Positions 1 to 64,000 of a stretch of 64,000 nucleotides of DNA are shown here, one piece after another. How positions within the stretch are numbered: position 1 is the stretch's first letter; the number at the start of each line of letters is the position of its first letter. The stretch is from positions 62,001 to 126,000 of the IMG/VR virus record IMGVR_UViG_3300047994_000374; one strand, 5' to 3'. The translations under genes were made by a program, and so were the position numbers. The notes beneath the pieces are model-generated. The model was not told the origin of the DNA, did not search any database, and was given only the letters and a program-made list of their open reading frames with translations.

Positions 1-166
1 AAATCAAACAGCCCACTGCACATTTCAAACCGCCATCACCACGATAAGCACAAGTGGCTTCCTTTGGCAGCGCTCGTTCCGGCTTACAAACGCTTCTCTG
101 TTTTTGAAAAAGGAGATGCGCTTTTACTTTGTTAAAAACTTCTTGCATATGTTCTTGACTTGACAT
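1..166 (-). CDS. Hypothetical phage protein, runs off the window (MSSQEHMQEVFNKVKAHLL...CAYRGDGGLKCAVGCLI)
   Basis: Translated by hand; ATG at 166 with AAGGAGG upstream; paralog of the broken gene at 7938-8324. Confidence 0.75.
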   Translation of the reverse strand, partial: MSSQEHMQEVFNKVKAHLLFQKQRSVCKPERALPKEATCAYRGDGGLKCAVGCLI

Positions 167-238
167 GAGACCTCCTTTTCTTTTTGTTGGATTGTATAGT
201 AAAGGCAGTTTAAACTCTTGCCCAGGATTTATTTAATA

Positions 239-766
239 TCAGGCAGTCGCGGCAGCTTCATCAACAACCGGAGCGCTCTCAACAGCAGCATTCTTAACAC
301 GACGAATGCCGACGCGCTTAACCAACTCCCACTCGGCACTTGCATTCACATAACGACGAACCGTATGGAGCGTCTTGTTTGCAGCGACGCCAGTTGATTG
401 GCTCACACGATCTGCAAGCTGCTGAGTCGTCAATTGCTCTTCATCTGACTTGGTTGCAAGGATGGCTTCTGCTGCACCATTGATCATCTGCTCTTCTGCA
501 GTGAAGGGACGCTTACCATCTTTGCGGTAGACGCCACCTGCGCGTCCCGCCTTAACCTCAAGATCATCACGCCCGGTCAAGTAAGCATTGAGCACCGAAG
601 TCACGAACCCCGGATTCTCTCCAGTAGCTTCCGCAACGATCTTGGTCAAGGACATCTTGGTGACATACCCGCCCTCTTCAAGCTGTTTCTCAAGCTCGGT
701 CTCGACATGCTGCGCAACGTTCACTGCAAGCTCTGCAACCGCGTTAAAACCATCTTCGTTTGACAT
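239..766 (-). CDS. Hypothetical protein with two internally repeated, possibly winged-helix-like domains
   Basis: 175-aa ORF; halves ...SLTKIVAEATG...LNAYL...GGVYR and ...QLADRVSQSTG...VRRYV...VGIRR are similar. Confidence 0.75.
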   Translation of the reverse strand: MSNEDGFNAVAELAVNVAQHVETELEKQLEEGGYVTKMSLTKIVAEATGENPGFVTSVLNAYLTGRDDLEVKAGRAGGVYRKDGKRPFTAEEQMINGAAEAILATKSDEEQLTTQQLADRVSQSTGVAANKTLHTVRRYVNASAEWELVKRVGIRRVKNAAVESAPVVDEAAATA

Positions 767-866
767 ATGTATATCCTACTTCTTTCTTATTTGTTATTGT
801 TTGTGAGACTTGATTATTCTTGTCTCGAATTGTTATTGTACTTCTAATTTTTATGAAATGGGAAAT

Positions 867-1103
867 TTAATACTTATAAGTGTTACCAGGCGCATAAGAT
901 AAATCGTAATATCCAATCAGCTGGGCGAATTGTCTTCGGTCTTCTTTACCGAAATCCAGCATAGCAAGGTCGTTCATATTGATCCCACCATGGTCCAACA
1001 GATATTGAACCATCTTATTGGCTTTGAATCGCAACGTGCCGTGCTCATCATAAACAATGGGTTGAGGCGGATGCTTCTGCCTCTTTGTGGGCTTGCCTCT
1101 CAT
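867..1103 (-). CDS. Hypothetical phage protein
   Basis: ORF track; 4-bp overlap with 1100-1456. Confidence 0.7.
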   Translation of the reverse strand: MRGKPTKRQKHPPQPIVYDEHGTLRFKANKMVQYLLDHGGINMNDLAMLDFGKEDRRQFAQLIGYYDLSYAPGNTYKY

Positions 1104-1456
1104 TCGTTATCTCCATTTAACATTAACTCCATAAGTTCAGGCGAGATTGGATCGACATCATCCAGTTCAGCTGAATCAAGATTAGGCAAGCTATCAATAA
1201 GCTTTTGAAGGTTCTTGGCGCCCTCCGTCTCTTCAAATGGAACAACAAGCTTATATGTTTTACCATATGCTGTAATGGTTTCAGGGGCAGGCAAGTCGCT
1301 CATCAAATTAATTCGCCGAGTATGCTTTCGTTCTGATGCTTTATTAATGGGAAAGGAACTATTCTCCACAATTTTAATCGCTTCCTCTGCATGGCTAGCA
1401 TCGACGTCAATAAACGCTTCGTATTCTGTTGTGACTCGAATTTTAAATAATTTCAT
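1100..1456 (-). CDS. Hypothetical protein
   Basis: ORF track; AAGGA upstream; tiles with neighbours. Confidence 0.7.
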   Translation of the reverse strand: MKLFKIRVTTEYEAFIDVDASHAEEAIKIVENSSFPINKASERKHTRRINLMSDLPAPETITAYGKTYKLVVPFEETEGAKNLQKLIDSLPNLDSAELDDVDPISPELMELMLNGDNE

Positions 1457-1465
1457 TTCGTTCCT

Positions 1466-2050
1466 TTAATGTCCATAGTTCAATCCAATCATATAAGTCT
1501 CGCCCTTATAAACGAACTCTTCATCCCAATATCCGCAACAACCGTGAGCCTTCAACTTATTGTATCGATGCCTTTGATTGCGCTTTGACTTCATTGCCAC
1601 TCGATAATTATCTTGGCACGAATCATCTGGACCCAATTCTTTGATTACCTTCCATGCCCAATCAACAATCTCTTTTGGCAAGTCTCGTTCCCAATCAAAC
1701 TGGGCGCGCTTCATGAGTTCGTAGTTGCGCTGCTGTTTCAACACATCTACCATATAACGAGCGATATGACTTTGACTTTCTGCAAATGAACGGAAGATCA
1801 ATCGCGTCAAGTTACTAAAAGCCTTGGGAGAAATATCGGCAGCCATGACACCGAACAAAGGTGTTAAACTATGAATCCAACGCCATTGATGCCAGCTCTT
1901 CCAATGACCGCATTCAGCTACAATCATAAGCTTATTGTAGTATTTATCTTTGTTGTAACACACATCGACAGAGCCAACGGGCAGGTTCTTCGGATTAAGG
2001 AACCACTCCCACTCATAAGCTTCACATCCTTTACAATATTCGCCAGCCAT
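1466..2050 (-). CDS. Hypothetical phage protein (C-terminal GCCG...GLNYGH motif)
   Basis: 194-aa ORF; 1-bp overlap with 2050-2286. Confidence 0.7.
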   Translation of the reverse strand: MAGEYCKGCEAYEWEWFLNPKNLPVGSVDVCYNKDKYYNKLMIVAECGHWKSWHQWRWIHSLTPLFGVMAADISPKAFSNLTRLIFRSFAESQSHIARYMVDVLKQQRNYELMKRAQFDWERDLPKEIVDWAWKVIKELGPDDSCQDNYRVAMKSKRNQRHRYNKLKAHGCCGYWDEEFVYKGETYMIGLNYGH

Positions 2051-2286
2051 CAGGTTTTGAATGGGATGTTAGGGGTTTGGACTTTACGAAAACTTGTGGT
2101 GGTGAATTGGGGTTGGAAGACAGTATGATCTTCAATGGACCGAAGAATAATAATAGATCGTCCTTCAATTGAATTCTCTTGGACCCGAACCTTGTCTTCC
2201 GCGTCTCTGGCACAATTGGCTTGGACTTTGATATTCCGAACGCCATCTGAAGTTGTATGTTGGTATTGCACTGTATAATTTTTCAC
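2050..2286 (-). CDS. Hypothetical protein
   Basis: ORF track, tiles with neighbours. Confidence 0.55.
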   Translation of the reverse strand: MKNYTVQYQHTTSDGVRNIKVQANCARDAEDKVRVQENSIEGRSIIILRSIEDHTVFQPQFTTTSFRKVQTPNIPFKT

Positions 2287-2423
2287 GGCTTAAATTTCCC
2301 CTCGAGTGCTGCATTAGCAATTTCAATTAAAGTATTTGTTGATGCATAATCCATTTTGACAATAAGTTTAAGAGCCTCTTTCAAAATAAAGATCTCTTTC
2401 ATTTTTTCCAAATTGCCATGGTT

Positions 2424-2624
2424 TTACTCCAATGCGCTGCGTAGAATTTCGGCAACGATCTGGTTCTCAACCTCTGCCACGATACGCTTTCGATTGTTGT
2501 TTTCTTTGCGGCAAACAAAGAATGTTCCGCCACCATTGGGCTGGACGATTGTAAGGTCTGGCTCTTTACTGTAATTGCCAGTATAGATCAATCCAACCCC
2601 ACCACTTCCACTTGCTGCGCTCAT
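2424..2624 (-). CDS. Hypothetical protein
   Basis: ORF track, ATGA overlap. Confidence 0.6.
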   Translation of the reverse strand: MSAASGSGGVGLIYTGNYSKEPDLTIVQPNGGGTFFVCRKENNNRKRIVAEVENQIVAEILRSALE

Positions 2625-2806
2625 TTGTTCTTCTCCATAATTTTGCGTTCGTTACCTTTGTTTTTACAATACTCGGCGCAGGATTTCATTTCGCGTTCCA
2701 TCCTATACCAATCATCAGATGACATGGGTTTATATGCCCCATCAATACAGATACGCTTCCTAAAATCGTCAAGAGCGTGCATCAATTCAAAAAAGTAATT
2801 AATCAT
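2621..2806 (-). CDS. Hypothetical protein
   Basis: ORF track, tiles with neighbours. Confidence 0.55.
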   Translation of the reverse strand: MINYFFELMHALDDFRKRICIDGAYKPMSSDDWYRMEREMKSCAEYCKNKGNERKIMEKNK

Positions 2807-2807
2807 T

Positions 2808-3065
2808 TTATTTAACTAAAATCAAATCTGTTTCAGGATTGTAAGCATATCGTAAATTACTTGGCTGCCATCGAACATCTACTTCGGGACCTACCTTTGC
2901 CGGATCATAATTAGGATCATCAGGCTTACAATTGTTATAATCAGTTGGTCCAATTACAATCCCGATGCAATCGCCAAACTCTTCTACATGATCATGACTG
3001 CCATTACGGAGCATGTTCTCTCGGCAAAAGAAAGACATCTTAACTTTATCACCAACCTTAATCAT
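2808..3065 (-). CDS. Hypothetical protein (SH3/KOW-like start MIKVGDKV)
   Basis: ORF track 2808-3221; start moved to ATG 3065 to avoid a long overlap with 3058-3288. Confidence 0.65.
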   Translation of the reverse strand: MIKVGDKVKMSFFCRENMLRNGSHDHVEEFGDCIGIVIGPTDYNNCKPDDPNYDPAKVGPEVDVRWQPSNLRYAYNPETDLILVK

Positions 3066-3288
3066 GGGAGTTACTTTTCTTCCACTCCAAGTATTGAGTA
3101 ATGGCTTTTGCAACCAACTCCGCTTGGTCTTCAAACATATTGATTCGAGCAATTTCTTTTCCACTACCACCATCAAGGCACCGAAGCTCAACCAGTTCGC
3201 CGGTTTCATCTGGACCGACAACGATCATCTCGCCACCTTCAGACCAAACTTCAAATTTAATATTTGTAACACTGAGATTTGATTTCAT
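3058..3288 (-). CDS. Hypothetical protein
   Basis: TCCCAT box 25 nt upstream of ATG. Confidence 0.7.
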   Translation of the reverse strand: MKSNLSVTNIKFEVWSEGGEMIVVGPDETGELVELRCLDGGSGKEIARINMFEDQAELVAKAITQYLEWKKSNSHD

Positions 3289-3324
3289 AATTTCTATTCT
3301 TGTTAGGCGTTAAATGGGAATGGT

Positions 3325-3609
3325 TTATTTTTTCCAACGAGGATGGTTTGGGTCTTTTTCCACGGAGAACTTCATTGTCTTGATATCATCGCCGCGCCGA
3401 ACAAGCTCCTCAAGAAATGCTGGAACATCTTCTCCACGACTATCTTTAAATACTGTGCGTCCAATATGATGATAAAGCCAATGACCATCCGCCGAGGTTT
3501 GTACGCCCAATGGAAAATAATACATAAGATCATTTTCTTTTCGCGACCAATAGATACTAAGCTTATCCAATACGCTCTTTCTCTTATTACTCATAATCCA
3601 TTTCTCCAA
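3325..3609 (-). CDS. Hypothetical protein
   Basis: ORF track; stop directly followed by the box of the next gene. Confidence 0.6.
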   Translation of the reverse strand: MEKWIMSNKRKSVLDKLSIYWSRKENDLMYYFPLGVQTSADGHWLYHHIGRTVFKDSRGEDVPAFLEELVRRGDDIKTMKFSVEKDPNHPRWKK

Positions 3610-3678
3610 TAGCCATAGCCAGTTGTTTCACAAGGAAAAGATAACCACTAACGATTGATTTGATCATAATAACTATTT

Positions 3679-4320
3679 CTATTGAATGGGATTACAAGTG
3701 CATTGATAGTCATGGCGGATATTACAATACTGTTGTAGGTCGCCACATGTAGGCTTATTATCAGTAGGGAATTCATTCAATCTCGGATTCATAATCAATT
3801 GACCTGGATTTAATTCGTGTCGCAAACCCATCGCATGCCCAGATTCGTGGGCACCAATTCCAAAAAGCATTGCAGCTTCAGTATAACCATACGTTTTAAA
3901 TTGCGATAAACTATCGAAGCCGGGGGCATAAATACTAGCCCCAATCTCACTATGGTTTAAATTAAAGCTATCATCCTCTTCATTGCAAAGCTCGGCAGAA
4001 GTATGGGTAATCGCAATAGCATCGCCCACCCCGCCGTTTGCCCGAATCCAAGGCACTGAAGCTTTATGAATAACGATCGTGCTCCAACCAACTTCACTTT
4101 CTTGTGGCAAAGAAAATGGCGAGACAATTTCAAAATAGAATGACGGAGCATAAAGACCAAGCTGTTCCCATGAAGAGATACCGCCTTCAAGCGCATGAAT
4201 TTCATCGGGGGTAAAGTCAGATGAGATCATTACTTCGTAGCTCGTCGGCAAACCTGAACTGGCGCAGGCATTTGTTGAGAGCGCAAGAATTGAAGCGAAG
4301 ATGATGAGAATGTTTTTCAT
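3679..4320 (-). CDS. Secreted/lipoprotein metzincin (matrixin-like) zinc metalloprotease
   Basis: Signal peptide; HESGHAMGLRH (HExxHxxGxxH) plus Met-turn IMNP; box 25 nt upstream; paralog of 27056-27643. Confidence 0.8.
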   Translation of the reverse strand: MKNILIIFASILALSTNACASSGLPTSYEVMISSDFTPDEIHALEGGISSWEQLGLYAPSFYFEIVSPFSLPQESEVGWSTIVIHKASVPWIRANGGVGDAIAITHTSAELCNEEDDSFNLNHSEIGASIYAPGFDSLSQFKTYGYTEAAMLFGIGAHESGHAMGLRHELNPGQLIMNPRLNEFPTDNKPTCGDLQQYCNIRHDYQCTCNPIQ

Positions 4321-4355
4321 ATCTATGGTTTGATTATAATTATGAATGGGAAAAT

Positions 4356-4390
4356 AAAAAAGCTCACAACCGATTTAAGATTGTGAACCT
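4356..4390 (-). terminator. Intrinsic terminator downstream of tRNA
   Basis: Minus strand AGGTTCACAA...TTGTGAGC followed by T6. Confidence 0.55.
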
Positions 4391-4423
4391 GAGTGTTAGT
4401 TTATTTGCAGCCTCGACATGATT

Positions 4424-4499
4424 TGGTAGGCGCCTCGAGATTCGAACTCGAACTGGATCGTGTTTAAGACGATTTTCTCTGCCGTTGGAATACGCGCCC
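4424..4499 (-). tRNA. tRNA-Leu(UAA), short variable loop, encoded CCA
   Basis: Folds by hand to a cloverleaf: anticodon arm ATCGT-CTTAAAC-ACGAT, T arm TCGAG-TTCGAAT-CTCGA, ACCA 3' end; 76 nt. Confidence 0.9.
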
Positions 4500-4506
4500 A
4501 TAATTA

Positions 4507-4806
4507 TTACTGTTCAGCCCTTATACGTAATGGATTGTCCAAAGATAAATGGGAAAATCTATTCTTATATTCTTTCATCGAGATGTCCAGTTGATCTTGA
4601 GTCAGATTATTTTCTGTTAAAAACGTCACATTAAAATCCATAATATATTCGAATGCCTGAAAGTGCGCTTCAGCTATTTGGCACACTAACTCTCCAGCCA
4701 ATTCATCACCTTTATTTTTCGAATGCAATAACAATTCTTTAGCCCGAGTTAAAGTCTTATGAATTATATCAAAGTTATTTTTATATTCAAGTTCAAAAGT
4801 ATTCAT
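4507..4806 (-). CDS. Hypothetical protein
   Basis: ORF track. Confidence 0.6.
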   Translation of the reverse strand: MNTFELEYKNNFDIIHKTLTRAKELLLHSKNKGDELAGELVCQIAEAHFQAFEYIMDFNVTFLTENNLTQDQLDISMKEYKNRFSHLSLDNPLRIRAEQ

Positions 4807-4986
4807 TAGTTACCAAAATCCAATAATTTACTCAATACCTTCTCTAACTTCTTCGCCGCATCATATGGATGATTTGCATAGACTTCAAGCTCGACTACTT
4901 CACTGATCACCTTGTCTCCATCAACACCTCCATCATTGAGACATTTCTCAACTGAAATGGGAATTGTAATTCTATAAGTAGCCATT

Positions 4987-5229
4987 CTATTCCTTCACAT
5001 GACAATAGCCGCTACGACCAAACTCATAGCGGACACTACACTTACAACATCCCATGCCGATACAATCGCAACCGCCAAAATATTCTCGCAAATACCTTGC
5101 AAAAACCCCTACCTCCTGAAAACAAAAAGCTAAACCTCTTTCAGCACAAGCCCGAGCAAGGTCATTATAGTTCTTATTCCATTGAGAACGAACAAGCATG
5201 GGACGAAGCTGATCGCGTGTATATTTCAT
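4987..5229 (-). CDS. Hypothetical Cys-rich protein
   Basis: ORF track, ATGA overlap. Confidence 0.6.
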   Translation of the reverse strand: MKYTRDQLRPMLVRSQWNKNYNDLARACAERGLAFCFQEVGVFARYLREYFGGCDCIGMGCCKCSVRYEFGRSGYCHVKE

Positions 5230-5651
5230 TCTCCGAATTCACTCTTCTTCAATGGTCCCTTATTCCAATTCGGATCGCTTCTAACTTTTTTAATCAGCTC
5301 CCCAATTTCTTCCGTTCGCTTTTTATCAGGACACATTTTCAATACTACCTTCTTTGGATTGTAATCGGAAACATATTGAATGAGTTGTTTGAATGCCGTT
5401 TCAGCTCCGAGCATTTTATAAATGGGAAGCAGTCCGAAGTTTTTACACTCAACGAATCCGCATTCTTTATAATCAGGCGCCGCATAAAAGTTTCCATCCA
5501 CAAAGATAAGATCATACTTCTTACACTTGGGCTTGATTACTTCACGACGAAACCTATTAGCCAGTTGTTTTAGGCTCTTCGTATAGTTATCGTTGAGTTG
5601 TTTAAGCTGGACGTGATATTTTTTCATAATGCTCCATCTTTCTTTTTTCAA
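5226..5651 (-). CDS. Hypothetical protein, paralog of 6307-6582
   Basis: Shared KxLAxxxRxEVIxPxCKKxxLxF; true start may be slightly downstream. Confidence 0.65.
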   Translation of the reverse strand: MKKERWSIMKKYHVQLKQLNDNYTKSLKQLANRFRREVIKPKCKKYDLIFVDGNFYAAPDYKECGFVECKNFGLLPIYKMLGAETAFKQLIQYVSDYNPKKVVLKMCPDKKRTEEIGELIKKVRSDPNWNKGPLKKSEFGE

Positions 5652-5776
5652 AAGTATTCATTGCGCCTACAATATCGGTATGTTTTACGAATCTTGATAG
5701 GCTCCACATAAGCATTGTCACGATAACTAAATTCTTTACTCATATTAGTATTCTCCTTTAATCTATTGAATGGGAA

Positions 5777-6310
5777 TTAAAATGACGGATCGAAATTGGG
5801 GTCAGGGTCAGGTTCAAGTCGAACTGTTTGATCGAATGACCACCAATACAATCCAAAACCCCAAGGCAAAGTAATTTCGCCCGTTTCAGAATACTCGCAC
5901 TTATTATAAAAAGCATGTAAAAGCTTTTTAGTAATTTCTTCTTCTGTAAGTGGCTTGACTTCAGGTTTTATTTTCTTCTTTAATTTGACTAAATCTCTAA
6001 CTGATACAAATTGTTCGGCACAACCCTTATCCCACTTAACATCAACATGCGTAAGTTTGTTGCAACCAAATCCAGCGAAGGCAGTGACAGCTCCTTTACA
6101 TCCCGAATCAATATCTTTTACTCTGTCACCGATTTTAAATTCTTTATTCGCTTTTCCTACATTAACTAAATCATTTACACTAATAAATGAGCTACTCCCG
6201 CCCAAGTCCCATACAACGGTAGCCATTAAATGATCAATTTTTTTAATGAACCCTTTGTATTTAGATCGGGTATGTTGAACGTAGTCACCAACTTTAAATT
6301 TGTTTTTCAT
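5777..6310 (-). CDS. Tandem SH3/KOW-like repeat protein
   Basis: Two FKxGDxV...G.V.....V.WD.G.....VxDL repeats; C-terminus shared with 7278-7700. Confidence 0.75.
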   Translation of the reverse strand: MKNKFKVGDYVQHTRSKYKGFIKKIDHLMATVVWDLGGSSSFISVNDLVNVGKANKEFKIGDRVKDIDSGCKGAVTAFAGFGCNKLTHVDVKWDKGCAEQFVSVRDLVKLKKKIKPEVKPLTEEEITKKLLHAFYNKCEYSETGEITLPWGFGLYWWSFDQTVRLEPDPDPNFDPSF

Positions 6311-6582
6311 TTTTTATTTTTTCTTGGATCATAATCGTCAACTAAAGTACTAAACATATTATAACTGGAACTATCATAATGCAAGGTGTCTAACATTTTA
6401 TCAATTTCTGGGTAGGAACCAAACTCTCCATTATAATCATAAAATTGACAACATTGAAAAACCAAATTAAGCTTTTTACAAGTCGGGATAATAACTTCTT
6501 TACGGTATTTTTTGGCTAATTTTTTAAAACCATTAGTAAGATTCTTTTCTAACTTAATGATTTCTCTTTCATACTTATTCAT
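6307..6582 (-). CDS. Hypothetical protein
   Basis: Box 25 nt upstream; paralog of 5226-5651. Confidence 0.7.
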   Translation of the reverse strand: MNKYEREIIKLEKNLTNGFKKLAKKYRKEVIIPTCKKLNLVFQCCQFYDYNGEFGSYPEIDKMLDTLHYDSSSYNMFSTLVDDYDPRKNKK

Positions 6583-6706
6583 GTTAATTATTACCTGTGT
6601 TTATTAAATGGGAAAATTTTATAGTCCATCATAATGCGAAGAACTAATCCAAGGACTGCTAAAGCACATACGCAGGTTGCAATAATGAATTGTAAAGTTT
6701 CGTTAG

Positions 6707-6979
6707 TCATAGGTACTCACGCACGCTTGTATATTTGAAGGTCGGATCGATTGAAGCCAAGAGTGTCTTATAATAATCAATCTGCTTCGAAAGTCCAGGG
6801 ATACTACAATATTTTTGATGACCCCTTATACTTACTTCTGGATCCGAAGTGCCACATTCATTACAGCGCCAATAAGGATTACCACCACCAATAGGGACAT
6901 GCATTTGATCCAATCTATTTTCAAGGAGACGAATTTTATTTCGAATTCGTTTTGCTGCTGGTATGTGATTTGCTTTCAT
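6707..6979 (-). CDS. Hypothetical protein with CxxC...HxxxC motif
   Basis: ORF track. Confidence 0.65.
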   Translation of the reverse strand: MKANHIPAAKRIRNKIRLLENRLDQMHVPIGGGNPYWRCNECGTSDPEVSIRGHQKYCSIPGLSKQIDYYKTLLASIDPTFKYTSVREYL

Positions 6980-7044
6980 AATTCACACCGAAATTATAAC
7001 GCCATGTTTATTATTTATTTTATCTTCAATTGAATATAATATTT

Positions 7045-7275
7045 CTACTGATTTACACAGTTACATGGGAAATTATATTTATAAATGACTCGGCTCCAGT
7101 TATCAGGGTCATCATTTTTATCAAACACGCCGAACCCATTAAAATCATACATAAATACCCAATCCGCGCCGGTCTGAATACATTCGACAGCAAACTCACA
7201 TGCTTCAATTTTTGTTTTGAAATTGAAGTATGAGCAAGCCTTGGTCTGTTTATTGAATGATTGAAGTCGAATCAT
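7045..7275 (-). CDS. Hypothetical protein
   Basis: ORF track, tiles with neighbours. Confidence 0.55.
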   Translation of the reverse strand: MIRLQSFNKQTKACSYFNFKTKIEACEFAVECIQTGADWVFMYDFNGFGVFDKNDDPDNWSRVIYKYNFPCNCVNQ

Positions 7276-7277
7276 AT

Positions 7278-7700
7278 TTATTGGCCGTATTTTTTACTAT
7301 TCCAATTCGGATCTTTTTCAAGGCGAACGGTGCCATCCATCCAGAAGTAAAGTGGAATAAAAAAAATAGCCGCCCCATCTTCGTCGGCTGGCAAAAAAAT
7401 TTCATTAACAAAATTATACTCTTTTTTCAAGTCATGAGATGCATCCCCAAGATGCTGACTAACTTCAGAAGTTTTTAAAATTCTTGGTTCGGTGTCCTTC
7501 TTTTGCCCCTTCTTTCGGAGCTTGACTAAGTTCTTGACATGGACAGTGGAAGACATTGCATCATCCCAAAGAACCACAACGGATTGAGGGTTCAATTTGA
7601 TATCATTGCAAACCACTTTACCTTTAACTACTGTTGAGTGCCCGCTATATTCAATCATCATAACGCGTTGGTCAATGGGAAAATCTTTAGCTGTCTTCAT
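7278..7700 (-). CDS. SH3-like domain protein, paralog of 5777-6310
   Basis: Box 26 nt upstream; shared LYxWxDxTVRLExDP C-terminus. Confidence 0.75.
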   Translation of the reverse strand: MKTAKDFPIDQRVMMIEYSGHSTVVKGKVVCNDIKLNPQSVVVLWDDAMSSTVHVKNLVKLRKKGQKKDTEPRILKTSEVSQHLGDASHDLKKEYNFVNEIFLPADEDGAAIFFIPLYFWMDGTVRLEKDPNWNSKKYGQ

Positions 7701-7739
7701 AGTTGTATCTCGATTTATAAATAGAAATGGGAAATGAAT

Positions 7740-7812
7740 TAGGACACATTGGGATCGTGTGGTTTAAAGTTCCACCGTATCCCAATGCGATCTAAATACA
7801 TACATGTGCCTA
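7740..7812 (-). other. Intergenic stem-loop (candidate structured RNA)
   Basis: CATTGGGAT (7747-7755) pairs with ATCCCAATG (7779-7787); inner GTGG/CCAC; imperfect outer stem. Confidence 0.45.
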
Positions 7813-7937
7813 AACTGTAGACATGAATAGGCTTTTGTGCGGTTCTACTGCGCTTGATAAAGGACTTGTATGTCTTTGCCCTTTATCAATTAGTGAAATA
7901 GAGTTGATAGGTAATCTCATCTATTCCAGATATACTT

Positions 7938-8324
7938 TTAATATTTCAATCGGAATTGTTCTGCAATGCTCATCAATTGCTCTTCCCAAAGCTGTGGATC
8001 AAAACTATCATGAGTCGCTTGTAGAGCATCCAGCATCGCAATCATTTTCTTGTCTAGTTTAATCCCGCTAGACTTCAAAGCATCTTTAAGAAGTTTAGTT
8101 TTCTTTTTATCTGACGGATAGTAAGCATCGCCAAAAGCCCCGCCCTCTATCGACTCTTAATAGAACTTGTCTTTAATCAAGCATCCAATGGCACACTTAA
8201 GACCACGAGGACCACGATAAAGACAAATTCCACCATTCGCCGAACCTATAATGCTCTTCTTATTTTGCTTCAGAAGATGACGTTTGACTTTAGTGAAAAC
8301 TTTTTGACGGTCAGCTTTGCTCAT
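7938..8324 (-). pseudogene. Frameshifted paralog of the gene at 1-166
   Basis: MSKADRQKVFTKVKRHLLKQNKR, then a frame change to ...CLYRGPRGLKCAIGCLIKDKFY*; box ~28 nt upstream; may be assembly error. Confidence 0.65.
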
Positions 8325-8359
8325 TATATTTATTCTCTCTTAAATTAGATAAATGGGAA

Positions 8360-8722
8360 TCAAGAACCGAACTGATCAAATATAAAATCATAAACTGCAA
8401 CCAAAAGCTCGTCATCAGTCTTGTACCACTTCTTGCATTTGAAATCCATAATCCGCTCTTCCCCGCCAGGACCAACAGCAACAATCATATAGGCATCCTG
8501 GAGATAATCGAATCTCTGTTGAACTGTAAGAACTTTAACTCGCGGACTCAGGAGGCGGTTTAAAGTTTCAATACCTTCAGGGCGTGAAAAAATGGGAAGA
8601 GCACGTGTGTTTGAAGTGTCTACTTTCTTTTCCGCTTTTTTCAACTGATCGACCAAGACATCGGTAATCAATGCGGTAATGCAATCGGTAGGACTTCCAG
8701 CTTTACGATAAGGATTATTCAT
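8360..8722 (-). CDS. Hypothetical protein
   Basis: ORF track; abuts 8723. Confidence 0.7.
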   Translation of the reverse strand: MNNPYRKAGSPTDCITALITDVLVDQLKKAEKKVDTSNTRALPIFSRPEGIETLNRLLSPRVKVLTVQQRFDYLQDAYMIVAVGPGGEERIMDFKCKKWYKTDDELLVAVYDFIFDQFGS

Positions 8723-9094
8723 TTAGAAGCTCGGGTCTCGATAGTTTTCTTTTTCGCCGAGGGTCAAAAAGTAATACCCTTTATGTACCCAGTATCCGCC
8801 CTTACTCAAACGAAAAGGCATCACTCGTTCTTTATTGTTATCAGTGGAAACATAAATAGTTTTGGGAGTGGTACGAACAACCGTAGCGGCATAGGAATCA
8901 GAGCCAATACTGATTGTTGCATCCGTACCAGCTACCACATCAATCGTTTCGTGGTAGCCGGTTTCTTTATTAAGGCGAATAACTTTCATATCAGCCTTCG
9001 TACTCATGACGAAACTTCTTGTTATTCTTTCCACCACGGTTATGACCTTGGTGTTCTTGACGCTTGCACCCACTACAAAGGCCATCGTCATCAT
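8723..9094 (-). CDS. Hypothetical phage protein (ATIxxGSDxYxxTV...YRDPSF)
   Basis: ORF track; real start probably internal (~9007). Confidence 0.65.
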   Translation of the reverse strand: MMTMAFVVGASVKNTKVITVVERITRSFVMSTKADMKVIRLNKETGYHETIDVVAGTDATISIGSDSYAATVVRTTPKTIYVSTDNNKERVMPFRLSKGGYWVHKGYYFLTLGEKENYRDPSF

Positions 9095-9179
9095 TCATTG
9101 CAGGTTTTTGCTCACAAGCTTCACACGGAAGGTATCGCATAGTATCTATCTATTCTTTCTATTAAATGGGATTGATTGT

Positions 9180-9422
9180 TTATTTGATTTTGTCAATAAG
9201 TTTTTTTAAGTTAGCTTCAAAAAGTTCATCATTCATTTCTTTAGGATCTATATATGTTTCTTCAGGGATAAGATCGGCATACTCTCCACCGGAATCGCCC
9301 GAAGTAAAAGTATGTTCACAATTGCCGCACTTAAACTTTGACTTGTGGGAACCATATCGATGACTTCCACAATAGGTATACTTACCTTTACGACAAACAT
9401 TGCATAGATATTTATTGCTCAT
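9180..9422 (-). CDS. Zinc-ribbon protein
   Basis: CNVC...CGNC. Confidence 0.7.
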   Translation of the reverse strand: MSNKYLCNVCRKGKYTYCGSHRYGSHKSKFKCGNCEHTFTSGDSGGEYADLIPEETYIDPKEMNDELFEANLKKLIDKIK

Positions 9423-9464
9423 GATTAAATGGGATTAGTAATTACTGACGCCAATAAAAATTTT

Positions 9465-9815
9465 CTATTTTCTTTGTGACGTTTTAATTCGAGTTCGCTT
9501 ATGATAGTCACCAAGAATATCACCGACCGGATCTAAAGTTCCGCCGATTTCTAAAAGAACTTTCCGCCAAGCATCGGTATGACCTTGCCCAGAAATCAAA
9601 TGCGCAACTTCATGCAAGCAAAGATAATGTTCAGTCAATCGTTTCTCGGAAAGGAAACAGATCCATCCTTTGTAATCTCCACTCGTATGTGCGTGTGCCT
9701 TTGCGCGGAAACGACTGCCAATGCCCCGCTCAACGCAACCGCCACAGAACACTCCTTTAACCTCTGGACGGTTTAGTTCTTGTGGCCATTCAGATTTCGG
9801 AAGCTTGCCTTTCAT
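9465..9815 (-). CDS. SprT-like (HExxH) metallopeptidase-fold protein
   Basis: LHEVAHL...GHTDAW. Confidence 0.7.
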   Translation of the reverse strand: MKGKLPKSEWPQELNRPEVKGVFCGGCVERGIGSRFRAKAHAHTSGDYKGWICFLSEKRLTEHYLCLHEVAHLISGQGHTDAWRKVLLEIGGTLDPVGDILGDYHKRTRIKTSQRK

Positions 9816-10171
9816 CGTTCCTGCTCCGGCTCAAAAAACTCTTCTTTAGTCAGCCACTTGCCATCGTCTTTAAAGTATTCGTAGTACCAACTCTCATATC
9901 CAATCATACATAAGTCTGATTGAATCCAAGCCCTAATTACAATTGCTGCAACCGGATCTGGATGGCTGTCGTCTCCCATAAGGTGAATGACATCAGCTCT
10001 ATTATTTCGCCATTCGTAGCGGTTATGTTCTGAGATTGCGAAGTTGCCAAGCTCAATCGCTTTTTCCAACGTGTTAGCTCGGACAATGCAATTCGTATCC
10101 GACTCGTTTGCATCACGGTCTTTCCAGTTTCCGTATTGAACTACATGCCATAGCTTCATTTGACGTCCCAA
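9812..10171 (-). CDS. Hypothetical protein
   Basis: ORF track, overlap with 9465-9815. Confidence 0.65.
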   Translation of the reverse strand: MGRQMKLWHVVQYGNWKDRDANESDTNCIVRANTLEKAIELGNFAISEHNRYEWRNNRADVIHLMGDDSHPDPVAAIVIRAWIQSDLCMIGYESWYYEYFKDDGKWLTKEEFFEPEQER

Positions 10172-10310
10172 TCTTCAATCGTGAACCAATGGCTTTTAGT
10201 CATTTCTGATTCATGATCCTTCACATATTTGTCCGCCTTTTCTTGCGTAGATCCGACAAATACCAAATCATTTCCCTCATGCAAAAAAACTTCAAATACG
10301 CAATAAACTT

Positions 10311-10592
10311 TCATTTGACAATCACATCCAATAGTTCAACATTCCAAATACGTTTCGTTCCATGATCAATGTCCGTAATGAAACAACGAGGGGAACCATT
10401 CAAGTAACGCCAAGGCACTTTGTTCTTTCGAATATCCAGCGTCGAGTATTTTTTAATGATGCGCCCGAAACGATATTCAATTGCACCTGTGACTCGCCAA
10501 TGGGCACTAGGCTTGATGCCAACTTGGGGACGATAGATGCAATCCCAGTCGTCAATGAACAGCGTTTCTTGAGGAGTAACCAAACAAATCAT
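10311..10592 (-). CDS. Hypothetical protein (DxDHGTxRxW motif)
   Basis: Variant box (TCCCCAT) 25 nt upstream. Confidence 0.7.
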   Translation of the reverse strand: MICLVTPQETLFIDDWDCIYRPQVGIKPSAHWRVTGAIEYRFGRIIKKYSTLDIRKNKVPWRYLNGSPRCFITDIDHGTKRIWNVELLDVIVK

Positions 10593-10657
10593 GTATTTAT
10601 GTGCACGTATTTTATAAATGGGGAATTATTTTCAAATCGTGAAAATTTCTTGATTGT

Positions 10658-10960
10658 TCATTTGTCGTCCTCATCATCTTTCTCGTCGCCTTCAAATGGG
10701 ATGCCTGGAAAATAAAGGATCGTACCAAGCCCCATCGAATCCGTGCAAGACCGACGCAGACCCTTTGCCAGCTCTTCCAAGGCATCTGCACTGTCATCCG
10801 AGTCAAGGGTCGCAAGCTCTTCCAAGACGGATGCAACACAAGCCATGACAGTTTGCCCGCGTTCCAAAGTAACTCCGAGACAATTCTTGCCATACATTCC
10901 TCGTCCTGAATACGAACGAGTTGAATAGCCAGTCGATTCCAATAGCTCTTGAAGGTTCAT
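10658..10960 (-). CDS. Hypothetical phage protein (YSGRGMYGxxC motif)
   Basis: Box 25 nt upstream. Confidence 0.75.
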   Translation of the reverse strand: MNLQELLESTGYSTRSYSGRGMYGKNCLGVTLERGQTVMACVASVLEELATLDSDDSADALEELAKGLRRSCTDSMGLGTILYFPGIPFEGDEKDDEDDK

Positions 10961-11159
10961 AATACTCTTTATTTGTTAAATGTAAATGGGAATTATTTTT
11001 TAGCGCGCTTCGGATGAACTCTTTCCGGCCAAACTCTTCCGAGCTGCACTGGAACGCCATCATGACCTCGCAAGGCTTCCCACGCTTCGACTTCGTTCTT
11101 GTAGGGACCCATACGCATAATTTCAAGGGTGCCAGCAAAATATTGAACCTTGATCGTTT

Positions 11160-11342
11160 TCATTCGTCGTCATTCTCCCCATCAAAATTCGGATCAATTT
11201 CATTCCTGAAAGTTCCATCGGTCCAACGGAAAACTCCAGTATAAATAATCTGTTGTCCGTGATTGTCTTCTTCCAATGCAGCACCACGAGCACATTCAGG
11301 ATTCGTAAACTTTTCAACTTCTTCAGCGGTAAACGTTTTCAT
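11160..11342 (-). CDS. Small acidic protein, paralog of 28824-29018
   Basis: LEEDNHGQQIIYTGVFRWTDG versus LERDNYGQLIIY...YTGVFLWSDG. Confidence 0.65.
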   Translation of the reverse strand: MKTFTAEEVEKFTNPECARGAALEEDNHGQQIIYTGVFRWTDGTFRNEIDPNFDGENDDE

Positions 11343-11680
11343 TTGCTTTCCTTTGATCCAATCGCTTGCTTATATCCAAATGGGAAATTTTCTTTTGCGG
11401 TTTCATGAGCAAATGTTTTTACCACTTCAATCGCACCGCTTGTTCGGACCATGGTTGTCAGTGCGTTTTCAAACAATTCAGGGAAGGTCAGGAATACAAT
11501 GGACCACTCGCACTCTTGCTCATACCATCCGCCAGCTTTTCTCCAAGCTTGATGCACCTTCAAATTCTGCGCGCTATCAAGCTTGAATCCGCCGCCAGCT
11601 ACCGTGCGAATTTCTTTGATTCCCTTGGCAAGATTTCGTGTGCCAAGAATTCTACCCCAAGGTGAGTAATCGTAGTTCAT
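11339..11680 (-). CDS. Hypothetical protein (SPWG...GGF...WYE..CEW motif)
   Basis: Box 25 nt upstream. Confidence 0.75.
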   Translation of the reverse strand: MNYDYSPWGRILGTRNLAKGIKEIRTVAGGGFKLDSAQNLKVHQAWRKAGGWYEQECEWSIVFLTFPELFENALTTMVRTSGAIEVVKTFAHETAKENFPFGYKQAIGSKESK

Positions 11681-11713
11681 ATTATTCTTTGTCCGTAATA
11701 AGTGAATGGGAAA

Positions 11714-11923
11714 TTACTTCTTTTTGATACCAGCAAGCTCCAGCGCTTCTGAAAGTCGTTGTGGCAATTTAGATTCAAACGCACACGAACGATCCCACGC
11801 GTCTCCGTAACCACAGTAATCAAGATGATCGACTGCTTCTTTCAATGCCTTGCCGAGCTTCTTGATAATTTCTTTTTGGGCTTTTTCTTTTTCAGTTAAC
11901 TTTTTCATTGATGATACGCGCAA
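11714..11923 (-). CDS. Hypothetical protein
   Basis: ORF track; likely start 11908. Confidence 0.6.
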   Translation of the reverse strand: MRVSSMKKLTEKEKAQKEIIKKLGKALKEAVDHLDYCGYGDAWDRSCAFESKLPQRLSEALELAGIKKK

Positions 11924-12288
11924 TCAACACGAGTTATACCACATGGACATTCATGTGCAAGTATCGTGGGCTTCAAAAGATTTCGCATACGAGTTTCTTC
12001 AGGATCGAAATCTTTCAAACCAACACTGTTACAGTATTCTTTAGTGATGTTAGATAGTCCCTTATCAGCTGCGGACCATACACGAGGCGATACGGAGGTA
12101 TAAACATCTTCTTCGGCATCAATAAAATTATCCGAGTTAAATCTACCTTCTTTACCATTATCTGATGTAATTTTATAAAGATTAAAGGGACCTGCCGTCT
12201 CACAACTATTTACGTTGTAAGTTTTACCTTGTGTCAATCCGTGTATTCCGTTATTGAACGAGGGACGATTGTAAATTACTTTTTTCAC
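11905..12288 (-). CDS. Hypothetical protein with C-terminal CPCG...CxYH
   Basis: ORF track. Confidence 0.65.
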   Translation of the reverse strand: MKKVIYNRPSFNNGIHGLTQGKTYNVNSCETAGPFNLYKITSDNGKEGRFNSDNFIDAEEDVYTSVSPRVWSAADKGLSNITKEYCNSVGLKDFDPEETRMRNLLKPTILAHECPCGITRVDCAYHQ

Positions 12289-12698
12289 GGCTTTTTATAA
12301 ACCTTCTCATTGATCGTTTCAGGGCTCAATTCACAAAACTTATTGAATGAATACGTTTTGAAAATGGCGCTCAATGGATTGTTATTCCCATCAACAGCGT
12401 CTGCAACTGAAACCGTTTGTTCTTCTGAATTCACAACCAAAATGGGATAATTATAATCACACAAGTAAGTCGAAAGACCTGCACCAAGCTCACCCGAGAC
12501 ATCATCTTTAATCATCGCGCTGAAAATCATACGCGCCAGATAGGGCTCATCATTCCAACGGACATTACGCTTCAATACAGTCTGAAGAATTTCTGGAAGC
12601 GCATGCCCACTATAGTGACTATACATAAAGATGCCGACGCCACTTGCAACACCATTGCTTGGATGTTGAACCATAAAAATATTTCCACGAGAACCCAT
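12285..12698 (-). CDS. Hypothetical phage protein (MGxR...YxHxxG motif)
   Basis: ORF track; AAGGA upstream. Confidence 0.75.
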   Translation of the reverse strand: MGSRGNIFMVQHPSNGVASGVGIFMYSHYSGHALPEILQTVLKRNVRWNDEPYLARMIFSAMIKDDVSGELGAGLSTYLCDYNYPILVVNSEEQTVSVADAVDGNNNPLSAIFKTYSFNKFCELSPETINEKVYKKP

Positions 12699-12752
12699 GA
12701 TTTTTATATTCCTTTTATATACTGCCCAAACGTGAATGAATGGGAAATCGAA

Positions 12753-13415
12753 TTACTTCGTGCGCTTCAGCCAAGCCACTTGAAGCTTCAAAATTTCATT
12801 AGCAGGAGCGATTGACAATGTAAAGGTCATCAGCTCATCCTTTGAATTCGCATATGTAAATTCATGAGTGCCCAAAGGAAAATCATTATCCGATGCAAGT
12901 TGCACAGATTTTTCTGTACCCACGCGCATGTGTTTGACCGCGTTCTTTACAGTGTTGCGAAGCTTTTTGTCAAATTGACTCTTTTTATTAATAGCTTCCA
13001 GCTCTTCCTTCTCTGCCTTTGAACGAAGCACCCGCACCAAGGTTGTGTCTTGGTATTCGCGTTCCAATTCGGCTGCCAATTCTGCGACCTTCAAATAGAA
13101 ATTAGCTCGCTGAACTTGAAGCGTGGGAGTTTCAGTGCTGGAAGAATGACTTGTTTTGAATGCAACTTTATAGTTCCGAATATCATTACCCACTTCATCC
13201 TCAACGGAAGTGTAATCTGATTCAAACTCAATATACAGATTGACCTCCGTGCCAAATCCAGTAAAACGAACATTCATCCACTCATAGCCAGAAGGTTCAT
13301 TCATTTGACGAACAAGTTCTTCCGTATCGGAATCTCGCAATGCACAAGCCAATGTCGGATGATTCACGATCAAACGGGCGACTTCACTTTTAAACGAATT
13401 GAATTCTTGTTTCAT
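12753..13415 (-). CDS. Hypothetical protein
   Basis: 220-aa ORF. Confidence 0.75.
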   Translation of the reverse strand: MKQEFNSFKSEVARLIVNHPTLACALRDSDTEELVRQMNEPSGYEWMNVRFTGFGTEVNLYIEFESDYTSVEDEVGNDIRNYKVAFKTSHSSSTETPTLQVQRANFYLKVAELAAELEREYQDTTLVRVLRSKAEKEELEAINKKSQFDKKLRNTVKNAVKHMRVGTEKSVQLASDNDFPLGTHEFTYANSKDELMTFTLSIAPANEILKLQVAWLKRTK

Positions 13416-13446
13416 AATGATTATTTAATATTCCAGTGGAGAATTA

Positions 13447-13740
13447 TTATTTTGCAGCGTCTTTATTATCGCCGGTCCAAGCTTTGAATAATTTATCAAG
13501 CTTCTCGCGGGCTTTTTGCTTATCTATTTCGTCAGCGTTATGATGAAAGAGATCGTAAATCGTCTCTCTCAATTCTCTCGCGCCGTGCTCTAGATTATCC
13601 GCAAGTCGAAAGCAACGATGGGAAAGAAATTTATCCTTGCGGTATTGTTCAGCTTGAATAATTTCTTTATCGTGTTCCCGGATTTGCTTTTGCCATTCTT
13701 CTTTAGAAATCATCCCCGTTGCCTTTCTATCAAAGCTCAT
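13447..13740 (-). CDS. Hypothetical protein
   Basis: ORF track; start reassigned to ATG 13740 downstream of the box. Confidence 0.65.
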   Translation of the reverse strand: MSFDRKATGMISKEEWQKQIREHDKEIIQAEQYRKDKFLSHRCFRLADNLEHGARELRETIYDLFHHNADEIDKQKAREKLDKLFKAWTGDNKDAAK

Positions 13741-13777
13741 AATAATATTACTCTCTTTATTTATTATGAAATGGGAA

Positions 13778-13871
13778 TGAGATTGGAATAAAGCCAACTC
13801 AGCCTTTGATACTGACGGTTTAGTATCCGTCCGTTATAGCGATCCTCCGAGTTGGCTTTATTCCAATCTCA
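13778..13871 (-). ncRNA. Candidate structured RNA: perfect 23-bp stem enclosing a 48-nt structured core
   Basis: 13778-13800 is the exact reverse complement of 13849-13871; inner GATACT/AGTATC and GACGG/CCGTC pairings. Confidence 0.5.
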
Positions 13872-13878
13872 AGCCTTA

Positions 13879-14088
13879 TCAAACAAGATCGATAAGGTCA
13901 ACTAAAATATTCATTTCAAATCTGGAAAATTTTTGCTCACGAATCAAGTCAATAATTTTACCAAGCTCTTGACCACGTTCAAGCTTCAATCCATAACAAT
14001 GTTTGGTTGCATCTTCATAAGACTTACAAGGAACTGCAATAGTAACAGTCATCTTATCTTTTGAAATAGAAACTTTTGTCTTCTTCAT
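13879..14088 (-). CDS. Hypothetical protein
   Basis: Box 24 nt upstream. Confidence 0.65.
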   Translation of the reverse strand: MKKTKVSISKDKMTVTIAVPCKSYEDATKHCYGLKLERGQELGKIIDLIREQKFSRFEMNILVDLIDLV

Positions 14089-14119
14089 AATTATGTTTTT
14101 GCATATGTGTAAATGGGAA

Positions 14120-14356
14120 TTAAATTAATTTGTATGACGTTTTCTTTACAACCAATTGAAGCGGCTCGTCATCGCATTCCGGACCAGCACAAGTAAACGC
14201 TTCTTTAGAGTTCTTCCAGAAGTAATCACTCGGGTTAGAGCTGTATTCCGAATGGCAACACGCACACACAAGCATGCTACCATCCTTGTACTTCTTTTTC
14301 AAAGTAACTACAGTAACTTTTTTCATTTCTTTTCTCGAATCATTGAAGTGCCCCAA
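14120..14356 (-). CDS. Small zinc-ribbon protein
   Basis: CACC...YSSNPSDYF...CAGPEC. Confidence 0.65.
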   Translation of the reverse strand: MGHFNDSRKEMKKVTVVTLKKKYKDGSMLVCACCHSEYSSNPSDYFWKNSKEAFTCAGPECDDEPLQLVVKKTSYKLI

Positions 14357-14610
14357 CCTTCAGTAGGCGTAAAAAATTCAATGTAAATCTCTTCAACTTT
14401 GGCATCTCGCTTTAGTTTAACATGCAGCCCACGCTCGGACTTGTGATATTTAGTGGCACGGAGAGATTTACGAGCCTTTCGAAAAGCGTCAATCAATTCT
14501 TCTTCCAAATTGTCCAAGTCACTCACTTTAGCGTTATAGAAATATACATTGCCTTTAGCGTCTCGATATGGATTAGGATTTTTGTTCTTCATTTGCTTGC
14601 TCATATACAC
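14323..14610 (-). CDS. Hypothetical protein
   Basis: ORF track; box upstream. Confidence 0.65.
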   Translation of the reverse strand: MYMSKQMKNKNPNPYRDAKGNVYFYNAKVSDLDNLEEELIDAFRKARKSLRATKYHKSERGLHVKLKRDAKVEEIYIEFFTPTEGWGTSMIREKK

Positions 14611-14635
14611 GTCTACGCATAAGTATTAAATGGGA

Positions 14636-14962
14636 TTAAAAGAAATCTCGTTCTTGCACTTCAATTTCACGATGCTTGGTACGAATGTAAACTCCACCAA
14701 GATCATAGCTGCCATACTCGCCACAAAATTCTTGAACGTGCGTAAAGGCAGCCGCTGCGCTTCCATACAGATAAGCTTTTGAAGGATCTTCTGTCCAATC
14801 ATTATTAACATCAAGCCATTCAGTTTTAAGTGGCGAGACATCAATCCGACCCGAGTGTCTTTTGATTACAAGATAAATTGCCTCGCCGTCGATCATATCA
14901 GTGCTCAGCTTTCTGCAGTTCCTCAAGCGTCTCACGAAAAAGATTGAGAACCTTTTTTCCAT
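14636..14962 (-). CDS. Hypothetical protein
   Basis: ORF track; real start probably ~14896. Confidence 0.5.
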   Translation of the reverse strand: MEKRFSIFFVRRLRNCRKLSTDMIDGEAIYLVIKRHSGRIDVSPLKTEWLDVNNDWTEDPSKAYLYGSAAAAFTHVQEFCGEYGSYDLGGVYIRTKHREIEVQERDFF

Positions 14963-15318
14963 TGCGCTGGCAGGCTATATAGGTATTCAGCGCTTTAATT
15001 GAATCGTTGTCATAACCGAAGTTGCTGCAAAAGTCTTCAAACGATTCTTCGCCCGCCGAATAGTCTGACAGGACCGAATAAACAACATCGGCTGCCACCG
15101 GCTTAACAGGGGTGTTGTTCTTCCGAAGCCCGCTACCCGTGCCATACTCGAAAGACTCTTTACGGTCGCCAAAGTGAAGCGTACAGACCCACTTGTCGCG
15201 CTCATACTCTATACCGCCATGGATTTCAGATTCAACGCCCATGTACTTGGATTCAATCGTGATCTTATTTCGTTTCACTGCAACTTCAAGCTCAGTTTTT
15301 TTTGTGCTTCGTATTCAT
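14898..15318 (-). CDS. Hypothetical phage protein; N-terminus frameshifted in an A8 run
   Basis: ORF 14898-15278 (FEDFCSNFGYDNDS); box-positioned ATG 15318 joins it if the run at 15296-15303 loses one base. Confidence 0.65.
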
Positions 15319-15359
15319 AATATCCTCTTTAAAGTTTAAGCAAATGGGAAATAAATCTG

Positions 15360-15551
15360 TTAGACGAAATCAAGCTCGCCCATAACCAAAGCATTCTCCG
15401 TGCCACAAACCGATTTTGCCCCACAAGCCTCACACTCGTAGCTCTCGGCGTCCGGCTCGACACCACCGCAAGTGAATTCTCCGCACGCCAAGCACACTCC
15501 ATCGTCGTTTTGGCAATGCAGGAGATACTCGTCTTCGCTAATTTCAATCAT
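15360..15551 (-). CDS. Small zinc-ribbon protein (CLACG...VEPDA..Y.CEACG)
   Basis: Box 25 nt upstream; paralog at 28027-28230. Confidence 0.8.
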   Translation of the reverse strand: MIEISEDEYLLHCQNDDGVCLACGEFTCGGVEPDAESYECEACGAKSVCGTENALVMGELDFV

Positions 15552-15585
15552 AATAATACCCTTTTATTTTTAGTGAATGGGATTA

Positions 15586-15897
15586 TTACTTTGAGCTGGT
15601 TTTAAGATCGCCCCAACACTTTTCCAATCGAGCACGAGTTTCAACCGACGCATTCGAATTCCAGGCTGCCACCGTTTCCGCCACAGTCCAGTCCCAACCG
15701 GCTTTTACTTTGTCCGCGGTACTCTCACCCACTGGCTCAACCTGCTTCTTTAGTGCTACAATCTGACCCGCTTGTGCCGCATTCTTTGCCTCAAGAGCAT
15801 CCAATTGACTTTGAAGGTTTGCCGTGTTGCTGGTAGCGCATCCAGTGGCGACAAAGGTAATAGCGACCAGACCGATAATCATGCTAATGTTTTTCAT
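15586..15897 (-). CDS. Lipoprotein with coiled coil
   Basis: Lipobox VATGC followed by heptad LQSQLDALEAKN. Confidence 0.7.
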   Translation of the reverse strand: MKNISMIIGLVAITFVATGCATSNTANLQSQLDALEAKNAAQAGQIVALKKQVEPVGESTADKVKAGWDWTVAETVAAWNSNASVETRARLEKCWGDLKTSSK

Positions 15898-15945
15898 TCT
15901 GATATCCTTTTTAATTGTTTGGTAAATGGGAAATATTATTTAGAG

Positions 15946-16266
15946 TTATGGGCGAAAAAGATCGCTTGCTAACTTAATAACTGGTTTAAGTGCTTTCTGA
16001 TCGATCGTCCACAGCGGTTCGTATCCTTGAAGGGTTAGCCCACGATCTTTAATTGCTGCAATTGTCTCCGCGTAATAACGGCTAACGAATTGCCCACGCG
16101 GACCGAAGTGATCGTGGTTAGAAAAGGTATAGTCGTAAAATTCAATCATCGGATTATTTTCCGTATGGATTAGGCAATCTTTCAAACCATAACGATCGCC
16201 CTTCATCACCACACGAATAAAAAACTCACGACCTTTGTTATTCTTGATAATCATATATGCACCCAA
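15946..16266 (-). CDS. Hypothetical phage protein (GQFVSRYY motif)
   Basis: ORF track; box upstream. Confidence 0.7.
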   Translation of the reverse strand: MGAYMIIKNNKGREFFIRVVMKGDRYGLKDCLIHTENNPMIEFYDYTFSNHDHFGPRGQFVSRYYAETIAAIKDRGLTLQGYEPLWTIDQKALKPVIKLASDLFRP

Positions 16267-16891
16267 TGATCAAATAGTAAATGGGAATAATTACATACCT
16301 TCATGATATTCAATTCGCTCTAACCCTCGTCGCAAAGAACGATCCATCTCACGGCAATAATAATACCAATTATAAATAGCAGGATTAGCATAACGAAGTG
16401 AATCGGCACGAGCTTTATCCACCATGTACCATTCAGCTTCGGTGCGCTCTAACTCTTGATCCGTTTTCATAACTTCACCAATGACTTAATAATAAATGGG
16501 AATTAGGGAGCGTAGCAAAGATAAATGAATGCCGCAAATGTCCAGCTCAAAATTACAGCAGCACTTAACAAACGATTCCAAATCCGATACTTGGCGTTTT
16601 CAAAGATAAGTCTATCTCGTTCCTTGGCTGCCTCGTAATAGCCCTTGTTCTGGTGGTCTAATACCGCCTGTAGCTTATGAGCATGTCCGCGCCACAGCAA
16701 AGCTCGGAGTCGCATAGGTCTTCGCAGAAACACTTACTTATGAAACCCAAGTTGAATCAATGTAACCACAAGAGCCCACATCCACATACATCCAAGCGCA
16801 TATTTAATGAATAGATTTCTTTGGTCGTCTTTATTCCAAGAAAAAGCTCCGAGCATAAAAAGCAAAGTTACAACAATATCAAAAGCCGTGA

Positions 16892-17623
16892 TCATTTACC
16901 CAACCGCCTGTTGTTCGGAGTCATATTGCCCATGACTTTTCCAAGGTGAATATTCTTACCTTGCTGTTGTCCGGCATGGTAAGCGCCCGCATTAATCTGT
17001 TGACTCGTGAAGCTTTTGGATTTGGTCAAGTTACGCTTTGACCGAAGGAAGCTTTGCGCCTCTTCAGCACGCCGGCTCAGCGCGACCATCGCCGTAGAAT
17101 TTCCGTGCGCAACCTTCTGCTCTTCTTTATTGGCATTCAGTTGTTCTCTGATCCCCGCGACGGCACCGACACAATACGAACCGATAAAAACTCGTCCGCG
17201 ACCTTTGCCTTCGCTCATGCTCAAGCGACTAATTTCTCCGCAAAGCCAAGCGAACATATAGTTAACGATCTCAATGTCCGCCTTACGACCCGCAAGTTTA
17301 TAACGGGAAATCAATCGACCCGTTTCAGGATTCGATCCATTGTGATTAAAGATGCCGCAACCGTAATGCTTGGCGAGAATGCAAGCGAGTGAACTTTTCC
17401 ATTGAGTAACTTTGCCGCTCTCATACAAATAACCTTCGGCTTCATCGATTTTTTCTTCCGTGCCATTATCGATGTTGAGCTGAGCCTCTGACAAGCGGTG
17501 CTCTTCAATGAGCCGATCTGCAGCAGCTGCTGCATTGTTTGCTTCGTTGAGATTTGAAGAGGCGGCCAATGCACGAAGGCGTTGAATCTTGAGGATAATA
17601 TTGTCGAGTGAGGTAGTGGTCAT
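16892..17623 (-). CDS. DUF2786-like domain protein
   Basis: N-terminal KIQRLRALAASSNLNEANNAAAAADRLIEEH; box 24 nt upstream. Confidence 0.75.
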   Translation of the reverse strand: MTTTSLDNIILKIQRLRALAASSNLNEANNAAAAADRLIEEHRLSEAQLNIDNGTEEKIDEAEGYLYESGKVTQWKSSLACILAKHYGCGIFNHNGSNPETGRLISRYKLAGRKADIEIVNYMFAWLCGEISRLSMSEGKGRGRVFIGSYCVGAVAGIREQLNANKEEQKVAHGNSTAMVALSRRAEEAQSFLRSKRNLTKSKSFTSQQINAGAYHAGQQQGKNIHLGKVMGNMTPNNRRLGK

Positions 17624-17653
17624 ATTAATCTCCGATAAGAATATGAAATGGGA

Positions 17654-17947
17654 TTATAGCGATTGAAAATCTTTAAAGGCGTTCCAACAATCATCGCAAG
17701 CCCAAGTCGTATCCATTGTAAATTTAACTTGAGCACCAGCTAACCCCGGCTTTGCATTGTATAACCGTTGACTGGCAGGCTTCTTGCATGTGTGCCCTTT
17801 ACCATGACAAGGATGCTCATAGACGCTTTTATCCCAAGTATAACTGCAGCTACATTGCGCAATCAGGCGAGCCGTTTCTTCGGCCAGGTTTTCTTTCTTC
17901 CACTCTTTAGCCCAATTATTCAACGTCTTGTCAGTGCTGTTGTTCAT
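17654..17947 (-). CDS. Cys-rich hypothetical protein
   Basis: Box 25 nt upstream, embedded in the upstream CDS. Confidence 0.7.
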   Translation of the reverse strand: MNNSTDKTLNNWAKEWKKENLAEETARLIAQCSCSYTWDKSVYEHPCHGKGHTCKKPASQRLYNAKPGLAGAQVKFTMDTTWACDDCWNAFKDFQSL

Positions 17948-17956
17948 GTTATTCTC

Positions 17957-18202
17957 TTACTGGTAAAGCGCAATGGGAAAAATCGTTTCTTCAGCTTCAA
18001 TCGCGACTTGCAATTGCTCTGCCAAGCCACACAGATACTCGCCGAATTGATTGTCAAATTCGCTCGGCATATTAATCATCTCTTTCGCAGCCGTCAGATA
18101 ACGATTTCGAATGGCGTAAAGATAATCCACCGGTTCAATATCTGAAAAATAAATCAAACCTTCATCAACAATATCTGAAAAACGTTCATCAAGATTTAGC
18201 AT
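17957..18202 (-). CDS. Hypothetical protein
   Basis: Box 24 nt upstream. Confidence 0.7.
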   Translation of the reverse strand: MLNLDERFSDIVDEGLIYFSDIEPVDYLYAIRNRYLTAAKEMINMPSEFDNQFGEYLCGLAEQLQVAIEAEETIFPIALYQ

Positions 18203-18299
18203 AACATTCTCTTATTCTTTTAATGAATGGGAAAACAACAGGGCTTCCAAAAGAATCAGATACGATCTCAATCAGCTATTTTATCCTCTAGCCAGCCCT

Positions 18300-18482
18300 T
18301 CACGTCACAATCTTTTGAAACATCACGAAGCCATCTGATACCCGAATGACCGACCCCTGATCTCCACTCTCTTTACAAGCTTGGGAAACGGCATGCAACG
18401 CTTCTGCAAACTCATCCGTGGAAGCGTTCAATTTAATCTGACCTTGACTGATACTGAGATACTTAAATTTTCTGCTGTTCAT
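18300..18482 (-). CDS. Hypothetical protein
   Basis: ORF track; ATG 18482 is 25 nt from a box embedded in the upstream CDS. Confidence 0.55.
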   Translation of the reverse strand: MNSRKFKYLSISQGQIKLNASTDEFAEALHAVSQACKESGDQGSVIRVSDGFVMFQKIVT

Positions 18483-18500
18483 GTATACACTTTCATTCAA

Positions 18501-18704
18501 TTAGTAAATGGGAATCAAGTGATAAAACCGATTACAAGCATTCTCTAATGCGTGTCTATTTTGATAGTCACTCTCAATATAAACGTTTAGTGCGTTCAGG
18601 ATGACTTGAGCTTCGTTGTCATTGCCCTTATCGTTCAACTGATCAATCATCGTCTCAGCGCGTTTAAACAGCTCCGAGGGTCTCATTTCAAACGTTTTTT
18701 TCAT
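18501..18704 (-). CDS. Hypothetical protein
   Basis: ORF track, ATGA overlap. Confidence 0.65.
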   Translation of the reverse strand: MKKTFEMRPSELFKRAETMIDQLNDKGNDNEAQVILNALNVYIESDYQNRHALENACNRFYHLIPIY

Positions 18705-18886
18705 TCACGATCCTGGCTCAAGAGTTTCGCCGCACTGTAAATCAAAAACATATCCTCTTCTCTACATCCCTTACTCTTCAAGGAAAATCGAATGCCATCC
18801 AGATTAATTCCAAGATCAATCAAATTCGCACAACTTTTAATCAAACCTTCGATATCATCCACATACATCTTATCATACTTGCTCAT
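18701..18886 (-). CDS. Hypothetical protein
   Basis: ORF track. Confidence 0.6.
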   Translation of the reverse strand: MSKYDKMYVDDIEGLIKSCANLIDLGINLDGIRFSLKSKGCREEDMFLIYSAAKLLSQDRE

Positions 18887-18895
18887 AATGGGAAA

Positions 18896-19156
18896 TTAAA
18901 GAGTTTTTACTGCACGCAAAATTTCATCGTTAGTGTAAACCGATTCCAGATCTACCGCCAGTTCCTCGCCACAAGCACAATGCCATGACTCGTAAACAAA
19001 CGCCTCGCTTTTACCCATGGTAGTCTTCTTACCAACCGTTTCAACGCTACAGGCAAGACACGCCAATCTACTATAACACGAAACCAATTTATCACCACCA
19101 CTATAATTCGTCATAACTTTTACTTCCGTTATTCTTAAATGGGAATCTTTTACCAC
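18896..19156 (-). CDS. Zinc-ribbon hypothetical protein
   Basis: CLAC...CACG; likely start 19114, 24 nt after a box. Confidence 0.6.
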   Translation of the reverse strand: MVKDSHLRITEVKVMTNYSGGDKLVSCYSRLACLACSVETVGKKTTMGKSEAFVYESWHCACGEELAVDLESVYTNDEILRAVKTL

Positions 19157-19264
19157 AAATTATACATCAAAAGAATATACGCTGTAAGTAAAAAGAGCCC
19201 TCCGATAACGAACGAAAGCTTGATCTGCTTACTTGTATAAGTATGTGTGTCCATGTGGGTGATA

Positions 19265-19702
19265 TTATTTTTCATAGAAGCGAAAGATCTTTTGCACCAC
19301 ACGAATGTCAATGGTCGGACGCGAAGCTCGATAAGATTGAATCGCGTCCACGATCTTGCCATTACGCCACCAATTAAGCTCGATATCAGTCGGTGGAGTC
19401 CAGGAACGAACCTCTTTACTTGCCCGATCATTTAAGATGCTCGTCAGTAGATCGAACAACACATTCAGGTTTTCCGTGCTTTGAGTTTCCAGCATGGTTG
19501 TAAATACAGTCCCAATAGAAGAGGGTGGAAGAATTGTTTTACCCTCCTCTTTATTGACTGCCTTCATGCTTAGCTTGGTCGGAATACTTTCACTAAGATC
19601 TTCGGTATGCTGTTGTTTTGCCGATGGGATATCTTGAAGCGTATCCTTTCGATCGGGAGAAACTTGAGTGTAGGTGGTTACGATTTTTCCGATGGCGCTC
19701 AT
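19265..19702 (-). CDS. Hypothetical protein; C-terminus weakly resembles the L7/L12 C-terminal domain
   Basis: GKIVDAIQSYRASRPTIDIRVVQK. Confidence 0.55.
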   Translation of the reverse strand: MSAIGKIVTTYTQVSPDRKDTLQDIPSAKQQHTEDLSESIPTKLSMKAVNKEEGKTILPPSSIGTVFTTMLETQSTENLNVLFDLLTSILNDRASKEVRSWTPPTDIELNWWRNGKIVDAIQSYRASRPTIDIRVVQKIFRFYEK

Positions 19703-19912
19703 AGATTATCCTTGTGTGACTCGTGAAGATTGAATGCGGACACAATATGGCATTCTGGACAGCTTTGAAAACCACAAAGCACCTGCGGACCCTCTTTTTC
19801 AAAAACCTCTTGGAAGTCATCCTCGCGCCCGCAAAGCCCACAAGCAATCTTATGTCCGTCTTGTCTGATAACTTTCATATGATTATCCCAAATGCATTGT
19901 TTAAATGGGAAT

Positions 19913-20110
19913 TTAAAGAGTGTAGGTCTTTACAGAGTAAGTGCCCGGTTTAATTCCGTTTGATTCAGCCCAAGCATGTGCATCCTTTTCTGAACGAAAT
20001 GCTCCGCGAGTCAAGGTGTTAAAGCGCCCGGTTGATTCGGTAGGGTGCCAGATCGAAGCGCCATATTTAGTGAAGTGTAATACAACCGAGAAGTACTTGG
20101 AGTTGTTCAT
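19913..20110 (-). CDS. Hypothetical protein
   Basis: Box 25 nt upstream. Confidence 0.7.
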   Translation of the reverse strand: MNNSKYFSVVLHFTKYGASIWHPTESTGRFNTLTRGAFRSEKDAHAWAESNGIKPGTYSVKTYTL

Positions 20111-20143
20111 GTTATTGGCTCGTGTGAATGTATGAATGGGAAA

Positions 20144-20326
20144 TTATTTATAATGAGAAAGCGGAATGCCCAATTCCCAACTTGCCTCTGCTAATGTCTT
20201 CCCTAACCATACAACCTTACATGGAGAAACCCTACCATACCCATAGCGAGCCGGTCCTGCACCATCCAAAATCCAACCACGAATGATCGTCACTTTTGCC
20301 TTAATTTCTAATTCTCGCTGGGTCAT
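20144..20326 (-). CDS. Hypothetical protein
   Basis: ORF track; AAGGA upstream. Confidence 0.6.
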   Translation of the reverse strand: MTQRELEIKAKVTIIRGWILDGAGPARYGYGRVSPCKVVWLGKTLAEASWELGIPLSHYK

Positions 20327-20339
20327 TATGTATGTCCTT

Positions 20340-21239
20340 TTATATATCTACTTCCACACACACGTCATCGCTCGTATCCCCATATGAATCTGTATTCCCG
20401 TTACCCGTCCAATTCACCAGGTAATTGTCACCAAGCAAATTGCGCAGATCTTCAATTGCTTCATCACCCTCTTCTGGCGTATTACTCGGGAGCGCAATAA
20501 TCAAGTGTTCATCCGTCTCTTCCGTCGTATCATACCCTGCTTCTGACAATTTTTTAGCCGCTTCACTCAACAATTCCACACGACGTTTCTTTGTAATTTC
20601 ATCCGTATATTTTCCGGGCTCGTAAGAAACTGATTTCAAGCCTTGCTCACCAGTTTCAGGGTTTTGAGCCCATGTGTCCGTTACTCGCTCACAGCCACAA
20701 TGCATACATACCTCACGAATAATCACGCCTCCACCTTTCCCCCATACACCTGGATTCTCCTCAAGACCACCAAGAAGATCATAGGGGGATTGCCAGTCAT
20801 GATTCGTTTTTTCACACTCTGGCTCCTCAGGTTCAAGCGCAACTGTCGTTGAACCCTCTTCACCCGTTTCTTCGCAATACGCATAAATCGTACAAAAGAT
20901 AGTTCCGCGGTTAACATCATTATCGCACGAGCTTACATAATCCGAATAGTTCATATTCCCAGCGGCTTCAGACAAAGCCTCATCAACCGTTACAGCCTCA
21001 TAAGTGTGTCCCCAAGAATTTCCGGCTTCTCGAATTTCCCATGTGCGCTCTTCATCACTTTCAAGATAGTTTTCACGAGCCTCATCGCATGCTTTATTGG
21101 CATTATCAACAGCTCGACTATGTTCGCAGTTTTGGGTATCTTCACATTCACAGCTATCATAAGCTTCTTGTGCCTTTTCAAGAGACTCTTTTGCCAATTC
21201 ATACGCTTCAAATGCGGTCATTTCATTTTCTGAATTCAT
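20340..21239 (-). CDS. Highly acidic hypothetical protein with zinc-binding motifs
   Basis: 299 aa, D/E-rich; C...HDW...CxxCG; box 23 nt upstream. Confidence 0.8.
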   Translation of the reverse strand: MNSENEMTAFEAYELAKESLEKAQEAYDSCECEDTQNCEHSRAVDNANKACDEARENYLESDEERTWEIREAGNSWGHTYEAVTVDEALSEAAGNMNYSDYVSSCDNDVNRGTIFCTIYAYCEETGEEGSTTVALEPEEPECEKTNHDWQSPYDLLGGLEENPGVWGKGGGVIIREVCMHCGCERVTDTWAQNPETGEQGLKSVSYEPGKYTDEITKKRRVELLSEAAKKLSEAGYDTTEETDEHLIIALPSNTPEEGDEAIEDLRNLLGDNYLVNWTGNGNTDSYGDTSDDVCVEVDI

Positions 21240-21279
21240 ACTCTTATCCTCTTTTTTAATAAATGGGAGTTATTATTGT

Positions 21280-21540
21280 TTATTCATCTTGCGGGAAAGA
21301 ACTATGCCATTCCCCATGCAAAAATCGCTCTCCAATAATAATCAATTCTCGCGCTACTTCCCTAGGATTATTCGACTCAACCAATGCATGAGCTAATTCG
21401 TTTCCACGCTTGCCACTTGTAGATCCAGTCAAAAGAGCCGCAATATCAATCTTCAATCGTTTAATGGCATGGTTATCTTTTGCGACCTTGGACAGCTCTC
21501 GATTGATTGTGCCCGTGCTTCGCTGGTAGGGCTTGCTCAT
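21280..21540 (-). CDS. Hypothetical protein
   Basis: Box 25 nt upstream. Confidence 0.7.
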   Translation of the reverse strand: MSKPYQRSTGTINRELSKVAKDNHAIKRLKIDIAALLTGSTSGKRGNELAHALVESNNPREVARELIIIGERFLHGEWHSSFPQDE

Positions 21541-21576
21541 ATATTTACGTGTGCGCCTTTATGTAATGGGAAATTG

Positions 21577-21945
21577 TTATCTTGCTGCGGCATCAAAGTG
21601 ATCGGGAATCCAATTTCCAGAATCAATAGCAAGCTCGGAATGATACCCTTCGGGAAAGACTGGCACCATACCCGCTGAGCCGCAACGATAGTGCTCGGTC
21701 GTACTGTAGTCTTCTTTGGTGAAGTGTCGGAATTCAGGCACCGTTCCATATTCCAGTGCAGCGGTAATTTGAAACTCTTCCCAGTAGTCGGGAGAAATGT
21801 CCCAATCGCACTTGGTCATCACTTCTACGAGCCTGAGCAATTCTTGTGCCGAGTGCCTGAAATTAAAGCTCTCGTTGCAATTGTCCAGGATACTAGCAGC
21901 CATCCTGAGTTGTTCAATGCCTTTGAGCTTGCTATAGTCGATCAT
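21577..21945 (-). CDS. Hypothetical protein
   Basis: Box 24 nt upstream. Confidence 0.7.
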   Translation of the reverse strand: MIDYSKLKGIEQLRMAASILDNCNESFNFRHSAQELLRLVEVMTKCDWDISPDYWEEFQITAALEYGTVPEFRHFTKEDYSTTEHYRCGSAGMVPVFPEGYHSELAIDSGNWIPDHFDAAAR

Positions 21946-21980
21946 AATATTATCTTTCTTTTATATTGAATGGGAATTGT

Positions 21981-22256
21981 TTAGAGCTTGATTGCGAGGA
22001 CGACTTTTTGATTGCCATCCTGATCTTTACGGGTTTTTCCAGCTGCAATCGCGATGCACATTCCGGTAGCAGCAAACGTTCCACTATCACCAAACACAAC
22101 GGCTCGGATGCAAGAGTGAACGACATTGCAGGCGAATTGTTCTCGCTCCTCTTCCGTTCGATCTTTGATGAAAGGATTATTATTTTTAATCCAATCAATC
22201 ACCGCATCATACTCAGTGCACGAATCAACCAGACCTTTATACCAGGAGTCTCTCAT
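21981..22256 (-). CDS. Hypothetical protein
   Basis: Box 25 nt upstream; first gene after the promoter at 22319-22354. Confidence 0.7.
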   Translation of the reverse strand: MRDSWYKGLVDSCTEYDAVIDWIKNNNPFIKDRTEEEREQFACNVVHSCIRAVVFGDSGTFAATGMCIAIAAGKTRKDQDGNQKVVLAIKL

Positions 22257-22318
22257 ATCTTAGGTTGGCTTTATATATTAAATGGGAATTGGGATAGGGG
22301 GTTTTCGTCTGGGGCTTG

Positions 22319-22354
22319 CGGCAAGGCTTTTGCATATTAGCAATCTCTATACCA
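22319..22354 (-). promoter_or_regulatory. Face-to-face sigma54-type elements
   Basis: Minus TGGTATAGAGATTGCT; plus CGGCAAGGCTTTTGCA; both GG-N10-GC. Confidence 0.75.
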
Positions 22355-22368
22355 TGAAGCCCAAACGT

Positions 22369-22417
22369 AAAAAAAATATCCCCAACCTATAAACAGACTG
22401 GGGATAACTTTTTTTTT
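22369..22417. terminator. Bidirectional intrinsic terminator
   Basis: A8-TATCCCCA...TGGGGATA-T9. Confidence 0.75.
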
Positions 22418-22488
22418 ATGTGGATCGATCATATCATATGCGGATTGTTTTTAGTGAATGGGAAAGCCTGTTTTCTTTTTAGGTTAGT

Positions 22489-22523
22489 TGGTATGTATTG
22501 TGGATATTGCAAACGCTATGCCA
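22489..22523 (-). promoter_or_regulatory. Sigma54-type promoter with degenerate mirror element
   Basis: Minus TGGCATAGCGTTTGCA; plus TGGTATGTATTGTGG. Confidence 0.75.
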
Positions 22524-22542
22524 GTAATACAACAGGCAAAAG

Positions 22543-22569
22543 AAAAGCCCTACCATTACAGTAGAGCTT
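22543..22569 (-). terminator. Intrinsic terminator
   Basis: AAAAGCCCTACCATTACAGTAGAGCTT. Confidence 0.6.
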
Positions 22570-22682
22570 CAATGAATTAGATCCTCAGCCGCGATCTTCC
22601 TATACTTCTTTCTATTGTTTAAATGAGAATGAGCCGTGATGCTTAAGGTGCCTAGGATAACGGGTAAGATCCATGGTCAAGC

Positions 22683-22886
22683 TCACTTACACGCATACAC
22701 GCCACTAACTACACTACAATGAACATGCAGGGAGTATGCCACAGGTTTATCATGGATCTTGATAGTGCTGCTTTTATTATCGGCGTAGCTCCCCTGAACA
22801 TTCAAAGACGATTGAATGTCTTTGGTTTGAACGACATAATACCCGAGCCCGAGAACCGCTGCAACTACTACCATGAGAGTTTTCAT
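22683..22886 (-). CDS. Small membrane-anchored/secreted protein
   Basis: Hydrophobic N-terminus; box 28 nt upstream. Confidence 0.65.
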   Translation of the reverse strand: MKTLMVVVAAVLGLGYYVVQTKDIQSSLNVQGSYADNKSSTIKIHDKPVAYSLHVHCSVVSGVYACK

Positions 22887-22944
22887 TGTATGTATATCCT
22901 TGTGTGTGCGTTAGATGGGAATTGTTTATTATTGGGACGAAGCT

Positions 22945-23220
22945 TTAATGCTCGTTTGGTTTTTCGACTTCTTTACAGCAAGCTTCATAGGCTTTAGAGA
23001 ATTCCAGCCCGCTTTCAGAGCCGGTAAGAGAGGCGATCTTACTCGAGTATAAAACGCAAATGGGATGCCGGTTTAAAACATCCGTAGAAAAACCAGGCTC
23101 ACTCGAAAGGACGGCACGAAGATCTGTAATCGCTCGTGAGAAGGAATGAATTACACCGCTGGCATTACAAGCCATTTGGCAATCCAAAGCATCTTGTGAA
23201 AGCTCTTTAATCGTTTTCAT
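22945..23220 (-). CDS. Hypothetical phage protein
   Basis: Box 25 nt upstream. Confidence 0.75.
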   Translation of the reverse strand: MKTIKELSQDALDCQMACNASGVIHSFSRAITDLRAVLSSEPGFSTDVLNRHPICVLYSSKIASLTGSESGLEFSKAYEACCKEVEKPNEH

Positions 23221-23255
23221 TGTATTAGCCTTTTCTTATTTTTAAATGGGATTGT

Positions 23256-23525
23256 TTAGCGGTAGAAGGTACAGTTAGGGAGAAGAGCTTTAGCAGCCTC
23301 ACGAGATGGCGCTCGAAAGTAAACCTCGACACCGTTTTCGTTCCAAGCGCAAAACATGTAGGAGCCTCTTACCCAGCCCCAATAAGCGCCACCTTGATCA
23401 TAGTCGCCGTTCAGAGGCATATAGCGAAGATGAACCTTGCCCATAAGCTCGGTTGGTTTACAGTCCGATTGACGACCCATAGGAGCGCCGTACTTACTAC
23501 TTACGTTTCGTTTGAAGGGGAGCAT
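23256..23525 (-). CDS. Hypothetical phage protein (YGAPMGR...YDxGGAYWG motif)
   Basis: Box 25 nt upstream. Confidence 0.75.
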   Translation of the reverse strand: MLPFKRNVSSKYGAPMGRQSDCKPTELMGKVHLRYMPLNGDYDQGGAYWGWVRGSYMFCAWNENGVEVYFRAPSREAAKALLPNCTFYR

Positions 23526-23587
23526 AGTATATGTTTATTCTTATTGGTAAATGGGAAGGGGTTTAGTTTTTTATTTGGCAAGGCTTA

Positions 23588-23622
23588 TGGCACAATAATC
23601 TCATATAGCAAAACTTGATCCA
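23588..23622 (-). promoter_or_regulatory. Sigma54-type promoter with mirror element
   Basis: Minus TGGATCAAGTTTTGCT; plus TGGCACAATAATCTC. Confidence 0.7.
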
Positions 23623-23639
23623 TATATTCAAAGGACAAT

Positions 23640-23669
23640 AAAAAAGCCCGACCATTACAGTCAGGCTTT
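23640..23669 (-). terminator. Intrinsic terminator
   Basis: A6-GCCCGACCATTACAGTCAGGCTTT. Confidence 0.7.
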
Positions 23670-23678
23670 AATTACAGT

Positions 23679-23969
23679 TCAGATGTCAAGGGCGCAAAAC
23701 TGTTTGACCAAGATCTTGTGCTTGTAAACTTTGCACCAAGGACCACGACGAAACCAGCGCCCCGGACCACCATAAGAATCATACCAGCCCGTCAAGTCTT
23801 GTGCCAATTCGTTACGATCGGTCTCTTCATCAATCGGACCATAAACCGCCTCGACCGCTTTACGATCGTAGATGGCAATATGAGTGCAGGATTCGCCATC
23901 ATCATTAACTGTGCCAGACTTCAAGGGATTAATTGAGGGAAGGTCGACATATTCTTTATCGTGGCTCAT
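23679..23969 (-). CDS. Hypothetical protein
   Basis: Box 24 nt upstream. Confidence 0.7.
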   Translation of the reverse strand: MSHDKEYVDLPSINPLKSGTVNDDGESCTHIAIYDRKAVEAVYGPIDEETDRNELAQDLTGWYDSYGGPGRWFRRGPWCKVYKHKILVKQFCALDI

Positions 23970-24004
23970 ATGATTACCTGTCCTTAATATTAAATGGGAA
24001 TTGT

Positions 24005-24295
24005 TTAGCGTCCAATTTCAGTAATAAACTTTAGAGCTTGGCGCTTGGTGCTGAATTGCTGAAACTTTGAAGCCGTGTCAATGCTACCATCGGCATTAGC
24101 AAAGCGGACCGTAAAGAGGCGAGGCGAGCCATCATCGAATCGTTCCGAGGTAATGAAGTAACGACCAAAGTAGATCGGATTATACACGATCGACTTGAAA
24201 AAGCGCATGGTGTCTTTTGAAAACCAGTGCCCGCCAGAAGCCTTGTTTGCTTCCTGAATTTCGCGCATCGTATTGTAAACTTTGGGAGTGGGCAT
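24005..24295 (-). CDS. Hypothetical phage protein (WFSxDTMRFF motif)
   Basis: Start reassigned to ATG 24295, 24 nt after the box. Confidence 0.75.
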   Translation of the reverse strand: MPTPKVYNTMREIQEANKASGGHWFSKDTMRFFKSIVYNPIYFGRYFITSERFDDGSPRLFTVRFANADGSIDTASKFQQFSTKRQALKFITEIGR

Positions 24296-24522
24296 AATAT
24301 TCTCGCTATTGTTTATTAAATGGGAATTAGAATGCCCAGTACTTACAGCGATCGCAAGTATCATCACCAGGGTTTTGCGCCCCTAGGGAATGCTTACAGT
24401 GTTTGCAGGTAGGCTTAGGAATAGGGAGCCCATAACTATCGATTGCTTTTTTCGGGATAAGAAGCATATCCTTTGATTGTCTAATGTGGTAAATGGGAAT
24501 TTGGATCCTTGGTTTGGGCTTG

Positions 24523-24557
24523 TGGCGAGCTTATTGCTTTTTGCAAACATCATACCA
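24523..24557 (-). promoter_or_regulatory. Face-to-face sigma54-type elements
   Basis: Minus TGGTATGATGTTTGCA; plus TGGCGAGCTTATTGCT. Confidence 0.75.
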
Positions 24558-24574
24558 TATAACCAACTGACAAT

Positions 24575-24607
24575 AAAAAACCCGATCCATTATAGACCGG
24601 GTTTTTT
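24575..24607. terminator. Bidirectional intrinsic terminator
   Basis: A6-CCCGATC...GACCGGG-T6. Confidence 0.7.
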
Positions 24608-24877
24608 ATGCGGAGCGCCAACCATTCCTTTAAGTCGTCGTCGTGAGCATTGCCAGCTTGACAAGTATATCGTTTTATTTACAGCCCCATCACAATATAG
24701 GTTAAGAGAAACATACTGATACAACAGAGCACGCCACTAAAGACTTCATGTGCCATCATTCGTTTATCGTCGTTCATGTTATTACCTATTGAGATTATTA
24801 AAAGCCCTCTAACCCAAAAGATGAGCTAGAAGGCTTTAAAGAGTTAGATAAGGGCGATCCTAGTAAATTACAGGGAA

Positions 24878-25114
24878 TTACAGGGTAGAATATACGCGAC
24901 CCTTGGACCATACGCCCATCATTGACCCATCGCTTTGCTTTACCCCGACCCATTGCCATTCTTGAACGAACGCTAAATGATCCGCGAGGCTTGCACATTC
25001 AAGAGCCACTCGTTTATCCTTACGAAAGTCTCCGATGCGTTCATGGGTCGCGAGCGAATAAACCCCGAACGTCCGACCTTTCAAAGCTTTAACCGTTTGC
25101 ATAGTTATCTCCAA
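24878..25114 (-). CDS. Hypothetical protein
   Basis: ORF track; box upstream (likely start 25102). Confidence 0.6.
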   Translation of the reverse strand: MEITMQTVKALKGRTFGVYSLATHERIGDFRKDKRVALECASLADHLAFVQEWQWVGVKQSDGSMMGVWSKGRVYSTL

Positions 25115-25215
25115 TGGTATAGATTAAATGGGAAATGTTTGTGGCATGTTTATAATCGATTCTACGCTTTTTAAGGCTCCACGATTATTAACTTTATACA
25201 ATAACTCGAAGCTAT

Positions 25216-25231
25216 TGCAATGATAGTGCCA
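25216..25231 (-). promoter_or_regulatory. Consensus sigma54-type promoter (no mirror element)
   Basis: Minus TGGCACTATCATTGCA = TGGCAC-N5-TTGCA. Confidence 0.75.
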
Positions 25232-25260
25232 CAGCTATCCTAAAACCTTTACTCCCCTAA

Positions 25261-25455
25261 TCAATTGTAGGAATGGGAAAGATTAAAAACTTCGACCTTG
25301 AGCTTTCGTTCTGAGAAGTCTGAATAGGTCTCTTCCAATTCCCCGACCTTTGATTCCCAATATTCCCGAACCTCATTATCAGATCCACCTCCACTGTAAA
25401 GGGTCAGGAGGTTCATCTTGATCTCTTGAGCGAGCTTCTTATAATTCGTTTTCAT
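25261..25455 (-). CDS. Hypothetical protein
   Basis: Start reassigned to ATG 25455, 24 nt after the box. Confidence 0.65.
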   Translation of the reverse strand: MKTNYKKLAQEIKMNLLTLYSGGGSDNEVREYWESKVGELEETYSDFSERKLKVEVFNLSHSYN

Positions 25456-25499
25456 GATATACCCTATGGTAAATGTTAAATGGGAATTGTTTATAGGGC

Positions 25500-25694
25500 T
25501 TAATCTTTTTCCGTGCCACGCAAAAGATTGACCGCGCTCCAAAACCCATCATCAAAGCCCGCAAGGATATCGGCGACCTGTTTCTTTTTGAGCAATCCTT
25601 TTTCTAAATGGGATTGCAATTGAAGCTCATAGTTCTTTAGTGTCTCTTCCCGGATTCTCAAAACCTCAGATCGTTTCATTAGAGTATCCTCCAC
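25500..25694 (-). CDS. Hypothetical protein
   Basis: ORF track; likely start 25679 with GGAGG upstream. Confidence 0.65.
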   Translation of the reverse strand: MEDTLMKRSEVLRIREETLKNYELQLQSHLEKGLLKKKQVADILAGFDDGFWSAVNLLRGTEKD

Positions 25695-26087
25695 GAATGA
25701 ATAGTAAATGGGAAATAAGGAAGTTAGGCGTAAAGATTACTTAGTGGCTTTATAACCAAGAGCCATGCCAGCGACGAAACTACACATAACCCATGTCACG
25801 ACAACCGAGCCGAGTGTAAAAGCAACGCCCTGGACAAAATGCGACGTGAGGCCTGCGAGCGACAATCCAACGAGTAGAGCGATAATGATCTTCATGATAT
25901 CTCCTATAGGTATTATTAAATGGGAATTGTTTACTTTGAATTCATGCGGCGGATAATAAACTGAAGGACCGCATTCGCTTGTTTCATCTGGTTGAGTTTT
26001 AAAACGAAACCGTTCTTTTCGATCTGGCTCATATCCTTTTCTTATTCTTTTGATGAAATGGGAAATGCTCGTGTGTGTGGGTCTATG

Positions 26088-26122
26088 TGGCTGGCTCTTT
26101 GCTTATTGCACAACCCATACCA
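26088..26122 (-). promoter_or_regulatory. Face-to-face sigma54-type elements
   Basis: Minus TGGTATGGGTTGTGCA; plus TGGCTGGCTCTTTGCT. Confidence 0.7.
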
Positions 26123-26138
26123 CTTATCCACTGGACAT

Positions 26139-26175
26139 AAAAAAATCCCGATCAACTTAATGACCGGGATCCTTT
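26139..26175 (-). terminator. Intrinsic terminator
   Basis: A7-TCCCGATCA...TGACCGGGAT. Confidence 0.65.
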
Positions 26176-26713
26176 ACCTCACACTCCCGCCAAACTCAAA
26201 ACCTTATTGATCTCTTTCTCATAATCAGCCGCGGCGCCTTTAAGCCCCACCTTCTTTGCGGTTGCTGCCTGTTTACGAAGAAGCTCAACTCGGATGAAAA
26301 CTTGTGCATTGGTCATAGTAGTAGTAATATCCTTTGGTTATTATTAAATGGGATTATGGTTTAGATTGCACTTTACAAAGACTTTACGTACTCTTTTGAT
26401 CCATCCTGGTATTCAATGATCAAGACTTTATTACGATAATCTTGCGTCCTCCACTTCTTAACTTCTTTTGAGTCAACCTTCATGCCCGGTTCAAAAGTTC
26501 CAGGTCGCACCATTCGATCCATGATATCCTCCAAGGTTAATGATTAAATGGGAAAATGATATTATGAAACCACTGTAATTTAAGTATAGAACTGTTGTCT
26601 TTAAAAACCGCCCCTACAATCGATTATTAAAAGAAAAAGATATACTGACAAGGATCAGATCAAAAGCTCGTCTCAATTCATTTTCGCGACTGGAAACGGC
26701 ATATACTAATAAT

Positions 26714-26899
26714 TCAGCGAGCCGTTACTTTACCCGTAAGACATGCGAGATCAAAGCGCTCCTGAGAAAACTTAGGATTGTCTTGTCGAAAGAATACGGA
26801 GAAGCTGTCAATCAAAAGTCGAAGCTCATCAGGGGAAGCTCCACACTTCTTATGGTTGTGGATGATAGAGGCTGCGGCGATCATATGAGTTTTCGTCAT
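26714..26899 (-). CDS. Small protein, duplicate of 27680-27868
   Basis: DNPKFSQxRFDLACLTGKVTAR shared. Confidence 0.75.
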   Translation of the reverse strand: MTKTHMIAAASIIHNHKKCGASPDELRLLIDSFSVFFRQDNPKFSQERFDLACLTGKVTAR

Positions 26900-26958
26900 T
26901 GTAGTTATTATGGGGTTATTGTATTAAATGGGAATTGGGTTATTAGGGATTATGGGTC

Positions 26959-26994
26959 TGGTATAGGGTTTGCTTAATTGCGAATACTATGCCA
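26959..26994 (-). promoter_or_regulatory. Face-to-face sigma54-type elements
   Basis: Minus TGGCATAGTATTCGCA; plus TGGTATAGGGTTTGCT. Confidence 0.75.
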
Positions 26995-27013
26995 TTTGAC
27001 TTTTTACAACTAT

Positions 27014-27041
27014 AAAGAGCCCATAAACAACAGGGCTCTTT
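27014..27041. terminator. Intrinsic terminator
   Basis: AAAGAGCCC...GGGCTCTTT. Confidence 0.65.
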
Positions 27042-27055
27042 ATATAAACCACGCT

Positions 27056-27643
27056 TCAATTACAAGGGCAGGTAACTTTCCTAAGAGAGCAGTATTGATC
27101 CAAGTCGGCACAAGTAGGAGAATGTGCCGCGGTAGGGTAATCGGGATTCATCAAAGTACCTGATCCGGTATGCTTCAATCCGCAAGCGTGCCCCGTTTCA
27201 TGAGCAATGCTAACCGAATACATATCAGAATCGACGTCTGACATATTCTGCAGATAGATAGTGGCTCCTATCTGATCTGGCGAATAAGAGTCATTATACT
27301 CGTAGGATTCAAGCTCACCTTGAACCGAAGTGTAGGCAATGGTCCCACTATCACCATGCGCCACAATGTTAGCCTTAGTATCTTTACGGATCACAATCGT
27401 TGACCAACCTACATGAGCCTCATTAGGCAAAGAAAAAGCCGGAACGATCGTATAACTAAAAACCGGACCATCTTTGAATTGTGACCAGGATGACATCTCT
27501 GATTCAATAACGCTCACCTCTTCCGAAGAAAAGTCGCTTGAGATCTGGACATCATAACCACCAGGCAATCCCGACTCAGCGGCACAACCAACTGAGCCAA
27601 TTGCGAAGGAGCCGAGAACCGTCATCATCAAGAGCGTTTTCAT
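27056..27643 (-). CDS. Lipoprotein metzincin (matrixin-like) metalloprotease
   Basis: Lipobox SVGC; HETGHACGLKH plus LMNP. Confidence 0.8.
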   Translation of the reverse strand: MKTLLMMTVLGSFAIGSVGCAAESGLPGGYDVQISSDFSSEEVSVIESEMSSWSQFKDGPVFSYTIVPAFSLPNEAHVGWSTIVIRKDTKANIVAHGDSGTIAYTSVQGELESYEYNDSYSPDQIGATIYLQNMSDVDSDMYSVSIAHETGHACGLKHTGSGTLMNPDYPTAAHSPTCADLDQYCSLRKVTCPCN

Positions 27644-27679
27644 TATTGATTAGCCTTTTAGTTATATTGAATATGGGAA

Positions 27680-27868
27680 TTAGCGAGCCGTAACTTTACC
27701 CGTAAGACATGCGAGATCAAACCGATCTTGGGAAAACTTCGGGTTATCGTTACGGAAGAGGGTAGAGAAGCTGTCGATCAAAAGTCGTACCTGTTTATCT
27801 GTTGCACCATTCTTCTTGTGGTTGTGGATGATGGCAGCGGCTTCAATCATAAACTTTTTGGTTAGCAT
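27680..27868 (-). CDS. Small protein, duplicate of 26714-26899
   Basis: High protein and DNA identity to 26714-26899. Confidence 0.75.
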   Translation of the reverse strand: MLTKKFMIEAAAIIHNHKKNGATDKQVRLLIDSFSTLFRNDNPKFSQDRFDLACLTGKVTAR

Positions 27869-27935
27869 GGTGGTAGTGATTGGGGTTTATTGTTTATTGA
27901 ATGGGAATTGTAATAGCTCTTTGGTTCTGGTATTG

Positions 27936-27971
27936 TGGATCGGATCATGTAATATAGTAAACACTATACCA
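27936..27971 (-). promoter_or_regulatory. Degenerate face-to-face sigma54-type elements
   Basis: Minus TGGTATAGTGTTTACT; plus TGGATCGGATCATGT; same position in the cassette as the others. Confidence 0.55.
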
Positions 27972-27988
27972 ACCATACGCAAGACAAT

Positions 27989-28018
27989 AAAAAGCCCCGA
28001 CCATTACAGTAGGGCTTT
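27989..28018 (-). terminator. Intrinsic terminator
   Basis: A5-GCCCCGACCATTACAGTAGGGCTTT. Confidence 0.65.
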
Positions 28019-28026
28019 AGAACAAT

Positions 28027-28230
28027 TCAATCGATCGTCAGTTCCCCCATGATCAATGCATTCTCCGTGCCAATAACCGTATCCTCTTCGCAAGCCTCGC
28101 AATGATAATCCTCAGCGTCCGGCTCGACACCACCGCAAGTGAATTCATTGCAGGTAGTACAATGCCCGTCGTATTCTTCGGCAGTAATCGTTTTCATGAT
28201 CATTATCCTTTTTATTATAATCACATACAT
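28027..28230 (-). CDS. Zinc-ribbon protein, paralog of 15360-15551
   Basis: EFTCGGVEPDAE...CEAC...GTENAL shared. Confidence 0.7.
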   Translation of the reverse strand: MYVIIIKRIMIMKTITAEEYDGHCTTCNEFTCGGVEPDAEDYHCEACEEDTVIGTENALIMGELTID

Positions 28231-28234
28231 ACAC

Positions 28235-28468
28235 TTACACGCATAGCTTACTTATAGTGGGGGAAAAGCTAAACACTTGAACCATCGTAGAAGACTTCAA
28301 TCCAAGGATCGTTTCAACTCCACTGGAACTTTTGGCAGCAATCTTGGTATAGTTTCCTTTATCCGTGGAGATGTCGCGAATGTCCTCCACCATATATTCC
28401 GTGCCAAGAAAGATAAAGCGGACCCCAACATCTAATTCAGAGCTTCGTCGGTTGAGCATCATAACCAT
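28235..28468 (-). CDS. Hypothetical protein
   Basis: Box upstream; first gene of a cassette. Confidence 0.65.
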   Translation of the reverse strand: MVMMLNRRSSELDVGVRFIFLGTEYMVEDIRDISTDKGNYTKIAAKSSSGVETILGLKSSTMVQVFSFSPTISKLCV

Positions 28469-28515
28469 ACCCTATTCTTATAAGTAATGGGAAACGAGAA
28501 ACTCTTTGGTGCGCG

Positions 28516-28551
28516 TGGTATAAGGATTGTATAATAGCAAAGCTCATGCCA
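28516..28551 (-). promoter_or_regulatory. Face-to-face sigma54-type elements
   Basis: Minus TGGCATGAGCTTTGCT; plus TGGTATAAGGATTGTA. Confidence 0.75.
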
Positions 28552-28567
28552 TACAATCAAACCACAT

Positions 28568-28594
28568 AAAAAGCCCGGCAATAAAAGCCGGGCT
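28568..28594 (-). terminator. Intrinsic terminator
   Basis: A5-GCCCGGC...GCCGGGCT. Confidence 0.75.
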
Positions 28595-28607
28595 CTCTTA
28601 TGCTACG

Positions 28608-28796
28608 CTAAAAGACGTTAGGTGCGCACCACAACTCTATAGTGTCGTTCAAGCTTTCGAGCGCGCGGGAACGATCCTGATCGGTAGATAACGGATCGTA
28701 TTGCGTCGCGTTATAGTGATTGATTGCGTCTAACAGATCTTCGGCTCCGGTCAAAAGCATTCTCCGCAAACGTATAACCTTCTCAGTTGGTTTCAT
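28608..28796 (-). CDS. Hypothetical protein
   Basis: ORF track; GGAG upstream. Confidence 0.6.
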   Translation of the reverse strand: MKPTEKVIRLRRMLLTGAEDLLDAINHYNATQYDPLSTDQDRSRALESLNDTIELWCAPNVF

Positions 28797-28823
28797 GTTA
28801 TCTCCACAATAGTTATAGCTTTT

Positions 28824-29018
28824 TCATGATTCTTCTGAATCCTTGAAGGATCCATCGCTCCACAAGAAAACACCCGTGTAAGTCATTGCTTGCCCATCAT
28901 TATCAACATCATCACCTTCCCCGTAGATAATCAATTGCCCATAATTATCTCGCTCCAAAGAAAGGGGATCCGCACCATCAAGAAGATCATTCAACTCTTT
29001 TTTCGTGTATGTTTTCAT
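28824..29018 (-). CDS. Small acidic protein, paralog of 11160-11342
   Basis: Start reassigned to ATG 29018 after the box and AGGAG. Confidence 0.7.
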   Translation of the reverse strand: MKTYTKKELNDLLDGADPLSLERDNYGQLIIYGEGDDVDNDGQAMTYTGVFLWSDGSFKDSEES

Positions 29019-29071
29019 GGCATCTCTCCTAATCTTTTGAGGTAAATGGGAATAGCTTTTATTAGGGTAAC

Positions 29072-29106
29072 CGGCTTGTTTTTTGCTATTAGCTATAATC
29101 ATACCC
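29072..29106 (-). promoter_or_regulatory. Face-to-face sigma54-type elements
   Basis: Minus GGGTATGATTATAGCT; plus CGGCTTGTTTTTTGCT. Confidence 0.6.
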
Positions 29107-29123
29107 ACTATCTTTTGCCCAAT

Positions 29124-29159
29124 AAAAAAGCCGATCCCTTTCGAGACCGACTTCTTTTC
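29124..29159 (-). terminator. Intrinsic terminator
   Basis: A6-GCCGATC...GACCGAC-TTCTTTT. Confidence 0.55.
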
Positions 29160-29400
29160 TTTCAATCCTCCGAATGAAAGCGAGCGAAACAGTTTTCCCA
29201 ACCTTGCCAGTAATTGGCTTCGTAGTCCCCGTTATCGTCAGGAAACCGCGGCTCAACGCCATCAAGGCAATCGGTGTAACCTTGGTTGTATGCTTCGCGA
29301 TTCATCTTGACGGTTTTCATGATGGTATTCCTTTTGAGAGGGGAGGGAAAAAGAAACCGGGTAACTACCTTGAACTTTTATAAGAAATGGGATGAGCCGA

Positions 29401-29562
29401 TCAATAGCCTAACCAAGCCAGAAACTCACTCGCCTCATACTACTCATGATCCCCCATCTCACAAAGAAACTCCGCCATGTCGCAACAATGGTCCTTGATC
29501 TCTTTCATGGCGCGGGTCTTTGAGATGCGAAGGTCTTTGGCTGATTCGGAGTAGGTGGGCAT
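29401..29562 (-). pseudogene. Small gene with internal TAG (MPTYSESAK...GDHE*YEASEFLAWLGY*)
   Basis: ATG 29562 is 24 nt from a box; the frame continues plausibly past the TAG at 29440-29442. Confidence 0.45.
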
Positions 29563-29769
29563 AATAATAGGGCTAAAGAATAAGGAATGGGATAAGGACA
29601 ACATAAGATAACCTCCGCTTCGTTCACCCAATAGAGAATAATAGAGTGAAATGTAGGTAAGGAGGGGATAAAGGGATTGGAGCTGAATAAGAATTGTAAA
29701 TGATTGTAAAGTTTTATTATAGTTTTTTATATTGTAAATGATTGTAAATAAGTTATTATATTGTTTGAA

Positions 29770-29805
29770 TGGTATGTATAATGCTTTATTGCATGGGGTG
29801 TGCCA
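29770..29805 (-). promoter_or_regulatory. Outermost face-to-face sigma54-type elements
   Basis: Minus TGGCACACCCCATGCA; plus TGGTATGTATAATGCT. Confidence 0.7.
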
Positions 29806-29862
29806 GGCGGGAAAACTGGGGCAGATTGTCATGCGCGGCAGAGATAAGGCTCCCAAATCGAC

Positions 29863-29976
29863 TTAAAATCATAAAAACAAACTAATAAACTAAATTAAAA
29901 TCATAAAAACAAACTAATAAACTAAATTAAAATCATAAAAACAAACTATATTCTAAACTAATAAACTATATTCTAA
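29863..29976. repeat. Tandem repeats: 32-bp unit x2.7 plus a 14-bp direct repeat x2
   Basis: TTAAAATCATAAAAACAAACTAATAAACTAAA at 29863, 29895, partial 29927; AAACTATATTCTAA at 29943 and 29963. Confidence 0.9.
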
Positions 29977-30000
29977 CTTAAAACCAATCAACTCAAAATA

Positions 30001-30033
30001 CTACTACTACTACTACTACTATTATTATTATTA
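30001..30033 (-). repeat. (CTA)7(TTA)4 microsatellite, reading as TAAx4 TAGx7 in frame with the upstream CDS
   Basis: Read directly from the sequence. Confidence 0.9.
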
Positions 30034-30360
30034 AAGAAAAGCATCCATACTAATAACCCTCTTTAAAAGCTTTAACCCTTCCTCTGGATCATATTGTTTA
30101 TTCTCTTCTTTATAAACCAAATTATAGAGCTTATAAACAACTATCTCACTTACGCCCTTATACTCCCAATAAATTACTTCCCAACGAACCTTTATTTTAT
30201 TATCCTCTTTATCCTCAATAACAATGTTAATTTCAAACTTATCACTATATTTATCTGCATAGGGATAATAGTAAAAAGCATGGGTTTTATTTTTATGAAC
30301 CCCTATACATTTCATCTCCCTTACTTCTACTGAATACTTACCACACACTGGACATTTCAT
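30031..30360 (-). CDS. Zn-finger/xxFL array protein
   Basis: MKCPVC...C...H; ends MDAFL. Confidence 0.8.
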   Translation of the reverse strand: MKCPVCGKYSVEVREMKCIGVHKNKTHAFYYYPYADKYSDKFEINIVIEDKEDNKIKVRWEVIYWEYKGVSEIVVYKLYNLVYKEENKQYDPEEGLKLLKRVISMDAFL

Positions 30361-30612
30361 TTGATTTATACCTGGTTATTCTTTCTATATTGGGGCTTAA
30401 ATAAATCGACAATGGGAGTGAAAATAAATAGAGAAATCTACTAATAAAGTTGGATATTTTTGATTAATATTTGTGTTATTATTTGATTGTTTTAAAGCCT
30501 ATTTATTATATTTATTTGGCGGGAATTAGAAAAATAAGCTTACTTTGATGTTTGGGTCCGAAAGGCGAAAACATTATGAGCCGATTTAAAAAGACAAAGT
30601 TGGATATAGGGC

Positions 30613-30924
30613 TCAAATAAACCCCTGCAACCTAACCACACGATTCAACAGAATGTATGCTTCTTTGGGTGTATAGAATTTTTTGTCATGATAGAGCGTT
30701 CTCCCCGCATGAAGCACATCAATTTGTGTCGCATAAGTGTTTATTCTTTTTGGCTCGCTGTCAAAAGAATAAGAAGTTAACATTTGAAACTGAACGATAC
30801 CGCTGCTATTTTCTAAATGATAACGAATCCACATTGAATCTCCAACGCGTTCAAAATAATATGGAGCATGTCGACATATTTTATTATCCATAACCACCGC
30901 TTGATCGCAAATTGGACAATTCAT
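30613..30924 (-). CDS. Zn-finger/xxFL array protein
   Basis: MNCPIC; ends LQGFI. Confidence 0.8.
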   Translation of the reverse strand: MNCPICDQAVVMDNKICRHAPYYFERVGDSMWIRYHLENSSGIVQFQMLTSYSFDSEPKRINTYATQIDVLHAGRTLYHDKKFYTPKEAYILLNRVVRLQGFI

Positions 30925-31265
30925 AAAAAGGACCTTAATTTATCCACCTTAGATAAGAGCTGAATAGCCTCTTCATGGGCATATACATTGGCATCAGTAT
31001 AAATAATCTCCTGCCCATCAATAACTCGATCATCCAGAAGATAAATGATACTTACCCACCCGGAACTACTATCTATTCGGTTGGACTTTAATGGATGAGC
31101 CCCTGCTTCGAACCTATATTTATTATTTGAGCCGGCATTTTCAAAAAACCAAATGGTATATCCGAGTTCCAAATAATCATAGAAAAGATGCGATGGACCT
31201 GCTTCCTCACATCGCCAGCCCGAGTAAGTCTTGAAGCACGGATCATAACAAATTGGGCAGTTCAT
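30921..31265 (-). CDS. Zn-finger/xxFL array protein
   Basis: MNCPIC; ends LRSFL. Confidence 0.8.
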   Translation of the reverse strand: MNCPICYDPCFKTYSGWRCEEAGPSHLFYDYLELGYTIWFFENAGSNNKYRFEAGAHPLKSNRIDSSSGWVSIIYLLDDRVIDGQEIIYTDANVYAHEEAIQLLSKVDKLRSFL

Positions 31266-31297
31266 AAGAAAATCTGTAATTTAATCATTATTGTTAT

Positions 31298-31603
31298 TTA
31301 TGTGAAGCTATGCAATTTAATAAAACGATTCAGAAGTATTAACGCTTGAACCGGATCCCTTTTATTTCCTTGGTCTTCATAAATAAGTGTTTTAACTCCG
31401 AGGGAAAGATCACTACTACATTCTATTTTTGTCCTTGAATAAGGGGGAATGGGAACATCAATTGTGATAATGCTGTTATTCCCAATGATTTTAGAAATTA
31501 CAAAAGAATAACTGTAAAGATAAAATCCTCCGTCATCATGAAGGCAAGTCTTATGCCTTGTTATTATTTTTAAGCAAAACGGGCATATCATCGGCGGATT
31601 CAT
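31298..31603 (-). CDS. Zn-finger/xxFL array protein
   Basis: CPFC; ends LHSFT. Confidence 0.8.
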   Translation of the reverse strand: MNPPMICPFCLKIITRHKTCLHDDGGFYLYSYSFVISKIIGNNSIITIDVPIPPYSRTKIECSSDLSLGVKTLIYEDQGNKRDPVQALILLNRFIKLHSFT

Positions 31604-31923
31604 AGGAGCGCCTGCATCTTCATAAATCTCTTTAAAAGAGCAAAGCTTTCGGGAACACTATGGTGACAATTATCTTTATAAATCCAATCGGACCCAGCTT
31701 TATTCTTAATTCTAGTTCCATTGAATTCGCACTCAAGCCTCCAATAATGTTCTCGCGACGATTCTATAGACTTTTGAAAGAACAAAAATACTTGAATGGA
31801 ATAATAAGTTGAATTACAACTTTTATAAAGGTCTGTTCTATGATTATATTCTATGGTTTGTCCCTGGCAAATACTTCCTATGCTTTTTTTCTCCATCTCT
31901 TTACCACAAACAGGACAGTTCAT
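31600..31923 (-). CDS. Zn-finger/xxFL array protein
   Basis: MNCPVC; ends MQALL. Confidence 0.8.
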   Translation of the reverse strand: MNCPVCGKEMEKKSIGSICQGQTIEYNHRTDLYKSCNSTYYSIQVFLFFQKSIESSREHYWRLECEFNGTRIKNKAGSDWIYKDNCHHSVPESFALLKRFMKMQALL

Positions 31924-32246
31924 AGGAACGCCTTTATATTTATGAGCTTATAAATAAATGGGAGAAGCGCGGCATCTGCTTCTCGAAACCTATCTTCTTC
32001 ATAGATTGTTTTCCCTACAGTAAATCTATCATTATTATCGAAGGGCGGCATTAACTGACTTAAGTAGCCTCCAGAGCCGCGAGGATCGCACCAACTATGC
32101 CATCTTACGTTTTCTTTAAGGATGGCGAGCGTGAATTCAACGAGCCCGTGTTGGAAAAGATGATCCTGCTCATGGCAATGAAAACGTGTAACAATTTTCG
32201 ATTTGCTTTCGTTTTTTAGGATTTTATTACAGAAGGGACAGTTCAT
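31920..32246 (-). CDS. Zn-finger/xxFL array protein
   Basis: MNCPFC; ends IKAFL. Confidence 0.8.
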   Translation of the reverse strand: MNCPFCNKILKNESKSKIVTRFHCHEQDHLFQHGLVEFTLAILKENVRWHSWCDPRGSGGYLSQLMPPFDNNDRFTVGKTIYEEDRFREADAALLPFIYKLINIKAFL

Positions 32247-32316
32247 TTGGGGAATGGGTGGCGGAGATTTAAAATGGGTTGGGGGTGGAATAATTATGGT
32301 GATGATGCTGTAAAAT

Positions 32317-32634
32317 TTATAAGAAAGCTTGCAAGGTAGTAGTAAGTTTTTTTAAGATTTCCATTGCCTTATAACAATCATAATAAGAATCGTTCGCCTG
32401 AAATACAATTGTATGATCGGATTTATAAGTTCCTATATGAAAACGAAAAGCTCCAGAATCATAAATGTCCATGAAAATTTTATATGCGTTGGGCAAGTAA
32501 ATTGAATAGGTCGTGTCATTATAAAAATAAAAATTATGCCCTTTATTGATATTTTTTATACACATATATTTAGCGGCTGTCCCGATAATATTTTGTTTAG
32601 CAATTAATAGTTTATTGCAGACCGGGCAATTCAT
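32317..32634 (-). CDS. Zn-finger/xxFL array protein
   Basis: MNCPVC; ends LQAFL. Confidence 0.8.
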   Translation of the reverse strand: MNCPVCNKLLIAKQNIIGTAAKYMCIKNINKGHNFYFYNDTTYSIYLPNAYKIFMDIYDSGAFRFHIGTYKSDHTIVFQANDSYYDCYKAMEILKKLTTTLQAFL

Positions 32635-32942
32635 AAGAAAGCTCCAAGCTTTTTTACTCGTTTTATAAAGTCATAAGACTGTTGGTATGGAACATGATCT
32701 TGGCTGTTAAAAACAAGATTTCCGTCGGCCATAACTTGTGTGGATTCCCGGGTAAATGACCACTTTTCTATTTTATTAATAGGTCTATAAAAAATAATAC
32801 GATAAGAATTGGGCTCGTCGGATGAAACAAATGTGGGCCAAATTGTAACATCATGTCCAGTAATACCACCACTGTAATTTAAACATCGAATGATTAATGG
32901 ATCATATGCTAATTTTTGATTGCAAATAATACACTTATTCAT
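32631..32942 (-). CDS. Zn-finger/xxFL array protein
   Basis: CIIC; ends LGAFL. Confidence 0.8.
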   Translation of the reverse strand: MNKCIICNQKLAYDPLIIRCLNYSGGITGHDVTIWPTFVSSDEPNSYRIIFYRPINKIEKWSFTRESTQVMADGNLVFNSQDHVPYQQSYDFIKRVKKLGAFL

Positions 32943-33214
32943 AAAAATCCTTTTAATTTTGCAAAACGATCAATGTAGGACATGATTTGATCAAGTGGAA
33001 TGAAATCGTTCTTTATTGTAATTATTTCGGAACTGTTATCCCCGTAGGACATCTTTGTGTCAGATTTATAATCGGATGTAATAAAATAACAACCACATAA
33101 TCTCAAATCATAGCCCTCTGGATCCATATAAACTGTGTGATTAAACACATTCCATCTACAAATAAAAAATTCTTCTTCTTTAATTAAAGGTTTATAACAG
33201 ATTGGGCAATTCAT
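32939..33214 (-). CDS. Zn-finger/xxFL array protein
   Basis: MNCPIC; ends LKGFL. Confidence 0.8.
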   Translation of the reverse strand: MNCPICYKPLIKEEEFFICRWNVFNHTVYMDPEGYDLRLCGCYFITSDYKSDTKMSYGDNSSEIITIKNDFIPLDQIMSYIDRFAKLKGFL

Positions 33215-33537
33215 AAGAAAGCCCTTAACTTCATCATCCTCTCAACAAATGCCATGGAATCTGTTAATGGAACAAACATATTAAAATCTTGATGTGTTGT
33301 GCATTGTCCAATGTTATATGTAAACGATGTATATCCTGATGGGTGATTGTTATCTTTGAATGAGTAAAATGAAATGGAGTTTGAAATACCTGTCGATTTC
33401 TGAGTTTGAATAATGTAATCATCCTCTTGATAATAAGTAAAAAAATGTCGAATGGGACCGCCCTCACAACGAGTGGTTTTCAATCGATCGGTCATTAGCG
33501 GGAGGTGGCAAACGGGACAATTTATTTGCTTGCTCAT
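33211..33537 (-). CDS. Zn-finger/xxFL array protein
   Basis: CPVC; ends LRAFL. Confidence 0.8.
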   Translation of the reverse strand: MSKQINCPVCHLPLMTDRLKTTRCEGGPIRHFFTYYQEDDYIIQTQKSTGISNSISFYSFKDNNHPSGYTSFTYNIGQCTTHQDFNMFVPLTDSMAFVERMMKLRAFL

Positions 33538-33845
33538 AGAAATCCTTGCAATTTGATAATTCTTTCAAATAATTTCATACCTTCTTGAATATCATAATTG
33601 ACGTCAGTTTTATAAATTTGATCCAACCACCAGTCAGCGGCTTCGTCCTTAATATAAATTATAGTTGGCATATTTATTGGTCTTGGAGGATTAGGGGCAA
33701 TGGAAATAAATCGATATCCCTTTTGCTCAATGGAATAGGAGTGATCATTAAATATCTCAAAACAATGGTCATTTCGAAAGCATTGAAATATTCGATGCAA
33801 ATCAAAAGTATTATTATTTCCTGAATTACATACAGGACACTTCAT
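33534..33845 (-). CDS. Zn-finger/xxFL array protein
   Basis: MKCPVC; ends LQGFL. Confidence 0.8.
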   Translation of the reverse strand: MKCPVCNSGNNNTFDLHRIFQCFRNDHCFEIFNDHSYSIEQKGYRFISIAPNPPRPINMPTIIYIKDEAADWWLDQIYKTDVNYDIQEGMKLFERIIKLQGFL

Positions 33846-34150
33846 AGGAAGGATTGCAATTTCGCCATACGCTTGAGAAGGGTATGGGCTTCTTTAAGAG
33901 AACGCAATTGGTTATCCGTATAAATCGTTTTGGGGCGATTTCCATTCAGAGTATAGGTATATATCTCTGTTCGAATCGATTCTTCCTTTATTAGCTTTGT
34001 ATGCCCTGAAATCATAGTTAGTGTTGCATGGTCTCTTAAAATATAAAAGTGATCGGAATAATAACATGTGGAATGATCAGAATTATAGCATGTCCACTTG
34101 GTTTCGGTAAGTCGTTGTACGAGATTTTTATTGCAAAATGGACAGTTCAT
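33842..34150 (-). CDS. Zn-finger/xxFL array protein
   Basis: MNCPFC; ends LQSFL. Confidence 0.8.
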   Translation of the reverse strand: MNCPFCNKNLVQRLTETKWTCYNSDHSTCYYSDHFYILRDHATLTMISGHTKLIKEESIRTEIYTYTLNGNRPKTIYTDNQLRSLKEAHTLLKRMAKLQSFL

Positions 34151-34162
34151 TGGGCTTATCGT

Positions 34163-34571
34163 TCATAGGAACCCTTTTATGTTATTTATTCTATTCAAGA
34201 AATCATTTACTTCTTCGGGTGGAGTATATTTTTTGACACTAACTATTTCATATTTCATATTTCATATAATATTTATTTTTATCTTCATTTTCACCATAAA
34301 CTTTTGTTATTGGACCATTATAGTTAATATATTTTGGATTATCAAAAGATACTATTCCGACGGAACTGTAAATTTTAAATGTTTTGCGAGTTGGCCATAA
34401 ATTATAATATCTAATATTTTTATCTAAATTCATCCAAACTTCAAAAAGATGCTCGCTCACATTGGAAAGATGTGGAAATAATAATCTATCTTTTTGGGCA
34501 AAAGAACAGGAGAGAAATCTTGCAGGATCTCCTTTTGTTTCATGCTTACAAATGGGACAAAGTATTTTCAT
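34163..34571 (-). pseudogene. Zn-finger/xxFL array member with frameshift
   Basis: CPIC start; the family C-terminus ...NRINNIKGFL* (stop 34163-34165) lies in another frame. Confidence 0.65.
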
Positions 34572-34852
34572 AGAAAGCTTCTTAATTTCATGAACCGTTC
34601 AATATGGGACTTGATTTCAGTAATGGGAATAAATTCTTTTGTATAAATAGGATCGGTTCCAGGATTGTGATATACATCGACGTTATAAAATGACGTAATT
34701 GGGATATCAGCATTTTTATCAAAAGCATCAATTGTAAGAATAATACTTTCAATTATAATTCGATAACCATCCTTATAAACTTCAACGTCATGTCCGTTTG
34801 TTTGATGGATATTTTTCTTATTAAATTTTTGATTGCAAATAGGACATTTCAT
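34568..34852 (-). CDS. Zn-finger/xxFL array protein
   Basis: MKCPIC; ends LRSFL. Confidence 0.8.
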   Translation of the reverse strand: MKCPICNQKFNKKNIHQTNGHDVEVYKDGYRIIIESIILTIDAFDKNADIPITSFYNVDVYHNPGTDPIYTKEFIPITEIKSHIERFMKLRSFL

Positions 34853-35160
34853 AAGAGCGCTTTCATATTGATTAATCGTTTAAGAAGAATATACCCGTCT
34901 TTAGGATGAGGAGTGTTATCATCTTGGTAAATAAGATTCTTTTCATCATAAACATATGTATTTTGACTGGCTTCACTAATAACGGTTTCAAACTTATATT
35001 GATGAGCGGTATATGGAACTTTGCCAGATTCTTCCTTAAAAAGCCAAATGGTATAGCCTAACCCTTCATAATCGATAAACAAATGATCATCAGTGGAGTG
35101 ACATTTAAATTGAATACTGGAATCCGAAGTGCTTTGATTGCATACCGGACAGAACATCAT
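34849..35160 (-). CDS. Zn-finger/xxFL array protein
   Basis: CPVC; ends MKALL. Confidence 0.8.
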   Translation of the reverse strand: MMFCPVCNQSTSDSSIQFKCHSTDDHLFIDYEGLGYTIWLFKEESGKVPYTAHQYKFETVISEASQNTYVYDEKNLIYQDDNTPHPKDGYILLKRLINMKALL

Positions 35161-35537
35161 AAGAAAGCCTGCAATTTCATAATTCCTTTAAATCGCTCTA
35201 TTGTTTCTTTATTTAATTTTTGAAAGGGTAATTCGCACACAAACTCACGCTCGTAACCAAACAAAAGTCCCCAACCACTATCATCATCCAATAATTTACT
35301 TACTTTAATACAGTTTTCTTTTTTATTCCCTTCAAAACGAAACATTTCTTTTTCATAAAACTCCACCGTATAATCATCTTCTTGATGGAGCGTAACAGCC
35401 GATTGAAGCGCATCGTATGGGACTGCTGTTGAAAATTCCTTCCAATAACGAATAGAGTGTGATTTATTTTTATCACACTCCACGCTATCTTCGAACAATG
35501 AAACTTGTAGAGGCGCATTGCATATAGGACAATTCAT
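35157..35537 (-). CDS. Zn-finger/xxFL array protein
   Basis: MNCPIC; ends LQAFL. Confidence 0.8.
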   Translation of the reverse strand: MNCPICNAPLQVSLFEDSVECDKNKSHSIRYWKEFSTAVPYDALQSAVTLHQEDDYTVEFYEKEMFRFEGNKKENCIKVSKLLDDDSGWGLLFGYEREFVCELPFQKLNKETIERFKGIMKLQAFL

Positions 35538-35848
35538 AGAAAAGTTCTTAATTTAATTATCCTTTTAAGAAATTTAACGGCATTATCATCAGGTGGCATA
35601 TAAACTTTACCCTCATAAACTAATGAAGTTATAGAAAGCTCTGGCGTATGAATTTCTGTAGCTTGTCGCGCGGATGATTTATAAGAATAAAGAATATATC
35701 TAATATTATTTTCAAATAATCTAATTTCATATCCAGTCTGGTCTTGATATTTATAAGAAAATGGTTGAAATTGATGACCATCCGCTATACAATTATCATA
35801 AGGATAAAGTGCCGCTTTTTGGCAAATGGGACATGCAGCATAACTCAT
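35534..35848 (-). CDS. Zn-finger/xxFL array protein
   Basis: CPIC; ends LRTFL. Confidence 0.8.
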   Translation of the reverse strand: MSYAACPICQKAALYPYDNCIADGHQFQPFSYKYQDQTGYEIRLFENNIRYILYSYKSSARQATEIHTPELSITSLVYEGKVYMPPDDNAVKFLKRIIKLRTFL

Positions 35849-36160
35849 AAGAATGCCTTAAGATTTAAAATTTTATAAACGAATGGCATAAGCGTATGAT
35901 CGGGGGGGTCTTGAGATGGCGTCTGTATAAAAGTGACCCCAATCAATAGCTGATGACTCTCCATGATTCACCCCCGTTTCTATTGTGAATTTGCCGTGAT
36001 CTGATCGAATATAAATCTTTAGACCGTTTTCTTTATTTTTGATATAAACCACATAATCATATAGACGATCTATTGGAGGGCTATAAAATGCATGCTCATC
36101 TTCAATAAAACAAGTATCTTGCTCTTTTATAATTTTTTTACGGCAGACTGGGCATTTCAT
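35845..36160 (-). pseudogene. Zn-finger/xxFL array member frameshifted near a C7 tract
   Basis: MKCPVC; ...YKILNLKAFL* in a shifted frame; G7 at 35902-35908 on plus. Confidence 0.65.
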
Positions 36161-36483
36161 AAAAAAGCCCTTATGTTATATAATTTCTGAATGATGTTTG
36201 GTAAATTTTCATCCCAAGGTAGTGGTTCGGACTCATGAATTAATTTTTTGTTGGCTTGAGAGTATCTTATTTTGTGATAGATTTCTGTTTTTTGATTATG
36301 TCCGTATTTACCAATAATAAGATAATCACTAAATTTCAAATTGACTTGATATTTCTCAATGCGTTTGTCATAGGGATCAAGTTGAATGAATGTAGTATGA
36401 TCATTTTTAATGCATTGAAAATAAGAAGATCGATTTGTGGCTCGATATTCTGGCAATTCAATTTGACAAACAATACATTTCAT
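36157..36483 (-). CDS. Zn-finger/xxFL array protein
   Basis: MKCIVC; ends IRAFL. Confidence 0.8.
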   Translation of the reverse strand: MKCIVCQIELPEYRATNRSSYFQCIKNDHTTFIQLDPYDKRIEKYQVNLKFSDYLIIGKYGHNQKTEIYHKIRYSQANKKLIHESEPLPWDENLPNIIQKLYNIRAFL

Positions 36484-36761
36484 AAGAATGCTTTCAATTT
36501 TAAATATTTTTCAATGTGTGGCTTTATCTCTTCAATTGGAATGAATGGCGTTTCTTTAAAAGCCTTTACACTTGTGCTATTACCATTGTGAAAAGAGACT
36601 CTTGACAGCCCTTCTACTTTTGAAGTATAGGCATCCATTACCAATAAATTTGAAATACATAAACGATATCCATTGCCAAATACCGTAAAGCAATGTTCTG
36701 CATCTTTACATTCATCGTATCTTGGATACTCAAATTCTTTATCACAATAGGGGCACTTCAT
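36480..36761 (-). CDS. Zn-finger/xxFL array protein
   Basis: MKCPYC; ends LKAFL. Confidence 0.8.
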   Translation of the reverse strand: MKCPYCDKEFEYPRYDECKDAEHCFTVFGNGYRLCISNLLVMDAYTSKVEGLSRVSFHNGNSTSVKAFKETPFIPIEEIKPHIEKYLKLKAFL

Positions 36762-37066
36762 AAGAATGCCTTTATTCCAATCATTTTTCTAATAAATACA
36801 GGAGCTTGTTCAGTCGTAATTTCTTTTAATTGAGAACTTCTTGCGTCCCATCCTATTATAATTTTTCCATTATAACTACTTGGAAATGTTGCAGCATCAT
36901 GCTCACTTAGAATAATACTATATGGAAAGTAATGGTCCAATACATATTGTTTGTTATCAATCGAAAGCATTAATTTATAATTTTGAAGTCCGTAATAAGC
37001 AAAATTATGATCGCTTTGATGACATATAAAATTACCATCATTTGCATTACATTCTGGGCAATTCAT
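36758..37066 (-). CDS. Zn-finger/xxFL array protein
   Basis: MNCPEC; ends IKAFL. Confidence 0.8.
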   Translation of the reverse strand: MNCPECNANDGNFICHQSDHNFAYYGLQNYKLMLSIDNKQYVLDHYFPYSIILSEHDAATFPSSYNGKIIIGWDARSSQLKEITTEQAPVFIRKMIGIKAFL

Positions 37067-37371
37067 AGGAAGGCGGCAATCTTTGTTAGTTTGTCCGTTA
37101 ATCTTGGTAAATCACGAATGGGCACCATATAACTATTATAAATCAAATTTTCATTTTCATCTCTCACTTCTAAATAATTCTTAACTTGATTGGCGGTAAT
37201 ACGAAAAATAATATTGTAAGAATTATCAAGTTTTTTGAATGTATAGGATCCATCCTCCCAAACATAAAATTCATGCCCCTTTCCACTGCAGTTATGGATT
37301 GATATTTGTTTATTGTTACCTATAGTCGATAGCCCTTCAGACATAAGTCCATTACAAAATACGCAGTTCAT
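37063..37371 (-). CDS. Zn-finger/xxFL array protein
   Basis: MNCVFC; ends IAAFL. Confidence 0.8.
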   Translation of the reverse strand: MNCVFCNGLMSEGLSTIGNNKQISIHNCSGKGHEFYVWEDGSYTFKKLDNSYNIIFRITANQVKNYLEVRDENENLIYNSYMVPIRDLPRLTDKLTKIAAFL

Positions 37372-37604
37372 AAAAATGCCCCTAACTTTTTAAGTCGCTT
37401 GATAAATTGATAAGATTTTTGATAAGGTATTACAATGCTATATTTTTCAATTAATTGTGTAAAAAGATATGGTTCTTCACTATAAGAAGTATAATGTGCA
37501 ACATATTTATCTGTAAAATCCCATATATCAAGATTAGTGATCCTTGTTTTATTGTAGAATTTAAATGAGAAACACGTGCCATCGTATCCGTCTAATTTAG
37601 CCAT
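37368..37604 (-). CDS. 5'-truncated array member lacking the Zn finger
   Basis: Ends PYQKSYQFIKRLKKLGAFL, similar to 32631-32942. Confidence 0.6.
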   Translation of the reverse strand: MAKLDGYDGTCFSFKFYNKTRITNLDIWDFTDKYVAHYTSYSEEPYLFTQLIEKYSIVIPYQKSYQFIKRLKKLGAFL

Positions 37605-37718
37605 AAATATATTCTTTTATCATGTTTTATATTTAACTCTGTCGACTTTAATGCACTTTTATAATAACAACTGCTTTAGCTCTTGACAAGAGGCAAAAGA
37701 TTATTAAATTCAATATAA

Positions 37719-38183
37719 ATGATCCGTTCGACTAAACATTATTTTCAAAACATTAACTCAGGAAAACTTCAAGTTGTTTCTGAGTTCTTGTCGGCATATC
37801 GTTTAGCGACTCAGAACTATATTGATTATATTTGGACATCTACTTTTAAGGATGGGTATGGAGAAACTTGTTTCGACATACCCAATGATAAACTTAATCT
37901 TCCTAAATATTTAAACTATCAAGCTATTACTTTTCCTACTGAACTTTCTGCAAGGGCTTTATCTTCAAGTTTAATGCAAGCTATCGGAATAGTCAAAGGC
38001 GTTTTAGCATTTCGAAAGAAGACTTTATGGATCATTGAGAAGCGAAAGTCCGAAGGGCTTTCGACAGCTTATTGGGAAAGAAAACTCAAGCCCGTCTTTA
38101 AGCCCACATTAAATAATGCTTTTCAAGCAGAACTTTCCTCCAAGAATATTGATTTTCAAGAGGGCAAGAGTTTTGATTTATAA
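37719..38183 (+). mobile_element. Truncated IS200/IS605-family TnpB-like ORF (N-terminal part only)
   Basis: Opposite strand inside the array; MIRSTKH...LSARAL...QAIGIVK resembles phage TnpB N-termini; no RuvC or Zn-ribbon part; flanking array genes are damaged. Confidence 0.5.
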
Positions 38184-38451
38184 ATAATTCGCTTGACCTT
38201 TATAAAATTCCATTTGATTTCAGACATTTAAAGTTGAACGTAAAGGGCTTCTTCTGGAAAGAAGAAGGACTTTATGATTTAAATGGTGAGGAGCTTATAG
38301 TCCCTCATACTAAACAAAATGAATAATATAAAAAGATATGTTATTCATAACTCTAATTCTACAGTATGACGGGCATTAGAGCGGTCGCACTTCCAATCAA
38401 TTTTTGTTCTTGTCATTTCATGTTCGCAAACAATACAACGAGGATTATGTT

Positions 38452-38871
38452 TCATAAAAATGCCTTTAATATTTTTAATCGTTCATAGGTTTGCATGGCG
38501 TATTCTAACAAATTAATTTCAGACCAAATGGGAAATTTCCAAGGAACGCGATCTAAATCCTTTAAAAAGAAAGCGGACCCTCCAAGATGCTTTGTAATTG
38601 CAAATGATGTGATGGTTTCTTTTATTTTATCTGATAAATGATACCTAAAAGATAAATACTTATTGGTTTTTGGAACGGCGATGTGAATGACTGCGCTTGA
38701 AACACGATCTCGACTCTGCCATGGTATTGCGTATTCTACCCTCACTTTATAGGCAGATGTGTTATTGTCAATCATACAATTGGCACAAAATGCAAATGAA
38801 GATATATAATTTTTTGTTAATTTAAGGGGTCCATTACAAAAAATACAGGGCTTTGTTAAAAATATATCCAT
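38452..38871 (-). CDS. Zn-finger/xxFL family protein
   Basis: CIFC...CANC; ends LKAFL. Confidence 0.75.
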   Translation of the reverse strand: MDIFLTKPCIFCNGPLKLTKNYISSFAFCANCMIDNNTSAYKVRVEYAIPWQSRDRVSSAVIHIAVPKTNKYLSFRYHLSDKIKETITSFAITKHLGGSAFFLKDLDRVPWKFPIWSEINLLEYAMQTYERLKILKAFL

Positions 38872-39003
38872 AGAGATCTTTCAAGTATAATGATGAAAGT
38901 AACAAAATCAAGCGTGGCGATTATTTTTGCATATTTATTATTGTCGAAAGCACTTTATTTACTAATTGAGGTAAGTGTAAGTTGCCAGCAATAAAGAGGA
39001 AAT

Positions 39004-39687
39004 ATGGGCAAATTTTTAAGATTAATAGGGCTTTTCATGGTAGTATGTTTGGCTTCAGGGTGCGGCACTTCACTTTACAGCTATCGACAAGGTTCAGTCC
39101 CTGCTCATGTTAATCATCCTCGAAACATTGCAATTTGGCTTGATGCCCGTTTTACTCCTGCCCAAGATAAAGAGTTAGAAGATGCAATTGATGAATGGAA
39201 CGGTGTATTTAATGGTCAAATCATACTCAAGCTTCAAACGAAAGATGCCTATTATACGGATGAAAAAGGTAAATTACACGCTATCAAAGAGCTTGTAACT
39301 TTTCGAACCACTGAAGAAGCAAAAGATTTAATTACAAATAGCGAAAAATCTGACTTGGGATGGGTTATTATGGACATCCCAGATGATGATCCAATGCTTC
39401 AAGGCTCTGATGTTGAAGGTGTTTTGGCTTTCGTGCCAGGATTTAATGAGCACTATGGCGTTTTTCTAATGGAGCATTTTGGTGACCGATCTCTACGTGA
39501 CGTGGCTCTTCATGAATTTGGACATCTTTTAGGGGCGCCACATATTAGCGCGCCTTCTTTAATGAACCCAACATACGGGTATAATCAACTTACATGTATT
39601 GATAAGGTTACGGTTCTTGAAGTAGCTAATTATTGGCACATCGATCCATCTACTTTAAATTATTGTTCAACGCCATTTTACCCATAA
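39004..39687 (+). CDS. Lipoprotein metzincin (matrixin-like) metalloprotease
   Basis: Lipobox LASGC; HEFGHLLGAPH plus LMNP; GAGG upstream. Confidence 0.85.
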   Translation: MGKFLRLIGLFMVVCLASGCGTSLYSYRQGSVPAHVNHPRNIAIWLDARFTPAQDKELEDAIDEWNGVFNGQIILKLQTKDAYYTDEKGKLHAIKELVTFRTTEEAKDLITNSEKSDLGWVIMDIPDDDPMLQGSDVEGVLAFVPGFNEHYGVFLMEHFGDRSLRDVALHEFGHLLGAPHISAPSLMNPTYGYNQLTCIDKVTVLEVANYWHIDPSTLNYCSTPFYP

Positions 39688-39688
39688 C

Positions 39689-40297
39689 ATGAAGAAATCT
39701 TTTATATTTATATGCTTCTTATTTGTTATAAGTGCATTTGGATGTGGTGCTCAACCTCCCGGCTACTATTGGGCTGTCACTACTCCCGCGAACAATGTGG
39801 GAAGAGTTATTCCTATTTGGGTTGATAACAATTTTAGCGAGCAAGATAAACTTACACTATCTGACGCTATCAATCAATGGAATTATGTTCTTAATGGTCA
39901 AATCACTTTAGACATTGTTGATACGCACTTTGATATGGAAGATAATAAAATCAAAGAGGCGGGCAACAAAGGTGGGTGGCTATTCTTAAAGATTGATCAT
40001 AACAATCCATTCATACCCTCAACCGGTCCAGATTTGGTTACACTGGCTTTTGCTGATCAAATCGGGGGACATACCATATTTTTTGTTCAGGATGTTATGG
40101 GTCAAAATAGACTGCCTGGGGTGGCGCTTCATGAGATCGGACATTTACTGGGAGCAGAGCATGATAGCAGTGGATTGATGTTCCCACGTTATTCGGCTCA
40201 TGGATTCTCTTGTGTGGATGAATTGGCAATGAAAGAGGTGGCAGAGTTCTTTCATTTGGATGCTTCAAGAATGAATTATTGCGTTAACCTTCAATAA
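39689..40297 (+). CDS. Lipoprotein metzincin metalloprotease, tandem paralog
   Basis: Lipobox AFGC; HEIGHLLGAEH plus LMFP. Confidence 0.85.
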   Translation: MKKSFIFICFLFVISAFGCGAQPPGYYWAVTTPANNVGRVIPIWVDNNFSEQDKLTLSDAINQWNYVLNGQITLDIVDTHFDMEDNKIKEAGNKGGWLFLKIDHNNPFIPSTGPDLVTLAFADQIGGHTIFFVQDVMGQNRLPGVALHEIGHLLGAEHDSSGLMFPRYSAHGFSCVDELAMKEVAEFFHLDASRMNYCVNLQ

Positions 40298-40659
40298 AAA
40301 TTAATAAGTTTTTCTAAACGATCTTGATGAGCCTTTGCTTCTGTCATCCAGTTATTCGGATTTGCAGATAGCGGCATATAATCTTTAACTCTAATAAGTT
40401 CTTCCAAAGTCATTGCATTTAAAATGGTTGAATGGCGCACATAAACTAATGGTCCAGAAGAATCATCACCCATATCAGATAGAAAATTATATTTGTTATT
40501 CATAAGGCGATAAAAAAACGGCAAGCCATTTTCATTAACCATAAATGTTGATCCGTTATATTCACATCCCCAATTGTGTGTAAATATCATTCGATCAAAA
40601 TTTATTTTTTTATTTAAAGCCATACTGCATGACGGACAAATAATATCGAAATCAATCAT
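40291..40659 (-). CDS. Zn-finger/xxF family protein
   Basis: CPSC; ends LINFY. Confidence 0.7.
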   Translation of the reverse strand: MIDFDIICPSCSMALNKKINFDRMIFTHNWGCEYNGSTFMVNENGLPFFYRLMNNKYNFLSDMGDDSSGPLVYVRHSTILNAMTLEELIRVKDYMPLSANPNNWMTEAKAHQDRLEKLINFY

Positions 40660-41015
40660 AAAAATGTCAATAGTATTTCTAATTTAGATTTAATATTTTG
40701 AGGCGTCATAGTGTATCTAACATCTTCAAATCGTTTTAGTAATTGCAAATCCTTATTAATCTGAACGCCTGGAATACCCGGAATCTTAACTTCATACAAA
40801 TGTACGACATCTCCTAAAAGTTTTGACCAACGATACATTTTATTATGAATGGAGATGTAAAGCGATACGACGGCAGGTTTACTTTGATTGCGGAAAAATA
40901 CATATTCCGCTTGATATGGATCGCAAAAATAAACCCTCGCATTATACGTGTCCATTTCTGGGAGCGGTTTATATTCAGCATTTTCTTCACAAAACTTACA
41001 TGGAGCTATCATCAT
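40656..41015 (-). CDS. Zn-finger/xxF family protein
   Basis: CKFC; ends LLTFL. Confidence 0.75.
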   Translation of the reverse strand: MMIAPCKFCEENAEYKPLPEMDTYNARVYFCDPYQAEYVFFRNQSKPAVVSLYISIHNKMYRWSKLLGDVVHLYEVKIPGIPGVQINKDLQLLKRFEDVRYTMTPQNIKSKLEILLTFL

Positions 41016-41401
41016 GAGAAGGCGATAAGTATATTTACCTTCCTTTTGAGTTCTTCTAATATTGGGAAGTCTGGGGAAATCATTTTAGGTAAATCAATGT
41101 ATTGTGGCGGTCCATGAGGTTCCAAAATAATGATACGAGACTTATTATTTACATAATCAATTTCGATAAATTTATTATGAGTAGTATCGCTTTTATTTAT
41201 GGAAATTTTTATCATATCAATTTTATTAGTGGCGCTATCAATAAGCAAATGAATATAATGATCTTCTTCTGAAATACAACCCCTATCAATATAATCTGAC
41301 ATCTTTTTAATTAGATAAACATAACGAGTAAATGGTCTATAGCTTTTTAATCGGCTGGAACAAATAGGGCAAAACAAACAATCATCCATCCCTTTATACA
41401 A
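41012..41401 (-). CDS. Zn-finger/xxF family protein
   Basis: CPIC...C...DH; ends LIAFS. Confidence 0.75.
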   Translation of the reverse strand: MYKGMDDCLFCPICSSRLKSYRPFTRYVYLIKKMSDYIDRGCISEEDHYIHLLIDSATNKIDMIKISINKSDTTHNKFIEIDYVNNKSRIIILEPHGPPQYIDLPKMISPDFPILEELKRKVNILIAFS

Positions 41402-41402
41402 A

Positions 41403-41741
41403 TTAAGAGAAGGTTATTAATTTATTAAGCTTATTTAAGAACTTCTTGTAGTCTTTTAATCTTTCAGTAGTTACTTCGATATATGGTAAAACAACATGAT
41501 TACTCGGCTCAAGTAATAATAATGTTTTAAACTCTGTATCAAATTGAAAAACGCGCTTGGGATTATTCGAATGCAAATTAACCACAGTGACATGTTTATT
41601 GTTGGTATGTGAGACGCACTCAAACACATGATCGAGACGCAAATTGCATGTTTGCGTTAATAGCTCTGACCCATCAATAAACTCCATAAAATCATTGACA
41701 AGCGGGGAATTACAGCAGGGGCAATTTATTGGTGTTCTCAA
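41403..41741 (-). CDS. Zn-finger/xxF family protein
   Basis: CPCC...C...DH; ends LITFS. Confidence 0.75.
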   Translation of the reverse strand: MRTPINCPCCNSPLVNDFMEFIDGSELLTQTCNLRLDHVFECVSHTNNKHVTVVNLHSNNPKRVFQFDTEFKTLLLLEPSNHVVLPYIEVTTERLKDYKKFLNKLNKLITFS

Positions 41742-41750
41742 CCAGTTCCT

Positions 41751-42422
41751 TCAAGAGAATAACAAAATCTTTCGAAGCTTATCTACGAGAGTTTGTTTGC
41801 TCTTAAAGCTATATAACGGAAGAATTGAGAGTTCGATTTTCGTTGGGGCGAGAGGGCTTGTTTTATCAATGCGATCGGCAAATAGGATGGATTTATTGGT
41901 ATTGAAGTCCGTCTCAATTTGATAGAGAGTTGTGCTGTCGTTTATTAAAAGGCGCTCGGATTTTAAAGCAATTAACTCTATGATGCCTTTATTGAAGTTA
42001 AATTTTAAAGGATGAGTTGATATCTCGCAACAACAATAATGACAATAAGAACGAAGAGTTAAATATTTTTCATTGCCTTGTAGATATTTTTTTAAGAAGT
42101 CTTCATTGTTGGTGCGTATTTTTTGAGTTAGATAATTGACTTCTAAATAAATAAATTCTGAATAGCCCATTTTAAGCTCAAAGGAAACCTCATTGGGAGT
42201 TGAGGTACCGGAACGGGAATGGACAGGGATACCAAAGGAATTGCGATAGTTTAGATCAATACTAACACTGCGCTGACAATTAAAGCAGGGGTTATTATAG
42301 GAGACGAAATCTTTAATTGTGAAGGATTTGGGCACATAGAAATGCCAGTTTAAGAGTGCCAAAAATAATTTTGATATAAATGACGATTTTTTGGGGCAGC
42401 GAGTGGGCAGCGGATTACTCAA
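41751..42422 (-). CDS. Long Zn-finger/xxF family protein
   Basis: CFNC...CHYC; ends ILLFS. Confidence 0.7.
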   Translation of the reverse strand: MSNPLPTRCPKKSSFISKLFLALLNWHFYVPKSFTIKDFVSYNNPCFNCQRSVSIDLNYRNSFGIPVHSRSGTSTPNEVSFELKMGYSEFIYLEVNYLTQKIRTNNEDFLKKYLQGNEKYLTLRSYCHYCCCEISTHPLKFNFNKGIIELIALKSERLLINDSTTLYQIETDFNTNKSILFADRIDKTSPLAPTKIELSILPLYSFKSKQTLVDKLRKILLFS

Positions 42423-42491
42423 CTACATGATTTTATTAACCAGTTCACGCTTCATTGAGAGTTTTAACAATAAAATCAAATAGTTACGTGG

Positions 42492-42520
42492 TTGACAGTA
42501 TTAAAAACGAGAACTACATT
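42492..42520 (+). promoter_or_regulatory. Sigma70-type promoter
   Basis: TTGACA-17-TACATT. Confidence 0.6.
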
Positions 42521-42574
42521 GACCAATATCGACGAAGCACATTTCACCAAACAAACAAGAAAGAGCAGTACATT

Positions 42575-42748
42575 ATGAAGAAGACAATAACGATTAAGTA
42601 TGAATTTACATCTGGACAAAATATGTCAGGATACAGTAACGCAGGAAAAGCCTCAGAATCCGATGAGTTTGCCAAGTTAGAAGAGCAATTTGAAGAGCTT
42701 GCCAAGAGATTCAATGTAACAAAAGTAGTTATGAAGAAGGTCGACTGA
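42575..42748 (+). CDS. Small hypothetical protein
   Basis: ORF 42455-42748; ATG start MKKTITI lies downstream of the promoter. Confidence 0.5.
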   Translation: MKKTITIKYEFTSGQNMSGYSNAGKASESDEFAKLEEQFEELAKRFNVTKVVMKKVD

Positions 42749-42994
42749 TTAAATAGCCCATCGAGCGATTACTATCAAACGATGGGCGCCAATTCCCATT
42801 TATCAATAAAATAGTGTAGCAAAATGCAGCAGTTAAATTTAAGCAAAACAATTAATCAAGGAAACGACAATGGAAAACGAAACTTTTTATGTTGCAGATG
42901 ATGGCGAAATCATTATTAAAACGGGAAATTATGTATGGTCTGATGGCAGCATTCATAATGAACGTGAAGAATTTAAACTGGATAAGGAAGAATT

Positions 42995-43777
42995 ATGAAG
43001 ATATGCTCACAATGCAGGTTTGAAGGGGAAAACAATCTATTTCCTCGTGGCAACAGATGTATTACTTGTCATAAGGCCTATCACAGTGCTTATAAAAAAG
43101 ATTGGCGAAATAAAAATAAAGATAAAATATTTACATATAATAAGCAATATGTGAAAGATCATCCTGAACAAACTAAAGCTATCCAGAAACGTAGTCGAAA
43201 TAAAAATAAAGAAAAGTATAAACCATATAAGAAAACATATAATAAAAAATATATAGAAGAGCATAAAGAAGATCTTGCTATTTCTAATAAAATTTGGCGC
43301 GAGAACAATAAAGAGCACTTAAAAATAGAAAAGAAAAAAGATTATGAACGCAACAAAGAGCACTATCAGCAATTAGCTATTATTAACTATGAAAATAATA
43401 AAGAAGAAATAAACAAGAAAAAGTATCAGCGTAAAAAGAAACGATTGAAAAATGATCCCGCTTTTCGCTGTATGCAAAATGCATCTAGACATGCCAATTT
43501 AATGCTGCATAGTCAAGGTGGAAGTAAAATGGGAAACTCCTTTTCTAAGCGACTTGGCTATTCTTCTATTGAATTTAAAAAACATATAGAAAATCAATTT
43601 ACTCCTGAAATGAGCTGGGATAACTATGGTACTTATTGGCATCTCGATCATATCATTCCCCATTCCCATACACCTTATGATTCAATGGAGCATCCTAATT
43701 TCTTAAAGGCTTGGGCACTTTCAAATCTTCGTCCACTAGAGGCTCATCAAAATATGAGTGAAGGTAATCGTCGATAA
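42995..43777 (+). CDS. HNH-family endonuclease with Lys-rich repeats
   Basis: MSWDNYGTYWHLDHIIP...LSNLRPL...N. Confidence 0.8.
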   Translation: MKICSQCRFEGENNLFPRGNRCITCHKAYHSAYKKDWRNKNKDKIFTYNKQYVKDHPEQTKAIQKRSRNKNKEKYKPYKKTYNKKYIEEHKEDLAISNKIWRENNKEHLKIEKKKDYERNKEHYQQLAIINYENNKEEINKKKYQRKKKRLKNDPAFRCMQNASRHANLMLHSQGGSKMGNSFSKRLGYSSIEFKKHIENQFTPEMSWDNYGTYWHLDHIIPHSHTPYDSMEHPNFLKAWALSNLRPLEAHQNMSEGNRR

Positions 43778-43779
43778 AT

Positions 43780-44859
43780 TTAATTGACGTGTTTCCAAGT
43801 CCTGCCAGATATAACATCCATTATAGTTACTTTCGACACTCCAAATATTTTTGCCATTTCTTTTGCTGTTTTACCTTCAGAATCTAATTCTCTTATTTGC
43901 TTAACAGATTCTTCATTCAATATTTTACTTGGATCTTTTCGTTTTTCAAAAATCATATCAGGAAATATATGTTTCCATGTTTTGCTATTTTGGATATCAT
44001 ATATGGTAGTTTCTGATACTTGATATAATTCGGCAAGTTTAGACGTTGATTGTAAATCTTCATGCAACGCTAATTTTATTTCAATAACCTTATCTTCATT
44101 TAAAAAATCTATATTGTGTCGTCTTTGTTTTGGAATTATTTCATTTGGCAAAATATGCGTCCACATTCGTCCTGTACGAATATCATTAATAGTTTTGCGA
44201 TGAACGCCATATTGCTTTCCTATTTCTGTATCTGACAAATCTGTATTAATAAAAAGTCTTTTTATTTCAGTAACTTTCTCTTCATTTAATTTGGCTTGTG
44301 GATTTTTACTTCCAGTTTTATTTTCTTTATCTTTTTCTTTTGCACTATCTGGTCTCACTTTTCCTCTTCCCGCCTTACTTAAAGCTTTACAATGTTCTGG
44401 ACTTAATATTTTACCCATATGCGCTTCACTTAATGAAGCTTTGTGTTCCTCTGATTTTGGAACACCACTTGATGCCATACTCATTTTTAATTTAGACTCT
44501 TCTGAATGTAAATGCCCGCACGCGCCTTCACCTCCATCAGTTAAATTATACCCATATCTATCTCCGTATTTACATATATTTGATTTATATTCTTTTATCC
44601 AAAACTGCTCTCTATCGAGGATGATAAGTTCATCTTTATTAGATTCTAAAATTTTAAATTCGAAATTGTTTAACCCATATTTATTAATGGCTTTGTGCAC
44701 AACAAATGAATTTTTATCAATTATACGGGATTGTCTTTTATGACTGTTCCATCGAGATTTTGGATTATTTGTTTTCCCAATATACACCTTGTTGTTTAAT
44801 AAGTTCTTAATTATATAGATATAAAACATTGACGATCCTTTTCGATCGTCATATATCAA
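43780..44859 (-). CDS. GIY-YIG homing endonuclease with NUMOD3 and HTH repeats
   Basis: YIYIIKN...VYIGKT...R...H; GYNLTDGGEG; HSEESKLKMS repeats; three C-terminal HTH-like repeats. Confidence 0.9.
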   Translation of the reverse strand: MIYDDRKGSSMFYIYIIKNLLNNKVYIGKTNNPKSRWNSHKRQSRIIDKNSFVVHKAINKYGLNNFEFKILESNKDELIILDREQFWIKEYKSNICKYGDRYGYNLTDGGEGACGHLHSEESKLKMSMASSGVPKSEEHKASLSEAHMGKILSPEHCKALSKAGRGKVRPDSAKEKDKENKTGSKNPQAKLNEEKVTEIKRLFINTDLSDTEIGKQYGVHRKTINDIRTGRMWTHILPNEIIPKQRRHNIDFLNEDKVIEIKLALHEDLQSTSKLAELYQVSETTIYDIQNSKTWKHIFPDMIFEKRKDPSKILNEESVKQIRELDSEGKTAKEMAKIFGVSKVTIMDVISGRTWKHVN

Positions 44860-44873
44860 GAGAAATTAAATAT

Positions 44874-45962
44874 TTACGCTGACTTGATTTTTCTTAGCAT
44901 TGCTATTAAAAATTCCTGAACATCTCCATCAAGAACCTTATGAAAATCTCTCACAGTATAATCTGTGCGATGGTCTTTTACTATTTGTTGCGGCTCAAGG
45001 AAGTACGACCGTATTTGTGCACCAAATGATGCGCTTGATTGAACGGATAATTTGGCGTCAATCAACTCTTGTTTCTTTTTCATCTCAATATCATAAAGTT
45101 TTGACTTCAACATTTTAAGAGCATTTGCTTTATTTTGATGATAATCCCTCTCTGCACTTACGATAAAACTAATGCCAGAGGGAAAGTGTTTTATTCTACA
45201 TGCCGACGCGACGCGATTTTGATTCTGACCCCCAGAACCTGTACGAGTTTGTCCAATCATTTCAACATCTTTGTCGTCAATCTTAATGTCAATTGTATCT
45301 TCAATATCCGCAGAAACTTGGACCGCAGCGAAGCTTGTTTGCCTTGCATTACCTGCATTGAAGGGGCTATTGCGGATTAACCTCATTACGCCATTTTCAC
45401 CCTTCAAAAATCCATAAGCATACTTCCCCTCGATTCGTATTGACACATTATCAATACAAATCGAACTATGCTCTTCACTATCTTTACGATCCAACAACTC
45501 TACCTTAAACCCTTGAGCAGCAGCATATCGACAATACATTCGATACAGCATACTTACCCAATTACATGCTTCCGCCCCACCCGCTCCAGCACTTATAGTC
45601 AAAATAGCAGGAGCATCATCAGTTGGCTCACAAAGCATCAACTCAAATTCAATCGTCTCCATTCGCCCCAGAATGCCTTTTAACACGCTTTCAATCTCAC
45701 CCTCACTGCCTTCTCCCTCTGAAAGCAAAAGCTCGTTAAAAGCTATTGTATCCCTAAACTCAAGCATCCCTGCAACGAGACCTGCCAGCTTCTCTCGTTC
45801 CTTCATTAATGGGATAGCTTTCGCTGAGTTATGCCAGAAATCAATCTTCTCTGCCGCAGCATCAATTTCCTCAATACGACGCTGATGAAATGTAACTGGA
45901 ATGAGCTTCTCCAGAACGATCATTTTCTCTTGGCATTGTTCTAATAATTGATGTGCGCTCAT
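44874..45962 (-). CDS. prfB: Peptide chain release factor 2
   Basis: GAGG.EA..W..ML.RMY; SPF specificity tripeptide; GGQ; QIRSY. Confidence 0.92.
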   Translation of the reverse strand: MSAHQLLEQCQEKMIVLEKLIPVTFHQRRIEEIDAAAEKIDFWHNSAKAIPLMKEREKLAGLVAGMLEFRDTIAFNELLLSEGEGSEGEIESVLKGILGRMETIEFELMLCEPTDDAPAILTISAGAGGAEACNWVSMLYRMYCRYAAAQGFKVELLDRKDSEEHSSICIDNVSIRIEGKYAYGFLKGENGVMRLIRNSPFNAGNARQTSFAAVQVSADIEDTIDIKIDDKDVEMIGQTRTGSGGQNQNRVASACRIKHFPSGISFIVSAERDYHQNKANALKMLKSKLYDIEMKKKQELIDAKLSVQSSASFGAQIRSYFLEPQQIVKDHRTDYTVRDFHKVLDGDVQEFLIAMLRKIKSA

Positions 45963-45971
45963 GATTTTACT

Positions 45972-46574
45972 TTAACCGAATGTTGTTAGGATTTCACATT
46001 TCTTGATGATGCTTTTATATTCAATGGGAAATTCCGGGAAATCTAAATTATATGTAATAGGCGTTCCCCAATTTTTTCTATAGGTAATAGCTCTTGAATT
46101 TGCATCTTTAATCAAATATGCTACATTACCATTTCCTTCACTTACCATCAACTCTTCTTGCAATAAATTTAAGAAGCATACATATCCTGTCGTTAAGTCA
46201 ATGGACATCCGAAATATTTGTTTATAGTGACTGCTTAGGCAAAAATACTGGAACTCTACATTTTGATACGGCGAGTATTCATTTGATAGTGTTCCGGGTG
46301 AGATATAATTCCATGCACAGTTCGCATCAAAACTCGCGGCTATTGAATAAGACTCAATGAAATTATTATAGACATTTGTTTTAAGATGCAGTTTGAATTC
46401 TTTAGTGTTTGATAAATTTTGTAATCGTGAATAGGTATAAAATTCTAATGGAATAGTAAATTCTATACTAGATCCATTCAATTGAAAAGAAAGTGATGAT
46501 ACAAGTTCTTGATTGCAGACCGGGCAAAATTGATGGCTTTGAACTAAAGCTGCTAATGTATTGGGCGGAATCAT
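45972..46574 (-). CDS. Long Zn-finger/xxF family protein
   Basis: CPVC; ends LTTFG. Confidence 0.65.
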   Translation of the reverse strand: MIPPNTLAALVQSHQFCPVCNQELVSSLSFQLNGSSIEFTIPLEFYTYSRLQNLSNTKEFKLHLKTNVYNNFIESYSIAASFDANCAWNYISPGTLSNEYSPYQNVEFQYFCLSSHYKQIFRMSIDLTTGYVCFLNLLQEELMVSEGNGNVAYLIKDANSRAITYRKNWGTPITYNLDFPEFPIEYKSIIKKCEILTTFG

Positions 46575-46583
46575 TAATTAAAA

Positions 46584-47213
46584 TTAAGTGCTTTCATCTT
46601 CGTAATAAGTATCATATATATTAACTGTTAATCCCGCATCTATAATAATGGGATGTCCATCTTTCGATCCGAATGAGGAGATGCGAGCTAAATCTCCAGG
46701 CAACAACTTCAACTTCTCGCCAATGCGCTTTACTTCTTTATAAATTTCTGATTCGCTTACTTCTTTAAAATTCTTTGGCTTTTCTTTACCTGAATTGCCC
46801 GATACTTTCTTCAGTCCATACTTAATTGCTTCACCGAAATCCTCAAAGGTTAAATCGGTCATTTCTTCAAATTGTTTTTCTGTAATCTTTTCGGCATAAG
46901 GAACTTCAATCCAAGAGTAATTCTTTGCATGTTTAATGGTTGAATTTAAATATTTTGATTTGATATCTGCAGTTGCCTCAGCTTCATTCTGAGCTAAACC
47001 TTTATCGTTCTTGGCTAACTTAATCACCGTATTGTCTTTTGTCAAATAAGTAATTCTGGATGAGCCCGATGAGATGTGTTTGAATGCTTTTTCAGCGATC
47101 TCTTTACGCTCATTGTAATGTTCGGCTTTTTCGATATCTTTTAGTGGATCGCCTTCTGCCAATGATAAGAAGCTAATTGCTAATTTGAGGATTTTTGCGT
47201 ATTTTAAGCCCAT
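46584..47213 (-). CDS. Protein-kinase-like fold protein
   Basis: SGSSR...VIKLA...NEAE...GDL...IIIDAG. Confidence 0.6.
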   Translation of the reverse strand: MGLKYAKILKLAISFLSLAEGDPLKDIEKAEHYNERKEIAEKAFKHISSGSSRITYLTKDNTVIKLAKNDKGLAQNEAEATADIKSKYLNSTIKHAKNYSWIEVPYAEKITEKQFEEMTDLTFEDFGEAIKYGLKKVSGNSGKEKPKNFKEVSESEIYKEVKRIGEKLKLLPGDLARISSFGSKDGHPIIIDAGLTVNIYDTYYEDEST

Positions 47214-47233
47214 AGAGTTATGTCAGGTTATGA

Positions 47234-47767
47234 TTGAATTCGTATAATTTCATGCACCAAATGAGTGACGAAGACTATTTAAGACTTCTGGAACAACTTA
47301 CAAGCCAGCAATACGGTGATTTTGATGATGAAATTCTTCCCGATTTAGAGGATATTGCTTGGACGCCAGAACCCGAAGCAAAGACAAGGGTTAATGCAAA
47401 TAGCAACAAGTGCATTGATCTAACCAAAGAGTCCAAATTTAAAATCAAAGATAAGTTATTTGAGGCAACGAATTTTAAGGTAGGAGCATTCTTTATTCGA
47501 ATTAAGAAGTATCGTGGAACTATTGATAACTATAAATCATCTTTATATATGGACATCTCTTTGTATGAAGAAAAGTTAAAAACTCCCAATGGCAAAGAGT
47601 GTAAGATTATGTGCGCTTTCAATCCTGTTAGAGATGGGCGTTTTTCAAAGTGTGATTGGATAACTTACTTTAAAATTCCTTCATGTGGCTTTGATGTGCC
47701 AACTGAAGAAGTAATTAACATTATTAAGTGGATGCAGTTCGTTAATAAAAATCCTGCGTTTATTTAA
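47234..47767 (+). CDS. Hypothetical protein (ends NPAFI)
   Basis: 177-aa ORF. Confidence 0.7.
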   Translation: MNSYNFMHQMSDEDYLRLLEQLTSQQYGDFDDEILPDLEDIAWTPEPEAKTRVNANSNKCIDLTKESKFKIKDKLFEATNFKVGAFFIRIKKYRGTIDNYKSSLYMDISLYEEKLKTPNGKECKIMCAFNPVRDGRFSKCDWITYFKIPSCGFDVPTEEVINIIKWMQFVNKNPAFI

Positions 47768-48090
47768 GAAAAAGTTCTCATCATTTGAAACTTATTGATA
47801 AGAGCTTCTTCGCCTTTGCCCTTATTATCTTTTATAAATTGTATTGGATTTAATTTAATTCTAAATTCTTCCTTATTATTGCCGTACATTTCTAAATACT
47901 CAAGCTCTTTATTAAAAAATAAAGTTGTCAAAAATTGACCAATGTTAATATAAGTGTGAATTACTAGCCCTTTTGAATTAGTAAAAATTCTGAAATGACC
48001 TTTTGAACATTCGCGAGATGCAATGGGTTCATTACACACAAAGCATTTATAATCAAGAAGTTTTAAAAATCTTTGCATACTTATTTTCAT
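47764..48090 (-). CDS. Zn-finger/xxF family protein
   Basis: CFVC...CSKGH; ends MRTFS. Confidence 0.7.
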   Translation of the reverse strand: MKISMQRFLKLLDYKCFVCNEPIASRECSKGHFRIFTNSKGLVIHTYINIGQFLTTLFFNKELEYLEMYGNNKEEFRIKLNPIQFIKDNKGKGEEALINKFQMMRTFS

Positions 48091-48158
48091 GTTAGTGTTT
48101 TTAAAATAATTAGTTAAATTTTTGTGTCAAGTTTTATATAGCTCGATATATACTATGC

Positions 48159-49505
48159 ATGCCTCAAATAATTTTATATGACTATGCAAATCATTTAGAT
48201 TCCGTTAAAAACGAATATTTCTATAATTGTACCCGTTGCAATAAAATTCAGTATGTTGTTGGTAAGCGCGGTTTGAGACGGGTGTTAGGGAAAAAGTCGG
48301 TATGTCGAAATTGTGCTTCGATTGTAAAAAGCGCGTCTATTAAAAAGCAAAACAATTATCCAGATAATTATGTTTGGAATTGTAGTCAATGTCATAAAAA
48401 TATGCCATGTTCAAATAGAGAGATGTACAGCGATTATAAAAAAAGAAATAGCAAATGTTATGAATGTAAATTTCCGTTGAAGAAAAATTATGATTCGACT
48501 AAAGAGTTATGGTTTAAAAATTGTCCATTATGTAATAATTTACAATACTATAAAACCTATTCAAATATGCAGGGTGCGTGCAAAAATCAAACTAAATGTG
48601 ATAAATGCACCTATAAAATATTAGGATTTTTTGATTATTCCAAATATTTCGATGATAAATTAAATTGTTATATAAAAAATTGCCCCAAATGCAATGATAT
48701 TATAAAATTTAAAACTCAAGATGGACTGAAGGGTAGCGTAAAAAATAATTCATTATGTCACTACTGTTACACGACGAATAATAGAAAAAATTTAGAATAT
48801 GATATATTTTATAATATTGCTACTAATAAATGGGAAAGACAATGCTCACAATGTAATATTATTATGCAATATGAATCTAAAAAAGATTTAAAAAGAAGCA
48901 TGGACGGGGAATTTAATTGTAAAAAATGCGAAATAGCTTTGCGAACTATTGATAGAACAACTTATAAAGAATATGATTCGATTTTAAATTTATGGAAAAG
49001 AGAGTGCCCCAGATGTAACGCCAATATTTATTATGCAAAATGGAATTCATGTAAATATGCTATATCCAAAAATTATAATTGTAAATCATGTGTATCAAAA
49101 AATTTTACAAATAATCCAGAATTTAGAAAAAACGCCTGTAAAAGAATGATAAAATTATTATCCTCATCTCATTCTAAAATAGAGTATAGTTGTTTTGAAG
49201 AAATTAAATATTTAAATTTTAAACATAATATAGATAATATCAGTATTAGCGGGTATTTTCCAGATTATATTCATAATGAATATAATATAATTGTGGAGTT
49301 TAATGGAGATTTATTTCATGCCAATCCTAATATAGAGAAATATAAAGATGATAATAGTATTGTTAAAATTGGCAGCAGGATAAAGACGGCAAAAGAAATA
49401 AGAGACAGAGACGAAAAAAGAAGAGCCATATTAGAAAGTGAGGGTTATATAATTTTTATTATATGGGAAGATGACTGGTACAAAAATAAAAAAAAAGACC
49501 ATTGA
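48159..49505 (+). CDS. Multi-zinc-ribbon PD-(D/E)xK (Vsr/DUF559-like) homing endonuclease
   Basis: Twelve CxxC motifs (six ribbon units); PDY...IVEFNGDLFH...RD...IWEDD. Confidence 0.8.
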   Translation: MPQIILYDYANHLDSVKNEYFYNCTRCNKIQYVVGKRGLRRVLGKKSVCRNCASIVKSASIKKQNNYPDNYVWNCSQCHKNMPCSNREMYSDYKKRNSKCYECKFPLKKNYDSTKELWFKNCPLCNNLQYYKTYSNMQGACKNQTKCDKCTYKILGFFDYSKYFDDKLNCYIKNCPKCNDIIKFKTQDGLKGSVKNNSLCHYCYTTNNRKNLEYDIFYNIATNKWERQCSQCNIIMQYESKKDLKRSMDGEFNCKKCEIALRTIDRTTYKEYDSILNLWKRECPRCNANIYYAKWNSCKYAISKNYNCKSCVSKNFTNNPEFRKNACKRMIKLLSSSHSKIEYSCFEEIKYLNFKHNIDNISISGYFPDYIHNEYNIIVEFNGDLFHANPNIEKYKDDNSIVKIGSRIKTAKEIRDRDEKRRAILESEGYIIFIIWEDDWYKNKKKDH

Positions 49506-49522
49506 AAATTTAGAGAATTTAA

Positions 49523-50362
49523 TCAACGAACATCGTCACAACAACGAGTCCCAGTCTCGTAAAATTTAAACCCAATGCTTTCATGGCTAACCGTTTCTAC
49601 TCGACTGCGATTTCTAGATCCGATTGCCCAATGTCCTCCTTTCAGTCCTGATACATAAGGATGATGACTTGAATTTACTACCCACTCGTCTGCATTGCCA
49701 GCCATGTCACTGATACCAAAGTCGCTTTTACAAGATGTCATAGATCCTGATGAAACCCTCTGATCAACTACTCTAAATGAATTCTTCCAAGGATCAACCC
49801 ACGGCTTATCAATATTACACACTGTGTTGTCCCTATGAAATCCATCTCCATAAGGATAGGGCTTCATCAATTCGCCCTCTGCAGCAAAGGTCCATTCATA
49901 ATCTTTACACAATCGTTTGCCTTCACCTTCGCAAGACTGTTTCGCTTCGGTCCATGTCATTTCAACTTTGGGCAACTCTCCTTTAACATTGGGAAATTCA
50001 TAAGTGTCCATACAAAAATGCATAAACTTTTTTTCTTTTGAAAGGCATTTGGTTGGGGCGAACTCTGCACATCGAACTGGACCTTCGCCACCATTTGCTT
50101 TCGCAGATTGGTCTTTGTCAAGCCAACGAAGACATTTATTAATTACGCTCGGACAATACATTCCCTGAACTTCAACCATATCATTGGGACATTTATTAGT
50201 CGCCGTATTATTTGTTGAAGATGCCATAGCAAATACTTCTCCATCGTTTGTTTGCAATAGAGTTCGTTGCCCCTGTTCCGGTTGAGCGGGGGACGAAGAA
50301 GAGCTGTTGGTGCAAGAAATAATTATTAGAGAAATAAAAATGAGGAGTAGAAATTGTTTCAT
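49523..50362 (-). CDS. FGE-sulfatase (SUMF1/EgtB/PvdO) domain lipoprotein
   Basis: Lipobox-like IISC; CPNDMV; FCMDTYE; GKRLC...EW; DMAGNADEW; GTRCC; box 24 nt upstream. Confidence 0.85.
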   Translation of the reverse strand: MKQFLLLIFISLIIISCTNSSSSSPAQPEQGQRTLLQTNDGEVFAMASSTNNTATNKCPNDMVEVQGMYCPSVINKCLRWLDKDQSAKANGGEGPVRCAEFAPTKCLSKEKKFMHFCMDTYEFPNVKGELPKVEMTWTEAKQSCEGEGKRLCKDYEWTFAAEGELMKPYPYGDGFHRDNTVCNIDKPWVDPWKNSFRVVDQRVSSGSMTSCKSDFGISDMAGNADEWVVNSSHHPYVSGLKGGHWAIGSRNRSRVETVSHESIGFKFYETGTRCCDDVR

Positions 50363-50490
50363 AACTATCTAATTTATACATGTGAAATGGGAAATCAATG
50401 CCATTAATAAAAAAGAACCCACCTGATCTGATGAGTTCTTTTAAGATTATATTAAGATTATCCCGCTTACAATACCGTGATAATAAGTTT

Positions 50491-51114
50491 TTATTTGGCG
50501 CTTTTAATGACTTGTAATACTTGTGGCAGTGTGTAATTGCCTGGAACATTGTATTTCTTTTTAAATGCTTCGATCGCACTTTTTGTTCTATCGCCTAATA
50601 GTCCATCAACTTTAAGTGGCATAATTTCGCCGGATGGAACCAATAAAGTATTTAATTTATCTTGGACGGTTTTATCAATAGTAGGAAGTCCAGCTGGTTT
50701 AGTGGTGGAAGGCTGAGTAAATGAGCCCGGTGATGCTGGTAGAGTTGCCGTAGTTTGCTCTTGATCTTGAAGAAGTTTTTGTAATTTAATTGTTAAGTCT
50801 AGCGCCTGATTGATTTGTGGTCCATGTCCTTCGGGGAATTGATTGGTTGCCGTATGGATCGTTTGAATAAGATCATCTAAATCTACTGTATCATTGTGAA
50901 GGGCGTCCATTATTTTATTCTGGAGTTCTGTGCTATTTGGATCGAGGGCATCGACATTTTTGAGAACGCTTTCAAGATCGGCTCGGACATCTGGGGTCAA
51001 TTTATCGGCTGAAACCATATTTGACGCAAGTGCTTTTAAGAATGAGGTTCGGTTGGAATAGAGTGCTAATTTTTCAAAACCGTTTACTTTTTTGAGTAAT
51101 GATGCGTATTTCAT
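50491..51114 (-). CDS. Protein with C-terminal peptidoglycan-binding domain
   Basis: VQDKLN...LKVDGLLGDRTKSAIEAFK. Confidence 0.75.
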   Translation of the reverse strand: MKYASLLKKVNGFEKLALYSNRTSFLKALASNMVSADKLTPDVRADLESVLKNVDALDPNSTELQNKIMDALHNDTVDLDDLIQTIHTATNQFPEGHGPQINQALDLTIKLQKLLQDQEQTTATLPASPGSFTQPSTTKPAGLPTIDKTVQDKLNTLLVPSGEIMPLKVDGLLGDRTKSAIEAFKKKYNVPGNYTLPQVLQVIKSAK

Positions 51115-51156
51115 TGATTTCCTTGGTTTGATTGCCCTATACTATATATCGAAATA

Positions 51157-51705
51157 TTACGAAGTTCTATTCTTAAAATCGGTATTACTATATTCATTTT
51201 CTTGATTAGCATAGTTTGGATTGCAATCACATCTGCAGCTATTATGACAGGTCCCACAAATACGAAGTCCCGAAAAGGTCCTACACTCATCACAGCGAAA
51301 GGGCCCGGAGCAACGACATCCGCACATATAGGCTGGTAAATTCATTCCACATCCCATATCCTTTGCCGCTCTTAAAACCTCATAAACATCAATATACTGG
51401 ATGTCCCAAGCTTGACCGGGAGGACCAAATTTGGACTGCTCGACATAGGCCATACCGCCACTTAAAAACAGAACAACATCCGCTAAATTCCTATTCGTTA
51501 AATCTGTATAATCAGGAAGAACAACCATAATTCGGAGCCCTTGCAAATGAACTATTGATGGATAATTTGGATCCGCTGCAACCCTGGCATCAAACTCGAT
51601 CTTTGATATCGCTTCATTAATAAAGAATTGCAACTGAAGATTGGCTTGAAGCTCTGCGTTCATTCCATCAGCATTCACGAACAAAATAACAGATGGTAAA
51701 TTCAT
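51157..51705 (-). CDS. Hypothetical protein with Cys-rich C-terminus
   Basis: 182-aa ORF. Confidence 0.7.
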   Translation of the reverse strand: MNLPSVILFVNADGMNAELQANLQLQFFINEAISKIEFDARVAADPNYPSIVHLQGLRIMVVLPDYTDLTNRNLADVVLFLSGGMAYVEQSKFGPPGQAWDIQYIDVYEVLRAAKDMGCGMNLPAYMCGCRCSGPFRCDECRTFSGLRICGTCHNSCRCDCNPNYANQENEYSNTDFKNRTS

Positions 51706-52571
51706 TTTACTAATTCCTTGTAAAAATTAAAAACTTTACAATATTCATCATATGTTGCATCACCTTTTAAGCTATTTGCCTTCCATGATATTACTCTTAC
51801 ATTTCCCTTTACATAGCCATTATTGTTATTAATTTTGTCGAGGGAAGGTGAATTTGTCTCTCTATCCCTATTATTAATACTTAGTGATATATTTAAAACT
51901 GGGCAAATTTTTGGAATTACGATATCTACTTTTTCTATATTGAATGGTATTTTTTTTAATTTTGCTCTTTCAGTTGCATGATAAAACATTTTATTTATTC
52001 TATTTTTATTATCATATATTTGATCTGTTTTTGTAATAATTTTATCCCAATTAATTAATATTTGACTCATTTCATCTATCGTTGCGTTTGCTTTAATATT
52101 ATTTGCGCGCCACGAAACTATAACTATATTTTCTTTAGTATATCCCTTCGTGTTGTCAATTCTATCTACAGATGGAGATGATGCTTTTTGATATCCATTA
52201 TCTGATATTTTTAATTCACTTCCAAAAATAGGGCAAAATTTCGGAATAATCAGATCACTAATATCAATTTTATGTTCGAAACCTTTTGCTTTCGCATTTG
52301 CCATAGTAGTTTTAAAAAAATATTTTGGAACATTTTGCTTGATTACATCATCATAGTAATTTTGCCTTATATCTTGTCCCTGGTCACTTTTAAAATATAC
52401 ATTACTGCGATTTTTTACACACTCTTTGCATTCACTATTTAGTCCATTACAATTTCTTTTATTAGAATAATAATCATAACTTAACTTTATAATTTTACAT
52501 TTAACGCATGGCTTTTCAATACCATCTTGTCTCTCATAAAAAAATCTTTGAATTCCCATAATAATATGCAA
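51702..52571 (-). CDS. HNH-like homing endonuclease with duplicated nuclease domain
   Basis: Two IPxxCP...SPSxDxIxNxxGYxKxNxxxxSWxAN units. Confidence 0.8.
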   Translation of the reverse strand: MHIIMGIQRFFYERQDGIEKPCVKCKIIKLSYDYYSNKRNCNGLNSECKECVKNRSNVYFKSDQGQDIRQNYYDDVIKQNVPKYFFKTTMANAKAKGFEHKIDISDLIIPKFCPIFGSELKISDNGYQKASSPSVDRIDNTKGYTKENIVIVSWRANNIKANATIDEMSQILINWDKIITKTDQIYDNKNRINKMFYHATERAKLKKIPFNIEKVDIVIPKICPVLNISLSINNRDRETNSPSLDKINNNNGYVKGNVRVISWKANSLKGDATYDEYCKVFNFYKELVK

Positions 52572-52584
52572 AAAATATAGCCCC

Positions 52585-52612
52585 TTGACAATTCGTAATC
52601 GATATTTACATT
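52585..52612 (+). promoter_or_regulatory. Sigma70-type promoter (probably giving a leaderless dut transcript)
   Basis: TTGACA-16-TACATT, with 6 nt between it and ATG 52619. Confidence 0.5.
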
Positions 52613-52618
52613 GGACGC

Positions 52619-53113
52619 ATGATTGAACTTCCTACCTATCAATTTGCCCTTAGAGATGATGTAAAAGATGATCTGCGCTTTTTACCTACAAAGGGTGAGC
52701 CAAACGCAACGGGATATGATGTAAAAGCTGCACCGAAAGACAGGCAACCCATTATCCTTCATCCGGGTTGGTATGCAAAAATTCCGCTTGGATTTCGCGC
52801 TTTTATACCAGAAGGATGGTGGATGGAATTAAGACCTCGATCTTCTTCATTCGCTAAAAAATCCATGCATACTTTATATGGAGTGATTGACCAAGATTTT
52901 TCTTTGGAAAATTTATATGCGTGTCAATATTTGCCCGTAGATATGTCATTCCACAATACATTGACAATAGAATTTGGCGAATCAATTGGTCAAATGGTTC
53001 CAATTAAACGACAAGAAATGATTGTTGAATCTGTTTCAAATGAAGAGATTGAGCAGCTTTATAAAAAACGAAATGCTGTAAGAAATGGCGGATTCGGATC
53101 AACCGGAGCCTAA
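52619..53113 (+). CDS. dut: dUTPase (trimeric)
   Basis: ATGYDV, RPRSS, GVIDQD, RNGGFGSTG. Confidence 0.9.
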   Translation: MIELPTYQFALRDDVKDDLRFLPTKGEPNATGYDVKAAPKDRQPIILHPGWYAKIPLGFRAFIPEGWWMELRPRSSSFAKKSMHTLYGVIDQDFSLENLYACQYLPVDMSFHNTLTIEFGESIGQMVPIKRQEMIVESVSNEEIEQLYKKRNAVRNGGFGSTGA

Positions 53114-53452
53114 ATGAATTTTACTGATGAGCAAATAAGTAAATGGATTAAATTAACTGAAAATGGTGTTAATAAATTTTATACTACTTCTACTTTGCCA
53201 TTTAAAAGTAAATTAGTAGAAGCAAGAATGATGATAGATAGGCATGGATCTTTTGTAAGTGATATATTTTTCAACCCATTATTAAAAGAATATGTCGAGA
53301 AGGAATTAAATTGCCGCGATACAATTTGGGGATCTGACATTCATTATACAAATGCATGTTCTTTAGAGATTGGGCTATTAATATCTAATTGTAAATTATT
53401 TAAAGTGGATAGTACAGATACTAAATATATAACCACTTTTTCGGTAAAATAA
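53114..53452 (+). CDS. Hypothetical protein
   Basis: ORF track, abuts neighbours. Confidence 0.65.
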   Translation: MNFTDEQISKWIKLTENGVNKFYTTSTLPFKSKLVEARMMIDRHGSFVSDIFFNPLLKEYVEKELNCRDTIWGSDIHYTNACSLEIGLLISNCKLFKVDSTDTKYITTFSVK

Positions 53453-54259
53453 ATGAAAAATACATCACATATAAAATCGCATCGAAATAATCATAACGGA
53501 GATCATACTCTGCCCAATAAAAAGGAAGAGGCTCCAACTTTCGGTCAAACACAGAACCATGATACTTATGGCAGCGGCTTGGGCTGGTCTATTAAAGAAA
53601 AAGAAAAATTAACAGGTATTTGCTATTCAGAAGATGATCATATGCCCAATGATATCCGCATAGGCATTGAAACAATTTACGGTCCAACAGATGTCGATGT
53701 TACAACAGATAGCGTTTGGAATATCTATAAAAAAGAAGAGCCTTGGATTCAAACAAATTCGGGAAAAAGATTTCAGCCACTTAATCCAACTCAAGAATCC
53801 ATTGACATTGAAGATATTGCTCACGCTCTTTCTATGATATGTAGATTCAATGGTCATGTTTCGGAATTCTACTCAGTGGGGCAGCACTGCGTATTAGTTA
53901 GTTATGCGTGTGATTCAGACGACGCTGCATTCGGTCTTCTTCATGATGCAAGTGAGGCATACATCTCAGATTTCAGTAGCCCGCTAAAACACTCTGGACA
54001 ATTTGAAAACTATAAAATCATGGAAGATATTATTCAAACTGCCATATATAAAAAATTTGGTTTAGTAGGAAAAGAACCTCCATCAGTAAAGCGTGCTGAC
54101 AAACAATTGCTTTACACTGAAGCGCGAGATTTGATGTCGCCACTTCATCCTGATTGGGTAAATGCCGTTGATCCTTTACCATGGAAAATTGAAGCTTGGG
54201 ATCAAAAGAAATCAAAGGCTGAATTTTTAAAACGCTTCTATGAATTGTTTAGAGAATAA
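53453..54259 (+). CDS. HD-domain 5'-deoxynucleotidase (YfdR/YfbR-like)
   Basis: IEDIAHALSMICRFNGH..FYSVGQH...LLHDASEAY.SD. Confidence 0.85.
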   Translation: MKNTSHIKSHRNNHNGDHTLPNKKEEAPTFGQTQNHDTYGSGLGWSIKEKEKLTGICYSEDDHMPNDIRIGIETIYGPTDVDVTTDSVWNIYKKEEPWIQTNSGKRFQPLNPTQESIDIEDIAHALSMICRFNGHVSEFYSVGQHCVLVSYACDSDDAAFGLLHDASEAYISDFSSPLKHSGQFENYKIMEDIIQTAIYKKFGLVGKEPPSVKRADKQLLYTEARDLMSPLHPDWVNAVDPLPWKIEAWDQKKSKAEFLKRFYELFRE

Positions 54260-54351
54260 ATAATGAATCCATTTGATATTATCATGGGTATGTTGTTTTT
54301 ATTTATTATCATTATGTTTATAGCGGGAATGTTTTGGCGAAAGGATAAAAA

Positions 54352-54684
54352 ATGAACGACGATAATAACACAAAATCAATTGAAGAGCTTGAGGAAGAAG
54401 AGCGCTTACGAAAAGCCGCTGCCGAAAAGAAGAAACAAGACGAGCTTAAAAAATTAGCCTCTTTACCGAAACCTAAGTTCTCGTTCGATGTCAAAATCGA
54501 TAGCATGATCCCTGCAACATTAACTTTTAGAGTGATTGCGGAAACTCCAGAGCAAGCAGCAGAACTTGTCAAAAATATGCAACCGACTGGAGTGAAATAT
54601 AAACTGGCTAGTCGAAAAGATTCAAAGATTACAGTCTTAGATGCCGGATCATCTATCATAAAATGGTTTAAAAAGCTATATTAA
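54352..54684 (+). CDS. Hypothetical protein
   Basis: ORF track; AAGGA upstream. Confidence 0.7.
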   Translation: MNDDNNTKSIEELEEEERLRKAAAEKKKQDELKKLASLPKPKFSFDVKIDSMIPATLTFRVIAETPEQAAELVKNMQPTGVKYKLASRKDSKITVLDAGSSIIKWFKKLY

Positions 54685-54685
54685 T

Positions 54686-55177
54686 ATGAGCAACTATAAG
54701 CAATACCTTAAAACAAAATCCACAAAAACTGGCAAAGGAGTTTTTACTACAGTTAAAATTCCAGCTAACATGCCTATTATCGAAATGAAGGGCGATATCT
54801 TTATTGATAAGCCAGGACATCTCGATCACGCACAAGTCCTTCAAGTCGGACCCAATACATTCTTAGGTCCAAGTGGCGAAGTGGATGATTATATTAACCA
54901 TTCTTGCGATCCCAATTGTTATATGCATGTAGTTGGCAATAGGGCAATTCTTTATTCTTTATATGTAATTCCAGCCAATTCAGAACTTACATTTGATTAC
55001 TCACTCACTGCCAATAATGAAAAAGAAGATTGGACCATGGCTTGTAATTGTGGTTCAAACAAATGTAGAAAAGAAATAAGTGGCTTTCAACATTTGAGTC
55101 CGGAGCTACAGGATGAGTATAAGAAAAAGAAAATGGTTCCGCTTTACCTTACTTCTACGATGATCATGAAAAAATGA
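54686..55177 (+). CDS. SET-domain protein lysine methyltransferase with post-SET
   Basis: GKGVF; YINHSCDPN; ELTFDY; CNCGSNKCR. Confidence 0.9.
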   Translation: MSNYKQYLKTKSTKTGKGVFTTVKIPANMPIIEMKGDIFIDKPGHLDHAQVLQVGPNTFLGPSGEVDDYINHSCDPNCYMHVVGNRAILYSLYVIPANSELTFDYSLTANNEKEDWTMACNCGSNKCRKEISGFQHLSPELQDEYKKKKMVPLYLTSTMIMKK

Positions 55178-55330
55178 AAGCATTATAGTAATGAATAAAA
55201 ATGATCTTAAAATTCAAGTACAAAGATATACGGATCTCAAAATAGTGCGAATGCTTTGGATTGATGGTAAGTGGATTGCATTTACAGAAGAAGAATATGA
55301 AAGATATCAAAAATTGAAAGCGTTCCAATA

Positions 55331-55975
55331 ATGTCCGGACTAAAATATTACTGCATTGACACCGAAACGACGGGTCTTTCTACGGCGCAACATGAAATAA
55401 ATGAATATTCTATTATTCGTTGTGATGACCGTGTTCAGCTAACTACTTTTATTAAATGTGAAACGCCTTGGACTGCATCCTATGACAGCTTACGCATTAC
55501 GGGCAAAACAATGGCAGATTTAGATACTGGCGATTCAAAAGAAATTGCTATTGAAAAGCTTAATAAATTTATATCCGAAGACGGTTTAACTCCAGCTCAT
55601 CGTTGCTTCATAATGCACAATGTTGGATTTGATAGAAGATTCATACACAAACTTTATGAGAAGGTTGGTCAAACATGCCCTGTCAGTTTGTATTTATGTA
55701 CAATGGCAATGACACGAGCTTGGGCGAAAAAAGCTGGATATGTAAAGCCCAAAGTAAACCTTAACGCGTCCTGTGATTTGGTTGGAATTAAAAAGGTAGC
55801 AGGATCCCACCAATCAAAAATGGATACGCGCAATACATATTTATTATATAGAGATTTAGTTGAAGTTAAGAAGTTTGATTACTTGCCCTTCATTAAAAAT
55901 TTGCCGCACAACCCAATTGTAAATCCCGAAGATGAACCACTTGATCCAGACCTTCTTGATGTAGATGAAGACTAA
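55331..55975 (+). CDS. DEDDh 3'-5' exonuclease (DnaQ-like)
   Basis: IDTETTG; HNVGFD; HQSKMD. Confidence 0.85.
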   Translation: MSGLKYYCIDTETTGLSTAQHEINEYSIIRCDDRVQLTTFIKCETPWTASYDSLRITGKTMADLDTGDSKEIAIEKLNKFISEDGLTPAHRCFIMHNVGFDRRFIHKLYEKVGQTCPVSLYLCTMAMTRAWAKKAGYVKPKVNLNASCDLVGIKKVAGSHQSKMDTRNTYLLYRDLVEVKKFDYLPFIKNLPHNPIVNPEDEPLDPDLLDVDED

Positions 55976-56621
55976 AGCTCCATCCATAGAAAAATTTCAT
56001 ATTAAAATAAATGACGCAATTGAACTTGTAAATATCTTTTGTGAATGTAAAGATTTATCCTTCATCATTAAAGCGTGTCGATTAAAGCCCTATGAATATA
56101 TCTTCAAAAAATATCAATGGCGATTTGCTCAATACAAATGGTGGTTTGATGAGTTTGATAATTCATTAGAAATTACCAAAGATAAAAAGGTCAAATTTAT
56201 TTATAATGATTTGAAGTTAGATAAGACCAAGATTGTATGTTCTGACCTGTATGATGGATTGAGCTTTGAAAAATTATTTAAGATTTGTAGGTGTTTTTAT
56301 TTTGTAATTGGAACGGATGAAGATTTTGGAAAAGATTGTGCCATATTAAGTTTCTATGGCATTGACGAACATTTGAGAAGTTTTTTACTTTATGATGATG
56401 AATGGGTGAAAGTATCTCCTTTATTGTTGGGACGAAAGCAATTAAATTTCATTCAGGACAATTTAAATGTTGAAGGGTTTCGAGAATTTAAGATGAAGAA
56501 AAGATTATTGGAACCTTGCCAAAAGAGTGAAGGATGGATAAGTTGTGCGAATGTGGATGAAGAGTTTTTGAAGTTGTTAGAAAATAAATATCCAGTAATA
56601 AAGAAAGCAATGGGAATATAA
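55965..56621 (+). CDS. Hypothetical protein
   Basis: 218-aa ORF. Confidence 0.7.
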   Translation: MKTKAPSIEKFHIKINDAIELVNIFCECKDLSFIIKACRLKPYEYIFKKYQWRFAQYKWWFDEFDNSLEITKDKKVKFIYNDLKLDKTKIVCSDLYDGLSFEKLFKICRCFYFVIGTDEDFGKDCAILSFYGIDEHLRSFLLYDDEWVKVSPLLLGRKQLNFIQDNLNVEGFREFKMKKRLLEPCQKSEGWISCANVDEEFLKLLENKYPVIKKAMGI

Positions 56622-56846
56622 ATGGGCGAAAATGATAGAGAGCGTTTGGAGATGACCGGGCGAGTAATTGAAGCTAACCGAGGTCAATTTCGCGTTGAGA
56701 CGGAAGGCGGCATGATAGTTTTATGTACATTAGGAGGTCGTGTAAGGCAGAATAGCGTCAAGATACTACTTGGCGATATATGCACTATAGAAGTTTCACC
56801 ATATGATGTGACGCGTGGTCGTATAACCTTTCGTCACAAATCCTAA
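56622..56846 (+). CDS. infA: Translation initiation factor IF-1
   Basis: G.V.E....FRV...G...LCTLGGRVRQNSVKILLGD...EVSPYDVTRGRITFR. Confidence 0.92.
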   Translation: MGENDRERLEMTGRVIEANRGQFRVETEGGMIVLCTLGGRVRQNSVKILLGDICTIEVSPYDVTRGRITFRHKS

Positions 56847-56854
56847 AAAACATC

Positions 56855-59041
56855 ATGACAATAATTAAAGAAAGTTTCAGCTTTGATGATCTTATGCTTC
56901 AGCCTAAGTATTCCGAAATTAAATCTCGTTCTGAAGTAAATTTATCTGTTCAGGCTACAAAGGGATTTCGATTTGATCACCCTATCGTTCCAAGTAATAT
57001 GAAAACGATTATGGGATATGATTTAGCCAAAGAAAATCTATTAAGTGGCGGATTAACTATTCTTCATCGCTTCATGCCGCTTGATGAACAATTAGGGCTG
57101 GTTGAAAAATTAAAACAAGTTCGAAGTGATTGGTCTAATTTTCTCGGAACTTCTGTTGGTGTAAAGCCAGAAGATAAAACTGCCGTTGATGAATTTGTAA
57201 AAGCGGGAGTTCGTATCCTAACAATCGATATAGCACACGGTCATAGTTTATCATGCATTGAAATGTGTAAGTATATTTCGACAACTTATCCTGATGTTCT
57301 TTTGATCGCTGGTAATGTTGCTACTGGTGAAGGTGCAAAAGATTTGTGGGAAGCTGGTGCAGATATAGTAAAATGCGGAATTGGGCAAGGTTGTTTCGGC
57401 GCCGGGACCAGAGTTTTAATGTCTAATGGTTTTTACAAAAATATTGAAGACATTAATCCTGGTGATTTTGTCATTAATAAAAATGGTAAGGCAATTAAAG
57501 TATTAAATGCTTTTTCTACTGGAATTAAAAAAGTCTCAAAATTAAAAAATAATTCCTTTTATACTGACACTTATGTTACACCAAATCATCAATTTTGGGT
57601 TGGAGATTTATCATCTGTTTCAAAGGCATCTGTAGCATCTAAGGGTTATGCTAAAATATTAGATAAGCAGAGCAAAACTAAACCAAAAACCTCTAAATAT
57701 AAATGGAAGGCAATATCAGATGCTCAAAATGATATATTATTATTGCCTAAAAATATAAAATTTAATTTACCAGATACATTTGAAATTATTTTAGATAAAC
57801 GCGATTGTGGTAATTGGAGAACGGGTGCCACTCACTCAAACGATAGTAAAATTACTCCATCTTATGATAGTGGCTACTTATTTGGAACATTTCTTGGTGA
57901 TGAACGCTCTTTATCAACTGAGCATAAGGGATCGCATATCGGAAATGTAAGGTGGTATTTTGGAAAAGAAGAATTAGATGTCGCCAATAAATTATCCTTA
58001 TGTATTAAAAATATCTTTGATAAAGATACTGCAATAACTTATAAAAAAAATATTATAGATGTTGCTTTTTACTATAAGCCATTGGGTGATTTTTTAGATT
58101 CTTTTGGCAAACATACTGGAAAACATTTGCCTGAAAATTTACTTGTCAATAATAAAAAATATTTACAGGGACTATATGATGGATTGATGGATAGTGATGG
58201 GCATTATTCAAAAGATGGAAGAGATGTTTTTTGCAATACGTCCCCCAAACTTATAGAATTATTTAATACATTAAATTTTATACTTAATGGTTATATGCCA
58301 AACAACTCTAATAGGGGCAAACAAATTGGAGGTTTAAAGAGTTGCAATCCAGATAATTTAAATGATGCCTACATATCACGAACAATGAAACGTCCAGAGT
58401 ATCGATTTACTAAAGACTATTTTGTTGTTAAAAATTTAAATTATGAAGAATTAGATTTAGAAATGGAAGTTTTTGATATTACTGTAGATTGTGATACGCA
58501 TAGCTTTATTGCAAATAATATGGTTGTTCATAATTCAATTTGTACTACCAGAGTTCAAACTGGTAATGGCGTTCCCGCGATAACAACTTTAATGGATGCC
58601 TTTGAAGCAAGAAAAGAATTGTTATTATCAGGGCGAATTAACAAAGACCGTCAATTGTTTATTATGAATGATGGTGGCGCGAAGGCTTCAGGCTGCTTTG
58701 TAAAGGGTTTGTGTTTCGCAGACCTAATGATGACTGGAAATGTCTTTGCGGGCTGCATAGAGGTTCCTGGCGAAACTATAACAGGTTCCGATGGCGCTAC
58801 CTACAAACGCTATGAAGGAAGCTCTACCCATAAAAATAATCATATTGAAGGTGTCAAAGCGATTGTCCATGAAAAGGGTCATTTCAAAGATATCCTTCAA
58901 GGACTATTCGATGGGATAAAAAGTGGTTGTTCTTACCAGGGTATTAGCAACTTAATTGATTTAAAGAGAGATCCGCAATTCGTTAAAATATCAAATGCTG
59001 GCTTAACAGAATCAAAACCACACGATGTTATTATTCAGTAA
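56855..59041 (+). CDS. guaB: IMP dehydrogenase/GMP reductase family enzyme (no CBS domains), intein-containing
   Basis: FDDL..QP; IDIAHGH; AGNVAT; GIGQG/SICTTR catalytic loop; spliced length 347 aa; guaB versus guaC not resolved. Confidence 0.8.
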   Translation: MTIIKESFSFDDLMLQPKYSEIKSRSEVNLSVQATKGFRFDHPIVPSNMKTIMGYDLAKENLLSGGLTILHRFMPLDEQLGLVEKLKQVRSDWSNFLGTSVGVKPEDKTAVDEFVKAGVRILTIDIAHGHSLSCIEMCKYISTTYPDVLLIAGNVATGEGAKDLWEAGADIVKCGIGQGCFGAGTRVLMSNGFYKNIEDINPGDFVINKNGKAIKVLNAFSTGIKKVSKLKNNSFYTDTYVTPNHQFWVGDLSSVSKASVASKGYAKILDKQSKTKPKTSKYKWKAISDAQNDILLLPKNIKFNLPDTFEIILDKRDCGNWRTGATHSNDSKITPSYDSGYLFGTFLGDERSLSTEHKGSHIGNVRWYFGKEELDVANKLSLCIKNIFDKDTAITYKKNIIDVAFYYKPLGDFLDSFGKHTGKHLPENLLVNNKKYLQGLYDGLMDSDGHYSKDGRDVFCNTSPKLIELFNTLNFILNGYMPNNSNRGKQIGGLKSCNPDNLNDAYISRTMKRPEYRFTKDYFVVKNLNYEELDLEMEVFDITVDCDTHSFIANNMVVHNSICTTRVQTGNGVPAITTLMDAFEARKELLLSGRINKDRQLFIMNDGGAKASGCFVKGLCFADLMMTGNVFAGCIEVPGETITGSDGATYKRYEGSSTHKNNHIEGVKAIVHEKGHFKDILQGLFDGIKSGCSYQGISNLIDLKRDPQFVKISNAGLTESKPHDVIIQ
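57392..58534 (+). mobile_element. Intein with LAGLIDADG homing endonuclease (381 aa)
   Basis: Starts CFGAGT, ends VVHN, followed by Ser; YLFGTFLGD and YLQGLYDGLMDSDG blocks. Confidence 0.9.
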
Positions 59042-59054
59042 GAAAGAATATTAA

Positions 59055-59660
59055 ATGAATAAATCACAAATCAAAAGAATATTAAATCGGACTCTTCTTA
59101 TTGGAGCCGACATTTGTAAGCAAGAACTCTCAATTCCAAATTCAGGCGGACGGCGAAGAGATATTAAAGGCAAGAGCATTGAAAATTATGTCAATACGCT
59201 TATTACCCAAGTAATTAAAGATAAAAATTTGCCATATGCGATAAAACAAAATTATACCATTCAGTTCGAAAAAGATTATTCAATAAATGCAGACCATGTT
59301 GTATTAAATAATAAGAATTCGCCTTTATTTATAATTGAATCCAAAGATTATGCTGACTCGAATATGTTAGCCAGTCTTATGTTTAAATCACAAAGCATGA
59401 TCAAAAAGTATAAGAATTCAAAATGCATTGGGATTTTTATGCAGGAGTCTGGTCAAGGTATTCATCAAGTCGAAACGATGAAGAAGTATAATGGTATTCC
59501 TAAAAACAAAATGTCAGTATATAATTTTGAAGGCTCATGTTCTGTATTCAATCGAAAACGCAATCCATCAAATACCACTTATATTCTTGATTATATGGTG
59601 GAAGAACTTATTGATTATACTCAAGGACTTTACAACTACCTTTATAAAACTATCAAATGA
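59055..59660 (+). CDS. Putative PD-(D/E)xK restriction endonuclease
   Basis: G..IE...ADHV...IIESK; ATGA-coupled to the MTase. Confidence 0.55.
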   Translation: MNKSQIKRILNRTLLIGADICKQELSIPNSGGRRRDIKGKSIENYVNTLITQVIKDKNLPYAIKQNYTIQFEKDYSINADHVVLNNKNSPLFIIESKDYADSNMLASLMFKSQSMIKKYKNSKCIGIFMQESGQGIHQVETMKKYNGIPKNKMSVYNFEGSCSVFNRKRNPSNTTYILDYMVEELIDYTQGLYNYLYKTIK

Positions 59661-60730
59661 ATTTTAATCTTATTGAAAAGATAGGCGAAGGCAATAACTA
59701 TCTTTACAATGGAGATAATTTAAAAGTCTTATCTGAAATTAAAAGCACTTACAAAAACAAAGTCGATCTCATTTATATTGACCCTCCCTACAACACGGGC
59801 AAGAAGATGGGCAAGTATAATGACAATTTTTCTTCCCATGAAAATTGGATCACTTTCATGGAGCCTCGACTTACTTTGGCTCGTGAATTTTTATCGGAAT
59901 CTGGAACGATCTTCATTAGCATTGGAGAGAACGAAGAGGCGCATTTAAAACTTCTTTGTGATAAAATCTTCGGTGAAAAGAATCGAGCCTCTACAATCAT
60001 ATGGCAATGCAAATATACTGTCTCAAATGATAAGTCGGGTATCTCATCACAAACCGAATACATTTTAGTTTATGCAAAGGATATTAAAAATATAGCTATA
60101 AATCCAGATCCATTGCGTCCTAAATATGTAAAAACTTCCTACAAAAATCCCGACAATGATGCTCGTGGCTTATGGAGAGGTGGTGTTCAATTATTCAAAA
60201 AGAAAAACAAACATTCCTATACCGTAACATCTCCTACGGGTAAAGAATGGACTATGCCCTGGAACTACAGTGAAGAACGATGGAAGAGTTATTTAGAAGC
60301 AAATGACTTAATCTATTGGGGGGAGAGCGGAGATACTCGTCCGGTTAAAAAGGTCTTTCTCAAAAATAATAAGGGCGTCAAGATTAAAAACTTATGGTTA
60401 GGTGATGAGGTCGGATACACTGCAGATGGTGGAGATGAGCTTGAAGAATTGCTTGGAGATAGAAACGAATTCATTTATCCTAAACCTGTAAAGCTTATGA
60501 AACGGATTATTCAAATTGCAAGTAAGCCCAATTCTTTGATGATGGACTTCTTTGCTGGAAGCGGGACTTTTGGACAAGCCGCTCTTGAATTGAATGCCGA
60601 AAATGATTACAATAGGAACTTCATACTTATTACCAATAACGAAAATAACATTTGTGATGGTGTTTGTTTGCCACGATTAAAAAAGGTGATTGGTAAAGTT
60701 GGTGGCAGTTTAAATTATTTTGGAGAATGA
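59657..60730 (+). CDS. Beta-class amino-DNA methyltransferase (Mod-like)
   Basis: GDNL; IYIDPPY precedes PKP...DFFAGSGT. Confidence 0.9.
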   Translation: MNFNLIEKIGEGNNYLYNGDNLKVLSEIKSTYKNKVDLIYIDPPYNTGKKMGKYNDNFSSHENWITFMEPRLTLAREFLSESGTIFISIGENEEAHLKLLCDKIFGEKNRASTIIWQCKYTVSNDKSGISSQTEYILVYAKDIKNIAINPDPLRPKYVKTSYKNPDNDARGLWRGGVQLFKKKNKHSYTVTSPTGKEWTMPWNYSEERWKSYLEANDLIYWGESGDTRPVKKVFLKNNKGVKIKNLWLGDEVGYTADGGDELEELLGDRNEFIYPKPVKLMKRIIQIASKPNSLMMDFFAGSGTFGQAALELNAENDYNRNFILITNNENNICDGVCLPRLKKVIGKVGGSLNYFGE

Positions 60731-61001
60731 TATGACGGAAGATAATTCATACAGCACCTATTTTTTGGGAGATTATCTTATCGCGTATGATCCGAATATC
60801 TTGGTTAAAAAATATGAATGCAAAGATTTCCATAGCATTAGTTTTTTGATTGGCGATTGGGAATATTGTTTGGTTCATAATTATGTTATAGGTGATAGGA
60901 TTTTAATTAGTTCAAAGATGGGCGATAGTAGAGATATACCTTTTAAAGTTGAAACATTTAGATTTTTACCAGAGAAAGTGAATGCGAGGAAAATAAAATG
61001 A
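60720..61001 (+). CDS. Hypothetical protein
   Basis: ORF track, overlaps neighbours. Confidence 0.6.
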   Translation: MENDMTEDNSYSTYFLGDYLIAYDPNILVKKYECKDFHSISFLIGDWEYCLVHNYVIGDRILISSKMGDSRDIPFKVETFRFLPEKVNARKIK

Positions 61002-61735
61002 CTGAATTTGATATGAAGCAGTTTTTTGGTAGTGAGAAAGTATTGGATAAAGGTCATGTTGAATTGATCGATGGAATGGTGACCGATCCTCGTTTAAAGA
61101 TTGTTAATGCGGCGCGCGTATCATTCAATAAAGAAGTGCAAGAATTGTCTGAAAAAGATATTAAGCTCATTAAATTTTTACATGAGCATGAGCATTACTC
61201 TACTTTTAGACATTCTTATTTTTCATTTCGAATTAAAGCACCTCTTATGGTTTTCAGACAGTGGTGGAAATATCAAGTAGGATGTGATTGGATTGAAAAT
61301 GAAAATGTAGGAACTATTGAGATCCCCGAGACAAATTGGAATGAGGCTTCGGGAAGATATGTGCATTTTACACCTGATTTTTATATTCCAGAAGAAATTC
61401 GAATTCAATCAAAAAATAATAAACAGGGTAGTGAAGGTAAATTAGAAATATTACAAAATGGTGAAGATCCCGTGAAATTCTTTAATGACGCTTGTAATTA
61501 TATGTTCGCCCGATATACGGAAATAGTTAATTCTGGCGGAGCAAAAGAACAAGCTCGAATGCTTCTTCCACAAAATATTTATTCAGAATGTATTTGGACA
61601 GTTAGCTTACAAGGCGTATTGTATTTCTTGCATCAACGACTGAAATCTGATGCTCAATTCGAAATTAGAAAATATGCCACTTCTGTTGCTAATTTAATAT
61701 TACCTATTATAAAACCATTAGAAATTAATATGTAA
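60998..61735 (+). CDS. thyX: FAD-dependent thymidylate synthase
   Basis: VNAARVSF; H.STF.H; NEASGRY; KEQARMLLP; AQFEIR. Confidence 0.88.
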   Translation: MTEFDMKQFFGSEKVLDKGHVELIDGMVTDPRLKIVNAARVSFNKEVQELSEKDIKLIKFLHEHEHYSTFRHSYFSFRIKAPLMVFRQWWKYQVGCDWIENENVGTIEIPETNWNEASGRYVHFTPDFYIPEEIRIQSKNNKQGSEGKLEILQNGEDPVKFFNDACNYMFARYTEIVNSGGAKEQARMLLPQNIYSECIWTVSLQGVLYFLHQRLKSDAQFEIRKYATSVANLILPIIKPLEINM

Positions 61736-62113
61736 TTAAAATCCTGGGTTAGCAATCCAAAATGAACCAGTATAAATTACTGTCCAAGCATTAAATGAAG
61801 TTGACGTTTGGGGCGTATATCATATAATCATCCAATCTGAAATTCCATCATAAATTAAAGTCACGGAGCCCCTAGCAGTAGTAATTTTGGTGCTTGAAGC
61901 TCCATCAATCGTTTGTCCGCTATTAGCTAAAATAGTTATATTATATGTATCAGCGTGCCCGGACTGATCTTTAACAACTAATATCTGACCAGCTATTGGA
62001 TGTAGTGATGTCGTTAAATTATAAGCATTGGATACATTTACTAAAACAGTCAAATCTCCATTAGCTGCCGTTGATGATGTACCAGAAGTAATTTTAACGA
62101 TTTCACTTTTTTC
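61736..62113 (-). pseudogene. Two in-frame orphan fibre-protein C-termini
   Basis: Same frame as 62114-64000 but after its TAA: EKSEIV...YDGISDWMII*, then YTPQ...VIYTGSFWIANPGF*. Confidence 0.55.
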
Positions 62114-64000
62114 TTAAATAACCGTCCAAGTAGGCGTTAATAATTTCGTAGAAGATATACTCATTTCTTCGTAGCCCGCGCTCAATACTAAATGAGTATC
62201 ATCTGTAATAGATTTAACTATATAGTATTTGTCCGGATCTGAACTAAAATATACAGGTTGATTTACTTTTAATAAAGTAGTAAATGATGTGCCCGTTCCA
62301 GTAACATTTGCATTAAGCGCATTTAAAGATACTGTTCCATTTATTTGTAGTGGAGCACAACTCAGATAAGCTTTTTGTCCTGGATTTATTGGCACCGTCG
62401 CGTTTGCATTACAACCAACGTTAATATTATAATTTGTATAGTTATAAATAATTCTTTCATACCCGGCAATACATGGTAAAAATAAATTATGCGATGTTGT
62501 CATAACATTATTTGTATCTTGTACATAAATTGTTTTCCATAAGAAATCATTAACTAAAGCGGTGTAATCAGTGTCTGTTACCCAGTTAATTGTATGTGAG
62601 CTTAATTCTTGCGGCGTAATGTAAACGGGTCCTTGAATTCCATATCCATCTTCAGGCATCCAAGGCTCATAGAATGGTAAATATATGGTCGTAGCAGTTG
62701 CTGTGGTTCCCGAATAAGCTTGCGTCAATGTGAATGTAGTACTCGATGTGACTGTCGAGGCGACAATATATTTTGAATTTGGCTGCGTAATGAAAGTAAC
62801 TGGAGCGCCAGCAATAAATGTTTGTGCTGTTGATGCGGTAACGGTATTCGATCCATTAATGACATGGAAGGTGCCAACTGCGGTGATATTTTTATTATCT
62901 GGATAATATCTTTGACCAGACAATCGAATAGGCCCTGTTCGAAATCCATCTAATGTAACTGGTTCAAAATGAAATATACCTTGAGTTGGTAATGACCCGC
63001 CGATGTCCAAATCTAAAATAGCCTCAATATTTGTAGCTTGACACCCTCCCATTCTAAATAATGGAATACCTGGGCTTGTCGCTAATGCAATAGCGCCACC
63101 AAAAATATTCAATTGTGATAGTGATCCAATAAACATTGCACAATCTGTCACAAAAGTTTGGTCATCATAAATGTAATTATCTATAATTGTAGCTGGTTGC
63201 CCAGGACTAACATCTGCAAAAAAATAAGCTCCGAAGCCAGATGGAACAATGTATAAATTTGAAAACAATCCTCCACACTGTGATGTAATTGCCCAACCAT
63301 TTGAAACAATTTGTGTATTACTTACTTCTACGAATGCTGATCCCTGATCTATTCCAATACCAAAATTCCAATAATTACCAGCGGCGTTGCCTTGAACTTG
63401 GATAACACAATCTGATATTCGGGTTCTATAAGAGAATTGACAAATTTCTAATCCTCGACTGTAAGAGAAAAAATTACAACGACTTATATTGCTATTGAGC
63501 AATGCGCTTGTAGTAATACATGCGCCTATACTTTGGAACTGTAGATCGCTAACATTTGATCCAATAGAATAATTGTCTCCCCAAGGTTGAAATCTAAGCC
63601 AAACATGATATGGATTTAAATTGTAATTTACTGTTGTTGATTGTGCTATAATGTAGCCTGCCGCCAAATTTGGACTTCCAAAGCCTGTTGGGGCTGGAAC
63701 TACGGGTCGATGGGCGCTACTGAAATTTACTAAAAATGCCGTTAGTCGATTAATTAAAATTAGCTCAGATGTTGGAGCGGTAAAATTTGCATTATAAATG
63801 GCTTGTTGACACATTCTAACAGAACCATATTGAAACCCCGTTCCATAATTATATGCAAGATCGCCAACAGTAATGCCCCAACCCGAAACATCCTGACCAA
63901 TCATAATCGTTTCATAATTATTTTGAACGATAGTTCCCGTTGCAGTGGTAGAAGTTTTAGTACCATTAACAAAAACACACAAGTGAATTCCATCATAAGT
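62114..64000 (-). CDS. Tail fibre/spike-like structural protein (5' end outside the window)
   Basis: Over 620 aa, T/G/N-rich; lectin-like then beta-helix-like segments; VTGTGTSFT repeats. Confidence 0.65.
   Translation of the reverse strand, partial: TYDGIHLCVFVNGTKTSTTATGTIVQNNYETIMIGQDVSGWGITVGDLAYNYGTGFQYGSVRMCQQAIYNANFTAPTSELILINRLTAFLVNFSSAHRPVVPAPTGFGSPNLAAGYIIAQSTTVNYNLNPYHVWLRFQPWGDNYSIGSNVSDLQFQSIGACITTSALLNSNISRCNFFSYSRGLEICQFSYRTRISDCVIQVQGNAAGNYWNFGIGIDQGSAFVEVSNTQIVSNGWAITSQCGGLFSNLYIVPSGFGAYFFADVSPGQPATIIDNYIYDDQTFVTDCAMFIGSLSQLNIFGGAIALATSPGIPLFRMGGCQATNIEAILDLDIGGSLPTQGIFHFEPVTLDGFRTGPIRLSGQRYYPDNKNITAVGTFHVINGSNTVTASTAQTFIAGAPVTFITQPNSKYIVASTVTSSTTFTLTQAYSGTTATATTIYLPFYEPWMPEDGYGIQGPVYITPQELSSHTINWVTDTDYTALVNDFLWKTIYVQDTNNVMTTSHNLFLPCIAGYERIIYNYTNYNINVGCNANATVPINPGQKAYLSCAPLQINGTVSLNALNANVTGTGTSFTTLLKVNQPVYFSSDPDKYYIVKSITDDTHLVLSAGYEEMSISSTKLLTPTWTVI

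What the first reader, a model, noticed from the sequence alone, without database searches (positions are those of the whole stretch)
29631..30035. Abrupt G/C-skew flip with iteron-like repeats at the edge of the early region: candidate origin or genome end
Seen: 29631-29783 on + has a single C and the direct repeat ATTGTAAATGATTGTAAA (29693, 29731). 29861-30035 has no G for 175 nt and carries 32-bp tandem repeats. The outermost dual sigma54 element lies between them and fires away into the early genes. Gene style and base composition change across this point. Inference: a packaging terminus or terminal-repeat boundary (first-injected end), or a replication origin.
Basis: partly seen in the sequence, partly recalled or inferred. 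Interest (0 to 1): 0.65.

Follow-up and report, generated by a model that had tools for sequence, protein, structure and literature searches.

The report
Conserved head of megaphage early region
This odd 400-base stretch is the conserved starting point of the early-gene block of a 394-kb uncultured phage, where host-type sigma-54 promoters fire into a GC-rich gene region, and it may also be where the packaged chromosome begins, though that is not proven.

Summary
29631-29783 holds one C. 29861-30035 holds no G and is the longest G-free run in the 394-kb phage contig. It carries a perfect 32-bp x2.7 tandem repeat.

Between the tracts lie a palindromic sigma-54-type promoter pair (29770-29805) and a 55-bp GC-rich core (29806-29860). 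The site is the sharp edge of a 37-kb, 42% GC block of small genes; the rest of the genome is 33-35% GC.

Three related megaphage contigs (portal about 70% identical) have the same junction: an invariant ATTTGGGAG(S)C at the GC edge, sigma-54 palindromes clustered just inside, and GC decaying with distance (Spearman -0.66 to -0.92). The repeats themselves are not conserved.

The skew flip is best read as two back-to-back G-poor leaders of divergent transcription.

Unitig depth falls from 68-74x to 40x at the junction in the likely source run, and similarly in one other sample. That fits a terminal-repeat boundary, as does the SPO1-like layout. GC bias fits the depth too, and a third sample shows no step.

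No initiator gene, DnaA box or conserved iteron supports an origin. Misassembly is excluded.

Verdict: a conserved early-region hub, possibly the chromosome end.

The parts
29440..29606 (-). First small ORF of the early block (55 aa from the ATG at 29606, GGAGG 7 nt upstream; an alternative ATG lies at 29563).
   Evidence: Read from the sequence. No homologue was sought.
29631..29783 (-). C-poor tract on the + strand. It would be the G-less (1 G), A/U/C leader of the leftward transcript. It contains four ATTGTAAA units arranged as two 18-bp direct repeats (29693-29710 and 29731-29748).
   Evidence: The leader role is inferred from the promoter position. Leaders after the other dual elements are also G-poor.
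29770..29805 (.). Outermost 'dual' sigma-54-type palindrome. The + half is TGGTATGTATAATGCT (29770-29785). The - half is TGGCACACCCCATGCA (29805-29790). The two -12 elements face each other, 4 nt apart. The - half reads into the early genes.
   Evidence: GG and GC dinucleotides sit at the canonical 10-nt spacing. Nine of 13 such palindromes in the genome lie in 22319-29805, whereas shuffled genomes give 1-4.
29806..29860 (-). GC-rich conserved core. On the minus strand: ATTTGGGAGCC (29858-29848), then CTGCC, GCGCATGACAAT (29836-29825), and GCCCCAG..TTTTCC. A possible inverted repeat TGGGAGS-N26-S'CNCCCA is present.
   Evidence: ATTTGGGAG(S)C is invariant at the GC edge of four genomes. One compensatory change supports the inverted repeat. 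The core is unique in each genome. The second hits in G001 and G002 lie in ordinary or coding sequence without any junction features.
29861..30035 (+). G-free tract. It holds the 32-bp x2.7 perfect tandem repeat (29863-29948), a 12-bp repeat (29943-29976), (TAC)7 (29999-30021) and (TAT)4. Any rightward transcript from the hub would be G-less here. The tract ends at the stop codon of the last array gene.
   Evidence: The equivalent flank in G003 and G008 is a G-poor 330-418-nt leader of outward-reading protease genes. The repeat sequence itself is not conserved.
30031..37604 (-). AT-rich side: 23 tandem ~100-aa CxxC paralogs, transcribed towards the junction.
   Evidence: The same family sits next to the junction in G002 and G008.
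1..29860 (-). GC-rich early block. It continues to about window -7400 (genome 54.6 kb). It holds about 80 small genes, mostly single units with their own terminator and a YTCCCATTYA box about 30 nt before the ATG.
   Evidence: Forty of the 52 boxes in the genome lie here, all on the minus strand.
22319..28551 (-). Eight further face-to-face sigma-54-like palindromes: 22319-22354, 22489-22523, 23588-23622, 24523-24557, 26088-26122, 26959-26994, 28516-28551 and 29072-29106 (just beyond this range). A single strict half-site lies at 25216-25231. Six palindromes plus the 25231 half-site were examined in detail; most sit 15-20 nt after an upstream rho-independent terminator.

Best explanation
The stretch is the hub at the head of the phage's early ('host-takeover'-type) region.

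Shown by sequence and comparison:
- A roughly 55-bp GC-rich core (29806-29860) is conserved in related megaphages and sits exactly at a sharp GC edge.
- Next to the core is the outermost of nine palindromic sigma-54-type promoter pairs.
- The inward half of that pair reads leftwards into a 37-kb block of small genes, each with its own promoter-like signals and terminator.
- GC in that block is highest at this edge and decays with distance.
- The two strange tracts are what any transcript leaving the hub would carry. Leftward RNA is G-less for about 150 nt and rightward RNA is G-less for 175 nt. That is why the + strand flips from C-free to G-free.

Inferred:
- G-less, C-containing leaders are unstructured. 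They would favour translation start or Rho loading.
- The 32-bp (three helical turns) repeat lies -84 to -169 from the predicted start, where sigma-54 enhancers or bends normally sit.

Inferred more weakly:
- The core also marks the fixed end of the packaged chromosome, i.e. the boundary of a terminal repeat, with the early block as the terminal redundancy as in SPO1. The early promoters would then sit on the first DNA to enter and read inwards.
For: Composition and repeats.

Sigma-54-type sites:
- Seven strict matches, all on the minus strand, six of them in the block.
- Nine of 13 palindromes lie within 7.5 kb of the edge, against 1-4 in shuffled genomes.
- The unit structure is constant: terminator, palindrome, box, ATG.

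Conservation:
- G002, G003 and G008 show the same GC edge: 0.41 to 0.56, 0.39 to 0.60 and 0.43 to 0.54 within 1 kb.
- They have the same motif at the edge and the same promoter cluster just inside.
- GC decays with distance, with Spearman r of -0.66, -0.87 and -0.92.
- G-poor outward leaders occur in G003 and G008.

For the chromosome-end part:
- Logan unitig depth is 74.1 and 68.5 left of the site and 39.8 right of it. The two-copy repeat unitig reads 78.6, about 39 per copy.
- Another sample gives 6.6 and 6.1 against about 2-6.
- The contig ends overlap by 184 nt, so the assembly is circular-looking, as a collapsed repeat would be.
- The TerL C-extein's nearest cultured kin are Andromeda-like Bacillus phages. 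Their terminases were reported as weakly SPO1-like, the long-direct-repeat type (PMC4197329).
- The nearest cultured relative by portal, phage G, is non-permuted with a GC-richer terminal repeat (PMC12484599).
- The map read from this point runs early, small genes, replication, then structural genes.
Against: - No raw reads were available, so no read-start pile-up could be seen.
- GC bias reproduces the depth numbers. Unitig 2 at 68.5 equals 0.83 x 74 plus 0.17 x 40, as expected if its AT-rich sixth is covered like the AT side.
- The third sample, X5, shows a ratio near 1.
- The second edge of any 2x region was not tested. The left edge of the block has no special sequence.
- None of 67 related IMG/VR records is classed as having terminal repeats, and four contigs read straight through the junction.
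- No sigma-54 activator (PF00158) or sigma-54 gene was found in the phage, and the host is unknown.
- The palindromes could be operators of a dimeric regulator rather than promoters.
- The TerL similarity is only 26%, and it does not resemble phage G's TerL.
Confidence: 0.45

Rival explanations
1. The site is a transcription hub only. It is the divergent control region at the head of the early regulon, and the packaged DNA is permuted or ends elsewhere. The depth step is GC bias. The GC sawtooth reflects selection on the earliest-expressed genes, for example matching host composition or escaping silencing of AT-rich DNA.
For: - All promoter, leader and conservation evidence applies equally.
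- In G002, G003 and G008 protease genes are transcribed away from the core, so the core sits in a classic divergent intergenic region.
- On the outward strand the G003 core is a canonical sigma-54 promoter, TGGCACgactcTTGCc.
- The depth numbers fit GC bias, and X5 shows no step.
- Contigs read through the site.
Against: - It does not explain why an 11-nt motif upstream of the first promoter is invariant and sits exactly at the GC edge, while promoter spacing around it varies (N3 versus N7).
- A 1.85-fold bias for a 10% GC difference is large.
- The sharp-edged, one-sided GC decay suggests a polar process that starts at a fixed point.
Confidence: 0.35
2. The site is a replication origin of the promoter-plus-AT-rich-unwinding-element type, as in T4 oriF/oriG or the T7 primary origin. 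The direct repeats would be initiator or primosome sites.
For: - A promoter is followed by an AT-rich 100-nt patch (GC 0.24-0.35) in all four genomes, three of them with short direct repeats.
- The detrended cumulative GC skew of the contig has its broad minimum at genome 83-100 kb, which includes the site at 91.86 kb.
Against: - The repeats differ completely between relatives.
- No initiator gene, helicase loader or DnaA box is nearby. Replication genes lie more than 200 kb away.
- The skew minimum is at 83.5 kb, and the slope changes track gene orientation.
- G-less transcripts are poor R-loop formers. This point is an inference.
Confidence: 0.1
3. The site is the edge of a horizontally acquired or mobile island inserted into the small-gene region. 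The core would be an end or attachment sequence of that element.
For: - The block has distinct GC and gene style.
- CxxC paralogs lie on both sides of the block.
- Block gene content is hardly shared between relatives: four genes with G002, none with G003 or G008.
Against: - No integrase or transposase was seen among the proteins scanned.
- The core occurs once per genome and has no partner at the other, diffuse edge.
- The same junction is conserved in phages whose blocks differ, so the boundary is older than the contents.
- M10-like protease paralogs occur both inside and outside the block.
Confidence: 0.05
4. The site is an assembly artefact, a chimeric join at a low-complexity repeat.
For: The tandem repeats and microsatellites break Logan unitigs here.
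Against: - An independent assembler gives overlapping unitigs that tile across 29863-30042 in the same order.
- Both flanks belong to one 394-kb contig.
- The same architecture recurs in three other phage contigs from other samples.
Confidence: 0.01

Closest known systems
Terminal redundancy and host-takeover module of Bacillus phage SPO1 (also the T5 pre-early repeats)
   Same: Both have a block of many small early genes in short units, read by host polymerase from clustered strong promoters and placed at one end of the map. Here unitig depth is about 1.8x over the block. The TerL has distant kin reported as weakly SPO1-like. The SPO1 module layout is from my own knowledge. Its long direct repeats are cited in PMC4197329.
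   Different: This block is at least 37 kb, against 13 kb in SPO1. The promoters look sigma-54-type and palindromic rather than sigma-A type. The block has its own GC level with a gradient. No physical ends have been demonstrated.
Phage G terminal repeat (127 bp, 43% GC in a 30% GC, non-permuted genome; PMC12484599)
   Same: Phage G is the nearest cultured relative by portal (33% identity) and capsid protein. It has a short GC-rich element at a fixed genome end, which resembles the GC-rich 55-bp core flanked by AT-rich tracts seen here.
   Different: The motif is absent from NC_023719. The TerL proteins are unrelated by BLAST. Phage G shows no GC-rich early block in what I read.
XacN1 66-kb direct terminal repeats (PMC5852040)
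   Same: It is a precedent for tens-of-kb terminal repeats in a roughly 385-kb jumbo phage.
   Different: The XacN1 repeats carry 56 tRNA genes. Here there is one tRNA. No relationship was tested.
Sigma-54 (RpoN) dependent promoters with upstream enhancer or bend
   Same: The sites show GG/GC at -24/-12 and the consensus TGGCAC-N5-TTGCW. The phased 32-bp repeat lies at -84 to -169, where enhancers or IHF bends sit. Positions are my calculation, and the enhancer geometry is established knowledge.
   Different: The promoters come as face-to-face palindromes 4 nt apart, which I have not seen described. No activator gene is present in the phage. No paper describing sigma-54 early promoters in jumbo phages turned up in the library searches.
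T7 left end and T4 oriF/oriG
   Same: T7 has early host-polymerase promoters at the entering end, with arrays of short repeats beside the terminal repeat. In T4 oriF/oriG a promoter is followed by an AT-rich element. Both descriptions are from my own knowledge.
   Different: There is no sequence or protein kinship, and the scale and promoter class are very different.

Membership tests
Sigma-54-dependent promoter | GG at -24 and GC at -12, ten bases apart, within TGGCAC-N5-TTGCW | tested here: met
   29805-29790 reads TGGCACACCCCATGCA. There are seven strict matches in the genome, all on the minus strand, six of them in the early block, where about 1.5 would be expected.
Sigma-54-dependent promoter | An AAA+ enhancer-binding activator and its upstream binding sites | tested here: inconclusive
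   PF00158 is not found in the phage, so a host activator would be needed. The 32-bp repeats lie at enhancer distance but are unique to this site.
Sigma-54-dependent promoter | Sigma-54 present and transcripts starting about 12 nt after the GC | not testable with these tools
   The host is unknown. No sigma-54 gene is in the phage. No RNA data were available.
Long direct terminal repeat boundary (SPO1/T5/XacN1 type) | Two-fold read depth over the repeat, with a sharp step at each end | tested here: inconclusive
   One step is seen: 68-74x falling to 40x in X1, and about 6.3x falling to about 3.5x in X3. X5 gives a ratio near 1. The second edge was not examined, and GC bias is not excluded.
Long direct terminal repeat boundary (SPO1/T5/XacN1 type) | Pile-up of read starts or molecule ends at the boundary | not testable with these tools
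   All runs were held as contigs only.
Long direct terminal repeat boundary (SPO1/T5/XacN1 type) | Large terminase groups with known long-repeat packagers | tested here: inconclusive
   The C-extein is 26% identical to Andromeda-like Bacillus phages, which are reported as only weakly SPO1-like. No hit to SPO1, T5 or phage G appeared among the matches examined.
Iteron-type replication origin | Repeated initiator sites that are conserved among relatives | tested here: not met
   The repeats are present here. Relatives have different short repeats or none at the same place.
Iteron-type replication origin | An adjacent initiator gene or DnaA boxes | tested here: not met
   Neighbouring ORFs are tiny unknowns or CxxC paralogs. 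No DnaA box lies in 29600-30060.
Iteron-type replication origin | An extremum of cumulative GC skew at the site | tested here: inconclusive
   The detrended curve has a broad minimum over genome 83-100 kb, with the lowest point at 83,458. The site is at 91,858. The curve follows gene orientation.
Known RNA family | A match to an Rfam covariance model | tested here: not met
   No match at E up to 1 in 29000-30600.

The most novel reading that the evidence does not exclude
The core is the fixed chromosome start of an undescribed clade of soil and moss megaphages. Their first-entering DNA would be a GC-graded, host-mimicking early region read by host sigma-54 polymerase from face-to-face double promoters. 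A GC sawtooth anchored on a genome end would be a new compositional signature of entry or expression order in phage genomes.
Probability: 0.3. Interest if true: 0.8.

Novelty: new variant of a known kind. Interest (0 to 1): 0.62.

Why it matters
Megaphages are known almost only from metagenomes. Where their chromosomes start and how infection is launched are both open questions.

This site offers a conserved, easily recognised landmark: an 11-nt motif, a GC step and a cluster of sigma-54-type palindromes. It could orient such genomes and point to their earliest genes.

If the promoters are real, these phages launch infection through the host's sigma-54 polymerase, which normally needs an ATP-driven activator. 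That dependency did not turn up in my literature searches, and it could be tested. It would also narrow the host range to sigma-54-bearing bacteria.

The one-sided GC gradient, up to 30 percentage points over about 100 kb in relatives, is a striking pattern that needs an explanation. Candidates are order of entry, escape from silencing of AT-rich DNA, and turnover of acquired genes.

Tried and rejected
- Another genetic code for the small-gene block: table 11 fits, and no stop-codon reassignment is needed.
- Near or distant DNA matches in cultured phages: none.
- Relatives through the first early-block protein, the last array protein and the array alignment: nothing, or no usable pattern.
- Exact junction 24-mer in viral and metagenome contigs: no hit. 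Own records may be hidden.
- Scan of viral contigs for motif plus CTGCC: 45 hits, but only G002 and G008 are real junctions and the rest are chance.
- Second copies of the motif in G001 and G002: they lie in ordinary sequence without junction features, so they are chance.
- Terminal repeats in relatives: no head-tail repeats in G002, G003 or G008, and all 48 smaller records are 'linear' fragments. No junction lies at the contig ends of G001 or G004-G010.
- TerL search with four Pfam families and phage G gp1: blank. It was found with PHROGs.
- TerL intein: the first TerL search hit the intein only. I then searched the C-extein alone by reference. The joined extein was not built, so that step was left out.
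- Phage G terminal repeat sequence: no supplement is held, and the newer genomes are not in the collection. The end region of NC_023719 was looked at without result.
- Host inference from the RF2 gene: only 37-47% identity to scattered phyla, so uninformative.
- Rfam: nothing. The sigma-70 and terminator scan is at shuffle level.
- Left edge of the block: no special sequence.
- The large protein searches, structure prediction and complex prediction were not used, because no claim here rests on them.

Full report
**What the window is.**
The window is bases 62,001-126,000 of a single 394,192-bp IMG/VR virus contig from a moss metagenome. The contig ends overlap by 184 nt with one mismatch, so the assembly closes on itself although it is filed as linear.

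The phage is a distant relative of Bacillus phage G. The portal is 33% identical, and the capsid protein is 51% identical over its C-terminal half. It belongs to a large uncultured clade: 126 IMG/VR loci have portals about 70% identical.

Almost all genes lie on the minus strand, apart from a block at genome 100-135 kb. Table 11 reads the genome well.

**The observation.**
See the observation check for the numbers. The G-free run (175 nt) and the C-free run (100 nt) are each the longest of their kind in the genome and lie 77 nt apart.

Between them are two features:
- A face-to-face pair of sigma-54-type sites: TGGTATGTATAATGCT on + at 29770-29785, and TGGCACACCCCATGCA on - at 29805-29790.
- A 55-bp segment of 56% GC.

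**The surroundings.**
Left of the site lies a 37-kb block, from genome 54.6 to 91.9 kb, of 42-44% GC. The rest of the genome is 33-35% GC.
- The right edge of the block is sharp, within 300 nt. The left edge is gradual and has no special sequence.
- Inside the block, genes are small, spaced, and mostly single units. Outside it, on both sides, genes overlap by 4 nt in arrays.
- Right of the site are 23 tandem ~100-aa CxxC paralogs. Members of the family also lie left of the block, so the block sits inside the small-gene part of the genome.

Two signals mark the block:
- Strict sigma-54 consensus matches: seven in the genome, all on the minus strand, six in the block. Most are halves of 35-36-bp palindromes whose -12 elements face each other 3-4 nt apart. 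Nine of the 13 such palindromes in the genome lie in window 22319-29805, whereas shuffled genomes give 1-4.
- A box YTCCCATTYA about 30 nt before start codons: 40 of 52 copies lie in the block, all on the minus strand.

The typical unit is terminator, palindrome, about 24 nt, box, about 30 nt, ATG. The element in the finding is the outermost palindrome. Unlike the others it has no terminator upstream and no box nearby.

**Relatives.**
Three large related contigs have the same junction: G002 (481 kb), G003 (447 kb) and G008 (203 kb). Each shows the following.
- A GC step within 1 kb, from 0.41 to 0.56, 0.39 to 0.60 and 0.43 to 0.54 respectively.
- A dense cluster of the same palindromes in the first few kb of the GC-rich side, reading into it.
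- The CxxC array on the AT-rich side, seen in G002 and G008.

At the exact edge all four genomes carry ATTTGGGAG(G/C)C. It is followed by (C)TGCC and a CCC(A/C)CA..TTTT segment, while the flanks do not align. G000 and G002 also share GCGCAYGACAAT.

A 7-bp inverted repeat, TGGGAGS-N26-S'CNCCCA, is possible, with one compensatory change. Four sequences are too few to call it.

GC on the block side falls steadily with distance from the edge: Spearman r is -0.66 in G000, -0.87 in G003 over 126 kb, and -0.92 in G002. The pattern is therefore a sawtooth, with a cliff at the motif and a long slope behind it.

Block gene content is hardly shared: four genes with G002, none with G003 or G008. The conserved thing is the architecture, not the cargo.

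**What the two tracts are.**
In G002, G003 and G008 the AT side begins with secreted protease genes transcribed away from the junction. Their leaders are 214-418 nt long, and G-poor in G003 and G008. The first transcript into the block also has a G-poor leader.

In G000 the proteases lie elsewhere, at 39004-40297, and the array abuts the junction. What remains is a 175-nt G-free spacer.

The skew flip is therefore best read as two G-poor leaders placed back to back at a point of divergent transcription. It is extreme in G000, moderate in G003 and G008, and absent in G002.

The repeats inside the tracts are not conserved. They are unlikely to be essential iterons. The roles I suggest for them are inference only:
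- A phased enhancer or bend upstream of the sigma-54 site.
- Unstructured leaders that favour translation or Rho loading.

**Is it a chromosome end?**
The one read-level test allowed gave contigs only.
- In the probable source run, unitigs left of the site have k-mer depth 74.1 and 68.5, and the 7.6-kb unitig to the right has 39.8. The two-copy repeat unitig has 78.6, about 39 per copy.
- A second sample gives 6.6 and 6.1 against about 2-6.
- A third, very shallow sample gives about equal depth on both sides.

A collapsed terminal repeat predicts such a step. GC bias also predicts it, because the two sides differ by 10% GC. The 68.5 value is what one expects if the AT-rich sixth of that unitig is covered like the AT side.

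Supporting hints for an end:
- The SPO1-like design: an early gene block with clustered host-type promoters at one end of a sensibly ordered map.
- The TerL (986 aa with an intein). Its C-extein's nearest cultured kin are Andromeda-like Bacillus phages (26% identity), which were reported as weakly SPO1-like (PMC4197329).
- Phage G is non-permuted with a GC-richer 127-bp terminal repeat (PMC12484599).
- XacN1 shows that 66-kb terminal repeats exist (PMC5852040).

Against an end:
- No related record carries end repeats.
- Contigs read through the site in four assemblies. This is expected for a repeat boundary, but equally for no end at all.
- The TerL is unlike phage G's.

I put the chromosome-end reading at about 0.4-0.45 and the hub-only reading at about 0.35.

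**Origin.**
The detrended cumulative GC skew has a broad minimum over genome 83-100 kb, with its lowest point at 83,458. The site at 91,858 lies on that plateau. However, the curve follows gene orientation.

No initiator gene, DnaA box or conserved repeat is present, and replication genes are far away. I give this reading about 0.1.

**Artefact.**
Excluded. An independent assembler tiles across the repeats in the same order, and the architecture recurs in other samples.

**Limits.**
- The sigma-54 assignment rests on motif matches only.
- The phage has one sigma-70-family gene, no sigma-54 gene and no PF00158 activator.
- The host is unknown.
- The palindromes might be operators for a dimeric regulator, with the box as the real promoter.
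- The spliced TerL was not assembled. Only the C-extein was searched, by reference.
- Literature searches found no description of sigma-54 early promoters or of a GC sawtooth in jumbo phages. The library is partial.

Noticed in passing
window 30031-37604 (-); also genome 45,994-47,429, 372,836-374,245 and others; L102:11676-17156; L119:15312-18283: A large family of ~100-aa proteins with an N-terminal CxxC...C..H zinc-ribbon-like motif and a C-terminal 'KLxAFL/LLFS' tail. There are 23 tandem copies at about 21% mutual identity, about 20 more elsewhere in the genome, and similar arrays next to the junction in G002 and G008. No Pfam family matches.
   Followed up: partly
window 22319-29805: The sigma-54-type sites come as face-to-face palindromes: two -24/-12 elements with their -12 ends 3-4 nt apart. 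Most sit right after a bidirectional-looking terminator. G002, G003 and G008 have the same design. Why a promoter would be mirrored is unexplained.
   Followed up: partly
window -4376 to 29052, minus strand: The box YTCCCATTYA (best form AATTCCCATTTAAT) lies about 30 nt before the start codons of about 40 genes of the GC-rich block. G002 has GGCTCCCATTCA in the same place. It could be a promoter -10 region or an RNA signal. On the outward strand the junction core reads GCCTCCCAAAT, which is similar.
   Followed up: partly
genome 280,071-283,031 (-) = L013:14071-17031; window 56855-59041 (+); genome 254,947-257,149: The large terminase carries an intein at about aa 185-547. The IMP dehydrogenase also carries an intein (Hint and intein-splicing domains). 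The major capsid gene is split into two ORFs around a 308-aa ORF, probably an intron with an endonuclease.
   Followed up: partly
window 44874-45962 (-) and 43780-44859 (-): A phage-encoded RF2-type peptide release factor (SPF and GGQ motifs), only 37-47% identical to bacterial ones, sits next to a GIY-YIG homing endonuclease. The genome nevertheless reads well under the standard code.
   Followed up: partly
G002 420-481 kb and 1-20 kb; G003 1-126 kb: In relatives the GC-rich region is far larger and steeper than here: 0.60-0.68 at the edge, falling to 0.34-0.40 over 60-120 kb. IMG/VR files both records as 'provirus', perhaps because this region looks like host DNA.
   Followed up: partly
window 27056-27643, 3679-4320, 39004-39687, 39689-40297: Four secreted or lipoprotein-like M10/zincin metalloprotease paralogs (HExxH). 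In relatives they sit beside trypsin-like and C39-like peptidases directly at the junction.
   Followed up: no
genome 240-250 kb: A 48-52% GC block consists of collagen-like tail-fibre genes. It would serve as the GC-matched control for any depth test of the terminal-repeat idea.
   Followed up: no
genome 1-184 and 394,009-394,192: The contig ends repeat each other over 184 nt with one A/C mismatch. The record is effectively a closed circle, or a collapsed concatemer or repeat, although it is labelled linear and 92% complete.
   Followed up: yes
window 4424-4499 (-): A single tRNA-Leu(TAA) lies inside the GC-rich block.
   Followed up: no

What the first reader, a model, noticed from the sequence alone, without database searches (positions are those of the whole stretch)
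30031..38871. Tandem array of about 24 hypervariable CCCH zinc-finger genes with fixed ends
Seen: 23 consecutive ~100-aa minus-strand genes (30031-37604) plus 38452. Nearly all begin M-N/K-C-P-x-C with a later C...H, have a beta-rich-looking middle with little mutual identity, and end in an amphipathic helix K/N-L/I/M-x-A/S/G-F-L*. Most are chained by ATGA overlaps, so the junction DNA (about GCNTTYYTATGAAYTGYCC) is itself a repeat that encodes both the end of one gene and the start of the next. Inference: a diversified adaptor or effector library (variable middle for target recognition, constant tail for docking on one shared partner), expanded by recombination at the junctions and translationally coupled. 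An anti-defence or host-range repertoire is one possibility. I do not recognise a named family.
Basis: partly seen in the sequence, partly recalled or inferred. Interest (0 to 1): 0.85.

Follow-up and report, generated by a model that had tools for sequence, protein, structure and literature searches.

The report
Zinc-ribbon gene array in huge phages
A 394-kb uncultivated phage from a moss metagenome carries about 30 chained genes for small zinc-binding proteins of an unnamed family that recurs as 10-30-gene arrays in other large uncultivated phages and gains and loses whole genes quickly, most likely a repertoire of binders aimed at host proteins.

Summary
There are 23 consecutive minus-strand genes at 30031-37604 plus one at 38452-38871, and 17 of 22 junctions are ATGA overlaps. 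The family also extends outside the given coordinates. Six or seven more divergent members (40291-42422, 47764-48090, and weakly 45972-46574) flank a phage release-factor-2 gene.

No Pfam, NCBIfam, PHROG, PADLOC, PDB or BFVD relative was found. The only similarity is a sub-threshold match of the N-terminus to the CCCH zinc ribbon of RlmA. An AlphaFold2 model (pLDDT 85) shows a zinc ribbon, a six-strand beta meander and a C-terminal helix.

About 170 members were found in ten phage lineages (two contigs of about 447 kb, one of 99 kb, the rest short; soil, moss, other environmental and marine samples). Seventy-one percent are ATGA-chained. None was found in 185,579 bacterial genomes.

The conserved ends are selected at the protein level. 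A close relative differs by whole-gene insertions and deletions whose breakpoints lie on the junctions. Two genes in the window are frameshifted and one is split by a 754-bp mobile insertion. dN/dS is about 0.4, against 0.04 for the neighbouring peptidase.

The genes are old, diverged paralogs and are not hypervariable. The most likely function is a co-expressed library of host-directed binders. The idea that the tail docks on one shared partner remains untested.

The parts
30031..37604 (-). 23 chained type-A family genes: 30031-30360, 30613-30924, 30921-31265, 31298-31603, 31600-31923, 31920-32246, 32317-32634, 32631-32942, 32939-33214, 33211-33537, 33534-33845, 33842-34150, 34248-34571, 34568-34852, 34849-35160, 35157-35537, 35534-35848, 35873-36160, 36157-36483, 36480-36761, 36758-37066, 37063-37371, 37368-37604
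   Evidence: ORFs and overlaps. All score against the family HMM with E from 6e-20 to 2e-4. Alignment is A1.
34151..34571 (-). Frameshifted member. The ORF 34248-34571 ends early, and the canonical tail (..NRINNIKGFL*) is readable in another frame at 34151-34247.
   Evidence: Three-frame translation compared with the intact 130-aa ortholog L014:2003-2395. A related strain (run X7) lacks 7 nt at 34243. dN/dS is 0.80.
35849..36160 (-). Frameshifted member. The ORF 35873-36160 ends early, and the tail (..YKILNLKAFL*) is readable in another frame.
   Evidence: compared with the intact 104-aa ortholog L014:418-732. Run X7 lacks 1 nt at 35903.
37598..38351 (.). 754-bp mobile insertion that splits a family gene. 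It is flanked by a 7-bp direct duplication TCTAATT (37591-37597 and 38352-38358) and carries a 154-aa ORF at 37719-38183 (+) with no detectable homolog.
   Evidence: The uninterrupted ortholog is L003:1562-1882. Assembly graph breaks and roughly double word depth (77-107 against 40) over 37700-38350 in the source run indicate further copies elsewhere. There is no second copy in the window and no hit in Pfam, PHROGs or phage records.
38352..38455 (-). N-terminal fragment (MKHNPRCIVCEHEM..) of the gene whose C-terminal part is 37368-37604. It is ATGA-chained to 38452-38871.
   Evidence: Translation, compared with the ortholog P0006.
38452..38871 (-). First type-A gene of the array (139 aa, tail ..LKILKAFL)
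   Evidence: The ortholog L003:1149-1565 is 77% identical.
39004..40297 (+). Two M10-like (HExxHxxGxxH) lipoprotein metallopeptidase genes, 39004-39687 and 39689-40297, lying in opposite orientation inside the family cluster. The second converges on, and overlaps, the end of family gene 40291-40659.
   Evidence: Pfam Peptidase_M10, E 2.6e-6. The same convergent arrangement beside arrays is seen in L031 (39% identity) and L049 (40% identity), and the genes also flank the array in the close relative L003.
40291..42422 (-). Five divergent type-B family genes: 40291-40659, 40656-41015, 41012-41401, 41403-41741 and 41751-42422. Tails are ..LINFY, ..LLTFL, ..LIAFS, ..LITFS and ..ILLFS.
   Evidence: An AlphaFold2 model of 41403-41741 has the same order of elements, at pLDDT 66. 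41751-42422 matches the gene that follows RF2 in L012 (E 4e-9).
43780..44859 (-). GIY-YIG homing endonuclease inserted between the RF2 gene and the family genes
   Evidence: Pfam GIY-YIG 6.9e-14 and PHROG homing endonuclease 6.9e-35. It is absent at this position in L012.
44874..45962 (-). Phage release factor 2 (PCRF and RF-1 domains, SPF and GGQ motifs) embedded in the family cluster
   Evidence: Pfam hits. It is 48% identical to the RF2 in L012, which is ATGA-chained to a family member.
45972..46574 (-). 200-aa family-like protein (CPVC near the N-terminus, tail ..ILTTFG) directly upstream of RF2. Membership is weak.
   Evidence: HMM E 0.078.
47764..48090 (-). Outlying type-B member (108 aa, tail ..QMMRTFS)
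   Evidence: HMM E 3.7e-4.

Best explanation
This is a multigene family specific to large uncultivated phages. It encodes small cytoplasmic zinc-ribbon proteins as one co-oriented, translationally chained operon. Each protein has three parts. The first is an N-terminal CCCH zinc ribbon of the RlmA type. The second is a six-strand antiparallel beta meander that varies in sequence and loop length. The third is a conserved basic amphipathic C-terminal helix that ends hydrophobic-F-x-COOH with no extension.

Shown by the data: the family, the predicted fold, the chaining, protein-level selection on both ends, and birth-and-death evolution. The evidence for birth-and-death is whole-gene indels at junction microhomology, frameshift decay, a transposon hit, mostly lineage-specific expansions, and non-synonymous change about ten times faster than in the neighbouring gene, while still under purifying selection.

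Inferred: the roughly 30 paralogs are made together from one mRNA by termination at UGA and restart at the overlapping AUG, helped by the phage's own RF2 gene in the same cluster. They act as a repertoire of non-enzymatic binders. The zinc ribbon and helix form a constant scaffold, and possibly a common docking surface. The variable sheet face and loops recognise different host (or competitor) targets, for host takeover or counter-defence.
For: The array and its overlaps are real. An HMM finds 87 relatives of the same length and full-length match among 1.84 billion representative proteins. About 170 members occur in 10 lineages, in arrays of 5-30 genes, and 120 are ATGA-linked.

The AlphaFold2 model has pLDDT 85 and pTM 0.74: zinc ribbon, 6 strands and a helix at residues 85-99. 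A type-B member modelled from an independent alignment gives the same order of elements at lower confidence. No conserved polar residues exist apart from the Zn ligands and the basic tail residues, which argues for a binder and against an enzyme.

The ends are under protein-level selection. At the conserved tail positions all four GCN codons, TTT/TTC at 10:10 and five Arg codons are used. Non-overlapped genes and the last gene of the array keep the canonical ends.

Gene-unit indels against the relative have breakpoints that overlap 5-10 nt at junctions. dN/dS is 0.11-0.80 (pooled about 0.4), against 0.04 for the flanking peptidase.

The family is absent from 185,579 bacterial species genomes: 13 single pattern hits, all without an HMM match. 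It is also absent from deposited phage records and plasmids. The surrounding genes are accessory and DNA-metabolism genes with homing endonucleases.
Against: There are no expression, interaction or phenotype data. No RNA run holding the locus was found. No similarity to any known anti-defence or host-takeover protein was detected. Pooled dN/dS is below 1, and the middle (0.44) is barely higher than the N-terminus (0.40), so an arms race is not demonstrated. The conserved ends could be purely structural. The recurrent RF2 and M10-peptidase neighbours are not explained by this model. Promoter and terminator scans were uninformative.
Confidence: 0.45

Rival explanations
1. The proteins are independent small inhibitors or regulators with no shared partner. 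The zinc ribbon and C-terminal helix are conserved only because they hold the fold together, and the Phe at position -2 is a core residue.
For: AlphaFold2 packs the helix on the sheet with block pLDDT of 89-92. The tail shows helical hydrophobic periodicity. In the type-B model the helix runs to residue 111 of 112. The positions of basic residues differ between the type-A and type-B tails.
Against: No member of about 170 has any C-terminal extension beyond F-x, including the 49 that are not constrained by an overlap. Basic residues at -9, -6 and -4 are conserved in type A (78, 68 and 73 of 82; the -6 count includes Asn). I infer, without coordinates, that they lie on the solvent side of an amphipathic helix. 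In the confident model the last three residues lie outside the helix and have lower pLDDT.
Confidence: 0.2
2. The proteins are directed at nucleic acid or the ribosome. The RlmA-type zinc ribbon and the basic helix bind RNA or DNA, and the array modulates translation or transcription together with the co-encoded RF2.
For: The only sequence similarity is to the rRNA methyltransferase RlmA zinc ribbon (PDB 1p91, E 0.046; 11 of 82 members sub-threshold to PF21302). The tail is basic (median pI 9.5). An RF2 gene is embedded in the cluster in two lineages that share 48% RF2 identity, and in L012 it is ATGA-chained to a member.
Against: Whole-protein pI ranges from 4.7 to 9.7 and many members are acidic. 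RF2 is not near the arrays in L054 or L031. It is hard to see why a single nucleic-acid target would need 30 divergent paralogs. The RlmA matches are all below the gathering score.
Confidence: 0.12
3. The constant C-terminus is a degron or a protease, clamp or hub docking peptide. On this reading the array is an adaptor library that brings different targets to one host machine, or a set of deliberately short-lived proteins.
For: The tail has an invariant Phe at -2, a free C-terminus always one residue later, and preceding basic residues. From general knowledge, and not tested here, C-terminal hydrophobic peptides are used by SspB (ClpX docking), ssrA-type degrons and beta-clamp partners.
Against: No sequence match to any of these motifs beyond 2-3 residues. 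The helix is predicted to be part of the globular fold.
Confidence: 0.12
4. The proteins are packaged internal or ejection proteins. On this reading the constant ends target the proteins into the capsid, and they are injected with the DNA, as with the internal proteins of T4-like phages.
For: This is analogy only: diverse bodies with a constant terminal signal, and tandem arrangement in a plastic region. In L054 the array directly follows a 1276-aa fibre-like gene.
Against: In the window the array lies among early-type and nucleotide-metabolism genes on the strand of the small-gene block. No protease cleavage motif or capsid genes lie nearby.
Confidence: 0.06
5. The termini are conserved only because of DNA or translation constraints at the overlapping junction, and the proteins themselves are otherwise unconstrained.
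For: Residue 2 (N, K or I) is dictated by ATGA. Codon -4 ends in G twice as often as background (38% against 19%), which gives an SD-like AGG in about 30% of linked junctions.
Against: Synonymous codons vary freely at the conserved residues. Unlinked genes and terminal genes keep the motifs. dN/dS is below 1 across the genes. The fold prediction is confident. Exact DNA identity shared between junctions has a median of only 7 nt.
Confidence: 0.03

Closest known systems
N-terminal zinc ribbon of rRNA methyltransferase RlmA (Pfam PF21302, PDB 1p91)
   Same: A Cys-x2-Cys ... Cys-x3-6-His ligand pattern at the extreme N-terminus. It is the best, and only recurrent, sequence similarity.
   Different: All matches are below Pfam's gathering score. 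There is no methyltransferase domain, and the rest of the protein (beta meander plus C-terminal helix) has no counterpart.
Internal proteins of T4-like phages in hyperplastic regions (from general knowledge)
   Same: Tandem, rapidly turning-over small phage genes with a constant terminal signal and diverse bodies. At least one is a counter-defence protein.
   Different: T4 internal proteins have an N-terminal capsid-targeting peptide that is cleaved off, number only a few genes, and have no zinc ribbon, no conserved C-terminus and no ATGA chain. Packaging was not tested here.
Multigene families of large eukaryotic DNA viruses (poxvirus ankyrin/PRANC proteins, ASFV MGF110/360/505; 'genomic accordions'; from general knowledge)
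   Same: Tens of tandem paralogs in a giant viral genome, copy number changing by unequal recombination, and in poxviruses a variable binding part plus a constant C-terminal docking module.
   Different: The proteins, hosts and machinery are unrelated. Here the units are about 100 aa, are chained by 4-nt overlaps in one operon, and the docking role of the tail is unproven.
Lar restriction-alleviation protein (Pfam PF14354) and MqsA/YgiT-type zinc-ribbon antitoxin domains
   Same: Small proteins that begin M-x-C-P-x-C with a zinc ribbon. They act by binding a host restriction system or toxin.
   Different: Lar gave only one weak hit (E 0.012, 16 bits against a cut-off of 28.6). No MqsA-family hit appeared in any member at E up to 0.1. 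Lengths and C-terminal parts differ.

Membership tests
Zn_ribbon_RlmA (PF21302) | Profile match at or above the Pfam gathering score (27 bits) | tested here: not met
   Best member E 0.0016. Eleven of 82 members match below threshold. The family profile against PDB gives 1p91 at E 0.046.
Zn_ribbon_RlmA (PF21302) | Cys-Cys-Cys-His ligand set with C-x2-C, a spacer, then C-x3-H | tested here: met
   C3 and C6 are invariant, and C21 and H26 are at least 90% conserved in 82 sequences. Spacings are C-x2-C-x7-23-C-x1-9-H. Zinc binding itself was not measured.
Lar_restr_allev (PF14354) | Profile match at or above the gathering score (28.6 bits) | tested here: not met
   Only 38452-38871 matched, at 16.3 bits and E 0.012. 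It is not among the most frequently matched Pfam families in the 82-member scan.
Diversity-generating (DGR-type) hypervariable genes | A near-identical template and variable repeat pair | tested here: not met
   Self-comparison of 30000-38900 against the window finds only one 41-nt junction match at 85%. Orthologs are 72-90% identical along their whole length. A reverse transcriptase was not searched for.
Known anti-phage defence or candidate system proteins (PADLOC-DB) | Profile match | tested here: not met
   Six different models were each hit by a single member, with best E 1e-4, and none was consistent across members.
Any PHROG, NCBIfam or solved or predicted viral structure | Significant sequence or fold match | tested here: not met
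   PHROGs gave 0 hits. NCBIfam gave 1 stray hit. Foldseek against PDB and BFVD gave no match with E at or below 1e-3. ESM Atlas scores were at most 0.83.
T4-type internal proteins | Presence in the virion, and an N-terminal targeting peptide removed by the prohead protease | not testable with these tools
   No proteomics is available. The N-terminus here is a zinc knuckle.
C-terminal docking or degron peptides (ClpX-binding, ssrA-like, beta-clamp-binding) | Binding of the free C-terminal peptide to the partner | not testable with these tools
   Only the motif could be described. No complex prediction or assay was available.

The most novel reading that the evidence does not exclude
The invariant C-terminus (basic helix, then A/hydrophobic-F-x-COOH) is a portable docking signal. 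On this reading the array is a phage-encoded adaptor library. About 30 different recognition surfaces, made in fixed proportion from one chained mRNA, would each deliver a different host protein to one shared machine such as a protease, a clamp or the ribosome. This would be a bacterial-virus counterpart of the poxvirus ankyrin/F-box repertoires. The co-encoded RF2 would secure the UGA-dependent termination and restart that the chain relies on.
Probability: 0.15. Interest if true: 0.9.

Novelty: new variant of a known kind. Interest (0 to 1): 0.7.

Why it matters
Large uncultivated phages are full of unexplained small genes. Here a single uncharacterised family fills about 9-12 kb of a 394-kb genome, and it recurs in phages from soil, moss, other environmental and marine samples. 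It has a confidently predicted fold with no known relative and an unusually regular architecture.

If the proteins are a binder or adaptor repertoire, they would be a new source of host-targeting or counter-defence modules. They would also be a bacterial-virus example of 'accordion' multigene families, and a compact natural scaffold with constant ends and a variable face. The chained UGA/AUG junctions next to a phage RF2 gene offer a natural system for studying termination-reinitiation.

Tried and rejected
- Alternative genetic code for the ORF-poor left 29 kb: recoding TAG, TGA or TAA gave no clear gain for TAG, and the region simply holds small genes. No in-frame stop was found in the fibre-like gene at the window end.
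- Megablast of the array against phage and plasmid records: no match.
- tblastn of two members and of the insertion ORF against phage records: no match.
- The search for related loci with alignment A1 failed because no conserved block was long enough. It was replaced by junction-pattern scans.
- Junction-pattern scan of bacterial genomes: 13 single hits, all chance, with none matching the HMM. L010 from IMG/VR was also a chance hit.
- Promoter and terminator scan: counts were no higher than in shuffled sequence.
- Literature searches found no description of the family.
- ESM Atlas feature and structure searches returned only generic zinc-ribbon or propeller-blade look-alikes.
- Search for RNA runs: none holding the locus was identified, so expression is unknown.
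- Shine-Dalgarno overlay in the tail codons: a modest enrichment only, which cannot explain the motif.
- DGR-type mutagenesis: rejected.

Full report
**Observation.** The ORF list for 29-40 kb and a script over the coordinates confirm 23 back-to-back minus-strand ORFs from 30031 to 37604 (78-126 aa) and a further one at 38452-38871 (139 aa). Seventeen of the 22 internal junctions are 4-nt ATGA overlaps. The degenerate junction pattern occurs 12 times, all in the array on the minus strand, against 0.06 expected from shuffles. In alignment A1 the paralogs share only about 20% identity. They keep an N-terminal C-P-x-C, a third Cys, a His, and a C-terminal [KR]-hydrophobic-hydrophobic-K-L-[KQR]-A-F-L stop.

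**Context.** The window comes from a 394,192-bp contig, which is listed in IMG/VR. The same sequence is held by moss-metagenome runs. Neighbouring genes show it is a very large phage:
- a release factor with PCRF and RF-1 domains and SPF and GGQ motifs;
- a GIY-YIG homing endonuclease;
- an intein-containing IMPDH, a DNA methyltransferase, ThyX and an RNase T-type exonuclease;
- a fibre-like protein and a DUF2786/DUF7168 protein.

G+C falls from about 0.42 left of 29.5 kb to about 0.33 over the array and beyond.

**The family is real, unnamed and wider than the finding.**
- Database hits. Pfam, PHROGs, NCBIfam and PADLOC give no family-level hit. The only recurrent similarity is sub-threshold, to the N-terminal CCCH zinc ribbon of RlmA: 11 of 82 members in Pfam, and PDB 1p91 at E 0.046 for the family profile.
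- Relatives. A profile search of 1.84 billion representative proteins found 87 hits. Nearly all are 86-127 aa, match full length and have the same two ends.
- Extra members in the window. An HMM scan of all window ORFs adds members outside the stated coordinates: 40291-40659, 40656-41015, 41012-41401, 41403-41741, 41751-42422 and 47764-48090, and weakly 45972-46574. These 'type-B' members end K-[IL]-K-x-hydrophobic-hydrophobic-x-F-[SL].
- Other phages. Junction-pattern scans and contig look-ups recovered arrays in at least nine further lineages. These include two contigs of about 447 kb (L012/L052 and L054, the latter carrying the GenBank 'hypothetical protein UFOVP1290_136'), a 99-kb contig with two arrays, and Tara Oceans contigs with 25% G+C.
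- Totals. In all there are about 170 members, of which 120 are ATGA-linked to the next gene.
- Absences. The same pattern in 185,579 bacterial and archaeal species genomes gave 13 single hits, none with an HMM match, as expected by chance. Two members gave no tblastn match in deposited phage genomes.

**Fold.** With the 82-sequence alignment A2, AlphaFold2 gives pLDDT 85 and pTM 0.74 for 33842-34150. The model has zinc-ribbon hairpins, six antiparallel strands and a helix at residues 85-99. The last three residues (A-F-L) lie outside the helix. Foldseek found nothing at E of 1e-3 or better in PDB or BFVD. The nearest rows were polo-box, PH-like and propeller fragments, and uncharacterised 'uncultured Caudovirales' proteins that may be family members. 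A type-B member modelled from a separate 39-sequence alignment shows the same order of elements, but with low confidence (pLDDT 66). A common fold is therefore supported for type A and plausible for type B.

**Are the fixed ends a DNA artefact?** Mostly not.
- Residue 2 (N, K or I) is dictated by ATGA, since codon 2 starts with A.
- At the conserved tail residues the codons vary freely: all four Ala codons, TTT/TTC at 10:10, five Arg codons, and TTA/CTA.
- Genes with an intergenic gap on either side, and the terminal gene 30031-30360, keep the canonical ends.
- The 49 unlinked members across lineages also end F-x.
- A weak Shine-Dalgarno overlay exists. Codon -4 ends in G in 38% of linked junctions against 19% background, and an AGG/GGA/GAG core is present in 30% of linked junctions. 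It cannot account for the motif.
- Exact identity between junctions is short (median 7 nt, maximum 19 nt).

**Evolution.** A related phage, assembled in pieces (L003, L014, L001 from one sample), has positional orthologs at 72-90% amino-acid identity. Differences in gene content are whole-gene units whose breakpoints overlap by 5-10 nt on the junction sequence:
- one gene is absent at window 36157/36167;
- six genes are absent at 34149/34153;
- one gene is absent at 30620/30629;
- a three-gene block is replaced by two other genes.

This supports recombination at the junction repeats, at the level of microhomology.

Two window genes are frameshifted while their orthologs are intact, and a related strain lacks 7 nt and 1 nt at the two sites. 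One gene is split by a 754-bp insertion with a 7-bp target duplication. That insertion shows doubled depth and graph breaks in the source run, so it is a repeated mobile element.

Nei-Gojobori dN/dS for 19 ortholog pairs is 0.11-0.80. Pooled values are 0.40 for the N-terminus, 0.44 for the middle and 0.23 for the tail, against 0.04 for the adjacent M10-like peptidase. The genes are therefore constrained but evolve much faster than their neighbour, and they are not hypervariable. The best non-orthologous match of a member lies in its own phage lineage in 97 cases and in another lineage in 45, so most of the expansion is lineage-specific. No template/variable repeat pair exists.

**Conserved neighbours.**
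- RF2. In the window and in the 447-kb phage L012/L052 the order is: type-B member, RF2, type-B members, type-A array. The RF2 proteins are 48% identical, and the gene after RF2 is homologous between the two (E 4e-9). In L012 the RF2 gene is itself ATGA-chained to a member. In the window a GIY-YIG endonuclease and other genes have been inserted after RF2.
- M10-like peptidase. An M10-like lipoprotein metallopeptidase converges on the end of a type-B member in three divergent lineages: the window, L031 and L049 (39-40% identity). It also flanks the array in the close relative.
- Stop codons. Family genes stop with TGA 24 times and TAA 7 times. TAG is almost unused in the window.

Neither neighbour is near the array in every lineage, and their link to the family is unexplained.

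**Interpretation.** The shown facts fit a co-expressed repertoire of small non-enzymatic binders on a constant zinc-ribbon and helix scaffold, evolving by birth and death, in the accessory part of very large phage genomes. I consider host takeover or counter-defence the most likely role (0.45), by analogy with other fast-turning-over viral multigene families. The analogy rests on general knowledge and is not a test. Whether the tail is a shared docking or degron signal is open.
- For a shared signal: the strict F-x-COOH end without extensions, the conserved basic residues and the unstructured last three residues.
- Against a shared signal: the confident packing of the helix in the model.

The rivals are nucleic-acid or ribosome binding, packaged proteins, and pure scaffold. 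They are listed with the experiments that would separate them. No expression data could be obtained.

Noticed in passing
window 37598-38351: A 754-bp insertion with a 7-bp TCTAATT target duplication and a 154-aa ORF (37719-38183, +) that has no homolog in Pfam, PHROGs or phage records. It shows about twice the depth of its flanks, and the assembly graph breaks at its ends in the source run, so more copies exist elsewhere. No terminal inverted repeat was obvious.
   Followed up: partly
window 44874-45962 (-); L012:1147-2226: A phage-encoded release factor 2 (SPF and GGQ motifs, no frameshift site) is embedded in the family cluster in two phage lineages. TAG is almost never used as a stop in the window (2 of 81 genes). 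No in-frame stop codons were seen, so there is no evidence of recoding within the window.
   Followed up: partly
window 3679-4320 (-), 27056-27643 (-), 39004-39687 (+), 39689-40297 (+); L031:4927-5673; L049:1761-2366: Four paralogous M10-like lipoprotein metallopeptidases lie in 64 kb. One converges on a family member, and the same arrangement occurs in two distant phage lineages.
   Followed up: partly
window about 29500: There is a sharp composition change. G+C is 0.40-0.44 with strongly negative GC skew in much of it (to about 22 kb) to the left (about 70 small minus-strand genes, including a DUF2786/DUF7168 protein at 16892-17623). It is 0.30-0.37 to the right.
   Followed up: no
window 56855-59041 (+): An IMP dehydrogenase / GMP reductase gene is interrupted by an intein (Hint and intein-splicing domains).
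   Followed up: no
window 43780-44859 (-), 48159-49505 (+): A GIY-YIG homing endonuclease lies at 43780-44859. At 48159-49505 there is a 448-aa protein with many CxxC pairs and a weak, sub-threshold C-terminal REase_MTES_1575 match.
   Followed up: no
window 5226-5651 and 6307-6582; 5777-6310 and 7278-7700: Judged by eye from the translations, there are two further pairs of small paralogous genes in the left block, with shared motifs such as ..VRLE.DP.. at the C-terminus.
   Followed up: no
window, 25 nt upstream of 40 non-family genes: Only 13 of 40 genes have a Shine-Dalgarno core. The upstream regions are A-rich, with A at -3 (23 of 40) and -6 (25 of 40). This pattern is reminiscent of hosts that make little use of Shine-Dalgarno pairing, such as Bacteroidota, and is only a weak host hint.
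   Followed up: partly
L054:12283-15400: In the 447-kb contig the array is followed by about 3 kb with no called genes and much higher G+C-looking ORF content. This could be an assembly chimera or a foreign insert.
   Followed up: no
L054:17996-19485: An AAA_33 (polynucleotide kinase-like) gene and a 2H-SAK (2H phosphoesterase-type) gene lie about 6 kb from the array in that phage.
   Followed up: no

Follow-up and report, generated by a model that had tools for sequence, protein, structure and literature searches.

A C-terminal tail shared by many small proteins of an uncultivated 394-kb phage that resembles a common address or docking tag

About one sixth of the proteins of the uncultivated phage examined here, from many unrelated small-protein families, end in the same nine-residue tail, with a phenylalanine placed exactly one residue from the end. 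The tail, with consensus [KR]-h-x-K-[LIM]-K-A-F-x, was followed up from a 64,000-nucleotide stretch of the genome (the window; positions 62,001 to 126,000 of IMG/VR record IMGVR_UViG_3300047994_000374), and all coordinates in the list below refer to this window. A preliminary description of the window had proposed that a C-terminal tail with a penultimate Phe recurs outside a tandem array of Zn-finger genes and on unrelated proteins, and had read it as a candidate portable sorting or docking signal. The observation is confirmed and its extent is much larger than was first seen; the interpretation is supported only in part, since the tail behaves as a portable, protein-level element but none of the functions proposed for it (capsid loading, a phage compartment, a protease adaptor or a clamp-like hub) was shown. 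The features of the window that bear on these results are as follows.

30031..37604 (-), tandem array of about 24 Zn-finger (CPxC) genes of about 100 aa, nearly all ending in the tail; its first gene, 37368-37604, has lost the finger but keeps the tail.
34163..34258 (-), orphaned tail-coding piece of the truncated gene 34248-34571; the intact ortholog is on the sequence L021 at 2003-2395.
35845..35964 (-), orphaned tail-coding piece of a broken array gene, the 5' part of which is 35873-36160 in another frame; the intact ortholog is on L021 at 418-732.
38452..38871 (-), dispersed Zn-finger member, 139 aa, tail ..KILKAFL, ATGA overlap with the next ORF; 20.7 bits.
40291..40659 (-), dispersed Zn-finger member, tail ..KLINFY, no ATGA overlap and no downstream coupled gene; 14.6 bits.
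40656..41015 (-), dispersed CxxC member, tail ..ILLTFL, ATGA overlap; 12.2 bits.
41012..41401 (-), dispersed CxxC member, tail ..ILIAFS, ATGA overlap; 12.8 bits.
41403..41741 (-), dispersed Zn-finger member, tail ..KLITFS, stop TAA, no overlap; 14.6 bits.
41751..42422 (-), 223-aa protein with several Cys pairs, probably a two-unit fusion, with a weaker tail ..KILLFS, no ATGA overlap; 8.7 bits.
45972..46574 (-), 200-aa CxxC protein next to the RF2 gene, tail ..EILTTFG, stop TAA, no ATGA overlap; 9.9 bits; the syntenic genes in the relative L026 carry similar degenerate ..Y-x-x-F-S tails.
47234..47767 (+), 177-aa protein ending ..NKNPAFI, not a member; 4.7 bits.
47764..48090 (-), 108-aa CxxC protein, tail ..MMRTFS, stop TAA, no overlap; 12.3 bits.
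55191..55331 (+), 46-aa ORF without a finger, tail ..YQKLKAFQ, the minimal member of a MORN-like repeat family (a beta-hairpin plus the tail helix); 21.4 bits.

The bit scores were obtained by scoring the last 10 residues of each protein with a position-specific matrix (PSSM). All ten ORFs named in the preliminary description exist and end as it had described, and its remark that several of them have no ATGA overlap is also correct. Of its two examples of tailed proteins without the finger, however, only 55191-55331 is a true member. The other, 47234-47767, matches the motif only in 'AF', scores in the valley of a clearly bimodal distribution (background mode about -14, motif mode +8 to +24) and has no ortholog in a 448-kb relative (hereafter G001); hence, it is best read as a chance penultimate Phe.

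In our gene call of the whole 394,192-bp genome (hereafter G000), 96 of 554 proteins have Phe at position -2, against an overall Phe frequency of 4.5%. Scores of 10 bits or more were found at 91 ORF C-termini but in only 11 of 110,244 internal windows, and the motif was absent from other frames. Lack of enrichment outside the Zn-finger family had been set in advance as grounds for rejecting the idea, but the enrichment persisted: outside the Zn-finger profile family, Phe at -2 was found in 58 of 515 proteins (11.3%, binomial p = 2.6e-10), and in 41 of 468 (p = 4.9e-5) after also removing every protein with any CxxC in its first 45 residues, while motif-negative proteins were at background (17 of 472, 3.6%). 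The register relative to the free C-terminus is strict. That is, exactly one residue follows the Phe in 82-92 proteins of G000 and in 84-103 proteins of G001, which was not used to build the matrix, while every other offset has 0-4 proteins. G001 carries about 100 such tails, mostly on proteins without the finger.

Selection acts on the protein rather than on the nucleic acid, since codons are fully mixed at every conserved position: Phe is coded 42 times by TTT and 42 times by TTC, Ala by all four GCN codons, Leu by five codons and K/R by six. The last codon ends in A in about 60 of 86 members because of the ATGA overlap, but 24 of 86 members have no overlap, and a DNA- or RNA-level signal (junction, promoter or recombination linker) or chance is thus effectively refuted. 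Further, tails of genes with no close downstream gene score as high as those of coupled genes (15.0 vs. 16.1, p = 0.32).

The tail is also portable. With the last 14 residues removed, 196 tailed proteins of the two phages fall into a Zn family (67 proteins), a MORN-like family (16) and about 100 small groups or singletons, and hhalign comparison of the Zn and MORN-like profiles aligns only the 14 terminal columns (E = 3.9e-5). Conservation is found all around the helix ([KR] at -9 in 86%, K at -6 in 67%, A at -3 in 61% and F at -2 in 98%), even in the 113 proteins that belong to neither large family, where nothing upstream of -11 is conserved. The Zn family combines an N-terminal CPxC...C..H zinc ribbon, a beta-meander body of about 100 aa and a C-terminal helix ending A-F-x; its alignment (A1) shows invariant C3 and C6 and near-invariant C22, Y37 and F102. 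The array genes, 40291 and 41403 are recruited by the profile with the tail removed, whereas 38452, 40656, 41012, 41751, 45972 and 47764 have the CxxC and the tail but are too diverged for it. Among metagenomic relatives, about 100 clusters of the Zn family all stop at the profile's end (124 library hits do so), and 118 of 125 have Phe at -2. The second family is of the PF20530 (DUF6745) type, with the repeated beta-hairpin motif HR-x-DGPA...W-[YF]-x-NG, and includes G000 37516, 40431 and 55495 and about 13 G001 genes; 55191-55331 keeps only the last hairpin plus the tail and aligns with them, so its membership rests mainly on that segment. This repeat family has 1390 relatives, of which only 18 of the best 120 carry the tail, and the cultured jumbo phages PA5oct and Atu_ph07 have the repeats without the tail.

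AlphaFold models of both families show the same layout, i.e., beta-strands followed by a single helix running almost to the end of the protein. The predicted helix spans residues 86-101 of 103 in the Zn member (pLDDT 92-94) and residues 88-100 of 101 in the MORN-like member, where it is the most confident part.

Taken together, the analysis establishes that the tail is selected at the protein level, that it sits on about one sixth of the proteins of this phage and of its 448-kb relative and on families that share nothing else detectable, and that it is locked in register with the free C-terminus. What the tail does, including any binding, degradation, packaging or membrane association, is inferred. 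We tentatively favor, at somewhat less than even likelihood, the hypothesis that the tail is a portable docking module of 9-14 residues, the last turns of an amphipathic, Lys/Arg-flanked helix ending in small-Phe-X-COOH, that is read by one shared partner, although no receptor was identified. In this view, one face of the helix packs on the protein's own beta-sheet, while the conserved basic face, the small residue at -3, the invariant Phe at -2 and the terminal carboxylate are presented to the partner; the Phe would insert into a pocket and the carboxylate would be clamped, which would explain why the last side chain is free to vary while nothing may follow it, and which is the logic of ssrA-type C-degrons, HbYX tails and C-terminal PIP boxes. 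The bodies, small and fast-diverging beta-meander proteins, many with a Zn ribbon and coded in turnover-prone arrays, would be variable binders of host or phage targets, and the tail their shared handle. The leading candidate for the receptor is the proteolysis/chaperone machinery, given that both phages encode two bona fide ClpP (E about 1e-46), a DnaJ, a trigger factor, a YjoB-like AAA+ and an AAA+/DUF2201 pair. The tail would then either time the removal of these proteins or tether them, with bound targets, to the protease, but this last step is conjecture and we consider it unlikely on present evidence; no ClpX-type unfoldase or Lon was found in G000, and no tmRNA in the phage. It is also important to note that, between close orthologs, the tail is only slightly more conserved than the body (90% vs. 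82%, n = 6 pairs), and that tailed genes overlap the next start three times more often than other small genes (62% vs. 20%), so a link to translation or to array duplication is not excluded. No cultured relative exists.

The main alternative, which the preliminary description did not consider and which we regard as less likely but serious, is that the tail is purely structural: a C-terminal capping helix of small single-layer beta-meander or beta-hairpin-repeat proteins, with Phe(-2), Leu(-5) and the hydrophobic residue at -8 forming a mini-core, such that all tailed proteins are hyper-diverged descendants (or recombinants) of one beta-sheet-plus-helix domain and nothing reads the tail. The high confidence with which the helix is integrated into the predicted fold means that the Phe may simply be core, and consistent with this are weak polo-box-like (beta6-alpha) matches, the conservation in the Zn family of aromatic residues in the sheet (F28, Y37) together with F102, and the other C-terminal end-pieces carried by PF20530 relatives without the tail, as expected for alternative caps. 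However, a structural helix should conserve its pattern rather than its identity, whereas here solvent-side Lys/Arg at -9, -6 and -4 and a small residue at -3 are conserved in more than 100 sequence-unrelated groups while the strands they would pack on keep no identity. Moreover, the stop codon is held exactly one residue after the Phe in about 190 proteins of 46-350 aa, and the last residue is free (L, I, T, S, W, A, Q, G, E), which is odd for a core cap.

The remaining readings appear unlikely to varying degrees. A virion-loading signal that binds scaffold or capsid interior, so that the small proteins are packed and co-injected as an anti-defence arsenal, is a special case of docking; it would be the mirror image of the N-terminal capsid targeting sequence of T4 internal proteins, whose loci likewise encode hypervariable small proteins that share only a short terminal peptide, and would fit the small size (mostly 65-125 aa) and elongated model of the proteins and the gain, loss and breakage of array genes between close relatives. 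Yet the arrays lie far from the structural module (about 165-300 kb in the genome), sigma-70-like hexamers sit just upstream of array-first genes (although the scan as a whole is not above shuffles), and a hundred different cargo species would be unprecedented. Slightly less likely still is a membrane-targeting amphipathic helix of the MinD/FtsA kind, a short basic-hydrophobic C-terminal helix that would park the proteins on the inner membrane; K-[LIM]-K-[AS]-F-h resembles the C-terminal membrane-targeting sequence of MinD, and there is a narrow hydrophobic face at -12, -8, -5 and -1 flanked by Lys/Arg, but such helices are unstructured off the membrane and tolerate shifts in register and trailing residues, whereas here the register is fixed, the helix is modelled as packed on the protein, and the invariance of one Phe and of Ala(-3) is more than lipid binding needs. 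A nascent-chain element, in which the last 10-14 residues would act inside the ribosomal tunnel at the stop codon to tune termination or re-initiation at the overlapping start of the next gene also appears very unlikely. The strict register to the stop codon is what arrest or regulatory peptides show, the array junctions lack Shine-Dalgarno-like sequence, and the phage encodes RF2, IF1, IF3 and trigger factor; but tails are just as strong without a downstream partner, both TGA (63) and TAA (23) are used, the same residues are modelled as part of the folded protein, and the overlap excess could be explained by tandem duplication.

Short terminal tags that route many unrelated proteins to one machine, such as ssrA, PTS1, signal peptides, encapsulin cargo peptides and the T4 capsid targeting sequence, are a basic organizing principle of cells, but nothing of this scale is known to have been described for phage proteomes. 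It is intriguing, although doubtful on present evidence, that the tail might represent a proteome-scale address system in huge phages, in which one sixth of the genes, from many unrelated and fast-evolving families, would be plugged into a single phage- or host-encoded machine, either as interchangeable adaptors bringing different host (defence) proteins to the phage's own ClpP1/ClpP2 protease or as cargo loaded for co-injection. A second huge-phage lineage uses a sister tail (..E-F-L-L-T-F-x), which suggests that the principle is widespread. If the tail is such a tag, it provides a handle to fish out the receptor, labels about 100 ORFans per genome as one functional class (probably host-takeover or anti-defence binders built on a common scaffold), and offers a ready-made 10-14-residue tag for engineering. 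If it is only a capping helix, it still defines a large new family of mini-proteins with a conserved scaffold and hypervariable surface.

Several known systems share elements of this arrangement. A lineage-specific expansion of small Zn-ribbon proteins in a jumbo phage is found in Bacillus phage G (about 35 copies; PMC7824862), but no shared C-terminal tail was reported there, and our sequences had no match to GenBank phages. The C-terminal degrons and tethers of bacterial AAA+ proteases (the ssrA tag, the MuA-type motif and the ClpX-binding tail of SspB) are likewise anchored to the free C-terminus, non-polar at the end, often basic just upstream and movable between proteins; however, they end in -LAA, -KKAI or -RVVK rather than -A-F-x, and known degrons are unstructured, whereas this tail closes a helix that is predicted to be packed. 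The HbYX motif of proteasome activators, which docks into 20S alpha pockets, has an invariant penultimate aromatic residue, a free last residue and a strict C-terminal position, implying a pocket plus a carboxylate clamp, but the residue is Tyr, which is rare here, and the motif sits on the ring ATPase or activator rather than on clients, while the carriers here are small non-ATPase proteins; the resemblance is one of logic only. For C-terminal PIP boxes and clamp-binding tails (Q-x-x-[LIM]-x-x-[FY]-[FYLW], or QL[SD]LF for the beta clamp), the spacing h(-5)..F(-2)-h(-1) with basic flanks equals positions 4, 7 and 8 of the box placed at the very end, but position -8 is L/Y/I/F instead of Gln, searches with PF00712, PF02916 and PF00705 gave no hit to a PCNA, gp45-like or beta clamp in G000, and a hundred clamp clients make little sense. 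PDZ ligands (h-x-h or S/T-x-h) depend on a hydrophobic last residue, whereas here the last residue is variable and the penultimate one invariant, and no PDZ domain was found in G000 and only a sub-threshold hit in G001. In the T4-type internal proteins (IPI/II/III loci), a short terminal peptide, the capsid targeting sequence, is the only thing shared by small, hypervariable, clustered phage proteins thought to fight host defences, although that signal is N-terminal, is cleaved by the prohead protease and sits on a handful of proteins, while the present one is C-terminal, shows no cleavage evidence and sits on about 100 proteins. Finally, and as an analogy of architecture only, since the PRANC element is a roughly 50-aa F-box-like domain that binds Skp1 in eukaryotes, the poxvirus ankyrin/PRANC and other viral adaptor families are also large paralogous families that combine a variable target-binding body with a conserved C-terminal hub-binding element.

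The genome that holds the window (hereafter G000) is a single 394,192-bp contig in an IMG/VR virus record, 36% G+C and 92% complete by CheckV, and represents a huge tailed phage to which no GenBank phage is close; the window is bases 62,001-126,000 of this contig. The whole genome was analyzed as twenty loci (L001-L020), and a simple codon-usage gene call gave 554 genes covering 90% of the sequence; while this gene call is our own and crude, C-termini depend only on stop codons and, hence, start-codon errors do not affect the counts reported below. The encoded functions include a tail sheath, an intein-bearing large terminase, a split major head protein, DnaE-type polymerase III alpha, topoisomerase and ribonucleotide reductase, as well as genes for translation and proteostasis, i.e., RF2, IF1, IF3, trigger factor, DnaJ and two ClpP. 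The genome is also rich in selfish elements; besides the inserts listed here, GIY-YIG (43780-44859) and HNH-like genes are nearby. The features of the genomic background are as follows (strand is given only where it was recorded).

Window 44874-45962: RF2 gene.
Window 56622-56846: IF1 gene.
Window 56855-59041: IMP dehydrogenase / GMP reductase-like gene with a large intein-like insert, recognized by eye rather than by a scan against a family library.
Genome 280071-283031: large terminase gene carrying a LAGLIDADG homing-endonuclease or intein insert (Pfam).
Genome 254947-257149 (L013: 14947-17149), outside the window: major head protein gene in two pieces, of 77 aa (matching profile positions 9-69 of phrog_2522) and 171 aa (matching positions 162-317), with about 1.45 kb between them; the same split occurs in a 447,763-bp relative (G001, below), which suggests an intron or homing element in the capsid gene.
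Genome 333703-333777 (L017: 13703-13777): tRNA with anticodon CTA (amber-suppressor type).
Genome 327782-328901: ClpP1 and ClpP2 genes.
Window 39004-40297, 3679-4320 and 27056-27643: several paralogous lipoprotein-like zinc metalloproteases (lipobox Cys, HExxGH), scattered through the window.
Window 1-26000 (genome 57-88 kb), e.g., at window 25134, 24000, 23557 and 16502: the motif TTCCCATT(T/C)A about 32 nt before the ATG of some 35 consecutive small minus-strand genes, in the higher-G+C (40-44%) part of the window; it looks like a phage-specific promoter or leader class and is not found in front of the tailed arrays.

The preliminary description held that a C-terminal tail with a penultimate Phe recurs outside the zinc-finger gene array and on unrelated proteins, and this observation was confirmed: every ORF it named is present and ends as it had described. 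Genome-wide, the penultimate residue is Phe in 96 of 554 proteins, compared to 19-30 at neighboring positions and an overall Phe frequency of 4.5%. We scored the last ten residues with a position-specific matrix, the consensus of which is [KR]-h-x-K-[LIM]-K-A-F-x (h denotes a hydrophobic residue). The resulting score distribution is bimodal, with the background near -14 bits, a second mode at +8 to +24 bits that holds 82 called genes, and an almost empty valley between the two. At 10 bits or more there are 75 called genes plus 16 further minus-strand ORFs that our gene call had missed, whereas only 11 of 110,244 internal windows of the same proteins reach that score. Sliding the matrix over the last 25 residues showed that exactly one residue follows the Phe in 82-92 proteins, while every other offset has 0-4. 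It is important to note that the matrix was trained on G000 and, therefore, the counts for this genome are partly circular; the internal-window control, the bimodality and the independent genome G001 guard against this circularity.

Codon usage among 86 members shows that selection acts on the peptide, as the preliminary description had inferred. Specifically, Phe(-2) is encoded 42 times by TTT and 42 times by TTC, Ala(-3) by GCA (20), GCT (19), GCG (10) and GCC (4), Leu(-5) by five codons (besides Ile and Met at this position), and K/R(-9) by six codons, and a DNA-level motif was rejected on the basis of these mixed synonymous codons. Only the last codon is constrained; it ends in A in about 60 of 86 members because 51 genes overlap the next start as ATGA and 11 as GTGA or TTGA. 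Twenty-four members have no overlap and 23 stop with TAA. Dependence on stop/start coupling was also rejected, since the tails of genes without a close downstream gene score as high as the others (15.0 vs. 16.1 bits, p = 0.32). Tailed genes do overlap the next start three times more often than other small genes (62% vs. 20%), which we attribute mainly to their origin by tandem duplication. A scan for promoters gave 98 sigma-70-like sites against 93 expected and is, thus, no evidence by itself.

The enrichment extends beyond the Zn-finger family; its absence there had been named beforehand as one outcome that would overturn the idea. Excluding the profile-defined Zn family, Phe is penultimate in 58 of 515 proteins (p = 2.6e-10), and excluding also every protein with any CxxC in its first 45 residues, in 41 of 468 (p = 4.9e-5), with 28 motif-positive proteins, whereas motif-negative proteins are at background (17/472). 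Of the two finger-less examples named in the preliminary description, the ORF at window 55191-55331 (21.4 bits) is a true member, while the one at 47234-47767 (4.7 bits, only 'AF' matching, no ortholog in G001) is best taken as one of the roughly 17 chance cases.

To assess how broadly the tail occurs, we searched 1.84 billion representative proteins with a profile of 28 Zn-family members and found 124 proteins. Eighteen of the 125 sequences retrieved are identical to G000's own proteins; nearly all are 90-120 aa, nearly all end where the profile ends, and 118 of 125 have Phe at -2. One lies on the 447,763-bp IMG/VR genome G001 (31% G+C), the RF2 of which is 48% identical to that of the window. 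G001 occurs in rhizosphere samples (JGI 3300009545 and 3300025914). G001, which was not used to build the matrix, has 101 ORF C-termini at 10 bits or more, about 70% of which lack an N-terminal CxxC. A search with a back-translated junction pattern found only the two records of the relative, and no GenBank phage matched the Zn family. Small metagenome contigs (L023 and L025) show finger-less tailed genes beside fingered ones. A close relative of the window's array on another metagenome contig (L021, orthologs about 82% identical) shows gene gain and loss and differs in gene content from the window's array, revealing rapid birth and death of members; between orthologs, tail identity was 90% compared to 82% for the body, although the pairs are too few to mean much. 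Remnants and rearranged members are also found in G000:

Window 35845-36160 and 34163-34571: two broken array genes, one by a frameshift and one by a premature stop, with intact orthologs on L021 at 418-732 and 2003-2395.
Window 38345-38455: 36-aa ORF that keeps only the N-terminal zinc ribbon of the family and has no tail, probably a truncated remnant.
Genome 40431-40919 (L003: 431-919): 162-aa ORF, a head-to-tail fusion of two MORN-like units; the first unit's tail (..MKLKAFF) is internal and still perfect and is followed by L-I-M, as if a stop had been lost recently.

With the last 14 residues removed, iterative profile searches grouped 196 tailed proteins of the two phages into one Zn family of 67, one family of 16 built from 'HRxDGPA / WYxNG' beta-hairpin repeats (MORN-like, PF20530 type), and about 100 small groups or singletons. 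Profile-profile comparison of the Zn family (alignment A1) with the repeat family (alignment A2) aligned only the last 14 columns, end to end (E = 3.9e-5). The repeat family is widespread, with 1390 hits, yet only 18 of the best 120 carry the tail and the rest end in other ways; in the cultured jumbo phages PA5oct and Atu_ph07 the repeats occur without the tail, and their neighbors lack it too. So the tail has been joined to a family that exists without it, which is the strongest evidence for portability. 'Unrelated' here means undetectable by profile methods, not proven non-homologous, and both modelled families share a beta-hairpins-plus-helix layout. In the 113 proteins that belong to neither large family, conservation is confined to positions -9 to -1, with a weak hydrophobic preference at -11, and the residue preferences are the same as in the Zn family. 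Searches of 30 tailed proteins against Pfam and PHROGs gave nothing above cut-off. Further, many PF20530 relatives from another huge-phage lineage (ENA GROS21 scaffolds, 33% G+C) end in a sister motif, ..E-F-[LM]-L-[TM]-F-x. On one 20-kb stretch of this lineage (scaffold L063), about 10 of 35 neighboring genes carry such a tail (..E-F-L-L-T-F-x), again with Phe one residue from the end. The ..L-I-T-F-S sub-type of G000 resembles it, the common core being [LIM]-x-[A/T]-F-x at the free end.

With the paralogs as alignment, AlphaFold2 modelled a Zn member at pLDDT 88, predicting a zinc-ribbon start, six strands in a meander, and then one helix at residues 86-101 of 103 (pLDDT 92-94), with the final Phe-Leu just past the helix. 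The repeat-family member is modelled poorly overall (pLDDT 63), and its last hairpins and the helix at residues 88-100 of 101 are the confident part (76-86). No solved or predicted fold matches the Zn-member model convincingly: the best Foldseek hit in PDB was a polo box (E = 0.16), a wide VIA-align search of PDB gave a best Z of 5.8, and ESM Atlas gave TM of 0.54 or less, the best hits being polo-box-like beta6-alpha arrangements and single-layer sheets. ESM Atlas look-alikes for two other tailed proteins yielded nothing usable. So the tail closes a helix that, in these models, very likely lies on the protein's own sheet. On a helical wheel, the hydrophobic stripe is inferred to be at -12, -8, -5 and -1, with the conserved Lys/Arg at -9 and -6 and Phe(-2) on the neighboring flank and Ala(-3) opposite.

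Several possible readers of the tail were evaluated. G000 has no detectable sliding clamp (PF00712, PF02916 and PF00705 gave no hit), and searches for ClpX, Lon and PDZ proteins returned only weak AAA_2 hits to MoxR-like ATPases, a sub-threshold Lon hit inside the terminase gene, and a sub-threshold PDZ hit in G001 only. Mimicry of a phage tmRNA tag was likewise rejected, as ARAGORN found no tmRNA but five tRNAs, including the one with anticodon CTA. This tRNA occurs together with the phage RF2 gene and TAG accounts for only 18 of 554 stops, yet reading TAG through barely lengthens ORFs; there is no sign of genome-wide recoding, and TAG recoding could not serve to class genes as early or late. 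In contrast, the phage does bring two bona fide ClpP, a DnaJ, a trigger factor, a YjoB-like AAA+, and a conserved gene pair encoding an AAA+ ATPase and a DUF2201 (putative metallopeptidase plus VWA-like) protein. This pair lies directly beside tailed genes in three huge-phage genomes, as follows; the proximity may be coincidence given how common tailed genes are, but the pair is a receptor candidate.

Genome 361164-364077 (G000): AAA+/DUF2201 pair.
G001 181765-184632: AAA+/DUF2201 pair.
L063 3208-5929: AAA+/DUF2201 pair in the sister lineage.

The preliminary description's interpretation was only partly supported. Selection on the peptide, its fixed distance from the free C-terminus, and its presence on families that profile methods cannot relate are results of the present analysis, whereas that anything binds the tail, and any effect of the tail on protein stability, localization or packaging, or any pattern of expression, is inferred from sequence and predicted structure alone. 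The main rival to a docking role is that the helix is only a structural cap; we consider this somewhat less likely than docking, but AlphaFold's confident packing supports it and we could not exclude it based on the models. Among putative receptors, we rank a Clp-centered role first, either as a built-in degron or as an adaptor tether, although this version is itself improbable, and no individual candidate (the ClpP pocket, the DUF2201/VWA protein, DnaJ, or the N-domain of the YjoB-like AAA+) appeared to be more than a remote possibility. Virion loading comes next and is unlikely, a membrane helix and a nascent-chain or termination element are less likely still, and a DNA-level signal is practically ruled out.

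Three facts point beyond a purely structural cap: the identity-level conservation of solvent-side basic residues and of a small residue in more than 100 otherwise unrelated groups, an invariant penultimate aromatic residue with a free last residue, and a stop codon held exactly one residue later in proteins of 46-350 aa. Therefore, we tentatively favor, at somewhat less than even confidence, the hypothesis that the tail is a docking tag shared by many small, fast-evolving, putative binder proteins and read by an as yet unidentified receptor. This comparison rests on analogy, in that the combination of the three facts is the signature of motifs that are read together with the terminal carboxylate, such as ssrA-type degrons, HbYX tails and C-terminal PIP boxes.
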